In this document: positions 1-64,000 of the stretch, in pieces | How the letters are laid out: each line of letters starts with the position of its first letter | Numbering within the stretch: position 1 is the stretch's first letter | Assembly (NCBI GenBank): GCA_002633005.1 | Contig: NMRA01000002.1 | Location: 2,264,655 to 2,328,654 of the forward strand | Source of the DNA: Phoronis australis | Taxonomy: Eukaryota > Animalia > Phoronida | Direction: 5' to 3' | Length of the DNA: 64,000 bases | Made by a program: the position numbers and the translations under genes | Notes under the pieces: model-generated | What the model was told of the DNA's origin: nothing | Databases searched by the model: none | Seen by the model: the letters and a program-made list of their open reading frames with translations, nothing else

Positions 1-1420
1 CCCAGTCGCCACACGTATGATTTCACAATTTATGATCTCAGTCCCCAACAGATCACCACAATTCGAAACCGTCGTCACGTAATTTTCAGTGTAAATTTGG
101 AGGGGCACCTGAGGCTAAGAGGTGAGCACCTATTTTGCGGGTTGTCCTAAGCAGTAGCCTAGTCAGCATAATAAATAATCTGGGTCCTGTTCCGTTAAAA
201 ACACACATAGCAGCTATTACTTACTCATTAGAACTGGGAAAATAAAATGACAAACGTCTGTTTTGTGTGTACTGTGTTGTCTTTCACCATCATCACCGGG
301 TTTGGTGTCATTTCGGAAACAAAGTCTGTTGGTAACAAGTGTTAATTTCACTCTGACAAAATATTTTGCATTAATAGAAATGGATGCTCTATAGTCACAA
401 GTTGCAAACAGTGCATTGTTATGCTTTCTCACACAAGTGTAACTGTGTGCCGTTCAGGTACAAATAGCAAAGACAGATATCCAGGAGGTAATGTCTTTCC
501 TGGATCACCACCACACGGCCAGTCAAGAAGACTTGATAGTGTTGCAAGATGAACATGTACATTGTACGTGGCTTTTTGTGTCTGTTGCACTAGACGCACA
601 AAACTCGTGGAGGCATGAGATGCTGGCTTTACCTAAGTAACTAGGCATTATAGTTCAACCAGAGTACATGTAAAACATCTAATAACCACTAAAAAGACGG
701 CTGACAGAACACTTGAGGAAAATTTAGCTATTTCAGTCTTTCGATCTCCTGTTCTCTGATTTCGAACTTTGTGGTATTTTGTTTCAGTTGGTGGTTTTAT
801 TTCATGTTATTGTCGGAATCATACACGCCATATCAACACCGTTTCACTATTCTTATCGCACAATTTCTTGAGATATATACTAAATTAAGTTTTACTCGAC
901 AAAGCGTTGCTTAGGGTAAAATGGCGGCTTGAAAACGCCGGCGAAGGTGTATTAAAATTCTGCGTTCTGATTGGTCAGTTAAACCGTCAGTCATAATCCT
1001 GGCGATAGGGCAATTTCCAAGGCTTTGCAAATCTTAGTGTGCAGCAAGCGCTTACCTGCAGGTCAACGCAACACGTGTCACCACGAAGCAATGGTTTTCC
1101 AAGGTGCAACAAAAAATAAAATCAATACAATTGAACACGTCATCACGTCAGATCGAGTGTCACTGGACTCTGGTGTGGTGGAACATGGTATTCGTGCTAT
1201 ATCAGTTTTTGTCTGCGACTTCTATCGAATTTGGTATTTGTGTGGCTGACTCAAAAAAGTTTGCAATATCCACATAAATCGCCAGCGAGAAAGGCTCGTG
1301 GAGTTATGCATACTTGTCTATTGGCTCTAGGAAATTGCTTGTAGACGCAGAAGACTATTGTAAAGTAAACTTTATTGAATTCAGATCATTGACCTGAATT
1401 CAATTTTACATAATAATTAA

Positions 1421-1500
1421 AATAACAATAACAATGACAATAACAATAACAACAATAATAATAACAACAATGGCAATAAACACAAAAGTAATAATAATTA
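1421..1500. repeat. Imperfect (AAT/AAC)n microsatellite; paralogous tract at 23870-23922
   Basis: Visible trinucleotide runs. Confidence 0.8.
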
Positions 1501-2258
1501 CCCTGAAGATTACCAATACTATACAAATACACGGCTTGGACTAGGTTACAATGTAAAAACAATAATTCCTTTTTAAGAATGAAGACAAATGTTTTGAGTT
1601 CGACTAGTTTGTGAATAATGCAAGCTTCACACTCTGACGGTAGAAAATTTCTCCTCAGATTAGCAAGTACAAAGCATACAAAAGGAAGGTGAAGGTCTGT
1701 TTCAACTTCTCTTGCAATATAAATCTGGTGTAAGCATTCTTTTCCTGTGGAGTTATTTCTTCTACCAACTTTCTGTATTCAACTTGTGAGTGTTGCCCGT
1801 GAAATGTGTAAGGATAAATTTAAATGACGGATGTAGCTTGGCAGATAAGTGCAGTTGACAACAGAGGTCGCTCTTAATGTTATAAAAATAGACTTTTCAC
1901 AAATTTTGCATATCAGTTATCCATTTTTGCAACTGTACATCTCTCAATCTTTCTTCAGATTTACTAAGAGATGAATGGTCGTTTTCAACACCCTGGAACA
2001 ACCAAACAGAACCAAATCCAGTTTCAATCTTTAAGGTTTTCACTATTGAACACCTGCTTGTTTCACCTTCACACCGAGGAATAAATGGAAACGTTTGAGA
2101 ATGGACAGAAACACATCATAGGCATTCACATGCGAATGACACAGAGCAATCTGTGCCCATAAATTGAGGTTAGGGGCATGTGCCAGTATCTGAAAGGAGT
2201 AAAACTTCTTTTTAGCGAAAACAATATTTCGAATGCGGCGCACGGCCTAAAGCTACTG

Positions 2259-2542
2259 TATCGTTGACCAAATGGTTGAACATTACGCTGATAATTTACG
2301 TGCGTGAATTTATTAATTCTTGTGAGGGGCGGAAAGTAATTACATTGCACATGTATTTGCGGCGTAGGGATTATTTGCAGCGCAAAGTAACTTTTAATGG
2401 AGTAAGGTAAATACTTTACGCAAATAATTACGTTACACGCCAAATACAATGTAATTATTTTACACCACTAACAAGAGTTAACTTACGCACGTACTGTAAC
2501 TTAATGGCGTAACGTTCACCTACATCTATTTGGTCAACGATA
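2259..2542. mobile_element. MITE with 15-bp terminal inverted repeats (copy A)
   Basis: tatcgttgaccaaat ... atttggtcaacgata is a perfect inverted repeat. Same site as the element at 24665-25110. Confidence 0.7.
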
Positions 2543-2915
2543 TAAAACGCGTGTAGGGTGCAAGTAAATGTCTACAAACTGCTATTTTGTTTACCCAGTG
2601 TAGTGTTGTTGGTAGCAACCATTAATATTATGCATTTGATGCTATATTTAACTTAACATTACCTTTTACTGACTGATAAAAGTGTTTTATTGCGTTCAAT
2701 GTCTTTTATTTGCGAATAAATTATTTTAAAAATGCAGCGAACGTTTTGAGCATGAATCTCCGACTTGCACAAGCGCACTCTGAGATAAGGTCGTCTTAAC
2801 GAATAAATTCATCTAAATTAGCACCATAACATACATGTACAACATGAAACATAGCTGTGCATTTGTTTAGTAAAGTTGTGTTATACAGTATATGTCGATA
2901 ATATACCAGGTTATC

Positions 2916-3488
2916 AAATTTCAGCGCACACGGATTGTCGTTTAACTAAAGCGAAATACCCAAGGATTACGCTGTGACTTAAAAACAACAAAAATACTCA
3001 TGTTTCAGTATAAAATCTCGTCACAATTGGCGAAATGTGTTTACCTAATTCTAATAAATCTGTACCAACCTAAATATGTTTTTATTTTTTACCAATATCA
3101 CTTATTACCGGTTAATTTTTTATCGCAAGTCTTGTTGTTTGCTCCTACTGCATCACTAACAATGTCCACAAACACTGTAAACTGAAATATATTCGTAAAA
3201 NCAAATTTCAGCGCACACGGATTGTCGTTTAACTAAAGCGAAATACCCAAGGATTACGCTGTGACTTAAAAACAACAAAAATACTCATGTTTCAGTATAA
3301 AATCTCGTCACAATTGGCGAAATGTGTTTACCTAATTCTAATAAATCTGTACCAACCTAAACATGTTTTTATTTTTTACCAATATCACTTATTACCGGTT
3401 AATTTTTTATCGCAAGTCTTGTTGTTTGCTCCTACTGCATCACTAACAATGTCCACAAACACTGTAAACTGAAATATATTCGTAAAAA
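2916..3488. other. Near-identical 285-bp duplication across a single n at 3201 (assembly overlap)
   Basis: 2916-3200 matches 3202-3488 with about one mismatch, and the junction is an n. Confidence 0.85.
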
Positions 3489-3525
3489 TTCGCCAAAAAC
3501 AAAGTTTAACGAGGAGATGTCTTAC

Positions 3526-3668
3526 CTGTGTTCTGGAACAGCGGCGGTAAACACAGACCCGAGCATGTGTAACGCGCATAGTATGGATGGTATGCAGAGC
3601 AGGAAATAAGTCCTCAACTGATATTTACCAAATTTCCCTAAGTGTAAAAGTATTTCATCGAAATGCAT
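3526..3668 (-). CDS. First coding exon of a second, tandem SLC22 paralog (remainder lies left of the window)
   Basis: ATG at 3668, [47 protein letters not shown] followed by AG|gtaag. Same 143-nt length and phase as exon 25829-25971. Confidence 0.9.
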
Positions 3669-4836
3669 TTTCGCTCAGCGAACCTCGCCTCGTGGAAAGC
3701 TCTGTCTTAACAGTCCGTTCTCGAGATTGATCGTGAGTGAGTCAAAATAACCGAACGAAATGTTTGCACTTACAGTTTTTGTCAGGGTTCCGGGGGAATC
3801 TTGCACATGAATACATGTAGTTTCATATACACTGTGTGGGGCGTGTAGATCGGATGGGTGACATCTCACGGCCAAGCTAACTTCCTGCAAAAGTTTGCCT
3901 TTATCGACCAAATTGTCTCCATAGGGTCAAATTTTGGGTGCAACTCTATACAAAGGATCAAACCTCGTCAGATATAAAAAGTACCCCTTGGGTTCGGTTG
4001 CTATCGTGACCCTGAGGACAAGCTGTCTACGACTGACGGTCATTCTTCACTACATGAGTGGCTTATCATTTTTGGAGCATCTGAACCGACCAAATATTTG
4101 TTTTGCTGTACTTAATTTCAAAAGTCTCCATCGGGTTATGTATTCGGACTGGGACACCAGTGTTCAGTTTCATTGGGTTAGATATGTGCTGTTTTAAGTG
4201 GTAAAATAACAAGTAAACATTGTATAAGCGACCACAAGTCATGCGATTCGTGCACATAGTTAGCGTTTAGGGCTTTGCGATGAACACATTTCTTCCAAAA
4301 TATCTGTGAAGTTAATGATGCGATACTTCTTGGAGGCAATCAAAATCGCGGTCCGTAAGATTACGATAGTTCAATTATCAAATGCACTTAAACCCTGTAT
4401 GAATATCAAAAATTAAGCTATGTCACTAATTGTACTTAACGTCTTCGATACCTAATTCAACGACTAATCTAAGCTTCATTCCAGTCATTGATATCGGGGA
4501 TAAACATTTATTTCTGGTATGATTAGTACTGTTTGTTTAACATAAGAATGATACTTAAAATAAAAGATACAAAAAATATTTGTAAATTCCTCCCTTCATA
4601 TGTTGAATCTGATTTAGCCTTTTATAGGAATAGAAATAAATTCACACGCCTTTTAGGCGTTTTTTCACTAACCACTTTCCTCCGTCGTAACTCTTCTACT
4701 TCTGTCGATGACTCAGTTACACTTTTGGTAATTTCCGTTATCAGTCGAGCTCTATTGAGCATTTTGAAGTTACCGCCATTGACGTAACATTCGACATTAA
4801 TTCATAGTACTTGTGAATCGAGTCTGAAGTATACAT

Positions 4837-5003
4837 ATAGGTTATCCCACATACATAGGAATACCACTAACACGTCCTATCGAGAAATCATTTCATCTGG
4901 GAATGTCTCAACGAGACCGAATGTTGAGCTGAGACATTCCCAAATGAAATGAATTCGAGATACGATATCGCGGTAGTATACCTATGTATTTGGGATAACC
5001 TAT
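4837..5003. mobile_element. ~167-bp imperfect palindrome, resembling Crypton-type terminal hairpins, at the edge of a ~2.4-kb insertion
   Basis: ataggttatccca.atacatagg..atttcatctgggaatgtctca [acgagaccgaatgttgagc] tgagacattcccaaatgaaat..cctatgtatttgggataacctat. Absent at the paralogous site (~27510). Confidence 0.55.
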
Positions 5004-6559
5004 TTGTCTTATATATTTGAACTTATTTGCACCATCGTGGAAATATCTTGTTGCCACGTGTGCTTCGGCTTGTTGTTATATGACGTCATATGTATGCCAA
5101 TTACGGTACACAAGCCGGTTAAGCGACAAGAAAATGTGAAAGTGTTGAATAACCAGTAAATTTTACTTCATAATAAATTGATCCGAATTTTCAGTTTGTA
5201 AAATATACAACTTAAAGCACTGAACCATATTAAAACTTTGTCGTTAACATAGAAACAATCCATTAGGGAATATACATGACAGCGTTTTCCCGTTCAGTGA
5301 CTTTACAAGACGAAGGGGGTTCTGAGCGTGTGATAACATCTAACTTCTTTGTTAACTGTCAAGCACACTCTTTTGTCTGTTATGACAACAAGCAGGCCAA
5401 TTATCTACCAGGCTTATTACAGACCACGTGTGGACGCAGTCAAACCCCGAGAAAATTGGTACTTTCGGAAGGAATAGATTGTCGTAACTTCGGTTGTAGT
5501 TGGGCGATTTTGGCGATTCAAAAACTTAACATGATCACCATTTGACGAAGATTCCAGAAATGCTATTTCTTTATGGTCAAATATATTATAACTTTACTTT
5601 TATTTTTAACAGCACAGCCCAGTCAGGGTAGATACGATCTTAATAGATTAGAGCAATTATCTAACAAAAGAGAGCTGGCTCTCCAACCATATATGCCAGG
5701 CTGGAGTTAATCACTCGTGTAACATATTGGCTACATGGGTAAACTTCCCAACTTGTTGCTGGGCTATAGAATCGAACAAGTTGGGAGCCGCAACGGGAAA
5801 ACGCCGTGATGAAAATTGAAACATTCCTTGAACCGAGTTCAGTCTGCAACAGTGTGTCACGGTCGTTTTAGCTCCGATGAATTTATCGGTCTATTTTCGT
5901 GTCTTATCTTCTGGACTCTAAATAGTAATAGAAACATTTCCCCGTGTTGACGATAGCATTGGAAAATAATGGTGGAAACTGCTGCTTTGCTGAACTTAAG
6001 GTGTAAGAACTGTATCGCAAAAAAGCAGATTTTTGCTTCAGTAAAAACACAACACACCCGTTATTACTTTTGATTTCCTGTACAGACCTTAGCTTTCAAT
6101 GTAGATATATTGTGTACATCCATGGAAAAACGTTTTCGTTGGATTTGAATTAGATTTTGGCTGATTTTGGTGGCCGGGGACGCTGCTTAGCTTGACTTAT
6201 TTACATGTATGGTGAGCCAGTTTGAAACTTCAGCCTGATCGCCGTGTGTCAGAATGTTAATCGGAAAATCTTTTCTGTTTTTAGAGCAGTAAAACTTGTT
6301 TTTCAAGAACGACACCTTAATTAATGATTTATGTAACCCAAACTAACAAACTCAATCGAAGTTGGCTTTGCACTCGCAAATTGCCTCCACCAGGAGACTG
6401 CTCACCAACCATATGAAATACGGCTTCTCCCGTTGAATACGGTCTCTACCGTGGTATACGTATTGGTTCTACTTTCCCGTATTTAACGTGACGTATACAA
6501 TATCCATATTTTCATATAATAATATTGGATAAAAACTGTAAATAATGTCGTAATCCGAC

Positions 6560-7250
6560 GAAAGTTTATACATTGATCCTATACGCGTTGAATCTGTCGA
6601 GGGAAATACGACCATGTAATAAAGTTTTCCCTATTCACTTCCCGCACTACTTCAACAGTGACCTCTGACATGGAAAGTTCAAAACGTAGGTCAATGTCAA
6701 CTCAACTTCTTTAGCCGGTTCGATCCCAAAACTTTCGGAAAATAGTTTAAAGTAATACAATTATAGCAGTGTAAATAACGCTCAACATACAATCAGGTCT
6801 CAATCGTAACATCTGGAACAGGACTGATAATTATATGGCAGTTCTGTCTCAGTTTTAATTTGCTAAAATATTTTATCGTCTGCAACTCAGGCGCCGATTC
6901 CTCGGTATCTACAATGTCAAATATTGTTGTTATTTAACTATTTTCATGAGATGTTACAAGTTCAAAGTTACCATTGGTGTCATCTTTGTTATCTCTTTTC
7001 AACTAATAAATAAATGTACAACTGTTTTTACTGGAGAAAATTAGCAGCCTAACACGCAAGTGCATACATGTACATATAGGTTGTAATCCGCCTCGTGAGT
7101 GAAGTATTTAAAAATCTTCGGAAAAATGAAAGAAACTTAGGAATTCGAAGCGTATGGGACAAATACAAAACGTACTTCGATTGGCGTACATGAAGTAATA
7201 TCCCACTCGACCTTATTCCGCTTATCGATAGGTGAAATAATGTCTCACGG
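6560..7250. repeat. Interspersed non-autonomous repeat with subterminal inverted repeats; second copy at ~17060-17760
   Basis: Shared core ctgacatgga(a)agtt..aaa.gtaggtcaa..aatagttta at 6665 and 17182. Inverted ends tatcc(c)atacgcg.cgaa / ttcgaagcg.a.ggga.aaat. Confidence 0.65.
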
Positions 7251-8309
7251 TATATTACGGCATGTACGCCACTCTCGTACTTACGTTTTGTGTATATATT
7301 TGCAAGCATAATAGGCAGAGACTACGATTTATTGCATTAATAAACTCGCTGAATCATTTCATGCAATCGGCTTTGCAGTATTTTTTACACCTTTAAAATC
7401 CCAGAACCGGGGATCCAGGTCTCTGCGATATGCCTAACACGCATTCATATCAACCACCAGACATCAGTTATGGAAACCAGAAACACCGCGATAGTCGATA
7501 GTAATGAGTGATCGGTCTTCGGTAAGACCGGCCCAGTGAGTACGATTATAAAAAATCCTTCCCTTGAGTCAGTTTTCGATAGCATAAATAAAAGCTCACA
7601 GTTTTGCAAACTTGATTTGTACAAGGAAAGAAACAATGAGACAGAGTCATAGTTCTATTTCGCAATGTGAAAGTTGCTCATAGTAGCAACATAAAATCAT
7701 GGTTAAATCTCACACCAGTTCTGTCATTTCTTGACCTATCTCCCAGTGCCATTCTTTCAATGTTTTTTTTCTGTGCCCTATCTGTTCTTTATTTCATTTT
7801 GACCATGTCCACGTTGAACCAGCTCTTCTCGATAAAGCCGCGTTGATCTAGTTCAGCTAAATGACATATAAACTTCGCCCATACATGTAGTTAATCGCGT
7901 GATTAAGAGCATTCGGGCAGAGTTGATTAGGCCAGTAGTACTGAACAGTTGTTATTAAATTTCTGCAATCTCCAAATTCATCATGTTGAAATTATGAATA
8001 CCGTACAAGAGTAACTGGGAAGATTACTAGCGGTCACAGTCAAGAAACTCCTGAACGTTCTGATGTGTTGCTGAATGTCCACTTTCCAATCACCGCCGTG
8101 CGTTAATACCGATTTGGGGTTTATTTCAATTTTTGAACATAGCTTCCGAAGGGAACCGGGTCTAGAATCTCGACCAGTTGGTTGAGCCTGTGACATGGTG
8201 CTCAACATTACTTAGTTGATCAAGAATGTTACCAATTTCTGGTGTTGAGCTAACCGGTGCCAATAGTTCTTTATACACTACGAAACTGACGTTTTGTCCT
8301 TTCTTTGGT

Positions 8310-8448
8310 CTACATTATGTTTTCGTCCTCCGCAGACATATCCAAAGCAGAATTAGTGTAAGCGTTATGATCTGGGTCACGTGCCGTGTCACTGGGTACA
8401 AGACATATGTCTTTTCTCTCTCCTTTCAGAGACGCACTCTTGTCAACT
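8310..8448 (-). other. Duplicate of the SLC22 terminal exon, inside a ~1.5-kb duplicated block (7064-8539 ~ 9199-10665), probably the alternate haplotype
   Basis: Same ttttgcag acceptor and 139-nt exon, ending DENIM* versus DENRM*. The block ends at the N gap 8540-8681. Confidence 0.75.
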
Positions 8449-8681
8449 CTGCAAAATGAATGATACAACACCATGCCAGTTTCGTAATCCAGGGTAATAA
8501 ATTTCAAATTGTAAACCCTTATGCTGCTAACAAAAACACNNNNNNNNNNNNNNNNNNNNNNNNNNNNNNNNNNNNNNNNNNNNNNNNNNNNNNNNNNNNN
8601 NNNNNNNNNNNNNNNNNNNNNNNNNNNNNNNNNNNNNNNNNNNNNNNNNNNNNNNNNNNNNNNNNNNNNNNNNNNNNNNNN

Positions 8682-9104
8682 GCTTTGTACGTTGCGTGGA
8701 CGGGTAACGCTGCGTTCTTCACACGAACGAGCCAAGTACGGCGAAGTGCGTCATCCATCGGAAAGCGATGCAAAGGTACTCCCAAAGCGCGCGTGAGCCG
8801 ATAATTAGTATATCCTGGTACGCAGCAACAGTGTTGCATATTGACTGACTAGTAAATGAAAGCAAACGACGACGGAAATTAACACAACCGAGGTAGAACA
8901 ATGACTGACTCGGCAGCTCTCACAGTCAAACTATATGAAAAGAAATTGGCGCGAAATGCTTGCCTCCTAAAACGTCACTCCTGGACGAGCGGACGAGTAA
9001 TTAATAAAATTACGAAAAGCCGTACTTAAGTGGAAAATATGTCTAGGATAATCTACCAACCTTATTTTAGCTCAAAATGACATGGAAAAAGGTTGCCTTC
9101 GCCT
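8682..9104 (-). mobile_element. 5' end of a Kolobok-like DNA transposon with a degenerate THAP domain (ORF 8682-8839)
   Basis: MQHCCCVPGYTNYRLTRALGVPLHRFPMDDALRRTWLVRVK fits the THAP pattern (CxVPGC mutated to CCVPGY, LHRFP, W). The terminus reads TTAA-AGGCGAAGGCAACC on the minus strand. TTAA target sites, AGG ends and THAP transposases are Kolobok traits. Confidence 0.65.
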
Positions 9105-10435
9105 TTAAAAGTCGGGGATGGGCGCTTAACCGAGAGGTGGGCGGTTAAATCGAAAATCCACTTAAAGTCGGGGATGGGCGTTAACCCGAACGATTACGGT
9201 ACATGTACATATAGGTTTTGATCCGCCTCGAGAGTGAAGTATTTAAAAATCTGCTGTAAAAATGAAAGAAACTTAGGAAATCGAAGCGTATGGGATAAAT
9301 ACGAAACGTACTTCGATTGGCCTACATGAAGTAATATCCCACTCGACCTTATTCCGCTTATCGATACGCGAAATAATGTCTCACGGTATATTACGGCATG
9401 TACGCCACTCTGGTACTTACGTTTTGTGTATATATTTGTAAGCATAATAGGCAGAGGCTACGATTTATTGCATCAGTAAACTCGCTGAATCATTGCATGC
9501 ATTCGGCTTTGCAGTATTTTTAACACCTTTAAAATCCCAGAACCGGGGATCCAGGTCTCTACGATAAGCCAAACACGGATTCATATCAACCACCAGACAT
9601 TAGTTATGGAAACCAGAAACAACGCGATGGTCGATAGTAATGAGTGATACTTCGGTCTTCGTTAAGACCGACCGGCCCAGTGAGTGCGATTATAAAAAAT
9701 CCGTCCCTCGAGTCAGTTTTCGATAGCATAAATAAAAGCTCACAGTCTTGCAAACTTGATTTGTACAGGGAAGGAAACAATCGAGACAGAGTTATAGTTC
9801 TATTTCGCAATGTGAAAGTTGTTTATAGTAGCAACATAAAATCATGGTTAAATCTCACACCAGCTCTGTCATTTCTTGACCTATCTCCCAGCGCCATTCT
9901 CTCAAAGTTATTTTCTGTGCCCTATCTGTTCTTTATTTCATTTTGACCATGTCCACGTTGAACCAGCCCTTCTCGGTAAAGCCGCGTTGATCTAGTTCAG
10001 CTAAATGACACATAGTTAATCGCGTGATTAAGAGCATTCGGGCAGAGTTGATTAGGCCAGTAGTACTGAACAGTTGTCACTAAATTTCTGCAATCTCCAA
10101 ATTCATCATGTTGAAATTATGAATACCGTACTAGAGTAACTGGGAAGATTACTAGCGGTCACAGTCAAGAAACTCCTGAACCTTCTGATGTGTTGCAAGA
10201 ATGTCCACTTTCCAATCACCACCGTGCGTTAATACCGATTTGGGGTTTATTTCAATTTTTGAACATAGCTTCCGAAGGGAATCGGGTCTAGAATCTCGAC
10301 CAGTTGGTTGAGCCTGTGACATGGTGCTCAACATTACTTAGTTGATCAAGAATGATACCAATTTCTAGTGTTGCGCTAACCGGTGCCAATAGTTCTTTAT
10401 ACACTACGAAACTGACGTTTTGTCCTTTCTTTGGT

Positions 10436-13400
10436 CTACATTCTGTTTTCGTCCTCCGCAGACATATCCAAAGCAGAATTAGTGTAAGCGTTATGATCTG
10501 GGTCACGTGCCGTGTCACTGGGTACAAGACATATGTCTTTTCTCTCTCCTTTCAGAGACGCACTCTTGTCAACTCTGCAAAATGAATGATACAACACCAT
10601 GCCGGTTTCGTAATCCAGGGTAATAAATTTCAAATTGTAAACCCTTATGCTGCTAACAAAAACACGTCACACCGCTACTCATGTGTACGCTCTTCGAAAA
10701 GTATGCTCAGCAGGCAATGTATGCGAAATTGCATACGCTTTCGAATCTATCGTTCTGAGTTACCGTCGTTTTTTAAATATGTCGGACCTTTTCCGACTTC
10801 CCAATTTCGCGCACAAAAATGTCGTGGTGGAAGTGTACATGAGGCTTTTGTTGTCGCGGTAGAGCTTTTATATGGGAATATGTCGAATGCTTACCCCGTT
10901 AGTGTCGTGGTAGACATTTTTACGTGGCACTACACTCGTGTTAGAGCAGAGAACTGCTGATGAGGCAGATTCTGACTCCGAGCATTATACAGTACCTAGT
11001 GATTCCATTCAAAATACAATTACGTTTCTGGTAAACACATCAGATCGAGGATGCATTCAAATCAAGCTATCAATAAAAAGTTACGAAGATGCTTTACCTT
11101 CCAATTCCCTAACGAAATATATCATATAATAGTTCTGTACAAAAATACGTCTTCGTATACGTTAAGCAGCATTCGTCCTGTTTAGCTGGCTAAACACAAA
11201 TCGAGGTAGATCTTTTACTTTGTCATAAAAAAATCCTTACGACGATAGGTACGGTATCTCTGTCCGCTACCAACAAGGATATTGAAAGCATCAACGGCTC
11301 AAAATGCATCGGAGTTAAACAGCCTCGTCTCCAAGTCTGACGGTGATCGATTTACCCATATGAGGCTTGGTTAGGAGAAATTTACGTGGCGGAATTCTGG
11401 CTTATTTATTTGGAAATCGCCGGAATATCATGTCATATTAAGTTGTATCAACTCAGAAATTTGCCGTGGTATAATGTAAAAAATCAAAATTAGTGGTATC
11501 GATGCAACAATTTAGGTTTAGTAGTCACTGAATTCAAAAGCAGGATAACTTCTAGTGAGTTCAATAAAGCATAATTGAATATACGTAAGCGAGCACTTTT
11601 AAGTTCAAACAGTAACGAAAACAATGTCTTCTGCTTCCGAATCACGAATGGTACCAACAACAACACCTGTGAAAACAGTTAAACTCTGTCTTTGGATCTG
11701 ATTTAGTTTCTAGAAAAAATACTCAAATTTATTACATCAATGAAGTAAGGACAAGATTCTTCGAGAACTGGGCCCAGTTGCATAAAAGTTATACCTTGCT
11801 AGCGACAATGACGACGCATTGTTACGCGCCACGTTGTTATTGTTGAACAATGCACCTGACGTCGCGCAACATTCAAGTTTATCAGGCGCCTAATTTTGAA
11901 GTTTTGTGCAACCCAGCCCTTGTATTTAATAATTCAGATATTTAGGTGTTTGAAGGTTTCTTGTGTCGCTCTTGTCGGCTAAGGCCAATCAGCGAGCCCA
12001 AGGGATATCTTCTCACCAAGCCACAAATGACTAAACAGATCAGCGCCATTTTCAGGCTTCTGGACGAGGCTGCAGAGTTTCATAGGGATTGGCCAACCCT
12101 AACATTGCAAAAATGGCTGACTGTGCACTGTTTGTGAACTGAGTAGAAAGTCGACTCGTTCGACATCAGTTCCAAATCAACTGATCGTGGTTATGTTTTT
12201 ACTCCCCCAGATTGCTTTGGTTAAAAAACTCAACATTGACTACCAAACAACAGCAAAATGCTCCTTTAAATATTTTCTGACTCTCTGACTGAAAATGTGT
12301 TTCGAAAGGAAATTTTCTTTGCTACGAATAGTGGAGTATTGGTTTCTTAAGGAAAACTTTGTTGTGAATATTTTGTAAAATACACCTCGATAGACTTCGT
12401 CAACAATTACATCAGCATGCTTACTTTCCAAAGTTGTTTCCGTCCTCGATTGTTTCAGGCAACTCCTTTCCTGCCGTCTCAGGCAGAAACAGTGCCAGAA
12501 GTCCAGCGGCGATAGTCAACACCCCGAACACGATCTGCGGCAAAGCTACACCCATTGTACCCCCAGCAAGCCTGCCCTGGAATAAGTAAAAGAAATGTTT
12601 GGTACTTTGGTTTTCAAGGTGTTGCTTCCGACTCAGCTCTTAAGCATTTTAACCACACAATATGAAACCCTGAAAATTGTACTGGCCATTGACAGAAACA
12701 ATCAGCGGTTGCGTTTAGAGCGAAAAGAGAGGAAATTGTTGCAACCGGTGGCACAGAGTGAAAAAGGATAATCGTCACATGTCAATCAAGCTAACGATTT
12801 TAGCCAGTCAGAGCGCGCGAACATGTTAACATAGCGACAGTCCGCCATGTTTGTTTCACAAACATTGGTTAAGAAGGTGCCACTGAACAGTTAGGCTGTA
12901 GCTAGAGGGCAACACGGGGCGTGTGTGAAGTTTGGCGGGAAGTTTGAGGAATTTGTTGAAAAAAAATGCCAGGAAACTGAGTTACTTGTGTTTGTGAATG
13001 AGAAAAAAGCTAGCCGTGACCCACTTTCCATGCAAAATGGTGGCTGTCGCTTGCTTTCAACCTCTGTCGCCTGCTGACTCAGAAAACGGTTGCGATTTCA
13101 GGTGGATGTTAGACAGATCAAAATTGCGAAAAACGTAGCTAGTAAGAGGCGTACTGTGGCCCCATTTTTAGAATCTAGAGAGAACTACCATTTTGAATCT
13201 GTTGTCAAATTTTTCTAGCACCTGCAGGAAAGTAGTAAATTTGGGGAGAAAACTGTCAAATTTGATTTGTTTTTGGTCCTATTTTTGTGGCCCGGTACAT
13301 GTATTTTTTCCCCGATGTATATTAGCCGATTAAAAATCTGTAGCAGAATTAAGTTTCAGTTATCATGAGTAGTGCTTTTGAGTTGGGAACGCCAAAAAGT

Positions 13401-16400
13401 TTCAGTTATCATGAGTAGGGCTTTTGAGTTGGGAACGTCAAAAAAACTTTTGTTTTTTCAGACTTCCGATAAGGACGTGAGATAAGGACTCGTCTCCACT
13501 TGGGTGTGTGTCGACAGCTTAAACCCGGCCTACAGTAGTGTGCCCCCGAAAGAAAGCGGACAGTTGGTTGGCGAAAAAGAATGAGACAAAAGTCAGTCTG
13601 TCACTGATAAACGCATTTATCAGTCTCCTCGATCAGTTAAGTATACGCCCAACGTTTGGATGAAATTTCACAAATGACGTTTGATTTCATTTTAATTTCT
13701 TCAATAGAGTATCTTACGCGAATTACCAATTTGGCGCATGGCGCTTAGATGAGCCACAGCACATGTGACGTATACATTCGTGGCCACGTCGAAAGTCCAA
13801 GACGCTTTTTGTTCCTAACACCAGTGGATACTATAACACTTTCAAACATGGTCACCTGCTTTCCCTACCACTGTTTGTGTCACGAAGTAGCTTACTAGAA
13901 CACATACATGTAGTTTTGTAATCGCGCATACGAGCGGAGTACAATGCGAAAACACTACTCTGGGGGGGGGGGGGGTNGGGGGGGGGGGGGGTAGTGTTTC
14001 GCGAGTATGCGTGGGACCATGCTTACGTACCGTAACGTACGGCAAAGTGATGACGACATTAGTGATTAATCGGTGCGGTTGCAACGTAAGGGATATAGTA
14101 CAGTTTCCATAAACGAAGATTTCTCGCATCAATTCAGCCCTATTTTCTTGGGTCAGAGGAGCGCACACCCGAAACCTGTTTAATTCTTTGACATCTGTCA
14201 CTAGAATTTCAATGTCGATAGCCTAGCGTAATCTATGACTACGAGTACGGTCAAAGGCTTGGAATTCTGCATATTCCGCTGGACGCAACAGTTCGTTTGA
14301 ATAAGGCGAGCCACGAAAAATTTTTAAAAAACAAGTTTGCAACTGCCTTTCACTGGTTTCAGACATGAATGTTCATGTGAACGAAGCGCAGATTCTATTG
14401 TAAATGATTTAGCTGTTTTTAAACTTCTTACCAAATCTGCTATAGGAGCCGCTGCCATGCTGCCTACACGAGCCACCATGGAACTCATGCCCATCAGCCC
14501 ATTTCTGCAAACCGTTGGGAAGATCTCAGCCGACCAGAAGTAGATGATGGCAAATCCCACAGTGGCGCCAAATTTTCCAATCATAGAAAGGGCAATCAGC
14601 CAGTCGTTGTTGGCTGAAATTGCGTACATCTAACATTTAGTTTATACAGACCAGTTCTCCAGTCAATGGCCGATAATACTGCCGATGATTGATGTTGCTG
14701 AAGAGACGAGGATGTGAACTTTTCCNGGAGCGCACACCCGAAACCTGTTTAATTCTTTGACATCTGTCACTAGAATTTCAATGTCGATGGCCTAGCGTAA
14801 TCTATGACTACGAGTACGGTCAAAGGCTTGGAATTCTGCATATTCCGCTGGACGCAACAGTTCGTTTGAATAAGGCGAGCCACGAAAAATTTTTAAAAAA
14901 CACAAGTTTACAACAGCCTTTCACTGGTTTCAGACATGAATGTTCATGTGAACGAAGCGCAGATTCTATTGTAAATTATTTAGCTGTTTTTAAACTTCTT
15001 ACCAAATCTGCTATAGGAGCCGCTGCCATGCTGCCTACACGAGCCACCATGGAACTCATGCCCATCAGCCCATTTCTGCAAACCGTTGGGAAGATCTCAG
15101 CCGACCAGAAGTAGATGATGGCAAATCCCACAGTGGCGCCAAATTTTCCAATCATAGAAAGGGCAATCAGCCAGTCGTTGTTGGCTGAAATTGCGTACAT
15201 CTAACATTTAGTTTATACAGACCAGTTCTCCAGTCAATGGCCGATAATACTGCCGATGATTGATGTTGCTGAAGAGACGAGGATGTGAACTTTTCCTCGA
15301 AAAAATAAGAAAGGTTAATAAGTATTTTAGAAAAAAAGACAGAACCACAGTCTTTAAAGAATTTCTGTCTATACAACGTAAACTGCAAGAAAAACGTGGC
15401 CGATACGTCTGTGCTACCGAGTCTTCCTGAAAAGTCAATACTTACAGTTCATGTAAAGGACAATGAAAATCGTGCTGATGCAGGCCACGCCCCCTAAAAT
15501 CATATTTCCGACGTGTGGACCCTTCCGACCAAGGCACTTGCAAGCGAAGCAAAACGCATACCCCGGGAACTCGATCAATCCAGAGAGAAGGAAGTTGAAG
15601 AAAATGTCGCCGCCTAAATTTCCACTGTTGAGCGTCAGTCCGTAGTACACCATTGCCACCACAGCCCTTAAAAGGTAACTTGATTAATTCATCTCACCTT
15701 GAAGCTAGTACAAACCCACCTTCTGATGGTTTTGGTATGTAATGTTTTATTTGCCGGAACAAGAAGAGATTCTGGGCTTGGAAAGAAGTGATCAGTTGTT
15801 AACGCTCGAGATTAGACTGCGTGCTTGACTTAAAGGGTAACTTTACAAGGAAATCACTTCTAAATTGACCAAGGGACATATATATTCCGCTTTTATTTCG
15901 GTAATTAGTCTTTAAAATTAATCTTTGGCAGATGGCCGATTCAAAGCCACTATTTAAAATTCATGTGTGCTGGTCTTAGTTCCGGATGCGTGATGTGTGC
16001 TAAATTTCTTTGCCGTCTGCGCTTCTAAGTTTCAAATGTCAAAATATTTGCCTGAAGGAAAATCGCAATAACCAACTTGTACTTGTCACCAATTTGCTTC
16101 CTAGGTAAATACACGAATATATGGAACTGTCGCTAAATTTTACAAAGCAAATAGTTTGTATGTTCTCAGATCTTTGTGACAGCAAATCGGTCATTAGGTG
16201 AACCAATAACCGAAAGACATGACTGCATCTGGACAGTGTCTTACCAATTAAAGAATACAATCAGGCAGCGAACCAGTAGAGTTGGTGCCTTAATCAGTGC
16301 ACGCGGAATTTCTTTAAATGTAAGTGTCTTGCCCTCTTGGTCATCACCGTCAAACAATTTATCTGGGAGGGTCACACCATTAACCTGAAATTTAATAACT

Positions 16401-19400
16401 AGATGAACTACACAAGCCAATTTTGTCTTTTTGAATTACAAGATAGAGGATAGCAGTTGCCAACAGTGTACACTAACAGAACTGTCATGGTGTTATGACG
16501 TCAGGAGTCTACCTTAGCAGCGTGCTGAACGATGGCTGCCGCCTCCTCTTTACGGCCTCGTGCTATTAACCATCGGGCAGATTCTGGGACGAAACTACAA
16601 ATAAAAATTCTTAATCATTCAACTTGATCAATGTTTATAGATCTGGACTCAATTACCTTATAAATATTTACTTATACCTTCATTGTACAGGTTTTGTTAT
16701 TTTAGGTGTATCGGTTTAAGCAGTCCCGGCAATACTAATGGAAAATAAAAAAAAATTTAATAACTCAAACGTGGAATTGCAGACCTACGTGAAGTGAACA
16801 TTTCGAGCCATATTACGTCACCGAAACAGCACGGAACAAGCAAGGGACGGCCGAAAGTAGTTGTACAGATGGCACTCAATAGTTTTGAGCCACAGATGAA
16901 TTTGGTTCCCCAATTCCGTTAAAAATTGATTGCTGTTGGGTTGGCTGGGCATCTCAAGTTTTGTGCTTCATGTGAAGGCCACGAATGGAATTTGTTTCGT
17001 TTTTAATCTGCTCTGCGCACGCTCATTTGATACAATTCACCACTTTGGCCGTGAGACGTTATAGTGTGTATAAACAAATATTTATCCCATACGCGTCGAA
17101 TAAGTTGAGTGCAATACGGCTATGTGGTATTTTCCCCCGTATTGCACCCTATTCTCTACTTTTAATAGTGTCTTCTATATTCTGACATGGAAGTTAAAAA
17201 GGTAGGTCAACCTCGAGTCGACGTCGTTATAGGCAGATCGATCATCGAACTTTCCCACAATAGTTTAAGTAATTAAGTTGCATCACTATAAATAACACTC
17301 AACATGCAATCATGTCCCGGACTTAACATCTGGTGCAAAACTGTTAATTATATAGCACTTGTGTCACTTTTATTTGCTAAAATATTATCTTGTCTGCAAC
17401 CCAATAACCGGTTCCTCAGTAACTCACAGTTAAACATCTTTTGTTGTTATTTAATGACTTTCAAAAATACTACAAAATGCAATGTACAGTTACCGATGTT
17501 CGTTGATTTTTATTATTTCGTTTCAAGTAAGAAATCGTTACATTTAACATTGTTTTCTTTTACTAGAGTAAACTTGTAACATAGCGCGCAAGTACATGAA
17601 TATACTATAAGTTGAGATCTGCCATGTGAACAGTCTGGATGATGTATTTGAAAAATTGCCGGAAAAATAAAACAAACTAAGAGTTCGAAGCGCAAGGGAT
17701 AAATACGGTCTCTGGCGGTCGACACGCGTAATAACGCCTCAATACATGTACGTTTTGTGACGAGGAAATGATGAAACTGTGTATCGCCAGTATACGAGTT
17801 AGGTTTTGTTAAAGATTGCCAGTTGTTCACCCCTTGACCCATTTATTGGTTAGACGTGGCTTTTCTTAAACTTATAATGCAAACGTGAGGTTTAAATTTA
17901 GCAGGATTTTCAGGTATGCCCTTCAGACACTGGATTTGTAAAAAAGTGGCTGGTCTAAACCCACTTTTCACCTGATTTCCGTAATTTGTGGATTTTTTTA
18001 CAGTCTGAATCCACTGTCTCTCAGTTCCTAGTGACATCAAGCAAATAATGGCTTTGGGATGAAAACTTCTGTTTTGGTGTACTTTTGAACGCCTTTTCAA
18101 GTATCCTGCCGAACTTCTGGTAGTCGTAAAAGATCGAAATTTGACTTTCGGTCTCAGTGCACTTTGTGCAAGATTTTTGAATTGCCCAGTGTATACTGTT
18201 CATATTTTCAAATTTTGTACATCCGGTGTAACTGAAAGACCTTAATGGAGCAGACACGGCATGGTTTTCAAGAATAAAACAAAAGTGACGTAGACTAACG
18301 TAAGTCAACAAGCCTAACCGTCTATTACATTTGGCACTTGTGTGCGAAGAATGAGACTCAAAGCATAATGTAACACCCAAATCGGTATTCTGTGTTATAC
18401 ATGTACAGTAACTGCACGCCTGAAGATAGGAGATTGTATGGAGACTACGAGCAAATGTATATTACGCTGTCTAACAAAAAGTACAATCGTGCCTTCAACC
18501 AAGTTTGTGTCAATGAAGGGCTGCTACCGAACTATACTTCAATACTTCCTTTACGAAATATAACTTCGACTAAACTCACAATCCATAGGACAGTAATAGA
18601 AAGCACGGCAGAGAACAGGCTAACTGAAGCCACATCCAGTCACGAAGAAGGTAGGCCATGCCTGTCAGAATGATGTAACCGGCGGCAAAGAAGAATTCGA
18701 TAACTATACCGGCGAACAGGCGCATTGAAGGAACCATAAACTCCATACCTGGAAAGATATGAAGAGTTGAAATCACATCAATAAAAGTAAATGGGCAATT
18801 GTAAAAAATAAGCAATACCAACGATTTTAATTTTAACAGACCCATCAAAATAACTTTAGTACGCTAAAAATACATGCGTGTGCAATCAAAGGTTGAGATG
18901 TCACAAAAAAGGAAAAGCTTAAGAAATAGATTGAGTTCATAAAAGTACAATAATGGAACACCCATTTGAAAGTACACTTTGTTACGCCATCACATAGGTA
19001 CAGATTTCACCACGTTATCTAGGGTGCTTGTCAGTTTCAAAACTGTATCAATTGTTTCGACGTTTCGTATGAGGTATCACATCGAAATTGCAATATTTTC
19101 AAACAATACGTATTTGGCCTAATTAATAATTATTTACAAATTATTTTGTTCTAATTAATTCTGAAATACTTTGTGTCGTGAGGCTACAGTCACTCACCGA
19201 CTACAAATGCGGTCAAAAAGACTCCCGGGTTGGCAGTTCCGATGATAAAACGGAGGATAACGAATGCGGTGTAGTTTGGAGAGAACGCTGTGGCGACCCC
19301 TGCGGCTCCTAGTAACAATATCGATATGAGCAAAGTTTTCTTGCGGCCAATTCTGAAAAAGTCATGTTATTAGCACAGCAATGAGCTTGTTAGGAATTCA

Positions 19401-22400
19401 AACATTTAGAATAGTTTCAACGTTTTCAGTAAACATTATTAAGTAGAACCTCTACTGCTCTATGGCTAAACGTTTGAAGTACTGGAAAAACTACGGACTT
19501 ATTCTATATGTTATATAATCACTCGAAACATCGAAATAATTTGCAATCGACCTAACTGATGGGTTCAGTAGTTGAGTGTAACGGAAACTTAGGAATGCTC
19601 CTTTAGCCTAGTCACAACCCATCGCAAGACGGTGCACGTGCAGTACTGTGGTGGTAAAATTTTAGGTAAGTAAGCGCCCAAAGCCCATCGTACCGCCTTG
19701 AGCGCTGAACTTTAAAACTACATGTAGGTTGATCTCGCAAAACCTGACTCACAAACATGTAGGGCCTACTTTTAGGCTCACATATTGAGTCTGCAGTGGC
19801 GGATCTTGGATGTCTGAGAAAGAAGGTCTTACCCAGTGCTGTAGTAGCAAAATTAGAGGTAAGAAGGCGCTCAATGACCACCGTATCACCTTGAGCAATG
19901 AATTTTAAAAGTGCACTGAATTCCCATGATAACGTAACTTTCGGTGCGTAGGCGCTCCCGTTAACGTGTAAATGCCAAAAAGAGGTTGACAGCGCTTACG
20001 TGCGCCTACGCCTCACTGCAGCTCTGGTCTTAACACACACATTCGAAATTTTCACGTGCATTCCAAGCGGTCTGTGAAGGGACCCAAGCACAATTATAAC
20101 GGGAAAAGGAGCGTAACGCTCAGAAACGATATGCTGGCGGGGATTTTTAGTCGACGGTGGGGTGTGTCCTCGGAGCTCTTTGCCCTCCTATGGTGTGGTA
20201 CCATAATTATTTCTTAATCGGGTAGCGTACGTGTATGGCTGGTGGTCGCGTGCGCCGAAGTGTTCGGCAACAACGCTGTCGTCAGTCTAGCACATTGTTG
20301 TCGTAAGCTATGGTAACGACACTACGCCAAATATACCGTCACTTACGGCGCGTAGACGCTACGTTACCTAAAAATGTAAAAATGTGGTTGACTGCAACTA
20401 CGTGGGATTCCGCCCCACTATACCGTAACTTACGGTGAGCAAGCGAAGCGTTAAAAAGAAAAAAGGTGGTTGGCTGCGTCTACGTACGCTTAAGCCCCAC
20501 TACAGCAGTGTGCATGTGCAAAAACGCAAAAAACGCACGGAGGGCTGCAGGGCGGCAGCAGGGCGGCAGCAGGGCGGCAGCAGGGCGGCAGCAGGGCGGC
20601 AGCAGGGCGGCAGCAGAGGTTCTTTGTCATGTTAAATACACTCTGTGGGCGTTTATGTTTTTTTCAGCGATATAGGAACGCCAAAAGTCGCACAGCCAAA
20701 AATATGCGTCGTCCTTTTGTGATATAGGCTTCACATGTACAATACACTGATACTGGAAGGCTTCCAATGCCAAGAATGAAGTATTGCTGTTGTGCTTTGC
20801 GATGGAGTGCTACTCCAACGGGAGAAAGTTGGAAAAACTTGATAAATGATTCGTGGTGGTCGCTGTCCGACTCCACTTAAATAAATGAGAATACTAGCAC
20901 ATGAAGCAAAATCGCCGGACAAAGGAGAGTTCTATTCCTGTCTAGTGGGGGGGGGGGAGTAATTTTCATGAAGACCTATCCAACCAATCAGTAAGTCCAA
21001 AAACACGTACATGTAATAAACCGATTATGTTCATTTAAGACTCATCTTTGAATACCTTCCTTTTGGTTCACCTTTGAAGATTAAAACTCTTGCTTTTGTT
21101 TTTTTATAAGAACAAGTAGCGTTCGTAATAACACGTAATTAAACATGGTCCCAATGTACGTAGTTCACTGACTATTTCAACGGAAACCTTCACAGCCACT
21201 AATTTTATTTATTTGAGTTAGTTCGCGTGCACGTCTTGACCGCTGCTGTCCTAACGTCGCTGCTTTAAAAACATACATACACAATGTGTCAAATTGTCTA
21301 AAACACATCCAAAAAAGGTAGCGTTTCCACCATTACACTGTACAATATCACTTTCTTGATCTTTATCTCTTGCCATTCGTTCTTTTTATGCTAACATCGA
21401 TTGTGGTATAAACCAAATGTTCTAGACTACTTTGCCAGTAGAACAAAGCAACTAAGTTATCTACAGTATCCTTGAGTGGGAGATGTAATTTCTAAGCCTA
21501 TAGAACCTCAAACATTGACTGGAGATAGATTTCATGAAACTCGAAATCATTAGGTCAAATCTTTTGTTTCATTGTCTATACATGCGTACTTTTCCAATGA
21601 ACGTAAACAGATTTAGTAAATTGGATGCGCTATCTTGAGTGGGCGATGGAACAGTTCCGTTTATTTATTACTGACACTGTGATGACGATGGCCCGAATAT
21701 TTTTTCTTCCCGCTACTCTGTGGTGAGGTTTTTTTATCATGAACAACAGTAAAATCAAAATGAAATTTCTACGTATTTTTATTAGTGAACTTGTTCTGAC
21801 TTCTGTTACGCCTAGTGCAAAAAATAAAATATCGCCTTCATTACCCAAAGCGGTCCAAATCATAACGTTACCAATGGTCTGCAACTTGTCGACAGTCTTT
21901 CGAGTGAAACGTTTTAATTTTCTCTCACCTTTTAGAGCAATATATGAAAAAATCATTTTGAGGAAAAATGTCAACCAATGAAATTCACGGTACGTATGGA
22001 ATCCGCACGTATCACAAGAGTCCGGCATATGGAACCACTATTTTCAAAGCTCTCAAATTTGAAGTACATGTACTGTCTCCATTAGATGAACGTATTTCCC
22101 ACAATTCTTTCTCGAAAAATTACTCACGCGTCGGACATTACACCAAATACCGCTGCCCCGGCCAGAACTCCGCCCATGAACACAACGGTCGCCAGTGTTG
22201 CTTTACCCTGGTCAGCGCAGACGAGGTTGAACTGAAAAAAGATGGCTCAATTCAAAAGTACATGTATGGTTTGAATGCATGGCCGAATTTGACTCTTTAA
22301 TCTGGCTCAGAAATGCCCCTGAAAACCCAAAACCTTCATGTTGCTTCACGTTAAGATAGCTAACAACCCGTGGATATCTAAACCAGTAAATTAACAAACA

Positions 22401-25400
22401 AATAAACTAGTACAAGCTAACCTGAGTGACGACAGTCTTTTGAAATATCGACGTGTCATAAACCCATGAAGAACACTTAGACTTATCGGTCAGATTAAGC
22501 GTCAAGTTCCGTTGGAAAATTTCCGCAGCCCATGTGAAGTTGACGGCGGAGTAAACGTTGCATTTGTCGACAGTGCCGTCATCGTTTATGGGGATGAACG
22601 CGTTGATGTAGGCTTGATGGGTCTCGTTACGAATTTGGAACGTGTCTCCGGAAAAACCAGGTATAGCACACCTACAAAGCAAAAGTTGGCGTGAAGTAGC
22701 AGTGCCGGATTGAGGCTTCTGAGGATTCAAATGGAGTTAAAATTACGGAAATCTCAACTACTTAACAGTGGTCATCGTCACAATTGCCCTCCTTGCAACT
22801 TTCCATTGATAGAGCTTCTCTCAGTTGCCCTGAAGGCTCACCTCCCCCCCGGGCCCCCAGTCGCCATACATGTGACTTGAAAATTTCCGGTCTCAGTACC
22901 CCTCCAGATCCCAATTCGAAATCGTCCTCACGTAATTTTTCAATGTAATTCTGGAGGGGCCCCTAAGGATGCGAGCCCTAATTTTGCGGGTTTTACCGCT
23001 AAGCAGCATTCAGTTAGCTCAAAATATAATCTCTGCCCTGTTCCATGAAAAACAAACCTACGAGCGTGGTGTGAATTGGTCTGCGTCTTTTGCTTATCCA
23101 AATGATACGGAGTCATTATGTGTGGACTGTTTCGCGTAAAGTGACTGTCGACTTAAGCCAGTAATCTGGTCTTACGCTTCACGTAGCTATTTCTAAAAAA
23201 GTGATTAAATCTCATATGAATTATTTCTACACTGTGACGCGCCTATAATTTCTTGTCTAAGCCTATATTTCGCAATCAGGAAGGGGGCTTTAAACCAAAT
23301 TTGTGTTTTTTAGGACGTCTTAATTCACTTTCACGAAACAAGCCCCCTACTACCAAGTGTTTGCGAATCTTAGTGTGCCAAAAGCGCGTTCATGCAGGTC
23401 AAGGCAAACATATGTCACCGCGAAGCAATGTTTTTTCAAGGCGCAACCAAAAAGGAATACATTTGAACACGTCATCACGTCAGATCAAGTGTCACTGGTC
23501 TCTAGTGCGTTGGATCTGTACATGTAGGGCCTATAGAAAATGGTTTTTGTGAGTACTTTAGGGGGGCAATTTTATTTTGGTGTTTTTTAATTCATTTATT
23601 AGAGTGTTTTCAAAATCTAAAAAGTTCCCACATAATCATGGTATTCGTGCTATATCAGTTTTTGCCTGCAACATCCACCGAAATTGGTATTTATATGGCT
23701 GACTCAGAAAAGGTTGCAATATCCACATACTGTAAATCGCCAGCGAGAAAAGCTCATGGAGTGGTGCATACTTTTCTATTGGCTCTAGGAAATTGCTTGT
23801 AGACGCAGAGGAGTAAAGTAAAGTAAACTTTATTGAATTCAGGTCAATGACCCATAATTCAATTGTACATAATAATAATAACAATAAAAACAATAATTAT
23901 GATAATGATAATGATAATAATAGGTGCGCTGAGTACAATACACACACGGCTTGGACTAGTTGCAGTAGGTTACAATTCTAGCAACAATATTTATTTTCCT
24001 TTTTGTGAATAAAGGCAAAGGTTTTGAGTTCGACTGGTTTGTGAATAATGCAACCTTCACGCTATGTCGGAAGAAAATCTCTCCTCAGGTCATCAAGTAC
24101 AGGGCATATGAAAACAAGGTGAAACTCTGTTTCAACGTTGCCTGTGTTAAAAATCTGGCATAAATGTTGTACTGTGGCATTATTTTTTCTACCCAGTATC
24201 TATATTGTGGCCTGTGACAAATTGAAATGATGAGTGTAGCTTGGCATATCACTGCGGTTGACAACAGAGGTAGCTCTTAATATTGCAATACAAATAACAT
24301 TGTCTCGAAGGGTGCATATCAGTTAGCCATTTCTGAAACAGTACATGTACATCTTTCAATCTTCCTTTAAATTCACTAAAAGATGAATGGTCGTTTCCAA
24401 CACCCTGGAACAACCAAACAGAACCAAATCCAGTTTCAATCTCTAAGGTTTCCACTCTAGAACACCAGGTTGTTTCACCTTGAACTTCACGCCGAGGAAT
24501 AAATGAAAACATTTGAGAATGGACAGAAATATGCAGGCATTCAGATATTGATGGAATAGAGCCTCCTGTGCCTATACATTGTGTACATTGAGTTTAGGGG
24601 CATGTGCCAGTATCCCAAGGAGTAAAATTTTTTAACGACTGCAATATGGCTCAAGGCAGAAAACTATCGTTGGCCAAATGAATGAATGTTACGTCCGTAA
24701 TTTAATTCTTGTTAGATGCGTATAATAACTACATTGTATGTGCGCGTAAAGTAACTTTTAACGGCATAAAATAATACTTTACGCTGCAAACAATTACTTT
24801 ACGCTGAAGAGAACTATTTTCCACCTCAAATAATTACTTTACGCCGTTTAAAGTTACTTTACGCTGCAAACAACTACTTTACGCTGCAGAGAAATATTTT
24901 GCGCTTCAAATAATTACTTTACACCGTTTAAAGTTACTTTACGCTGCAAACAATTACTTTACGCTGCAGAGAAATATTTTGCAACTCAAATAATTACTTT
25001 ACGCCGTTTAAAGTTACTTTACGCTGCAAATAATTACTTTACGCCTCTATCAAAAATTAACTGATGGACGTACTTTAATGGCGTAACGTTCACCTATTTG
25101 GCCAACGATATAAAACGCACAGGTACAGTAAAACTTAATGTCTACAAAGTGCAATTTTGTTTACCCAGTGTCCTGTTGTTGATAGCAAGCATTAAGATTA
25201 GGCAAATGAGTTCCACTTGATGCCAAATTTACGTCCGTACTTAACAAACCTTTTACTGGCCAGACAACGCGTGGTAAATAGTATTTTATTGCGTTCAGTG
25301 ACTTTTATTTGCAAATAAATTATTTCAAAAATGCAGCAAAGATTTTGAGCATGAATCTCCGACTTGCACAAGCGCACTCTTAGATAAGGTCGTCTCAACG

Positions 25401-25971
25401 AATAAATTCATCTGAATTGTCACCATAACATACAACATAAAACATAGCTGTGCATTTTCGTGTAAAATTGTGTCATATATGTTTATAATATACCAGGTTA
25501 TTAAATTTTAGCGCACATGGATTGTTTTTTACTTACAGCTAATTACGCAAGGATTACGCTATGACTTAAAAACAACAAAAAGACAAATGTTTCAGAATAA
25601 TAGCTCATCACAATTTGCGAAACGTGTTTACCCAATTCTAATAAATCTGTGCCAACCCTAAGTATGTTTTTATTTTTTACCAATATCACTTTTTACCGGT
25701 TAGTTTCTTTTTATCGCCAGTCTTGTAGTTTGCTCTTACTGCATCACTAACATTGTCCACAAACACAGTAAACTGAAATGTACTAGTAAAAATTCGCCAA
25801 AACGAAGATTAATGAGAAAATGTCTTACCTGTGTTCTGGAACAGCGGCGATAAACACAGACACGAGCATGTGTAACGCGCATGGTATGGCTGGTATGCAG
25901 AGCAGGACATAGGTCCTCAACTGATATTTACCAAATTTCCCCAGTTGTAAAAGTATTTCATCGAAATGCAT
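10436..25971 (-). CDS. SLC22-family (Orct-like) organic cation transporter, complete 11-exon gene, 578 aa
   Basis: Hand-spliced GT-AG exons with consistent phases: 25829-25971 ([22 protein letters not shown]), 22422-22671 ([20 protein letters not shown]), 22128-22231 (FNLVC..FGVMSD), 19198-19352 (IGRKK..), 18580-18748 ([12 protein letters not shown]), 16513-16594 (FVPESARWL), 16245-16384, 15446-15666 ([12 protein letters not shown]), 15003-15184 ([16 protein letters not shown]), 12425-12576 ([15 protein letters not shown]), 10436-10574 (..AEDENRM*). Total 1737 nt open frame with SLC22/MFS motifs. Confidence 0.95.
11770..11919. mobile_element. PIF/Harbinger-like MITE; second copy at 26266-26415
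   Basis: gggcccagttgcataaaagtt ... aagttttgtgcaacccagccc inverted ends. The two copies are collinear. Confidence 0.6.
14432..14613 (-). other. Duplicate of SLC22 exon 9 within the block 14158-14725 ~ 14727-15296, joined by n at 14726
   Basis: Exon sequence identical to 15003-15184. Only a few intronic SNPs or indels, and the junction is an n. Confidence 0.8.
19630..20510. mobile_element. Cluster of hAT-like MITE fragments (TIR cagtgctgtagtgg..ccactacagcactg); same family at 49081-49232 and 55541-55703
   Basis: Shared core ggtaaaattagaggta..gcccaaagccca.cgta..gagcactgaacgtaacttacggtg..aaaaggtggttggctg in all copies. Confidence 0.6.
20547..20616. repeat. GC-rich minisatellite (GCAGGGCGGCA) x6
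   Basis: Exact 11-bp tandem units are visible. Confidence 0.9.
24665..25110. mobile_element. MITE with 15-bp TIRs and an internal ~65-bp tandem array (copy B)
   Basis: tatcgttggccaaat ... atttggccaacgata. Internal unit aagttactttacgctgcaaacaattacttttacgctgcagagaaatattttgc..aaataattactttacgccgttta repeats about 4 times at 24770-25045. Confidence 0.75.
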
Positions 25972-28900
25972 TTTTGCCGTGTGAACCTCGTCTCGTGAAT
26001 TGTCCGTTCTCAGATTGATCCCGGCTAAGTCAAAATAACCGAACAAAATGTTTACACTTAGAGTTCGTGTCAGGATCCCGGGGGAGTCATATACTTACAT
26101 ACTGTACGTGTAGGTTTCATATACACTGTATATGGGGCGTGCAGTTAGGATGGGTAACTTACCGCAAATGTTTGCCTTTATCGACCAAATTGCCTTCAAA
26201 AGTGTCGAATTTTAGGTGCAACTCTATGCAAAGGATCAAATTTGTGCAACAGAACTCTGCCTCTAGGCCCAGTTGCATAAAAGTTATAAGCCGTATAGCA
26301 ACAATGACGTCGCATTATCACGCGCCACGTCGTTATTGTTGAACAGTGCACCTGACGTCATGCAACAATCAAACTTATCCAGAGGATAATTTTGAAGTTT
26401 TATGCAACCCAACCCAGACTGAGACCCACAAAACGCAAAACAATCGAAAGGGTGATATTCATTTAGTTTTAGCCACTAAACATTGTAGGGTTTAAGCTCA
26501 TACTAAAGGATTGTGTTACGGACCAAACACAACAAAATGGAGACTGTTTATAGAAGTTCCCAAAATGGGTCCCTATTCCAAAAAAAAAACGTTCGCCGGG
26601 GATTCATCTTGCCGTCAGACAGTCTGAGAAGGTGGCAATTTGAATTTTCTAGTGACAAACCCCGTCAAACATTAAATCAATCACCGCCTAGGTTCGGTTG
26701 CTATCGTGACCCTGGGGATAAGCTGTGTCTGACTGACCACCTTTGTTCTCTGCATGAGTGGCTTACCACGTTTTGGACCATCTAAACCTACCAAATATTT
26801 CCGTTGCTGTACTGAATTTCAAAAAGTCCCCACCGAGTTCATTGCCGGCCGACGGGGACACCAGTGTTAAGTTTCAGTAAGTAAGATATGGGCTGTTTTA
26901 AGCTGTGAAATATTCATTGTATGAGCGACCACAACTTATTATTCGATCCGTGTACATGCATGTGTAGTTCGCATTGAGGGCTTTGTGATTAACATATTTC
27001 TTTCAAAATATCTTTGAAGTTAATGATGCCCTACTTCTTGAGGGTAATCAAATTCGCGACCCGTAAGATTACGATAGTGCAATTAATAAATGCACTTAAT
27101 ATACTCTTTATGTATATCATAGAAAAGCTCTGTCAATAATTGTTCTTAGTGTCTTCGACACTTAATGCAACGACTTAAACTATGCTTGATTACCGTCATC
27201 GATGAACATTTGTTTCTGGTACGATTGTTTAACGTACGCGTGAACCTGAAAACCAAAAATTACATTTGTTGATAAATGACTTCCTTAATGTGTTAATTTT
27301 GATTTATTTTTTTTTATAGGAATCGGAATAAATATTTTAGACGTTTTTCACCAAGCACTTTCCTCCGTCGTGTCTCTTCTTTTTCTGTGAATCCGATTCA
27401 GCTCCTCCTAAGGACTCAATTACACTTTCGGTAAATTCCGTGATAGGTCGAACACTACCGAGCGTTTTAAGGTTACCACATGGAACTTGTGAATCGAGTC
27501 TGAAATATACAAAAATGTAAGCAATGTCGCATTCCGACATGTATGTGCGATCATAATAGTCACAGAATACGATTTATGGCATAAGTAAATTCGCCGAATT
27601 CGTGGATGCATTCGACTACGCAGTGTATTTCACACCTCTAAAAAGTCGCAGACCCGGGGATCGAAGTCAACTACTATACGCCAAACATGGATTTATATCA
27701 ACCATCAGACATTAGTTACGGAAACCAGAAACAACACGATACTCAGTTAGTAAACAGATACATTTACTTCGGTCTTCTGTAAGACCGGTCTGGTGAATTA
27801 CGATTATATATAAAACCGGAATGTTTCCTACAGCTCACAGTTTTGAGAACTTGATTTGTGCAAGAAATGAATTCAAGAGACATGAATATACATGTAGTTC
27901 TATTTCTCAATGTTAAAGTGGTTTTAAGTAGCAAACATAAAATCATGGCTAAATCTCACCCCAGCTTGGTCATTTCTCGACAAATCGCGCCTCGCGATTC
28001 TCTAAGTAATTTCGTTCTGTGCTCTTCCAAAAAAATTCATAATTCCTGTTCTTTATTTTAGATTACACCATGTCCACTCTGTAGCACACCTTCTCGATAA
28101 CATGACGTGGTATTGGGCCGACATCGGCCCAGTAACGTAAAACCGTATACGGTATAAACGGTACAAGCCAGCACTGTACCAGTAATGGCCCAGTATAGTG
28201 ATGCTGACTTGGAACAGCTAATTTTGTCAGATAAGAAAACCAGGCAAGAATAACTTGCTAAAAAGTGCTATTAACATCTGGGGATTCATAATTCATTGAA
28301 ACTTTCTGTGAAATAATGTTTTGACTAATGTTGATATTTTGTATTGAAATGGATAATAACCAGAATATTGCAGGCTCCACAAGGGTACGGATACTAGCGC
28401 TCAATGTATATACACAACTGGTAACTCGACTCAGAGTGATGACACCATACATTGTATGTATGCCTGGCCACAGACTGTGTTGTTCTTCCGAACTGTTAAT
28501 GGATATGTAGGCGAATCTTTGGCAAATGTGAGTCGATTTTCAACCAAAATATTTTCGATGTGCTGAACGTAAGCTATTTTATGATTAACTTTGAACATTA
28601 AAGAGAAAAATGAAATAACCGAATGCTCGGCCACATTCCACTGAGGGACAGCCGACGGCTTATCACTGCCGTAAATAAAACGAGAACCTGAAACGTACAC
28701 ACAATTGCTGCATAGTAATGTGGCCATTCGCAGTAGCGCTGCCCTTCATGACACTCAGTTCACAAAATTATTTATAGTGCAACCTTAGAATTTATTATGT
28801 AATTACATGTCACAACTACATTCGTAAGTCTGAACTTTTGAGGATTGACGAAATTCACAATACAGAGCATAATTTGTTACAAATCTATCTGTGACTCGTC

Positions 28901-30360
28901 TGATGCTTGTTAACGTCCATTAATAGGCTAAATATGAAGTGGGTTCACGAATTGTCACGACCTCCACTGGGGGCGCCAGCATGCGTGTGACGTCAGGTGG
29001 ACACTAGGGTCTTAGTTAACATTTACCATTCTGCGTGCCACAGTCTCCGGTAGACTGCGGCCATCATATCTTCTGGCACTAGCATTGTAAAAATGGACAG
29101 TTGCCGATTTGGGCAACTGGACGAAGGATTGATCGAGAAAAAGTTTGATTACGGGAGAATTTCTTCCAGTTGGAAGAAACAGAAAGACATCGACAGCATC
29201 CTATGCACAGAAGCTACTCACAGCCACGTCATTTTTACGTTTTAATCACTGAGAGCGAGGCATAATTCGCCGAATTGTTTTCGGCGTATGAAGGTCCTAA
29301 GCGAGTGCCACCGTCTCTACATACTAAGTAGAGACGTTGGCACGGTCTTACACTAGGATGAGAAGAGTGTCTGAGGAAGGCACTGCTTTACTGCAACAAT
29401 GCAAAAATGGTGCAGGGGGGGGGGGTCCGAACCACCGGCCATGACATAAACATTGACGCCGGGGACACGCTGACCTGTGGAACGTAAATTAAATTCAAAT
29501 GTCGAAAGATGGAAGCTACTCCAAGTTTACCACAGGCTGAACTGCATTGCAGATGCCTCATACGGCACAACCAGGCACTGTACAATTCGATATCACCCGT
29601 CGTATTAATCAATTTCGTCAATATTTAATCAAAGTGACACACATCAAACACTAACAATGACAAGCTCCGTGGAATAATATCCCCTAAACGTGTTGTGTTA
29701 TGACATTCGTTCTTTCGTCCAAATATTTTTGCAGTTAAATACTGGCGGACCACACTGCTCGTCGTAAACCGCGTGTCTTCAACTATCCTCAATTTACCTC
29801 ATTGATTACACGTTTGGAAGCTACATCTGTATTTCTCTGTCACTCATTTATTTGTCTTGCTATCATTCTGATGAGGATTACAATAACGGTGTGAGAAGCG
29901 CTGACAAGGTAAAAAGCGTGTCAGCTTCTTCAGGACAGAGATCATTTAGAAAAAGGTGGCTATGAGTCAATTGGCAAACACAGCTTCAAACACATGGACC
30001 CATTTTTAAAACATATGGCTAACGTTAGTCAAATGTGTGCGGCCTTTTTCTGTTCGATTTGAGGAGAATGACATTTTTTATATGTGATTCCGTATTTCAT
30101 ATTAGGCCTCACGAAACACGTAAATCCACAGTTATTATCTGCATTTTGCAATCTAGACAACATATCAATGAAATTGTTTTGATCAACTTTTTTGCAATGT
30201 AGTATACGTGTATTAGGTTCTGAATGCAATGATGTTATTCAAGACAGAAGAAGGCAAAACTGAAACAGTGTTAGTCCGCCCGGATCATTTTGAAAATGGC
30301 GGATTATCTTTCGTGGGTCACTCGGTGTTCAGTGCTACACGATTATTCGTTTTAAATTAA

Positions 30361-30975
30361 TTTTAACCCATGCCTCGAATATATAATCTAGATCAAGTGT
30401 TCAGCGGCATACTAATTGGTTGGAATTCTTAAGGGTTTCTGGAGGGCACAATCCAGTGTGTATTTTGTCTGTCATATGCCATTTAGTGGCCAGTGGGATG
30501 TATTAAATCACATGTAATTGATTTTTGTGGTATCTCGAATATATGAGCTAGATCATTTTTGGGGGGGTCATATGTGGGTTCCTTGTGGACCTTTTCCAGA
30601 ATACAATTTGTTTGCCATGGATCATTCGGTGTTAAGTGCGGCACCATTGATTGATTAAAATTAGTTTTAGCCGGTACCTCGAATATCAAGTAACCTAGCT
30701 CAAATTTTCAGTGGCATGCCGTTTTTGATGTTCTGGGTTTTCTGGCGGGCACAAACCAGATTGTATTTTGCCTGCCATGGGACGCATTTATCTATATAGA
30801 ACTTTTTGTGGTACATCGGATGTATGAGGTAGTTCTTTTTTTGGGGTGAGGCTTTTTGGGTTTCTGGTGGCCCCTTTCCAGAGTGCAATTTATCTGCCAT
30901 CGGTCATTGGCTGATAACTGCAGCACGATTGCTCGTTTTAGAACAGTTTTGACCGGTACCTCGAATATCAAATCT
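30361..30975. repeat. Degenerate ~300-bp-period tandem repeat
   Basis: tttta.cc(g)gtacctcgaatat recurs at ~30361, 30666 and 30948, and gggtt(t)tctgg.gggcacaa.ccag recurs at 30433 and 30735. Confidence 0.5.
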
Positions 30976-32039
30976 AATTCACACCCATAGCCTAGACAAC
31001 AGCAGAGATCATTTTCTGTACATACTGAGGTGGAATCTAAGTGCTCCCGGGGTCAGACGTTGGTACCTCGTTAAGATGCTAAATAGTGCTCTGTGCTGTC
31101 GGTCTGCCACTGTTTATTCCCCATAATGAAATTTATTACTCTGACATAAATCCTATTATTAGGGCAAATATCATTATACAGCCCTACATGCTTCATATCC
31201 AACTCCTTGTTAGTTCCTACCAAGTCCGATGGTAGCGCTGTTTGTTCTTTCTCTCCAGCTTCCTGTTGGCCCAACCTCAAGCAACAGTACATTCACTCGT
31301 AAGTTTTCCTAATTAGACAATTTTATACCTTATAGACTCCTTCCTGTTTGTCGTTAATTGTCTTGGACACAAGTTACTTCACGTATTTATTACTTTTAGC
31401 CACAGATAGAGATGGCTTTTCTCACGGCCGCTTTCTTTCGATCCCTCAAACCCAAACCAATCCCTCGCCAATACTCCGTTCATGACCGTGGTTCCAAACA
31501 ACCACTTCCTGGGTATAAGTGGGATATCTTGCGGCAATCCCCCTCTGCTTTGGGGGATCGAGGAGACCCAGCGGCGAGATACAAAGGTTATCAATGGGGC
31601 GGGTATGACAGGGCCTGCCATGCGACCCAGGTCCCATTCTTTTATGAGTTTGTCCGAGTTACTGATATCAGGTTTCTTGCTGTGGTGTGGTTTCTCGTGC
31701 CCGTGTATTGTAACCTAAAGCTATTTTAAGCCTTGAACAAGGAGTGAAGCACAGATGGGGTCTGGCTACCCATGTAGAATGCGTTTGAATGCCAGCGGTT
31801 TGACAAGCGTGTGACCTAGGGTCCAGATGTACTGATAATTTGGGTGAATTGATGGTGGATGCTGGAATTACATAACACTAGACTACTAGGTACTATTCCA
31901 ACTGGACATGAGGTAATATTGATGTAAACAGATGGGATTTACAATGGTTGAGACCCTGAAATTCCCAATACAACTTAAATATACATTATTCTTGATGTTT
32001 TATTTGTCCCCAATAATGAGATTGATGACACCCTGGCAT

Positions 32040-32940
32040 AAATCCTATTGTTTGGGCAAATATCATTATACAGCCCTACATGCTTCATATCCAACTCCTA
32101 GTTAGTTGCTATCAAGTCCGATGGTAGCGCTGTTTGTTCTTTCTCTCCAGCTTCATTTTGGCCCAGCCTCAAGCAGCACTGTACATTCACCCGAAAATTT
32201 TCCTAATTAGACAATTTTATACTTCTCCCACCCTCCCTACCCTGGGTACCACGAAATCTCAAGTCCACCGATTCTTACCTTTCCCACACTCTCTCCCTTT
32301 TGTCGAACAAAATCTGCTGTTGGTTATTGTTGTTTTTGCAGCCCCTGCTGGTACCTTCTTCAGGCTGGGTGCGTGTTACCGTCAGGCAAGAACCGCCGTC
32401 ATTGGCTAGCGACCCGACCTGTACTCGAGCATCCACCACTGCAGCTTGCTTCTCTCCACCCCGGTCACAGCTTTCGGTACATACTGAGCCACGACACCAC
32501 ATTCCTTACAATTTCTCGTTTTATCACTCCGGCTGGTCTGCTCACTCAGCTTGTCCAGAACCCTGCTTTGCAGGTTGTTATAGCCCAGTTGGCTGTTTGG
32601 TGTACCCACTTTGTACTTTATATGATATTTGCCCATTTGGCAGTTTGTACCCACTTGGTACTTGTTATTGAATTTGCCATTTTCAGCTCGACCCAGTTGG
32701 TAGGCAATCGGCCAATACCCATTAGGTATTATGTGCCCATTTGGTACTATGCTAGCCTGTGACACTTAGCATCCGATGCTCAGTTACACTTTGGGTATTG
32801 GAAATGTGTGTGTTATCTCTTAATTAAGGAACCCATCTGGTTCCTTCTGTGAAATATTTTTTTGTAGAGCTGTGACCCTGAAATTCCCAATACAACTTAA
32901 AATATACATTATTCTTGTTGTTTTATTTGTCCCCAATAAT
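32040..32940. repeat. ~900-bp interspersed repeat R; further copies at 31150-32016 (head and tail only) and 40520-41365
   Basis: Head tcctatt.tt.ggcaaata..catgcttca.atccaactcc..ccgatggtagcgctgtttg, internal tacccayttggtac sub-repeats and tail gaccctgaaattcccaatacaacttaaa are shared. Confidence 0.75.
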
Positions 32941-32983
32941 TACATTTGTGTCCGAAGCGCGGTTTGTTGCTCCTAAAAAAACT

Positions 32984-33895
32984 TTACGCTTTGTTGGAAA
33001 GCATAGAAATAATACATATCGCAGCCAAAGTTACAATATTAACTTTCCGTTGTGACGAGCACCCTTCAATAAATAAAGTAAAATTAAATTTAAGCTCTTT
33101 TCTCATGGCAATCTCATTTCTATAACGTGACTCGCAGACAACCAATTTGTCTTTCAGTTTCAAAATATCATGTTCAGTTGTTGTCGTTGAGACTCGTCTT
33201 TGCAACACCATGTAGCCCGGCTTTTCACCTTCCCAGCTTTCTTTTACAAGTGTGAAAGAGCAATATTTCTTGTCACCAACTCTGATGACAAGAGAGCTAT
33301 CCGGACCCCCGCCCGTGCTCGTGCATTTCAGGTTCACTCCCATTAACGCACTAGCGTTGAATATTTTAACCTTGCTCACACCACCCACGGTATCTGTAAT
33401 ATTTACTTGGATACCCGTCACGACAAAATTCATATGGTGTGGTTTTCTGCTGACAACAATTTTCACAACTGGAGTGGTTTGTTCCAAGTCACTTGTTGGC
33501 TTGTACAAGCAGCGATAAAAACCTTCGTCGCTTTCGCGAATGCGTATTGAAACCACTGTTCTGCTCATGAACGTTTCAGCAGTGCCGTAATGATATGCAT
33601 CAACAGTTATGTTCTCGTCATCCTCGAAATGTTTACCCCTAACGCTCATATGTCTTTTGTTAAGGCTGAGCCACCCGTTTGCTTCATCTTGCTTCCTCTG
33701 TATAAAGTATTCACTCACTCCACTTCTTCTCCACATATTGCCTCTCCAGCCAATGTCAACGATCACACTGCAAGTCAGATTCAAGAACTGTTTCAATTCG
33801 AGCACTGTAGAGCTGGTTTCCATGCACAGTTGGGGTTCTTGCGATATTACCTGGCAAGCCATTGCCACCAACAGCCAAATCAAGACAACCGACAT
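32984..33895 (-). CDS. Intronless cell-surface protein: signal peptide, two Ig-like domains, probable GPI-anchor signal (303 aa)
   Basis: MSVVLIWLLVAMACQVISQ signal. Domain 1 has LNLTCSV..W..IRESDEGFYRC (Ig DxGxYxC motif). Domain 2 has VNLKCTSTGGGP..VVCES. The tail GCSS..VNIVTLAAICIISML is hydrophobic. AATAAA lies 57 nt after the stop. Confidence 0.8.
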   Translation of the reverse strand: MSVVLIWLLVAMACQVISQEPQLCMETSSTVLELKQFLNLTCSVIVDIGWRGNMWRRSGVSEYFIQRKQDEANGWLSLNKRHMSVRGKHFEDDENITVDAYHYGTAETFMSRTVVSIRIRESDEGFYRCLYKPTSDLEQTTPVVKIVVSRKPHHMNFVVTGIQVNITDTVGGVSKVKIFNASALMGVNLKCTSTGGGPDSSLVIRVGDKKYCSFTLVKESWEGEKPGYMVLQRRVSTTTTEHDILKLKDKLVVCESRYRNEIAMRKELKFNFTLFIEGCSSQRKVNIVTLAAICIISMLSNKA

Positions 33896-34700
33896 AATTT
33901 TATTCACCGGTTGTAATAAGAAGCATTAGGGCATACATGTACCTTAGATGTCGAACAAATCACTCAGAGATCTTGTCACAAGGAGTTGAGTCAAAACCAT
34001 CGTCGGTTTGTCGTCAACAATTTGCTATGACGAAATCACAAGATTAGGAATGACTTTGTGAGCTATTGACAGGCTTTAACGGTGAAAACCAAAGTTCTAA
34101 ATTTCTTTAATTTTGGTGACTCAATAGAAAAATGGGTCCTTGTACTAGACAGAGAGACAAAGCAACGTGTTATATTTAAATAAAATTCCAGACATTAATT
34201 TTAATAGTAAGCATGGTGAAATACAGAAGGCTATAAACATGTGAAATTCATAATTATGCCACAACTTATACATGTCTCCCTTCCCCTTCACAGACCTTCC
34301 TGAACCAGCTAAACAAAATGTTCTACTGTTTTGCATAAAACGATAAAAGGGAAAATTTGTCGCAAGACTACGGCTCAAGAGTGAAATGTTGGTGAATCCA
34401 GAATGACTGACGTCACTTAATTAACTTGCTTTCGTATACTACTTTTTCAGAGTACTACAAGTCCTTACGCAAATTTTCGAAAATTTTCTGTTATCGATAG
34501 TTTTAAAAAAATACATGTACTTATTGTTCGGAGATTTACATTTTACAAAGATGTCTCAAATGACTACTAACAAGCCTGTTTTCTATACATTGGTTTCTAA
34601 AAGGGATAACTCTTGTGCAAGATTTTTGTTTCCTTCACTTTAACGCTCAAGTAACTTTATTTTATGGTCTACGAAGCTCATTGTACGCTACCTGGAGTCA

Positions 34701-34841
34701 TGTTAGAGACGGAAAGCGTTAAATTATGTTACAGCTTCGTCCACTTTAGTACATCGAAGTTTATTTCAGAGACCAAGCTAAATCCGTGCGTACATCAAAA
34801 TGGCGGAAACCGGAAGCCCCTTCGTACAATATAAAGCACTA
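34701..34841 (-). mobile_element. Probable short 3' LTR of the Gypsy element
   Basis: Follows the pol stop and the polypurine tract GGGGAGAG, contains AATAAA and ends in ..CTCTAACA. No matching 5' LTR was found in the window. Confidence 0.55.
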
Positions 34842-36084
34842 CTCTCCCCAAAGTCCTAACACTAATAATATTACTGAAACATGAGTCCAATAGTCCACTC
34901 ACAAAAAGACCTATAAATCCAGACGAGCTGGCGGCTTCCACACACGAGTAGACCTTCGCAGGGTGGGGTGTCGGGCAATGTTTGAGATGATCGAGTTCTC
35001 GTCTGGCGGGGCACTTATACTCGCACCGTGTTCAGGCAATTCCTGAGCATTCTCAACAGCGCCAGAACCATTAGAACGAGCAGTCCCACGTTCCCACGAG
35101 TCCACACTGGAGTCCTCAGGACGAACACGGTATTGACGCTACACTATCTCATCCACGTTCCGACGAACAGTTCTCAAATCGACTAGCACAACTTCTGGCA
35201 TAGGTTAAAGGTCCTCAGTGTATGACGAACAATCTCTCCGTTCAACCACGAAGTTCCAGAGCCAGCGGCATTGGCCAAGATCATGTCACCACGAACAAAA
35301 ATGCGGCATTTCGAATGCTTATCATGACAGTCCTTCTGTTTAGCCTCTTTGTCCAGAACACGATCCATAAGAGAATTGCCTGGAAACACCATATCGATAC
35401 GCTCACACAAACGACGCTTCATCAGTAACTCTACAGGAGATCTGCCCGCAAAAATGAGGGTGTTACGGTAGTTTAGCAAAAAACAAACGATACCCCTTAG
35501 TGTTGACGTCACCACCAGACATCTTGCTTAAAGCACTCTTGACTACCATAACGGCACATTCAGCGAGACCATTAGAGATCGGGTGGAAAGTAACAGAGGT
35601 ACATGTAACCTGTCTGATGCAATCAACGCCACAAACTGTTTAAACTCAGTGCTAGTGAATGCAGCACCATTGTCGGACACGACACTCAATGGTAAGCTAC
35701 ATGTATGAGTAGCAAACGAGCAACGCAGCTTGTCAATGATTGTTTTCGATGACAACGACGAAAGAGGATACAAATCCATCCACTTATTTAGAATGAGCAT
35801 CGATAACCAACAGAATATGAGTGTTCATGAAAGGATCTAAATGATCTATAAGAATGCGCGTCCACGGTTGAGTAGGCCAGATCCACGGTTGCAGCGGGGC
35901 CTTAGGCGGGCTCAACGCTCCTTCTGACATCCGGAGCAATGACGAACGTGATTCTCTATGTCCTCATCGAGCTTAGGCCACCACACAACTTCGAGCATAG
36001 GCCCAGATGCATATAATGATAGGAAGTGCCCAGATGCATATAATGTAACCCACGCAGCATGTCATCACGACCTGAATGGGGAAC

Positions 36085-37082
36085 CAGTGGCGGATCTAGG
36101 ATATCACAAGGGAGGGACCCAATATTTTGTCTGTGAACATTTGCGCAAAGCACCATTGTAGATGTGCATAGCACCGAATAGCGGGGGGAGGTCGGGAGGG
36201 GGGTTTGCAAAACCCCCTCCCGCCCAGGACAATGTTTCTGTTTTTTCCTCTAAAAATCAAGCATTTTTCTTGATTCCTGAAGTATTATCCAAGAAAAAAA
36301 AGAAAAGCGGAGAACGTTTTAAACATGAAGAACTGCTCGAACTCACGACCTGGCGGATACAACGCGCGCGCTTGACCACTGCACCACCACAACTTCACTC
36401 GTAAGCAGTTACTAAGAGACCTATTTGTTTATGGTCCACAGCGTTTGCGCGCAAAACCTACTTCTTTTTTGTAATGCTTGTTATACTTTTTATATTTTGT
36501 GCAATCAGTTCGTAACAAATTTGTTGTATTTAGAATAGTCTTCAATTGTCCAAAAGACCAAATCCGTTTTTTGTGTTGGCATTAATGACGCGATTACTTT
36601 GGAAATTGTCTTAAGTTAAGGTTTGACAAGGAGAGAATTATGAGTTTTCTGAGTGATTCATTAAGGCTTCCATTAAGATTCACATCTTACCAGCAGCTTC
36701 TGTTTTTTCATCGTCACTCAGACACCATTTTCTTTAAAAATGAAGTAATTTTCTTCATTGCACAGTGAAGCAGGCGACGGAAACGGAGTCGTAGTGCCCA
36801 GCGCCACTGCCGCTCGCCTGGGATATCGCAGGAGAGGCTATACTTAGCCATAGTTCCGTTACCATTGCGCCGTGTTCCGAATTCGACACTTGAAATTGGA
36901 TCTGAGCCCCCCCAAAGACACTAAAACTGCACACATTTAAATTTTGTTTCAGTCGTATAATGTTGATTACCAGGGTTAATTAATAAACTCAACAATTCCC
37001 TGCGCTCTTGCTGTTTTATTTTTTTGCGGCAGCCAAGGGGGAGGGGGCGGTCCCCGTGCCCCTCCCCCTAAATCCGCCTATG
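36085..37082. mobile_element. 998-bp non-autonomous hAT-like element with a 5-bp TSD (GGAAC), inserted in the Gypsy integrase
   Basis: TIRs cagtggcggatctagg / cctaaatccgcctatg. GGAAC at 36080-84 and 37083-87. Removing the element and one TSD restores RVTVPHSGRDDMLRGLH in frame. Confidence 0.85.
36330..36393 (-). other. tRNA-derived Pol III promoter fragment (A and B boxes) inside the hAT-like element; allelic copy at ~38265-38330
   Basis: Minus strand gtggTGGTGCAGTGGtcaagcgcgcgcgttgtatccgccaggtcgtGAGTTCGAGCagt. No intact acceptor stem. Confidence 0.55.
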
Positions 37083-37254
37083 GGAACAGTAACACGAGAC
37101 CCCCACAATAACATGCCGTTCTGCTCATTCAACTCTGTTTTGCGCATTGCAAACAGCTTTAAGTCATCCGACGTACATGTATCATCTGGCCATCCAGTCA
37201 ACTCATAACGCATAACGGTAGACAGTACAGGGTCCGTGTCAATCCATCGCTTAA

Positions 37255-37850
37255 AGGCGACCTTTTCTCATGTCATTTTTAGCGAAAACAAGGTCCGAGA
37301 CCGTCTCTCAGTGCAGCTTGGTCGAATACTGTGTAATTTACATGTATGTCGCATCGCATAGTCGGTCTATTAAATAACAAGAGTGGAATTGCACAAGCGA
37401 AGATCTCCGTTGCTTTACGTAGCATCACTACCTTGAATATGAGCGAGTCTGGATCAAGGTACAGTATAGTCAAACGTCCACACTTTTGTTTTAACCAATC
37501 TACAGAAATTAAGATGTACTTAGTTCTGCGGTAACTATACAATCGCGTCAGATTCTTCGAACCAAATACTTGTATCCCCGAAAAGCATAAACATGTCAAC
37601 AAATGCAGATTGGTTTGAGGAACTTTAAGTACATGTACTAGTCCACGAGAGCAGCAGCCATGCAGCGGCAAGGTGGGGGTCAGCCGATTTTCACCAACTG
37701 TGACTCATAGGTACTCCAATGGGATCTATAAACAGTGGTAAGATATCTCCCCAAAATGTTACGTTCTACCAAAGCTATTAGCTCAAAACATAATTTACGG
37801 CTTCTCAGGGAATGTTTTCTGATTTTAACTGTTTGTTTTTTCCTTGAATG
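37255..37850 (+). mobile_element. Kolobok-like element end truncating the Gypsy pol at a TTAA site (allele from 39177); right end not defined
   Basis: ttaa-aggcgaccttttctcatgtcatttttagcgaaaacaagg resembles the reverse complement of the terminus at 9060-9108. Confidence 0.5.
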
Positions 37851-38181
37851 AAAGCTATTGAACTGTTATTCACTCGACGTTGTTTAAATGGTGCCAATAG
37901 ATAATTACATAGATGTCTTAAAAAAAAGATACCGATTTTCCACCCTCGTTTAGTAGTTTTACTACACTGCCCCCGTTATGCCATTTTAAGGTTATGTTTA
38001 ATACACTACGATACCAAATCTGTCCGTTCTGTCATGAGAATAAAACTTGGCCAAAATATTGACAAAACATGTTTCTTTCATTGTATTAAATAAAAACCTT
38101 GTCAGACAGTCTATTACTTATACATTTTGGCACCTCAAATGTACTAAAATGAGAAATTTTCAAATATTTGAGACCGCTCTN

Positions 38182-40357
38182 TCCTCTAAAAATCAAGCAT
38201 TTTTCTTGATTCCTGAAGTATTATCCAAGAAAAAAAAGAAAAGCGGAGAACGTGTTAAACATGAAGAACTGCTCGAACTCACGACCTGGCGGATACAACG
38301 CGCGCGCTTGACCACTGCACCACCACAACTTCACTCGTAAGCAGTTACTAAGAGACCTATTTGTTTACGGTCCACAGCGTTGGCGCGCAAAACCTACTTC
38401 TTTTTTGTAATGCTTGTTATACTTTTTATATTTTGTGCAATCAGTTCGTAACAAATTTGTTGTATTTAGAATAGTCTTCAATTGTCCAAAAGACCAAATC
38501 CGTTTTTTGTGTTGGCATTAATGACGCGATTGCTTTGGAAATTGTCTTAAGTTAAGGTTTGACAAGGAGAGAATTATGAGTTTTCTGAGTGATTCATTAA
38601 GGCTTCCACATCTTACCAGCAGCTTCTGTTTTTTCATCGTTACTCAGACACCATTTTCTTTAAAAATGAAGTAATTTTCTTCATTGCACAGTGAAGCAGG
38701 CGACGGAAATGGAGTCGTTGTGCCCAGCGCCACTACCGCTCGCCTGGGATATCGCGGGAGAGGCTATACTTAGCCATAGTTCCGTTACCGTTGCGCCGTG
38801 TTCCGAATTCGACACTTGAAATTGGATCTGAGCCCCCCCCCAAAGACACTAAAACTGCACACATTTAAATTTTGTTTCAGTCGTATAATGTTGATTACCA
38901 GGGTTAATTAATAAACTCAACAATTCCCTGCGCTCTTGCTGTTTTATTTTTTTGCGGCAGCCACGGGGGAGGGGGCGGTCCCCGTGCCCCTACCCCTAAA
39001 TCCGTCTATGGGAACAATAACACGAGACCCCCACAATAACATGCTGTTCTGCTCATTCAACTCTGTTTTGCGCATTGCAAACGGCTTTAAGTCATCCGAC
39101 GTATCATCTGGCCATCCAGTCAACTCATAACGCATAACGGTAGACAGCACAGGGTCCGTGTCAATCCATCGCTTGAAGGCGACCTTTTCTCATGTCATTT
39201 TTAGCGAAAACAAGGTCCGAGACCCTGGCAATGCGTTTAGCAGCTTGGTATATGTTCAAATGTATAGGGTACTATCGGTGAGCATCTTTCTCTTTAACCC
39301 AATGGTTTCCTTTTGGGGCGCCTGCTTAGAAATAATTTGACTTTGAACTTTTCGGGCCACATATGATACTCCCTCGTCTTCGGCCAGGTGACGCGGGAAC
39401 CCTAGGCACAAATACTCTGGTATTTTTGTCTAAGCCAGTCTTGTGCAAATCGCGGTGCACAGAGTAGCAAACTTCCGTCTCTCAGTGCAGCTTGGTCGAA
39501 TACTGTGTAATTTACATGTATGTCGCATCCCATAGTCAGTCTATTAAATAACAAGAGTGGAATTGCACAAGCGAAGATCTCCGTTGCTTTACGTAGCATT
39601 ACTACCTTGAATATGAGCAAGTCTGGATCAAGGTACATGTACAGTATAATCAAACGTCCACACTTGTGTTTTAACCAATCTACAGAAATTAAGATGCACT
39701 TAGTTCTGCGGTAACTATACAATCGCGTCAGATTCTTCGAACCAAATTCTTGTATCCCCGAAAAGCATAAAAATGTCAACAAATGCAGATTGGTTTGAGG
39801 AACTTTAAGTACATGTACTAGTCCTCGAGAGCAGCAGCCATGCAGCGGCAAGGTGGGGGTCAGCCGATTTTCACCAACTGTGACACATAGGTACTCCAAT
39901 GGGATCTATAAACAGTGGTAAAATATATCCCCAAAATATTACGTTCTACCAAAGCTATTAGCTCAAAACATATTTTACGGCTTCTCAGGGAATGTTTTCT
40001 GATTTTTACTGTTTATTTTTTCCTTGAATGAAAGCTATTGAACTATTATTCACTCGACGTTGTTTAAATGGTGCCAATAGATTATTACATAGATGTCTTA
40101 AAAAAGATACCGATTTTCCACCCTCGTTTAGTAGTTTTACTGCACTGCCCCCGTTATGCCATTTTAAGGTTATGTTTAATACACTACGATACCAAATCTG
40201 TCCGTTCTGTCATGAGAATAAAACTTGGCCAAAATATTGACAAAACATGTTTCTTTCATTGTATTAAATAAAAACCTTGTCAGACAGTCTATTACTTATA
40301 CATTTTGGCACCTCAAATGTACTAAAATGAGAAATTTTCAAATATTTGAGACCGCTC
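38182..40357. other. Alternate-haplotype duplicate of 36245-38180, joined by n at 38181
   Basis: Collinear and nearly identical, with an extra ~250 bp at 39223-39475 and small indels. Confidence 0.8.
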
Positions 40358-42937
40358 TATACACCAAAATTATTTTTTTTCTATATGGATGTCAAGAACT
40401 CAACCCAAACTTGAGGTGACTGTTTCTACGGAGAATTATGTACTACTGTACATCAATGTTCTTATCAACAAATAAACACCACAAAATGAAATAATGAGGT
40501 TTATGGCACTCTGCCAATAATCCTATTATTTAGGCAAATAACATACACCCCTTCATGCTTCACATCCAACTCCTATTTAGTTCCTACATACTCCGATGGT
40601 AGCGCTGTTTGCTCTCACTCGTAAGCTTTCCCAATTAGACAATTTGATACCTCTACCCTGGGTTCCACAAAATCTCAATTCAACCGATTTATACCTTTCC
40701 CATCCGCCCTACCTCTTATCGAACAAAATCTGGTGTTGGTTCTTGTTGTTATTGCAGTCACTGCTGGCACCTCCTTCAAGCTCGGAGCGTGTTACCATCA
40801 AGCAAGAAAAGGCGTCATTGGCTAGCGACCAGACCTGTACTGGAGCGTCCATCACTGCACCTTGCCCCTCTCCACCCTCGTCCCAGCTCTCAGCACATAC
40901 TGAATACTCACATACTGAGCCACAACACCACGTTCCTTACAATATTTTTTATCACTCCGGCTCGTCTTCTCACCTAGCTTGTCCGGAACCTCATTTGCAG
41001 GTTCTTAGGCTATAGCCCAGTTGGCTGTTTGGTGAATCCACTTGGTACTTTATATGATATTTGCCTATTTGGCAGTTTGTACCCATTTGGTACTTGTTAC
41101 TCAGCTTGCCATTTTGCTCGACTCACTTCAGGCAATCGGCAATACCCATTTGGTATTATGTACCCATTTGGTACAGTCTGCTCACCTGTGCCACTTAGTA
41201 TCCGATAAGCAATTACACATTGGGTATCGTAAATTTGTGTGTTATCTCTTGTAATAAAGGTACTGAACCCATTTGATTCCTTCTGTGATATGTTCATTTG
41301 TAGAGCTGTGACCGTGAAATTTCCAATACAACCTAAATTTACATTGATTATTCTTGTAATTTTATTTAAAAGGACTTAAAAATTATAAAGTAAAAGAGGA
41401 CAAACAAAACATCGCTGAAAGTTACATGTTTATGTTTTAGAGACCTCTTTTGACGACTGATGAAATTCACACAGGGTACTGAAGGAAAGAGTATCTCTTA
41501 TTAAATTTGTTTACTCTCGAAATTATGTATTTTTGAAAGCTTGGTGTAGTTTCATTACCATGACTTTTAGAAACAAACAGAATACCCCTGCCTGTGCATA
41601 CAATAGGCATACTAGACTTAAAAATGTGAATCTGTTGAATGTGTCTTTTGTGTATCGTGTTTCATTTTAAAACATGCATAGCTATCGAAGTTTACTTTGT
41701 TGTAACTAGGTCATAGTGATCGCTTGAGAATTTTGGCTTTGGGAGTAAAAATTGATGAATACCGGCTGCACTTACGTGATCACTTCGGAACCAGTGTTAT
41801 TGGATATTTTGTACAACGTTTTTTGACGTCGCTGTACACCCGAGTGTGGAACAGAGAGGTGGAGCAACCTGCACCAGTATATTTAAAATGCATAGCAAAA
41901 AACATCAAAAGTGTCACCACTTCATCCGCACCACCAAGCGGCATGTTATCTGCAGTTGAGGTTGGATTCATTCCAAAATGACCGGCACTGTGACATCACT
42001 TGTGCATCTATAGCGTCAGGGCATTGCGAATGGTTTTGCTATGTTTTCTCTATTTGGGAACTGTAATCCTCTGTGACGAATGTGTAAGATTATGACTTAA
42101 ATTAAAACAACACGTGGTATTTCAGTGCATTTCTATTATTGCTGTTTCTAAACCTTCCTAGCGAATGCAACCTGCACCGTTACAGGGTATTGATACCCAC
42201 TTATAAGTGATAAACGTTTTAAAATTGTAAGGCGTAGCATGCGCGCACCCAGCCCTCAACATGGGGGGTTCGAATTCCTGACGTTGTGAACCTTTCGGTA
42301 GCAACATAGGCAGTGTTGTTTGACCCCACGTCTCAGTACATGAACTTGCGTTTCTATAGTAACTGCACGCAGAACTTCAAGATATATACGTAGTAAGAGA
42401 ATATAACAATGTAAGTTAGAACAAGGTTTTGCCTCGAAAGGAAACTAAACACGGGTTTAACCTGTTAACAGTTTTTGCGACACACAATGCATTTAAACGA
42501 CTGTAACAACTTCTGTATCACTCGCTATTATTCAAAACTTCGATACAACTTTGGAAACTGGCTTACAAAGTCTACTATATCTGCAAGTGTGAATAAAGTT
42601 TTGGGAAAGTACATGAAGGGCTTTAATGAAAGATGACCCACCTTGAACAAGAATGCCCACTTTTTCAACTCAGCAGGCAAGTGATTGCTCAGAACTGTTA
42701 TCTCACAAAAAACGGAATTGCTGTACAATAACTGGTGGAATCTTTGAGTTAAATATGCCCCTTGCTTTCAATAATGTTTGCCTTGCGTGTGTTTCAAGTC
42801 AGTCATCTGGTAACTACCTGTATACACATTATGATGAAACAATACTGAGAAGGTGTCGTAAATGTTTCATAACATATTTTATGAGCCCGAACTTCCTTTT
42901 AATTGAAATTGTAATAAAAAGGTTTGATTTTTCAAAC

Positions 42938-45900
42938 CTAAACAACGTTTTCGCTGGTTTCACTATCATGAAGACGCACTTCAGACTGCTTCCCGTTTTT
43001 CAGATCATCATCGTTGATGTTCGTAATTTCAGTCTCTGGCAATCCGTGCGACTCCAGCAATGAATCTTCACGGATCATTTGTATCGCTTCATCCACCGTT
43101 GATGCTGATTGAAAGCCAAATATCTCGGAATTCCGTAACACGCGCCCGATGTCATCCTATGAAAGAAATGCACGCTGTCAATCACCTGTAGCAACGCCCT
43201 TGCCTTACCATCAAATAACTCAATAAAAAGGAAAGTGCTTGCGTATCGTTAAAAATGATTTTAATTGTTTTCAGCAGTATAGATCCGTATGTTTTGAGCA
43301 CAGACTGAGACTCATCGGTTAAGTAATTTGACTAATTAGCTACCTAGGTTTTTGGGTTACATTAAGGAAATCAAAAACCTGATTCACGTTCGAAACCTGT
43401 GTTTGCAGGTCATTAGCGGCATCGCCCTAAAATGTTGCCTATCTAGAAATATAAAACAAAATCGCAGTCACAGCAGAGACAGTTCGGACAGCGTTGTGTT
43501 CTCTACGTCTTGTTCTTACCGAGTGTTTTCGCACATAAAACGCCGACTCTGCACGACGCAATTCTGCAGCAGGAACATCGAATGCAGTATAAACAACATA
43601 ACTTTTTGGGCTTAGTTACCAGAGAAATTTCAATAAATGTGGTCGTTTTAATTGCACTGAACTTTAAATGTTTTATAGCATTTTTTCAACAGGATATTTT
43701 CGGGTAGCAATGGCGGCTGATCACGTGGTTCCTATGATTAGGCCTGTACAAGGAGGTACTTTTTCCACAGAGGGTGGCACTGGGGACGACCTTGACTTCG
43801 TGAAAAAAAACCCGTTAAAATGAGTGAAATGCATTTCAAACATAGGTTAAAATGCACATTGTAGTTGAACGTGCTTTGTCCTAAAGCCGCTAATGTTTGT
43901 TGGACAAGATGGCGACTTGAACTGCAGTCTGGAAGAGTGTCCGAAATGCAGCATTCTGATTGGTCAATCACACCTGTCATTCATTTTCTGGCGTAAGATC
44001 TATTGCCTTCTGGTCCTCTAGAGCCTAAATATACGGTCTCACCTGACAACTGAGTCGCCTCCTTGCTACTTAAAAATTACTGTTTTCACAACACTCCAAC
44101 ATAACACTTTTAATGCAGGGCTAAGTGTTTGCCAACTTTTACCTGGGTGCATGCGAAAATCAGATGGATATTTCTGCTGTTCAGGTCAATATACCAGGTG
44201 TGAATGCTATGAACGCCCGTGAAGTCAATGTTAGAAACGTGAGTGAAATCCAAGACAACTCCACTACAACTACGGTCTGAAAAAAATCACGTGTAACGGT
44301 AAATGCTCCACACATTCGACTTACCATACAATATGTAATATCGCAATTACCTATGAGAAACTGAACACACCTAATGCTTGTATGGAAATACAAATATTAT
44401 CACTGCACCTAAAAATCTACACAAGCGCAAATAATACACGCTTTAGTTGACAAAATTGTACATCAACAACGATGGGTGTTGAGAGCTAGTGTCGCACCTG
44501 TCAATCATTTGAATACAGAAGGACGTGAGTGTTGTATAACAATACACTGGCTTTCAAAACAGTACAATTTGCAAAGTAACGATCGTTTGAATTTTAAAAA
44601 GCATCATTACAAACCCTCATACGCCACGTCCACAATACGGTCGTGAAGCATTTCGACAGCTGAGAAATTTAGACCTTGGTTTGGTTGCAGAATAACGATG
44701 TCTTGATGTTTCTGGAATAGAAATAATTAAATAATATCAATCTGCGTTTTGCTTATTAAAAATTTAAGTGGACTTTTTCAAATTATGATTTGAAGTACGT
44801 TTACAGCATTGACCAGTCTTTATGAGAGGCATAGTAAACCACCATACCAAATGTCCGTCATCGCTAGAGAACGTCTGTACTGCGTCGTCCATCTTTTCAT
44901 GTTTTACGACAATGGTGGGTCGAGCAGACGACACCAAGATCATTACTATTGATAAGCCGATGCCGGTGACAATTCCGATCTGAAACACGAGTGAATTGTC
45001 ATAAATTAGGTATTCGCAAAAGTAGTGATTCGGCAGGACGTTTCAACTTCAAATTTAATTTAGAAAGTATAGACTTAGCGATTTAAGATCAATAAGGATC
45101 AGTATCGCATATTTTGACCCCTTTTACAAGCTCTGGTCAAATATGAAAACATTCCCGGTGAAAACGATATACATGTATAACGCTAGCAGTAACATCAGCA
45201 CATTAAAAACAACGGCAAGAGAAACAACAGTGAATGGCGGCGACAGCGACGACGACGGGACCGATAATGAAAGTGATTAACAATGACGTAATCTGACTTT
45301 CAAAATACTAACCTCCAATCCAAGAAATATTGACAGAATGAAGGTCGTGAAGAACGGCAACAGGTCAAGTTCTACAACCCAAAACATTGAATCATTAATA
45401 TGGCCAACATGAATATTATTTCAACGTGCATAGTTCTGCAGTGCATGGCCATATTCATACAGAATTTCTTTTATTTTCCAGAAATATTACTACATCAAAT
45501 GACCAATAACATTTAACATATTCCTAGTTTAATTCCATGTTTCTTACGTTTCTTAATACAAGCTTAATTGCATATTTGATAAGTTCATCGATGAGATTGA
45601 ACATCCAGAATTAACCATAATATGCGCACTTTTAGACTTCCATAGTTCCTTGACAATCTCGAATTCAACCATATTGATGACGGCTGTGATAATGACAGCT
45701 GCCAGCGCCGCACTTGGAATGTAATAAAAATAAGGCGTGAGTGTGGCAAGCGCAAGAATGACAATTCCTCCGGTCACAATGCCCCCTGCCGGACTTTTGG
45801 CGCCTGTTTGGTGATTCACCATGGATCTGAAAAATGTAACCTCAATTTGATACATCTGAATGCAAAGATACAGTCTGATCCAGGTACAAAGTTGAGACCT

Positions 45901-48900
45901 CGGAGGGCTTGGACAGTAACCAAACACGGTGTCCATCAAAAAGCGATTCGAGAGAACAGTTTTAAAGCTGCATTTCGCACTGTATAACAGGCTAAAGAGA
46001 AATTCGAATTAAGCGTTTTACTACTCTCAACAAATCGGTGTCAAAATATTCCTTATCGTGAAAGAATTCATAATTTCAGGGTTGGGCAACACCAACGAAT
46101 TCTGGAACGCTTTCTTGAGTCGCTGGTGGATTCTGTGTTCTTGCTGCAACCCCACGGTATGCGATACTACAGGTGTAGGAGACCGAGGTCATCAGAGCAA
46201 AAGATCAAATTTCATTTTCGTTTTTAACCAGCTAAACAGGAAAATTTAACAAAAATTCTCACGCTAAGTTCAAAATAGACCTCGTGGCCATCCCCTGTAT
46301 ACCCAAATGTGGAAACGAAGCCAATCACAATTTTACACATAACATTTCTTGCTATTATCAATCATTTCATTTCTGTAATCATAATTCCTTATTACCACAC
46401 GGCTAAAAGTATTGCGGGAATTGTTAGTCCAATATACATTGTGCTTGTACATCCTTGTGGTACTGTAGGTCATCCATACCTTGAAAAACTAGCTGTGATT
46501 GGGAATGCGGACACAAATGCGCTGAGGAAGTTGGCAAATCCCAAAGCGACGATTTCTTGGTTAGCGTCAATTCTATACCTCCCTCTTCTAGCTGTGAAAA
46601 AGATTAGAGTTTTGGATTTTACCATATTTACGTCCCAGTGGGATACTGTGATGGTCACGTTTGATAATTTCAGCGAAGTCAGCTTTAGGATGAAGTCAGC
46701 AACGTTATGCAACTGGACCACAAAATGGCAGGGTTGGCTGGCCAACCAGGCGGAATAATTACACGGCCCCGCGGGAAGCAAGCGATCTCAGAGATGAGTG
46801 TAGCTTGTAATAGAATAGAACCATCAGTTATAGCTTAGGACACCACTACTGTCATTGCCTGTTGGTGGCCACGTACATGTAATAAACGTGAGTCTCTATT
46901 ACAATTCAAATGAAGCAAATAACTTGGTTACAAAAAATTACTTTACCCAGATTTTTTCCGATGGCCACACTTTCCAGGATGCTGACCAAGGGAACAATGA
47001 TGACGCCAATACTAATTTTCTGCAAAAGACAAGAATTGCAAACTAAAGTATGCAATGGAACGAAATAAATTGAGCAAGTTCATACAGTTTAAAACATCTC
47101 CATTGCACGTTTCGAGCCGACCAGGTTGAAGATCTTTAGAAATTTTCCGTCCTCGGTTAGGTCTGTTAATATTTTGTCTCGCTATCTGCATTATCGATGA
47201 CATGGGAACTTTCAGTTAGGGCAAGAGCTCAGCTGATGGCTATTCGTGCAAACAGAAAGTTGCACCCCTGGAATACAAATTACACTATAGATCCCGCCTG
47301 CCAGAAAATGAACCACGAGGATTTTACCTCGCCAGGCAGAAACGCCAAAGCCTCACTTGGTGGGTTACTTTTAGATTGCATGCTTCAATCCTCACAGCGT
47401 CTGGATGGTGTTTGCTAAGTGCTTAACCGATTACTTTCGGCATTCAATGGGAATTAATTATTCCATCACCTTTGTAAGCCCACGTACTACATTTACGCTG
47501 TTTGTTACGCACGTAATGAACGTTTTGCTGTAGAATATTGTCGACTAGTTTATGTATTTTCATTGCCAATTTTCTAAAGCTATAGATTTTAACTCATCAA
47601 TATTGTGTATTTTCTGAAAGTAAAATGCCTGTAGAATTGGACGTTGGCCTTTATATCAATCAGTCATTAATATGACCACCTGGTCTTGTCTTTTAATAAA
47701 ATTTAGCAAAAAGAAAGGTACATCCAAAGCAAAACAATGATAATCAATGAACATCATGTCTAAATTTCGTTTGATAGAAATGTTTAAGACAAGATCTCAA
47801 AAAATGTTACAGTTTTCTACATCATCTCGTTTTCGTTTGATGCCATCTTTGAGTTTCCTCGAAAAAATCATAAAAGACTCATATTTGAAAGCATTTGAAC
47901 ATTTCAATAACAATTCCTGGCAACGTTTTAGAGAACAGTGGGATCTGAAAGATTCATCCAATCAGCCATTTCTGAAATTTGATGTTAAGACGTCTGACAA
48001 ATTCAGACATTTTTCTAGTGTCCAACACAACCATAACCCATATCGAGTACATGTATAATTCACTTGAGAACGACAGCTCAACTCACAGCGCCTCGTTCCC
48101 AGTTATTAACGCGGTATCAAATATTGATTTAGAATCATAGAATTCTAGTAAAACGTCCAGTCTGATTGAACTATTGTAGTGACAGTGTCGGAACGATTTG
48201 TTGATACCTGGAATATTTCCTGTGTGGTGACAGTGATGTTGCCGTGCTCAAGTGTCATGTTAGGAAACTGAAAGTCTGGCAGACCCGGTTTGAGGTAGCC
48301 CGTCAGAGTAAACGGGCTGGTACCATTATTTGCCGCCAGGAGACCCGCGCTCATACCAGCTGTTGCAAGGACAATGATAGCGTTCCGAGCTGTAAAGAAT
48401 GCGACAAGCGGAAAGCTCAAGACGATAGCCATATAACACAAATGTTGGCAACGTTCCATATTTTGTATCTTTCTTATTCGATAATCATATTTGCTAAACA
48501 GATGTACTGTACATGCATGTTCTGACTGTCTGATTCTACCACTTGGGAATATTGTCACTGCTGCAGCGATGCAAGTCGTTATAACGACTATTGCTTTGAA
48601 CCTATGTTTCTTGCAATGTCATGTCACCTGCACTCATTGTTACAGTACGAGCAAGCGAATGCCGAAACTTGGCCTAAATAGTGAAAAGGTTTGGTAATTT
48701 TAACAAATAAAATAAACACATGATCAGACAACCTGCTAGATATACATTTTTGGCACCTCAGTATGTACTACTAAACGGACCACTTTCAAATGCAGAATAT
48801 GGCTAGTAGGCAGTAAGTAAAAAAGTGTCAGACAGTCTTCGACATATTTCAATCTTGTATACTTTGCACCTAAAATTTTACCTTCTGAACATTCCATATC

Positions 48901-51900
48901 ATATATTGGGCAAAATACAAGCGTACTATTACGAGCGCAAAATTATGAGCAAAAAATACAAGGGTAAATTTACGCGCGTACAACTGCTTCGGAGCTCACG
49001 TGATCTACATAATAATTTCTCATTGTCGTAAAGCGCGAGCGAAGTCTCGGTCGTAATTACCAGCGTATTTCTCGTGACACCAGTGCTGTAGTGGGGCGTA
49101 GGCAGACGTAGGCTCAGCCAACCACCTTTTGGCTTTTGAACGTTGCGCCTACGCACCGTAAGTTACGTTCAGTGCTCAAAGTAATACAGTGGCCTTTGGG
49201 CGCCTACATACCTCTAATTTTACCACTGCACTCCTCCCCCAATGTGATCGAGGTTACCATGATATAACCCCCTCCCCCGTCAAGTCTCTAATTGCGTCAC
49301 TGTAGCCAACTCCTGTTTTTGGAATTACCAACAGTTCGTTGGAGATTCGGTCTTGGGGCAAACTGTCTTTTTATGATCGTAAGTTGCATTTGCTGCAATT
49401 GTATTCAGCAGTGAAATAAAGTACGCCCTGAATATTTACGTAGCTAACTACGCCAGACGAGTTAGGATAGGGCGGGGAAAATGTGTGTTCATAAGGGAGG
49501 CCTGGCAGTCATTTTCCGTAGACAAGTCCACCCAATGAAACGCCCATGAGCGTTTATTGGGAAAATAATACCGAATAAATGTCCGTGGGCGTTTATTTGG
49601 TGTTACAACTTCTGGTGTCAAGTGTCCAAATAGTGGGCCGTTTATTCGGAAAATTTCCCTTAAAGCCCACTCAGCGTCAACTTTTTGTAACAAATTCAGT
49701 TTTGTGGAGCATTTATTACTGGGAACACAAACAAAGTGTGGAGGAACTATGCATAAAATTTAAAATCACAGTTTTAAGTAAAATATGCTAAAGTCGGCAA
49801 ACCTATGACTCCGTTTAAAATCCCCCGTTTCCGAATAAACGTCCGGGCGTTTATTTGGTGTTACTAAAACGCCTGGAAATGTTCGCTGTTCAAATATACC
49901 CCCACTGAAAATACCGACAGCAGTTTTACTGGCTAAAACGCTTGCGAAAACCCTATCAAAGATGCAGCCACCAGGCTTTATTTGACTAAACGCAAATGCA
50001 GGTAGGCCTACAGTGTATATCTGCAGTTCCAGGAAAGCTATGGATACGTAAGACTGTCTAAAATGTTACCATGATGCAAATATGTCATTTATGTGCTTTG
50101 CACTTTAATACATCGCACGTTCACTTTACACCAGACAAATCGCCACCCTTTCAACCAACTTGTGTTTGTTCAAAAGAATCGCAACATGAAATTGACCCTG
50201 TCGCAACAAAATGGTCAGACTGTGTACGAAAACAGGCCCATGGAAAAACGTCAAAGAAAACCGTTTATACCAACTCGGGCGTATTTTTGGGGAACGGGGA
50301 GGGGCATACTTTCCGAAATTCTAAAACATATGAGGTTTTGTTAAGCAAACATTAGTGTTTTTTTAAAGAAACACATCCTTTTTAATGTATGTAATTGTAT
50401 ACACTGGTAAGAGTTTTATTATTCCATACTTATTTCACATTTGACAAACACAGTTTGTTAAAACAGTTATTCTTAATATTAGTTATCAACAAAATCATCA
50501 AATATCTCGTTGAGTGATAGTCATTTGACCGAAATCGCAACTCCCAAAATATAATGGCTCTCCAAAATAATGCTTTACTTCAAAACACATTACATACGGG
50601 TTATATAACGAGTCCTTCAGATTTTCAAGACATGCTAACAGTTGTCGAAAATACACATATGGTTGTACTTCTTGAAAATTTTCCAAAATACGCCAGTTGA
50701 CGCACTTGCTTTGTGGTGAGTCTATATTTTCGGAAATTCCCGAAAGTTGTCCTTTGACGTGTACGATTGGTGACGTCGACCTATTCGTGACGTATTCACT
50801 TTACAAATTCTGTAAAATGAACCCGGGAATGGCTCACAGAGTCATTCGAAACTTTATAAAAGTTACGATATCATGGTTTATATACTTTATTTTGCGAATT
50901 GTGCTGAGAACGACAGAGAAAGTTTACTTTGTCACAAGGAATTTTCCGCGAATTGTGTCTTTTAGCAAGAAAGACGCTTCTGGAACCACGGCAGTGAGTG
51001 ACAAGTGGTCAGGAGAGGCATCTGACGCGTCTAAAACTATTCAGAAAGCAAAAGTTGATACTAAATTAATGGAATCTTTTGTCAGGTGTGAAGTCGAATG
51101 CAAAATTGGAAACTCGATAACCATCTACATGTACAAAGAAGACGCTAAATGTGAAAGAGACACTTCGGAAGAAGTGTCCAGCGATTCCACAGAGAACGAC
51201 GAGAAGGTAAAACAGAATGTCTATGAAAATACGGATCTAACAAATTTCCATAAAGATCCAATTGATGTCAATGATGCTGAAGGGAGAAAAGTGCATCTGA
51301 ACATTAGAAACAAACCAGACGACGTCGAAGAAGTTCAACAGGAAGTCATTCAATTGTCACGTACCACTGGGTTCGCTGATGATGCTTATGGTAAGGAAAA
51401 AGTGTTGAAAACCGAAAGCAACCCCGTTCAAAATGACCACTTAGAAGACGTTACACTATCTGATTTCACTAAGACAACTGAGCCTACAGTTTCGGAGGAA
51501 GTGGACCCCATTTCAGCAGAGAAAGGTGAGAACACACATCTACCAGATGTAGACAAAGACATTATTGGTGACCCTGGTGACAGAGCTAGAGAAGTAGTGG
51601 AATTGGATGGTAGAAACAAACCAGGCGACGTTGACGTTGTTAGACAGGAAGTCATTCAGCCGTCAGATATCACTGGGTTCGCTGATGCGGCTGATGGTAT
51701 CGAGAAGGTCCTGAAATCCAAAAGTAAGCGTTGGAGGCGCCACCAAGTCGACCGAGTCTGCAGATTCAGAGGAAGTATGCCACATTTCTGCAGACGAAGA
51801 TGAATTGGTAAAGAAGAATGTCCATGAAAAGACGGACCTGCAACAGTTACTGGCAAGTCAATTCCCTATTATTACACCCGACGAAGAAGAAAGTTGTATC

Positions 51901-54900
51901 GAAATACGAAATATTGAGATCATTCCCGCAGACGCCAAATTTTGTGACATTCATGGTTTGCCTTACGGTGCAACATTTTTTCTATTGAATCAGCTCCTTC
52001 AGAAAACATCTGCCGCAGCTCTTCACGTACATGTATGATCGACAGTGGAGACAGAGAAGTCGGTAAACTGGAAGGTAGAAAAAAGCCAGGCGACGTTGTA
52101 GAAGTTCGACAGGAATTCATCCTCTCGTCAGGTATTGCTGAGTTCACTGACAATGATGACAGTAAGGAGAAACTCATGAAATTCGAAAGTAAATCCGTTG
52201 GAAGTGGTCACTTAGAAGACACCATAATGTCTGATTTCAATGATTCGACTGAGCCTACAGTTTCCTCTGCGATTGGGAAGACGTTTACACAGGACACACG
52301 ACGCTCCGCATCTGAGACTCTGAGCAGCAAATCAGGCAGCGTCGAAGGTATAAGCCCAGAAGATGCAAATCTGCACAGCTGTGCCAAGTTGTCCCTAGAT
52401 GCCGTTTCTTCTCATACTGCAAATCTTTTAGACTACACGTTTATACCTGAAACTGGCCAGAAGGACAATATAAAATTTCAGGGCAGCGGTCTGTCCAACA
52501 AACGTGTAGATACATGTATGCGAATCGACGACATTAAACCTTCTGTCACCACCCGGCCTCACACTTAGATTTCGTTTGGGACGTTGCATTTTCCAAAGAA
52601 TATTGAAATGCCCGTAATCAGTAAAGATAAAATTAATGTCACAAATCTTCAAGCTAAAAACGAACCAGAGGAGGTTGAGGATGCTCGCCTAGAAGACAAT
52701 AGATTGTCGCCTTTTGCACCCTTGCTTCAGTACGATTTTTGTTTTGCTGATGGGGACAATTCAATGGACATTGACTTCGACGGGAAATGTAAATCAATTA
52801 ATTATAATCAAATTAATAATAAGTCATGCATCACTGAGGGCATTCGTTCAGAAGACAAGAAGTTTGTGTACATGTACATGTATGTGCCTCTTAACGACGT
52901 TTCTTCTGTTTCAGAGGACACCCAGAGTATTGGTGATTTTACGGATAAATCAAATATTGAAAAACGAGAAGGACTTTTCAAGCGTTTGAAATCACGACTC
53001 AGACAAAATCGTCACGCGGTCAAGGACTGTGCTACTTCCTCTTCGAAGGCGCACAGTTTAGCCTCACGATGGCGGCGTTTGATGTGTTTTAGTGCTTGTG
53101 AAGACGAAAACACCTATGTCAGATTCTACGACTGATGGTCACGGACTGAAGCAAAAGCTCAATCTTGAGCGCCTTTTAAACACTTTTAACGTTTTTTATC
53201 TTAAAATGTACTGCACATGCGTGTATGTTTTGCAACCATCAAGTCTCTGCTGTGCACACATATTGAATGTCAATTGCACGAGGACAGGCAAAATAAATGA
53301 AAGTGCAGCTGCAAAGTGTATTTTAAGTGTGCTTAAGCTGAAAGCGCGTTGAAGGCTCTCTAACTCAGAGTTTAATGAAACACTTTTCTCTTGCCGCCTA
53401 TCTAGACTGACACCACAAGGCATGTTGCACAGCCATCTAGACACTGCATGTCAAGGTGAAAACTGACCAGACAATGCAGATCATTCGGGGCTTTGAGTCA
53501 GTAAAGAGAGTGCCATTAATTGTATGTATTTAGAGGCATGCATAACGCAGTCTCGTCGTTATAGAGCGTAGTAGCCAGCACACTAACTAGGGACAATTGG
53601 AATATCTGATCGCGTCAAAATTCCAAAATTTCGATAAACGCATATTGATTAACGACCCGGATTTAACTATCGTGTTTACTTATTGTCCACACAGTATGAG
53701 CGGAGAATAATCTGTTCAAATCGTCGATAATAGTTCCATAATATTACACCATTGCTATTTCGCGTTATAATATTGCCAACTTTTCCAAAATTGTATCATT
53801 TCACGCTAACAGAAGATGGAATCTAAACCCTTGTGATGGTACAAACTACATGTAACTGTCCGACCGAGGGAAAGTGAACGTTGGAGCCAGATTATTAGAG
53901 TTAATAAGGTGTTTTAGGTCGTTCATCTTAGGATTGTATAGGTGGATAGGAATAACCCCTTTATTAATACAGCAGCCTATAAAGTGAAATATCTTACAAA
54001 AAAGGCTCAACATACCTTTTTAAAACTAATGGCATTGTCCAAGATCTCGATGGTAGGCCTGTTGAGTGAATTCCTTTCTGTCGAACTGATGAAAAGGAAG
54101 CGCCAGAAAACAGATGTACCTGACCGCATCTAAGCATCGACCGTGGACTAACTTTAGGGTGTAAGAACTGCTTGAATTTTCTAACGTTTTGAATTTGGCA
54201 TTCAGTAAATTTTTCCTTTAACACCGAGAATCAACTCTTGCGTTGAATTTTCAATATTGAAAAAATCATGCAGCGACCCCTAGTTTAAAGAGGTAAGTAC
54301 CTAGTATTCATTCTCATTAATGATTCGTTTTAATTATTTATCATTGAGAATGAATAGGTGTTTATGGGCTGTTAAAAGCTCACTGGAATCTTCAGATGTG
54401 TTATTAGAAAATAATGCACATAAAAGAGAAGCTTATATCGGGATTTTCCGTAGATAAGCGCACGATGGGCGTTCATTTGTTGTTACAACTTCTGGTGTCA
54501 AGTGCCCGAGTAGTTGGGCGTTTATTCGGAAAATGCCCTCTTAAAGCCCACTCAGCGTCAACTTTTTGCCACAAATTCAGTTTTGTGGAGCATTTATCAC
54601 TTTTAAAAACGAACAAAGTGTTGGCGAACTATGCATTTATACACATAAAATTTAAAAACGTGAAATACATGAAAGCCAAAGTCGGCAAAACTATGACTTC
54701 TTTTAAAAGCCCCCTTTTCCGAATAAACGCCCGGGCGCTTATTTGGTATTACTAAAACGATTGAAATTTTTTTTATTTTCCAAATACACGCCCATGGGCT
54801 TATCTACGGAAAATCCCGGTACTGCAGTTCAGTGAATTGGCAATCTGGAGCGCAAAACTTGAGATTTAACAATGAAACTTGAGGAATAGTATGAAAGCAA

Positions 54901-57900
54901 GGTAACAAAATTCTGACATATTTAAAATGAAATTCGCCGCGACACTACATATATGCTTCAGGCAACGTCACAACGTAATCCTCGTCCCCTGCAACTGACC
55001 ACGACTTTCGCTGGACATCCTGGTAATGCCGGGTAAGGTCAATGTGTTGATTGTCAGTGAGTGGTGGAGAGGGGCTGCCGTTTGTCTCTGTACAAGCCTA
55101 GTGCAATGATGTGGTCAAATCTCGGAAGGGTGAAACGGAGGGTCCAGGTTTTGAAATTAGTCAATTTAGTCCGCTACAGAAGGTGAACCGTCCGTTCTCC
55201 TAATACGATATATACAGTGATGGAGCTTTTCAATAAATCGCACGACAACGTCACCATTGGTTTAATCAACTACTCCTGTCTTAATCGTCATCTTTTCCCC
55301 GTCGAGTGATGACATCGTATGTGAACGCTCCCTAAGCCGAAAATGACAAGCTCCTGGCCGTCGACTTCCTTGTTTAGAAAGTCAGGTAAATTGATTAGCC
55401 TAACATAAACTACAGTAGGTGTCGCATCAGTGCTTCGCATTTAGCGAGAATTACCCGAGATTATAAATTTGTTGCCGATAACCAGCGGACATCAAACTAC
55501 TGTGACGAGGGGACCAATATATTGCGCCAGTTGGGACGGTAGAGCTGTAGTGGGGCGAAGGCGCACGTAGGCGCAGCCAACTACCTTTTGGCATTTGAAC
55601 GTAGCGTCTACTCACCATAAGTTACGTTCAGTGCTCAGTGAGATACGGTGGGCTTTGGGAGCCTACTAATTACTGTACCTCTAATTTTACCACTACAGCA
55701 CTGCGCGACACCACACTAAACAGTACACAAGGGTCCGTTTTATCAAAGCTCGTAATATTAGTACGGTGAGCACAGTTCATTAAAGTGTCTCGTTACTACT
55801 GTCGTTAAGCATGTACAGTCTACGGGGTAATTTAGTATCGTTAGTTACTGCGAAACACTTGTATAAAAACGCATCGTCGCATTTTCAATAATGCAGCTAC
55901 TGTCGTCTTACATGCACCTGTGATAGGACTTACGATAAAATGGACCAACGAACTCGAACTTTTAAAAAGCTGACATAAACAGAGGAAACGTTTGATGACT
56001 TACACGTGGTTAATATCCAGACAATTGATAGGCCCAATTTAACAAGGCGTGACGTGCCTTTCTTGTTGTCAAAGGATTTCTTCTTTTTATCACCAACTTC
56101 TTTTATTTTCTGAAAGGCAGACAGGTACAATTGTTAAATTATGGAACATTGCCTACAAATGTCAGAAGTCGTAACTTTTGCTAAAATAAATGAAACGAGC
56201 ATTGGGGAGAGCGGGATTGGATACAAGCTACATGTCTGTGAGCACTGTCTTAAGCCATGCCAAAATATACTATCCCTGATCAGAACGTTTTCAAGATTGC
56301 AACACATTCACAGATTTGTTCTTTTAAAAAGCCTGAAGCATATCTTTCAATAACTTCATTTATAGTGGGACATCTGCAAATGCCTTTGCCGCCGTAAGAT
56401 CTTACGGTGCAAAAACTGGTCGCGAGGACGTGATAACCGGTGACAATGGTCAAGAAGACAGGAATGTCGATGACGTAGATGATACGGAAGACATAGTACG
56501 GATGATGGTGGCGACCAGCATTGATAAAGGCGAAATGATATATAATGTCAAAAGCAATGCTTCTATGGGTAAAATGTTTATATTGATAAGGACATGAACT
56601 ACAACGGGAAGAAGATCGTTTCTAAAAACTATCGGTCTCTTCACACCAACCTCTAGCCTTTTTAAATTTGCATGACTTTTCGGTCGATCGTTACTCACGC
56701 CATCTTCAGGGTTGCCACGTTCTTAGAGGACCACACATTCATGGGTGTTACTTTCCGCTGGTACAAAACAGGGTAAAAACCCCGAAAAGAAAGGTCGCGC
56801 CAATGTAGATAGGCTAGAGGTTGGTGCAAGTAGACTGATAGATTTAAGAAATGATGCTGTCATGTGACCACCACCTCAAAGCGATTTTAAGACGTTACTA
56901 TGGTAATGGCGGCGATTGTGGTTGAGACGATGACGAAGAGGACGGTAATATGAGCATGATGATTGCAACGACGATGACAGTGATATTGTGGAAGGTGATG
57001 ATATGAAAGTGATAGTGGTGACGATATTCGTGGTATTGTGGACGACGCTGATACATGGAGGTGATGACGACCACGATGGCCATGATATTGTGGACGACAA
57101 TGATATGATGGTGATGAGGGAGGACACGGGTGATGGTGACGATGATGGCAACTATGAAGATTGTTCTTCTTGTCAATAGCATTTTCTTACCTTCAAAACT
57201 ATAAGAATAACCACACAAGAAACGCCAAGAATGACGTCCCAGTAACTGAAATAAAGAAATTCCATAACACGTTTTTCGCCATTTCATGGACATTTCATTG
57301 TAAGTTATCGTCCAAGGGTTTCCAATTAATCTTAGCAGTTGTACAAATATGCCAATCAAATTCTGAAACCAATTAGTTTATACTGAACTAAAATTGCACA
57401 ATAACATCCTTACTTCGTTTCCGTTATTCGTCGAAAGAGTTCATACACACTGGTATGGAACATTCTAGGAAGTTTCCTGATGCCTGACATTTTCTGAAAG
57501 TAAATAATCTTGAGAAATGTATATTTTGGCAGTATTTTAAATGGAATACTACAAACAATGCCTGTTGGACTTAAAGTTCGCGAATAAACACCTGTTCAAT
57601 TAGCCTTCCTGACATAACTTTTCGTAACAGTGAAACATCACTTTAAACTTAGCATAGTATCTGAAACTTTCATATAAATTCAATCAGCCATTTCTAAGGA
57701 TTATGTCCAGCCAAATTTGGGATTTTTATAGAGACTCTCATGACTCTGTCCGAAGGATAGCATTGATCCTTCATAGGTATTCATATACATGATGTCGTCA
57801 TCGATTGTTTACAAAACGCATTTCAAACAACTTTACCTTGATTTGTCCCCACGAGATCAACAAAGCCGCTGCTGATATGAAGGCTGACAGCACGGGATGT

Positions 57901-60900
57901 GAAATAAAGTTGACGGCAAAACCTGCAGGGGAAGTGGTTTGCAGTGTACGTTGATCGAATGCAACTATTCCTGCCATTGTGATTCAAGGACCACAAACTC
58001 GTTTCTTTGGGAGCTTGTTCAGCGACTCTAAGTAACACTGGTGCTTAATTCTGGAGTAGTCATTTTTGCACACTATCTTATTGGCGTAGAAAGTATATTA
58101 GCCGGAAACTAACAGTTGTGACGTCATATTTTACTTCACAACGAGGCAACACATGTGCAGCATGGCTGCGCAATACACAATAGTAAACTTAAGTTTTGCG
58201 TCGCACTGCATGAATTTGTGTACATGTATGTGACCTGTTAAGCAATTAACAAGCTATGTGACACATCTCTTCTTTAAATGTAGTTTGACCTGCAAATATA
58301 CATTTAACGTTTAGGCGTATTCGGTTTTGATAGGCCCATGTGAAATAACCCACGTTTGTGTAAAGTAATACCGACTTCATTATAGGCCTGGTCTAGTTTA
58401 TAACGATAACTGAACAACTGACCCTTTTTAGCAAAAAAATAACCAGCTATGTCCAAAAATGTTTGGGAGTCGGTCACGTTTGTAAAATAGCACAAATTTT
58501 TGAAATTTCATTCAACTTGAAATACAGTAAGGGCACTCACGACTTTAGGTACACGTGTCCTACATGTTGTTCATATTGCATTTCAAAAAAATCTAAACAT
58601 GTTTTACCCAGGTTGAATATTCCGATTGCCACTTGCACGACCCCCGTCATCAAAGTCAGAATGACGATGTAAGTTGCGTTTCCTTTGATAGGTGTCTCTC
58701 CGAACTGCAGAGCTAAGATAGCCATTACAGCTGTCGGTCCAAGAGTCACATCTTTGGACGACCCCAGAATGCAATAGACGAAACAACTCATGAACCCTGT
58801 GTAGAGACCATACTGTAAAAGAAAAGCCCTAACGCTATATACTTCTAAAATGAGTTATTCTATGCCAAACATAGGCTCTAATAAAACAACAGGTCCTTAG
58901 CAAACACTTTGAGCAATTGAACAGTAGACCACTCACGAAATGAAGGCCACCGTGTCACCACAGTGTCCCCATATCCAGCAGTATTGCAATCACACAATTT
59001 ATTGTGTAGGCAAGCTATAATTTTACAGTCTTTGAGTGCTCTTTATTCGCACCTCAACTGGTCCAAGATACCAACATTTGCTTCTCTTAGTTTGTCCGGA
59101 CGATGAACATTTGTTTGTGGATATGATAAGATGCTTGTATAACTTCATAATTCCCGCGAGTAAATAAATGTTAAGATTTCAGTTCTGTAGTTTTGTAATT
59201 AAAAAATTAAGTTGTGCGTTGTTTTGATAATGCTAGTATTTGAGGTCCATCAACAAAAATAGTCCCGACGTCACTGTACGAGCGAACGGCAACAACAAGA
59301 TCAGTGTAACCTGACTGTTGGAAAGTAATAAGAATGAGGGAGCATCTTCGACACCTGATGACTAAATAACAAAATGATGACTAATTTTATGATACTGAAT
59401 ACTATTCCATACGATTCTATTTTGCATCCACAAAGCTTTTTCAGTGTTCACAATTATCTTGTAATAAAGGCAGCTCGGCGTCGATTTTCAGTCATCGTCT
59501 GCTCAGTGACCGTCATCGGCAGAATAACCTTGAAAGGACCGGGGCAGGCCATGGTACACACGCACATTCATTCACTTCAACTCAATACGTGTTATATCAA
59601 ACCTACTAAATTGACAAACTGGGTGGTTATCAGGTGTCACTAATTATGAAAATCTGTATTAAACCCGTGCTTTTTGTCAGAAATCACGTTCTGATTAAGT
59701 CCACTTTCCCTTGTGAAATTGGACTCAAATTGTTTAAAATAGATGTGAGTTCCGGGCTTGGCAATCACTGACACGTCAAGCTCATATAATTTCAGGTGAA
59801 ACCGGTGATCGGAAATTGAGCATGGTCTGATTAAATAACCGTCCTTCCTTTGACCAGATTGCACTTCTCAACAGTGTAAGGGAAAAGACAAGGCCAACTT
59901 CATAACTATAAGAATCATAAGTTAAAACTAATCTTTGGAAGGAAACAAAGAGTTAATGTCGTTTTAAGGCGAAAAGAGCTGAGTCAACTGTTGCTATGTA
60001 AAGTTTTAAAAACACAGTTCTCGAACACATCAGTCAGTAGAATTTTCGACATATTCTTGCAATGTCTTCCTAAAGTTGATTTGAGTTGGTTATGTGGTAA
60101 ATCTAAAATCTATTGGTCTATTCACACCAACCTCTGGCCGTTATATTGGGTAAGTGTTTCTGTAGATGGTTTCTCCATCTTCAGGTCACGGTTGCGGTTA
60201 GTACTTGGACGAACTAGTACGAGACGGTGTATGGTACAATGATGGCGGTGAATGATGAGGACTCTTTCATTATTCTTTTCTTGGTGCAGCCTGAGTTTTA
60301 ACTTGGAACTTTTCTATTGTCAGTCTAGTCCTCTAACCACTACAGAGTACCATGCAGTACACTTACATGTATGATAGTACTTCTAACCAAACAACGCCCT
60401 TAGCTGCTAAAGATAGCGAGACTGATGGGAACGCAGTGTGAATGCAAAAAATAGAAATTAGCGTAAACAGACAAATAAATTTTAGAAATGATGTTATATT
60501 CCTGCAAGTTATTCCCAATGGGATTGTAACTGTATGCTTTAATTGTTCCTGCGGTACGTTACTTACCTGCGGTGGCAAATCAGCGATCTGTGCAAGCGCA
60601 AGAGATTGGGGAACAACTATAAGCGCCACAGTGAGACCAGCTATGATGTCGTTTATCAGAAACGAGGCCCTAAAAATTTGAGAATGTTAGATCTTTTAAT
60701 GAAAAATATACCCCTTAACGATGCGTATTAGACAAAACAAAAGCATAGAGTGTAGTTGGTTCTGGTCTTTACCCCGACTCATTTTGAGACCCCCGCTCAC
60801 CAACTACGAAAGGACGCCCTACTCCATACACTGTAAATTTCAACCAACCGGTCTCGTGTTATTTTAGTCTGAAAAGCTACATGCAAGTAGCGATAAGCAA

Positions 60901-63226
60901 GGTTTGAAACGACATAATTTGCTAAGTGGTGTAAAAAACAAATCCAGCATAAATTTTCTCGTCTGAGCTGAATCTTCATTTTAGAAAACTAAAGAATACG
61001 TTACCACACCGTTTGGGCCTTAATTCGAAGGTAAAAAGAAATCTCAAACTGTTACTGTTAAACTAATGAACTAAAGTTATTATGCACATCTGTTTTGTGT
61101 CCATAATTAATAAATTTTGCAAGTGAGCAGCTTATCCGATTTGTATTCCCATCATAAAAAAATATTTTACATGAAGATATTGATAGACTCAATATCTGTT
61201 CGTATTGTACATTGTAAAACGAACTGCTGCCATGCTTTGTCAGGTTTTTTAACTAAAATTAGACAAATATTTTCTTCGAAAATCGTAGTTGGGCTCCAAT
61301 TTTCACATCTTAAATCCGATAAAGCTTGAACGACGGACAGACGGTGAGAACGTTATTGCTTCCGTCCTTTTCGACGAGCAATACGTAGCAAAAAGATTTG
61401 AATTATTTTCATGGACTTGATTTTGCTGTGTTTTTGACATACTCAGCCTCGCTGATGGTATTTCGTTTCGTGTCTGTTACGGTACAAGTAAATTAATTTT
61501 ACATTTAAAGCCCTGGGGAGAACAACTGCAACTCAATCGACCGTAACAAGCATTCCAAAACGCTTATGAGAATAGTTTGTGTGACAAACATCAAATACCT
61601 TGTATGAAAAGTTTTAAAAATGGAATAATCTGCAATTGAAATATCATCAATTTTAATTTGTGCAGCCGGGAACAATGAATTAAAATTAATGATCGCCCCT
61701 GTTTTGCTGTCCGTCTTGTTGAATTCTTTACCGCTCTGTGTGATTAAAACAACTACACGAACCAAATTAGCAGGCAACTTCAGGCACAGCACAGGCAACG
61801 CTTTGAACATGAGCCATTTACCCTACATTTGGGGTTGGTCAATCTCAATAAATTGTGAAGTATTTTCCTTAGTCGTCGATGACTTCACTGTTCTTCGTAT
61901 TGACGGGAATAGAATCCTAGCTTCCGTTTTCAGCCAGCCAAACAGGGCGAATTGTAATTTAAATATAGAAGTAAATGTATAAAACTTGCGAAAACGATAT
62001 ATCTCACAAGTCTTCGCGACTCTTCGCGCCTTATTACCAGCAAAACAAGGGATAGCTTTTCTCGAGAGTGCCTTGCACCTGCGGATACCTGCGTGTATTT
62101 ATAAACTGTTCATGTTCCCTTAGAGCAGTTCCTATGCAGCATACATGTACATGTATATGTAATTACGGATTGTGTACATGAGGCTGGAGAGGTGTAGAGT
62201 TACAGTCAGTTAGAAAGCAATAAAAGATCTCCGGTGGTTATCGACTTTTTGTATGTACTAGTTCGCAATGAAAATAATGAAATTCCTATTTACATGTACA
62301 GAGTATCACAACTTGAGATGTTAACACAAAGTACACTGAAACACGAATGTCAGAGAATGATTTTTTCTGAATTAGTATTATGTTTTGTATCAATAATAAT
62401 ACTAGGGTTTCCTTTCCAAGGCATAGCACTGAAAAATGTCACAGTTGACCTAATCACACCGAAACGACCAGTGGACAAAAATCTTCATGCGTTGCACAAC
62501 TAAATGTATTCCAGCCTTCGCATAATGACCCGCATATGATTTGCTTTTTAATGAATGACAGTGGATAGAATACAGCTACAATAGCAGAAAACATGGAAGT
62601 TGTTCTCAACCTTGGCATATCCATCTTGTTGAAATATGGTTGATACCCACTTTGCAGTTGCACAGCTGGCTTCGTTTTTGTTAAAACTCAGGTTTCTTTT
62701 TGCGATTAGCGTCAGCTGTGGCTAGTTTTCATACTTCGGACGGCAAAAATTGGAATTTCCCAAAATAAAATAATTCCCCAGTAAAACTATATCCTGATAC
62801 TCTTATTTGAAAATATCTTTGTTCACATTTTTAGGGTCACCCAGTACACATTTACATGTACCTTTGATAAAACTTACTTTGATGAGACACACAATAAACT
62901 CGATTCTTTCTCAAAATAGGTTTATTAGGGTTGCGTGCGGTATGCTATAGAACGACCAACCTCTCAGTAATGCATGATAATAGGAGATCGTAAACATTGT
63001 ACCGGCTTTGCACGCTACATATGGCGAAGCGTCGACCTCAGTCTAGGACTTTTTTACCTGTATGTAGGAAGCCAGGTAGTTATTGGCACCTTTCTTTTCA
63101 GATTCTCTACGGAACAGGCTTCTTTAGACCATGTGACTGCACTCTTTGCCACGGCACGTGCTCTCTTATTCAATACTTCTCGCCTTCTTTGAAAACGGGG
63201 CACATCATTTCCAGTTATCTCTATAG
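42938..63226 (-). CDS. SLC26A11: SLC26A11-like sodium-independent sulfate/anion transporter with STAS domain; 16 exons found, start-codon exon not located
   Basis: Exons: 63058-63226 (KVPITTWLPTYR), 60567-60669 (DIIAGLTVALIVVPQSLALA..LPPQ), 58608-58812 (YGLY..GSSKDVTLGPTA), 57837-57922, 57414-57493, 57191-57245, 56004-56109, 48208-48389, 46947-47019 (ILESVAIGK), 46480-46591 (IDANQE..ASFSR), 45630-45826 (YYIPSAALAAVII), 45313-45371, 44848-44979, 44615-44711, 44143-44276 (VVLDFTHVSNIDFTG, STAS), 42938-43156 (stop). All GT-AG and phase-consistent, about 668 codons. The symbol indicates the closest subfamily, not proven orthology. Confidence 0.93.
50817..53135 (+). pseudogene. Nested antisense gene or pseudogene in the SLC26 intron: acidic protein with an N-terminal hydrophobic segment and three internal repeats
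   Basis: ORF pieces 50817-51803, 51805-52038, 52035-52568 and 52584-53135. The repeat RNKPxDVxxVxQExI..xGFADxxxxxEKxxKxxS occurs three times. Two compensating frameshifts (or an intron at 51724-52002) and an in-frame TAG at 52566. Confidence 0.65.
54438..54819. mobile_element. Tc1/mariner-pogo-type MITE with TA TSD; second copy at ~49510-49880
   Basis: TA-tcgggattttccgtagataagc ... gcttatctacggaaaatcccgg-TA. Internal sequence is collinear with 49510-49880. Confidence 0.8.
56615..56855. mobile_element. MITE with ~45-bp TIRs embedded in a GAT/GAC-rich low-complexity tract (56430-57160)
   Basis: atcgtttctaaaaactatcggtctcttcacaccaacctctagcct ... aggctagaggttggtgcaagtagactgatagatttaagaaatgat. 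Confidence 0.65.
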
Positions 63227-64000
63227 CTGCAAAGTAAGTTAACATATGAACTATCTTGAGTCGGTCATTATATACATGGCTGCAACTATACACTGCTTCG
63301 ACTAGTGTGGACCCACTCCGATAGCCATAAGTTGCCGGAAATATGTTGAGAAATAGCACCCATAAAAACGACGTGACTCCTACGTTGTACAGGTGTATGC
63401 ACTGGCCATTTCAAATGACGGTCAACTGAGAGATAACGAAATAATAACTCATTACAATAAATTTCTTCATTGCACAAAACCTTCAAGTACTAAAGTGGGT
63501 CTTAGTGTATATGTTGGCAGTTTCATGCACGACCGGAGTTAGTGTAGAATTAAAGAATTGTGTTAGCTGTTTTGGAAAAACTTAAGTTTGCATTTAAAAC
63601 ATTTTAAATAAAACTGCATATTGCATGATTTCAAAAGGTTCATCGTTGTACACACATGGTAAAATGCAGTATCACCTCTTATTCTTTGGAGTTTATCTCA
63701 GATTAAGTGTAACCGCCAGGCGCGCTTCATCATCATACGAAATCATTGCAAACTAGTCGAATTTACGTTTACGCACTCTAAGCGATGTATTTTAAATGTT
63801 CCTTTGAAGAACAAAATGTTGACCAGCACGATACAAACTTCAAACCATTGCTAAGTCCAATATTTAGAACTGAGATAAACTTAGATATAGCAAAAAAATT
63901 AAAGGACGGTTGTATCTTAGAAAACGCATATTTAAGGTTTTGAAAAAAGGACTTCGAATCGCAGGAATAGGGTAGACGAGTAAGAAACTAACATGAGAAT

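Follow-up and report, generated by a model that had tools for sequence, protein, structure and literature searches.

The 64,000-nt stretch of Phoronis australis DNA analysed here (the window) repeats one short word, TACATGTA, throughout its length, which raises the question of how the copies arose. A preliminary description had counted about 40 against about 2 expected and ascribed them to transposon excision. We therefore analysed the abundance of the word, the direction of the changes that produced it, its flanks and its possible source.

Results

Abundance of the word

The excess was confirmed on a Markov background: 43 copies were found in the window versus 1.6-2.5 predicted by models of orders 0-3, and the word was present at all ten positions that had been named. 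When the second copy of each of five near-identical duplicates was taken out of the word counts (masking), 39 copies were observed versus 1.43 expected (~25x), and TACATGTA was the top-ranked of 136 TA-N4-TA words. The density is about one per 1.5 kb, and stacked doubles occur twice in the window (Table 1).

Table 1. Positions in the window of the copies, paralogous gains and host sequences discussed in the text.
Feature	Position	Strand	Basis or counterpart
TACATGTA field, 43 copies (39 masked)	665..62860	.	word counts, whole window
Stacked double word TACATGTACATGTA	52869..52882	.	sequence
Second stacked double	62142-62155		copies start at 62142 and 62148
TACATGTA	37174..37181	.	near-identical block: plain TA at 39102 (+6)
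TACATGTA	39634..39641	.	near-identical block: plain TA at 37460 (+6)
TACATGTA	24342..24349	.	paralogue without the 6 bases at 1936 (+6)
TACATGTA	2832..2839	.	paralogue: plain TA at 25431 (+6)
TACTGTA	23728..23734	.	paralogue: plain TA at 1275 (+5, TACTG)
TACTGTA	2254..2260	.	paralogue: plain TA at 24665 (+5, TACTG)
TACAGTA	2884..2890	.	paralogue: plain TA at 25476 (+5, TACAG); absent from the preliminary description
TACATGTA	3812..3819	.	paralogous position 26100 reads TACTGTA
Dead Gypsy-type integrase remnant	35200..36000	-	rve, E 5e-4; stops, frameshifts
Disrupted member of a transcribed multicopy gene family (function unknown)	50820..53135	+	inside SLC26 intron
High-copy short repeat	55541..55705	.	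one genomic contig has CATGTA after 55603; window has plain TA

Gain of six letters at TA

Seven presence/absence pairs had been put forward as gains at TA. Six of them aligned as exact gains, while the pair 27889 versus ~9795 was approximate only, with a 5-base gap plus substitutions in an alignment 72% identical. The gained letters have TA on both sides, that is, the target duplication is kept. The adjacent near-identical blocks differ by 2.3%, each abuts or spans an N join, and from their sequence they are likely the two alleles of one individual. At the pair 3812/26100, either one site was repaired in two different ways or a single scar lost a base. TACTGTA at 2254 adjoins the end of a TA-flanked inverted-repeat element.

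The direction of change was read from homologues and further copies of sequences that carry the word. The integrase remnant holds TACATGTA at 35600 and 35698, and each copy corresponds to two extra residues compared to homologues. At 35698, exactly two extra residues were seen in the window in 161 of 163 in-frame integrase homologue alignments, and the motif spacing was 10 in all 102 homologues with the motif versus 12 in the window (48 of 150 homologues gave no motif match). At 35600, the spacing was 8 in 51 of 52 homologues versus 10 in the window (98 homologues gave no match). A word-index protein search with the integrase fragment returned no match.

The multicopy gene carries the word at 51126, 52028, 52511, 52869 and 52875. 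Two of these five sites were covered among the matches listed, and about half of the covering reads, from RNA runs chosen by species label since none was listed as containing the stretch, had the shorter form. At 51126 the six bases were missing from 10 of 19, 11 of 21 and 4 of 8 RNA reads and from one DNA contig; at 52511 they were missing from 6 of 11 and 3 of 6 RNA reads and from two DNA contigs. Polarity here rests on the majority of copies, not on a rooted tree, and is weaker than at the integrase sites. A word-index protein search with this gene gave no match, and the Atlas returned a single unnamed match (0.78). The high-copy short repeat, of which one contig has the additional CATGTA, had roughly 500-fold depth. 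A metagenome scan with a repeat motif gave 0 loci.

The longer state is thus derived at two integrase sites, at two multicopy-gene sites (weaker) and in one high-copy repeat. With polarity at these five sites, the TACATGTA copies are insertions, not deletions, as had been proposed, and the overabundance of the word is due to six letters gained at TA sites.

This origin bears on a reading in which TACATGTA is a protein-binding site (Irx-type homeodomain) under selection, or a product of CpG decay of CACG/CGTG. In passages of PMC3520976, TACATGTA is the site that Irx prefers, and Phytophthora promoters contain it as an abundant motif. The few one-mismatch copies (47 versus 33.7 expected) suggest recent activity and, together with the paralogue pairs, support the recent origin claimed earlier, but they could also mean maintenance. 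Against both variants, the word arises via insertion and not substitution. Against a binding site, 0 of the 5 copies with an alignable paralogue were intact in both, so that conservation in place was not observed, and copies sit inside dead reading frames (7 of 43 lie in broken frames). CpG observed/expected was 0.79-1.20 across the window and flat over sixteen 4-kb bins, hence there is no CpG depletion from which decay could be read. We regard this reading as very improbable; some scars may nevertheless serve secondarily as binding sites. Scar counts in the sixteen bins had no obvious relation to CpG level.

Flanks and inserted letters

For the flank analysis, 5 duplicate or stacked copies were dropped, leaving 38 sites or 76 half-sites. 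The flanks read A-Y-R-TA-Y-R-T, with A at -3 in 41 of the 76 half-sites (background 31%, P 3e-5) and a purine at -1 in 56 (background 51%, P 5e-5). Five-base words had A at -3 in 60% of 40 half-sites. Published targets are CAYATATRTG for Tc1 and RCAYATATRTGY for Sleeping Beauty (PMC2577343, table). The scar flanks match the Tc1/mariner target consensus except at -1, where G was found in 29 of the 76 half-sites versus 22% and the Tc1/Sleeping Beauty consensus has A. The link to Tc1/mariner drawn in the preliminary description thus gained target-like flanks as evidence.

The insert keeps the same letters although the flanks vary, and is no copy of them. This matters for replication slippage, or a short tandem duplication, at GTAC/TGTACA, which would build (TACATG)n and could be seen in the stacked doubles at 52869 and 62142 and in the 12 of 38 sites within one mismatch of a six-base duplication. 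However, exact duplication fits 1 of the 38 sites (24342, the sole one that can also be explained in this way), 26 require a further two or three changes that always end in one word, and no other TA-N4-TA word approaches TACATGTA in excess. Slippage is therefore largely refuted, with hardly any probability left to it.

Among sister footprint words, TAC(A/T)GTA was weakly enriched (19 versus 10.8 expected, P 0.015), and at least one of these five-base words, at 58811, coincides with a splice acceptor by chance. TACA(G/C)TGTA occurred 4 times versus 0.87 expected and TACA(A/T)TGTA 6 times versus 1.02. The +4 footprints TACATA/TATGTA were without excess in the window (40 versus 40.1 expected), that is, a Tc3-like spectrum with these words commonest was not found.

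Share of indels and coding sequence

Excision scars had been called a dominant indel source, which the alignments contradict: exact footprints made up only 8 of 175 gaps, and 2 of 13 in near-identical pairs. They accounted for 4 of 9 six-base gaps (0.5% at random positions) and 4 of 15 five-base gaps (0.2% at random positions). The scar is the main six-base indel class, yet constitutes about 5-7% of all gaps, so that it is a signature and does not drive most of the indel diversity. The SLC22, SLC26 and Ig exons contain no TACATGTA, as described before; the purifying selection read from this does not follow, the difference (0 versus 1.7-2.5 expected) not being significant. Identity to the SLC26A11-like exon reached 58% in the 120 best of 309 matches.

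Search for a source element

No TA-CA...TG-TA inverted-repeat element was detected in the 64-kb window when inverted repeats were sought with TA-CA/CT or any TA as anchor; the pairs recovered joined one scar to another or belonged to families whose ends differ. Resident TA-flanked elements end in GGTT, TCGT and CCGG, and the scars predicted for them were not in excess (TACCGTA 8 versus 4.8 expected, TACCGGTA 0 versus 0.5). Pfam gave no Tc1/mariner transposase match among 277 window ORFs of at least 62 aa and, for 71 short ORFs over the sites, no transposase or host domain over a site, the integrase remnant excepted. Neither the 250 bp that differ at 39225-39474 nor the 415 bp that differ at 26241-26655 have inverted ends. 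An element-occupied version of a scarred site was not seen among the best-supported reads listed.

Discussion

Direct evidence covers the excess, the insertion polarity at five sites, the flank bias and the constant inserted letters; the transposon, its cut positions and the repair route we infer. With a probability of about three in four, the TACATGTA copies are excision footprints of a TA-targeting, CA...TG-ended element with both overhangs filled in. A Tc1/mariner-superfamily DNA transposon with such ends would insert at TA in an A-Y-R-TA-Y-R-T context and duplicate the target TA. Upon excision, the transposase would cut two bases inside each end and leave a CA overhang on each flank. Since CA overhangs cannot pair, end-joining would fill in both and ligate them to TA-CA-TG-TA. 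The rarer TA-CAG/CTG-TA and TA-CAG-TG-TA would result if the cut fell three bases inside a CAG...CTG end. A scar regains TA and could therefore be struck a second time, which would give two stacked copies. The events would be germline and mostly recent. Counting against this account are some 39 scars without a resident element in the window, which is odd beside the preponderance of Mariner insertions over excisions in rice (below), the missing excess of the Tc3-type +4 class and the favoured G at -1.

Minos-like elements cut four bases inside their end. If an element had CATG at both ends and was cut in this manner, complementary sticky ends would nearly always religate to TA-CATG-TA, explaining the dominance of +6, the lack of a +4 excess and the constant insert. 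Yet no TA-CATG inverted-repeat element was found in the window, and the +5 CAG/CTG gains need a CAG-ended element regardless, and one CAG...CTG-ended family could give the +5, +6 and +7 words jointly. We therefore consider a CATG-ended element improbable. To a similar degree we doubt a transposon-free nuclease/repair route that cuts R-TA-Y and writes CATG, for instance by hairpin or snap-back synthesis. It would accommodate the G bias at -1, the failure to find a source element in the window and scars far exceeding any candidate element there. However, snap-back synthesis copies the flank and its product would vary, while the insert is constant beside varying flanks; A at -3 agrees with transposase target logos, and a 64-kb window is too small to show genome-wide absence of an element.

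The footprint reading can be compared with known systems. A single taCATGta footprint is already known: passages of PMC3520976, citing Eide and Anderson 1988, call it a rare Tc1 footprint, and passages of 10.1101/659086 give TACATA and TATGTA as commonest for Tc3. The premise that Tc1/Tc3 excision is established to leave TA-CATG-TA was thus overstated. As far as these passages go, Caenorhabditis elegans Tc1/Tc3 resemble the present case in the identical word, the TA duplication around terminal CA/TG and the A -3/T +3 bias. They differ in that the +6 word is rare and +4 the commonest for Tc3, whereas here +6 dominates; in addition, the scars described here are heritable, lie about 1.5 kb apart, and favour G at -1, and no source element was found in the window. 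For Sleeping Beauty, passages of 10.1101/659086, PMC7827188 and PMC8151067 give TACAGTA/TACTGTA as canonical footprints and do not include the +6 word. Four exact +5 gaps between paralogues (one ambiguous) and the same -3 target logo are Sleeping Beauty-like, but this form is a minor class here.

In rice, according to passages of PMC4423477, DNA-transposon excision is likewise a source of small-scale genome variation, and Mariner insertions outnumber excisions ~2.6-2.8 to 1 between two species. Excision in rice has varied outcomes, with 8 of 94 events perfect and 18 bp deleted on average, and is seen next to resident elements, whereas one precise word dominates here and no element was seen in the window. 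Phytophthora motif-1 is the same word TACATGTA, found upstream of 12,070 genes in three species; the passages of PMC3520976 take it as a transcription-factor site, raise and then dismiss the footprint idea, and contain no indel test. We found no genome-scale account of TACATGTA scars in the literature searched, and such footprints were not mentioned in the lancelet papers PMC4284660 (main text and one supplement), PMC12862219 and PMC13577491.

Excisions are normally invisible after the element has left. A dense and precise scar can be counted and dated, so that sequence alone allows tests of germline transposon traffic and of its repair route, with end-joining and fill-in versus homologous repair at issue (PMC13148408). 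Because the +6 scar leaves the frame intact, it can add two residues to proteins, and the TACATGTA 'motifs' that promoter scans turn up may have arisen as by-products of mutation. It is conceivable, though unlikely, that the germline undergoes a hit-and-run six-base insertion at a frequency far above what resident elements show, or one that needs no such element at all. If so, precise frame-keeping insertions, made recently at about one per 1.5 kb, would add residue pairs and seed homeodomain-type binding sites, and the scars might serve to time earlier transposon traffic in many animals, perhaps also in oomycetes.

Results

The word TACATGTA (pattern TA-CATG-TA, read as a six-base gain at TA) occurs 43 times in the window, where Markov backgrounds of orders 0–3 expect 1.6–2.5. 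The window-wide excess claimed in the preliminary description is therefore borne out, and the ten coordinates it named are all correct. After masking the second member of every duplicated pair of blocks (59,594 bases remaining), we counted 39 copies versus 1.43 expected, the first rank among 136 TA-N4-TA words (runner-up: 20 versus 7.3). In this masked window, the five-base-gain words TAC(A/T)GTA and the seven-base-gain words TACA(G/C)TGTA were mildly raised (19 versus 10.8, P=0.015; 4 versus 0.87, P=0.012), and the four-base-gain words TACATA/TATGTA showed no excess (40 versus 40.1). TACA(A/T)TGTA ranked first of 512 words (6 versus 1.02), with an uncorrected P of 7e-4 that is non-significant when corrected for 512.

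The window is animal DNA of 40% G+C (see table). Among the matches listed, the best SLC26 relative shares 58% identity. The Ig-domain ORF has a signal-peptide-like start and a hydrophobic tail. Near-identical blocks lie on both sides of the five N joins, with 99 substitutions in 4,228 aligned columns. They are probably assembly artefacts from uncollapsed haplotypes, judging by sequence, and gene models there would therefore be wrong. The old tandem duplication suggests a second SLC22 paralogue beyond the left window edge. A short ORF piece at 8722-8848 (minus strand), in a duplicated block next to a 142-N gap, resembles a THAP zinc-finger start; Pfam gave no match for it.

Features of the window
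Feature	Position	Strand	Remarks
SLC22-like gene	about 12-23 kb	minus	weak MFS_1 matches; exon bounds rough
SLC26A11-like gene	44.1-63.2 kb		
Ig-domain ORF, single exon, 313 aa	32987-33925	minus	weak Ig match, E 0.048
Near-identical blocks at N joins	2915-3487, 7065-10665, 14158-15296, 36246-40369		one repeats an SLC22 exon
Old tandem duplication	1-4774 vs 22856-27477		72-82% identity; spans region upstream of SLC22-like gene
TA-flanked inverted-repeat elements	4838-5002; 2259-2542 and 24665-25110; 17079-17705		
TA-flanked miniature inverted-repeat element	54437-54821, 49451-49904		CCGGGATTTTCCG ends; roughly 200-fold depth
High-copy 150-base repeat	49079-49233, 55541-55705, 19640-20028, 20424-20510		roughly 500-fold depth
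Broken copy of transcribed multicopy family	50820-53135	plus	intronless; antisense in SLC26 intron

Three independent lines of sequence comparison agree in showing gained rather than lost sequence. TACATGTA stands at 35698 and 35600 in a defunct integrase of Gypsy type (rve, E 5e-4), and we compared this integrase with the best 150 of 402 relatives at E 0.001. Across 35698, the window has two extra residues in 161 of 163 in-frame alignments, and motif spacing is 12 versus 10 in 102/102 motif-matching homologues (48 lacked a motif match). At 35600 it is 10 versus 8 in 51 of 52 (98 without match). The multicopy family has roughly 10-18 times single-copy depth and internal repeats of about 130 bases; we found no homologue and no Pfam domain for it. 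Other copies than the one at 50820-53135 have six bases fewer at 51126 (10/19, 11/21 and 4/8 reads of three RNA runs, and one DNA contig) and at 52511 (6/11 and 3/6 RNA reads, third run without coverage, and two DNA contigs); the remaining covering reads are ambiguous. These are the two of its five sites that were covered among the matches listed. The stop at 52566 of the broken copy is read otherwise in 41/41 and 53/53 RNA reads. Finally, one contig (depth 70) of the short repeat at 55541-55705, whose summed depth is about 25,000 versus about 45-50 in single-copy bins, carries CATGTA inserted after 55603. Among the seven presence/absence pairs of the preliminary description, six are exact gains at TA and 27889 versus 9795 is approximate.

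Dropping five of the 43 copies (three duplicates, two stacked) left 38 sites, or 76 half-sites, for flank analysis. A was enriched at -3 (41 half-sites, background 31%, P=3e-5), as were purines (56, background 51%, P=5e-5) and G (29, background 22%, P=0.001) at -1; pyrimidines at -2 reached 45 (background 50%, P=0.07). The target motifs given in PMC2577343 are CAYATATRTG for Tc1 and RCAYATATRTGY for Sleeping Beauty; the scar flanks agree well with them at -3, but these motifs lack the G favoured at -1. Replication slippage would leave a six-base tandem duplication, which fits exactly at just one of 38 sites, with one mismatch at 11 and with two or three at 26. It is thus not the general source and is the least probable of the alternatives.

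TACATGTA has 47 one-mismatch neighbours versus 33.7 expected; this surplus of about 13 compares with about 38 exact copies. Under a long steady process decayed copies would roughly equal exact ones. Either most scars are therefore young, or older scars are erased. Near-identical blocks have three sites in common and three not (a 19-base gap contains one of the unshared sites, and one of the shared sites is at the edge of a block). At five sites a paralogue could be aligned, and in no case do both members keep the word intact; decayed six-base gains with one mismatch occur at 2520 and 54667.

Exact footprints account for 8 of 175 alignment gaps (12 if one mismatch is allowed), 2/13 in near-identical pairs and 6/162 in paralogues, one redundant pair (7294-7835) being omitted. 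They make up 4/9 six-base gaps (0.5% at random positions) and 4/15 five-base gaps (one ambiguous; 0.2% at random). Footprints thus dominate six-base indels, but not indels overall as had been proposed. The suggested avoidance of coding exons holds insofar as the mapped exons (3,671 bases) contain no copy, but the deficit is non-significant (1.7-2.5 expected, P 0.08-0.19, hand calculation). Dead reading frames (3,117 bases) hold 7 of 43 copies versus 2.1 expected (hand calculation, post hoc).

A search for CA..TG-ended transposons, suggested by the preliminary description, found none within the window: no TA-CA...TG-TA inverted-repeat element in the 64 kb, and none of 277 ORFs with a transposase domain. 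The TA-flanked inverted-repeat elements listed in the table show that this genome has TA-targeting families, but the ends of these elements are different. Inside the element at 24665-25110 is an array with periods of 20 and 80 bases. By sequence, the CCGGGATTTTCCG-ended element is classed as Tc1/mariner-superfamily type, with ends unlike the scar source; scars predicted from CCG ends of resident TA-flanked elements showed no excess. The 150-base repeat, possibly a hAT-type miniature element, has inverted ends CAGTGCTG...CAGCACTG (CAGTG...CACTG) and no TA flank in window copies or loose-end consensus, which makes it an unlikely scar source. A CATG-ended element rejoined through sticky ends is improbable, and a transposon-free process writing CATG at TA equally so.

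Discussion

The TACATGTA excess is real and insertion-born, and the insertions are probably transposon footprints. The non-transferred strand is cut two bases inside the element in Tc1 and Tc3 and three in Sleeping Beauty, and end-joining then keeps the cut-off bases between two TAs (10.1101/659086, PMC7827188, PMC8151067). Two CA overhangs would be unable to pair, and filling in both would yield TA-CA-TG-TA; a single CAG...CTG family with mixed cut positions could give the five-, six- and seven-base words. We put the probability of Tc1/mariner-type excision footprints with filled-in CA overhangs at roughly three in four.

TA-CATG-TA had been taken as the established product of Tc1 and Tc3. 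It is on record for Tc1, but is termed rare (PMC3520976), and the commonest Tc3 products in C. elegans are the four-base words (10.1101/659086), which lack excess here. The repair bias is therefore unlike the worm's. The same word is Phytophthora motif-1, which occurs in great numbers upstream of oomycete genes and has been interpreted as a transcription-factor site (PMC3520976), and all five full-text whole-word matches to TACATGTA concern oomycete or fungal promoters. That the word here is a binding site under selection, or arose through CpG decay, is very improbable. The full-text literature searched, with few subscription papers and supplements scarcely covered, does not describe this footprint as a genome-wide field.

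What limits the interest of the finding is that no source element was found and that the footprints form a modest fraction of indels. In C. elegans soma, end-joining yields over 99.9% of empty sites, and the germline uses homologous repair (PMC13148408). Heritable scars at such density would imply much germline end-joining.
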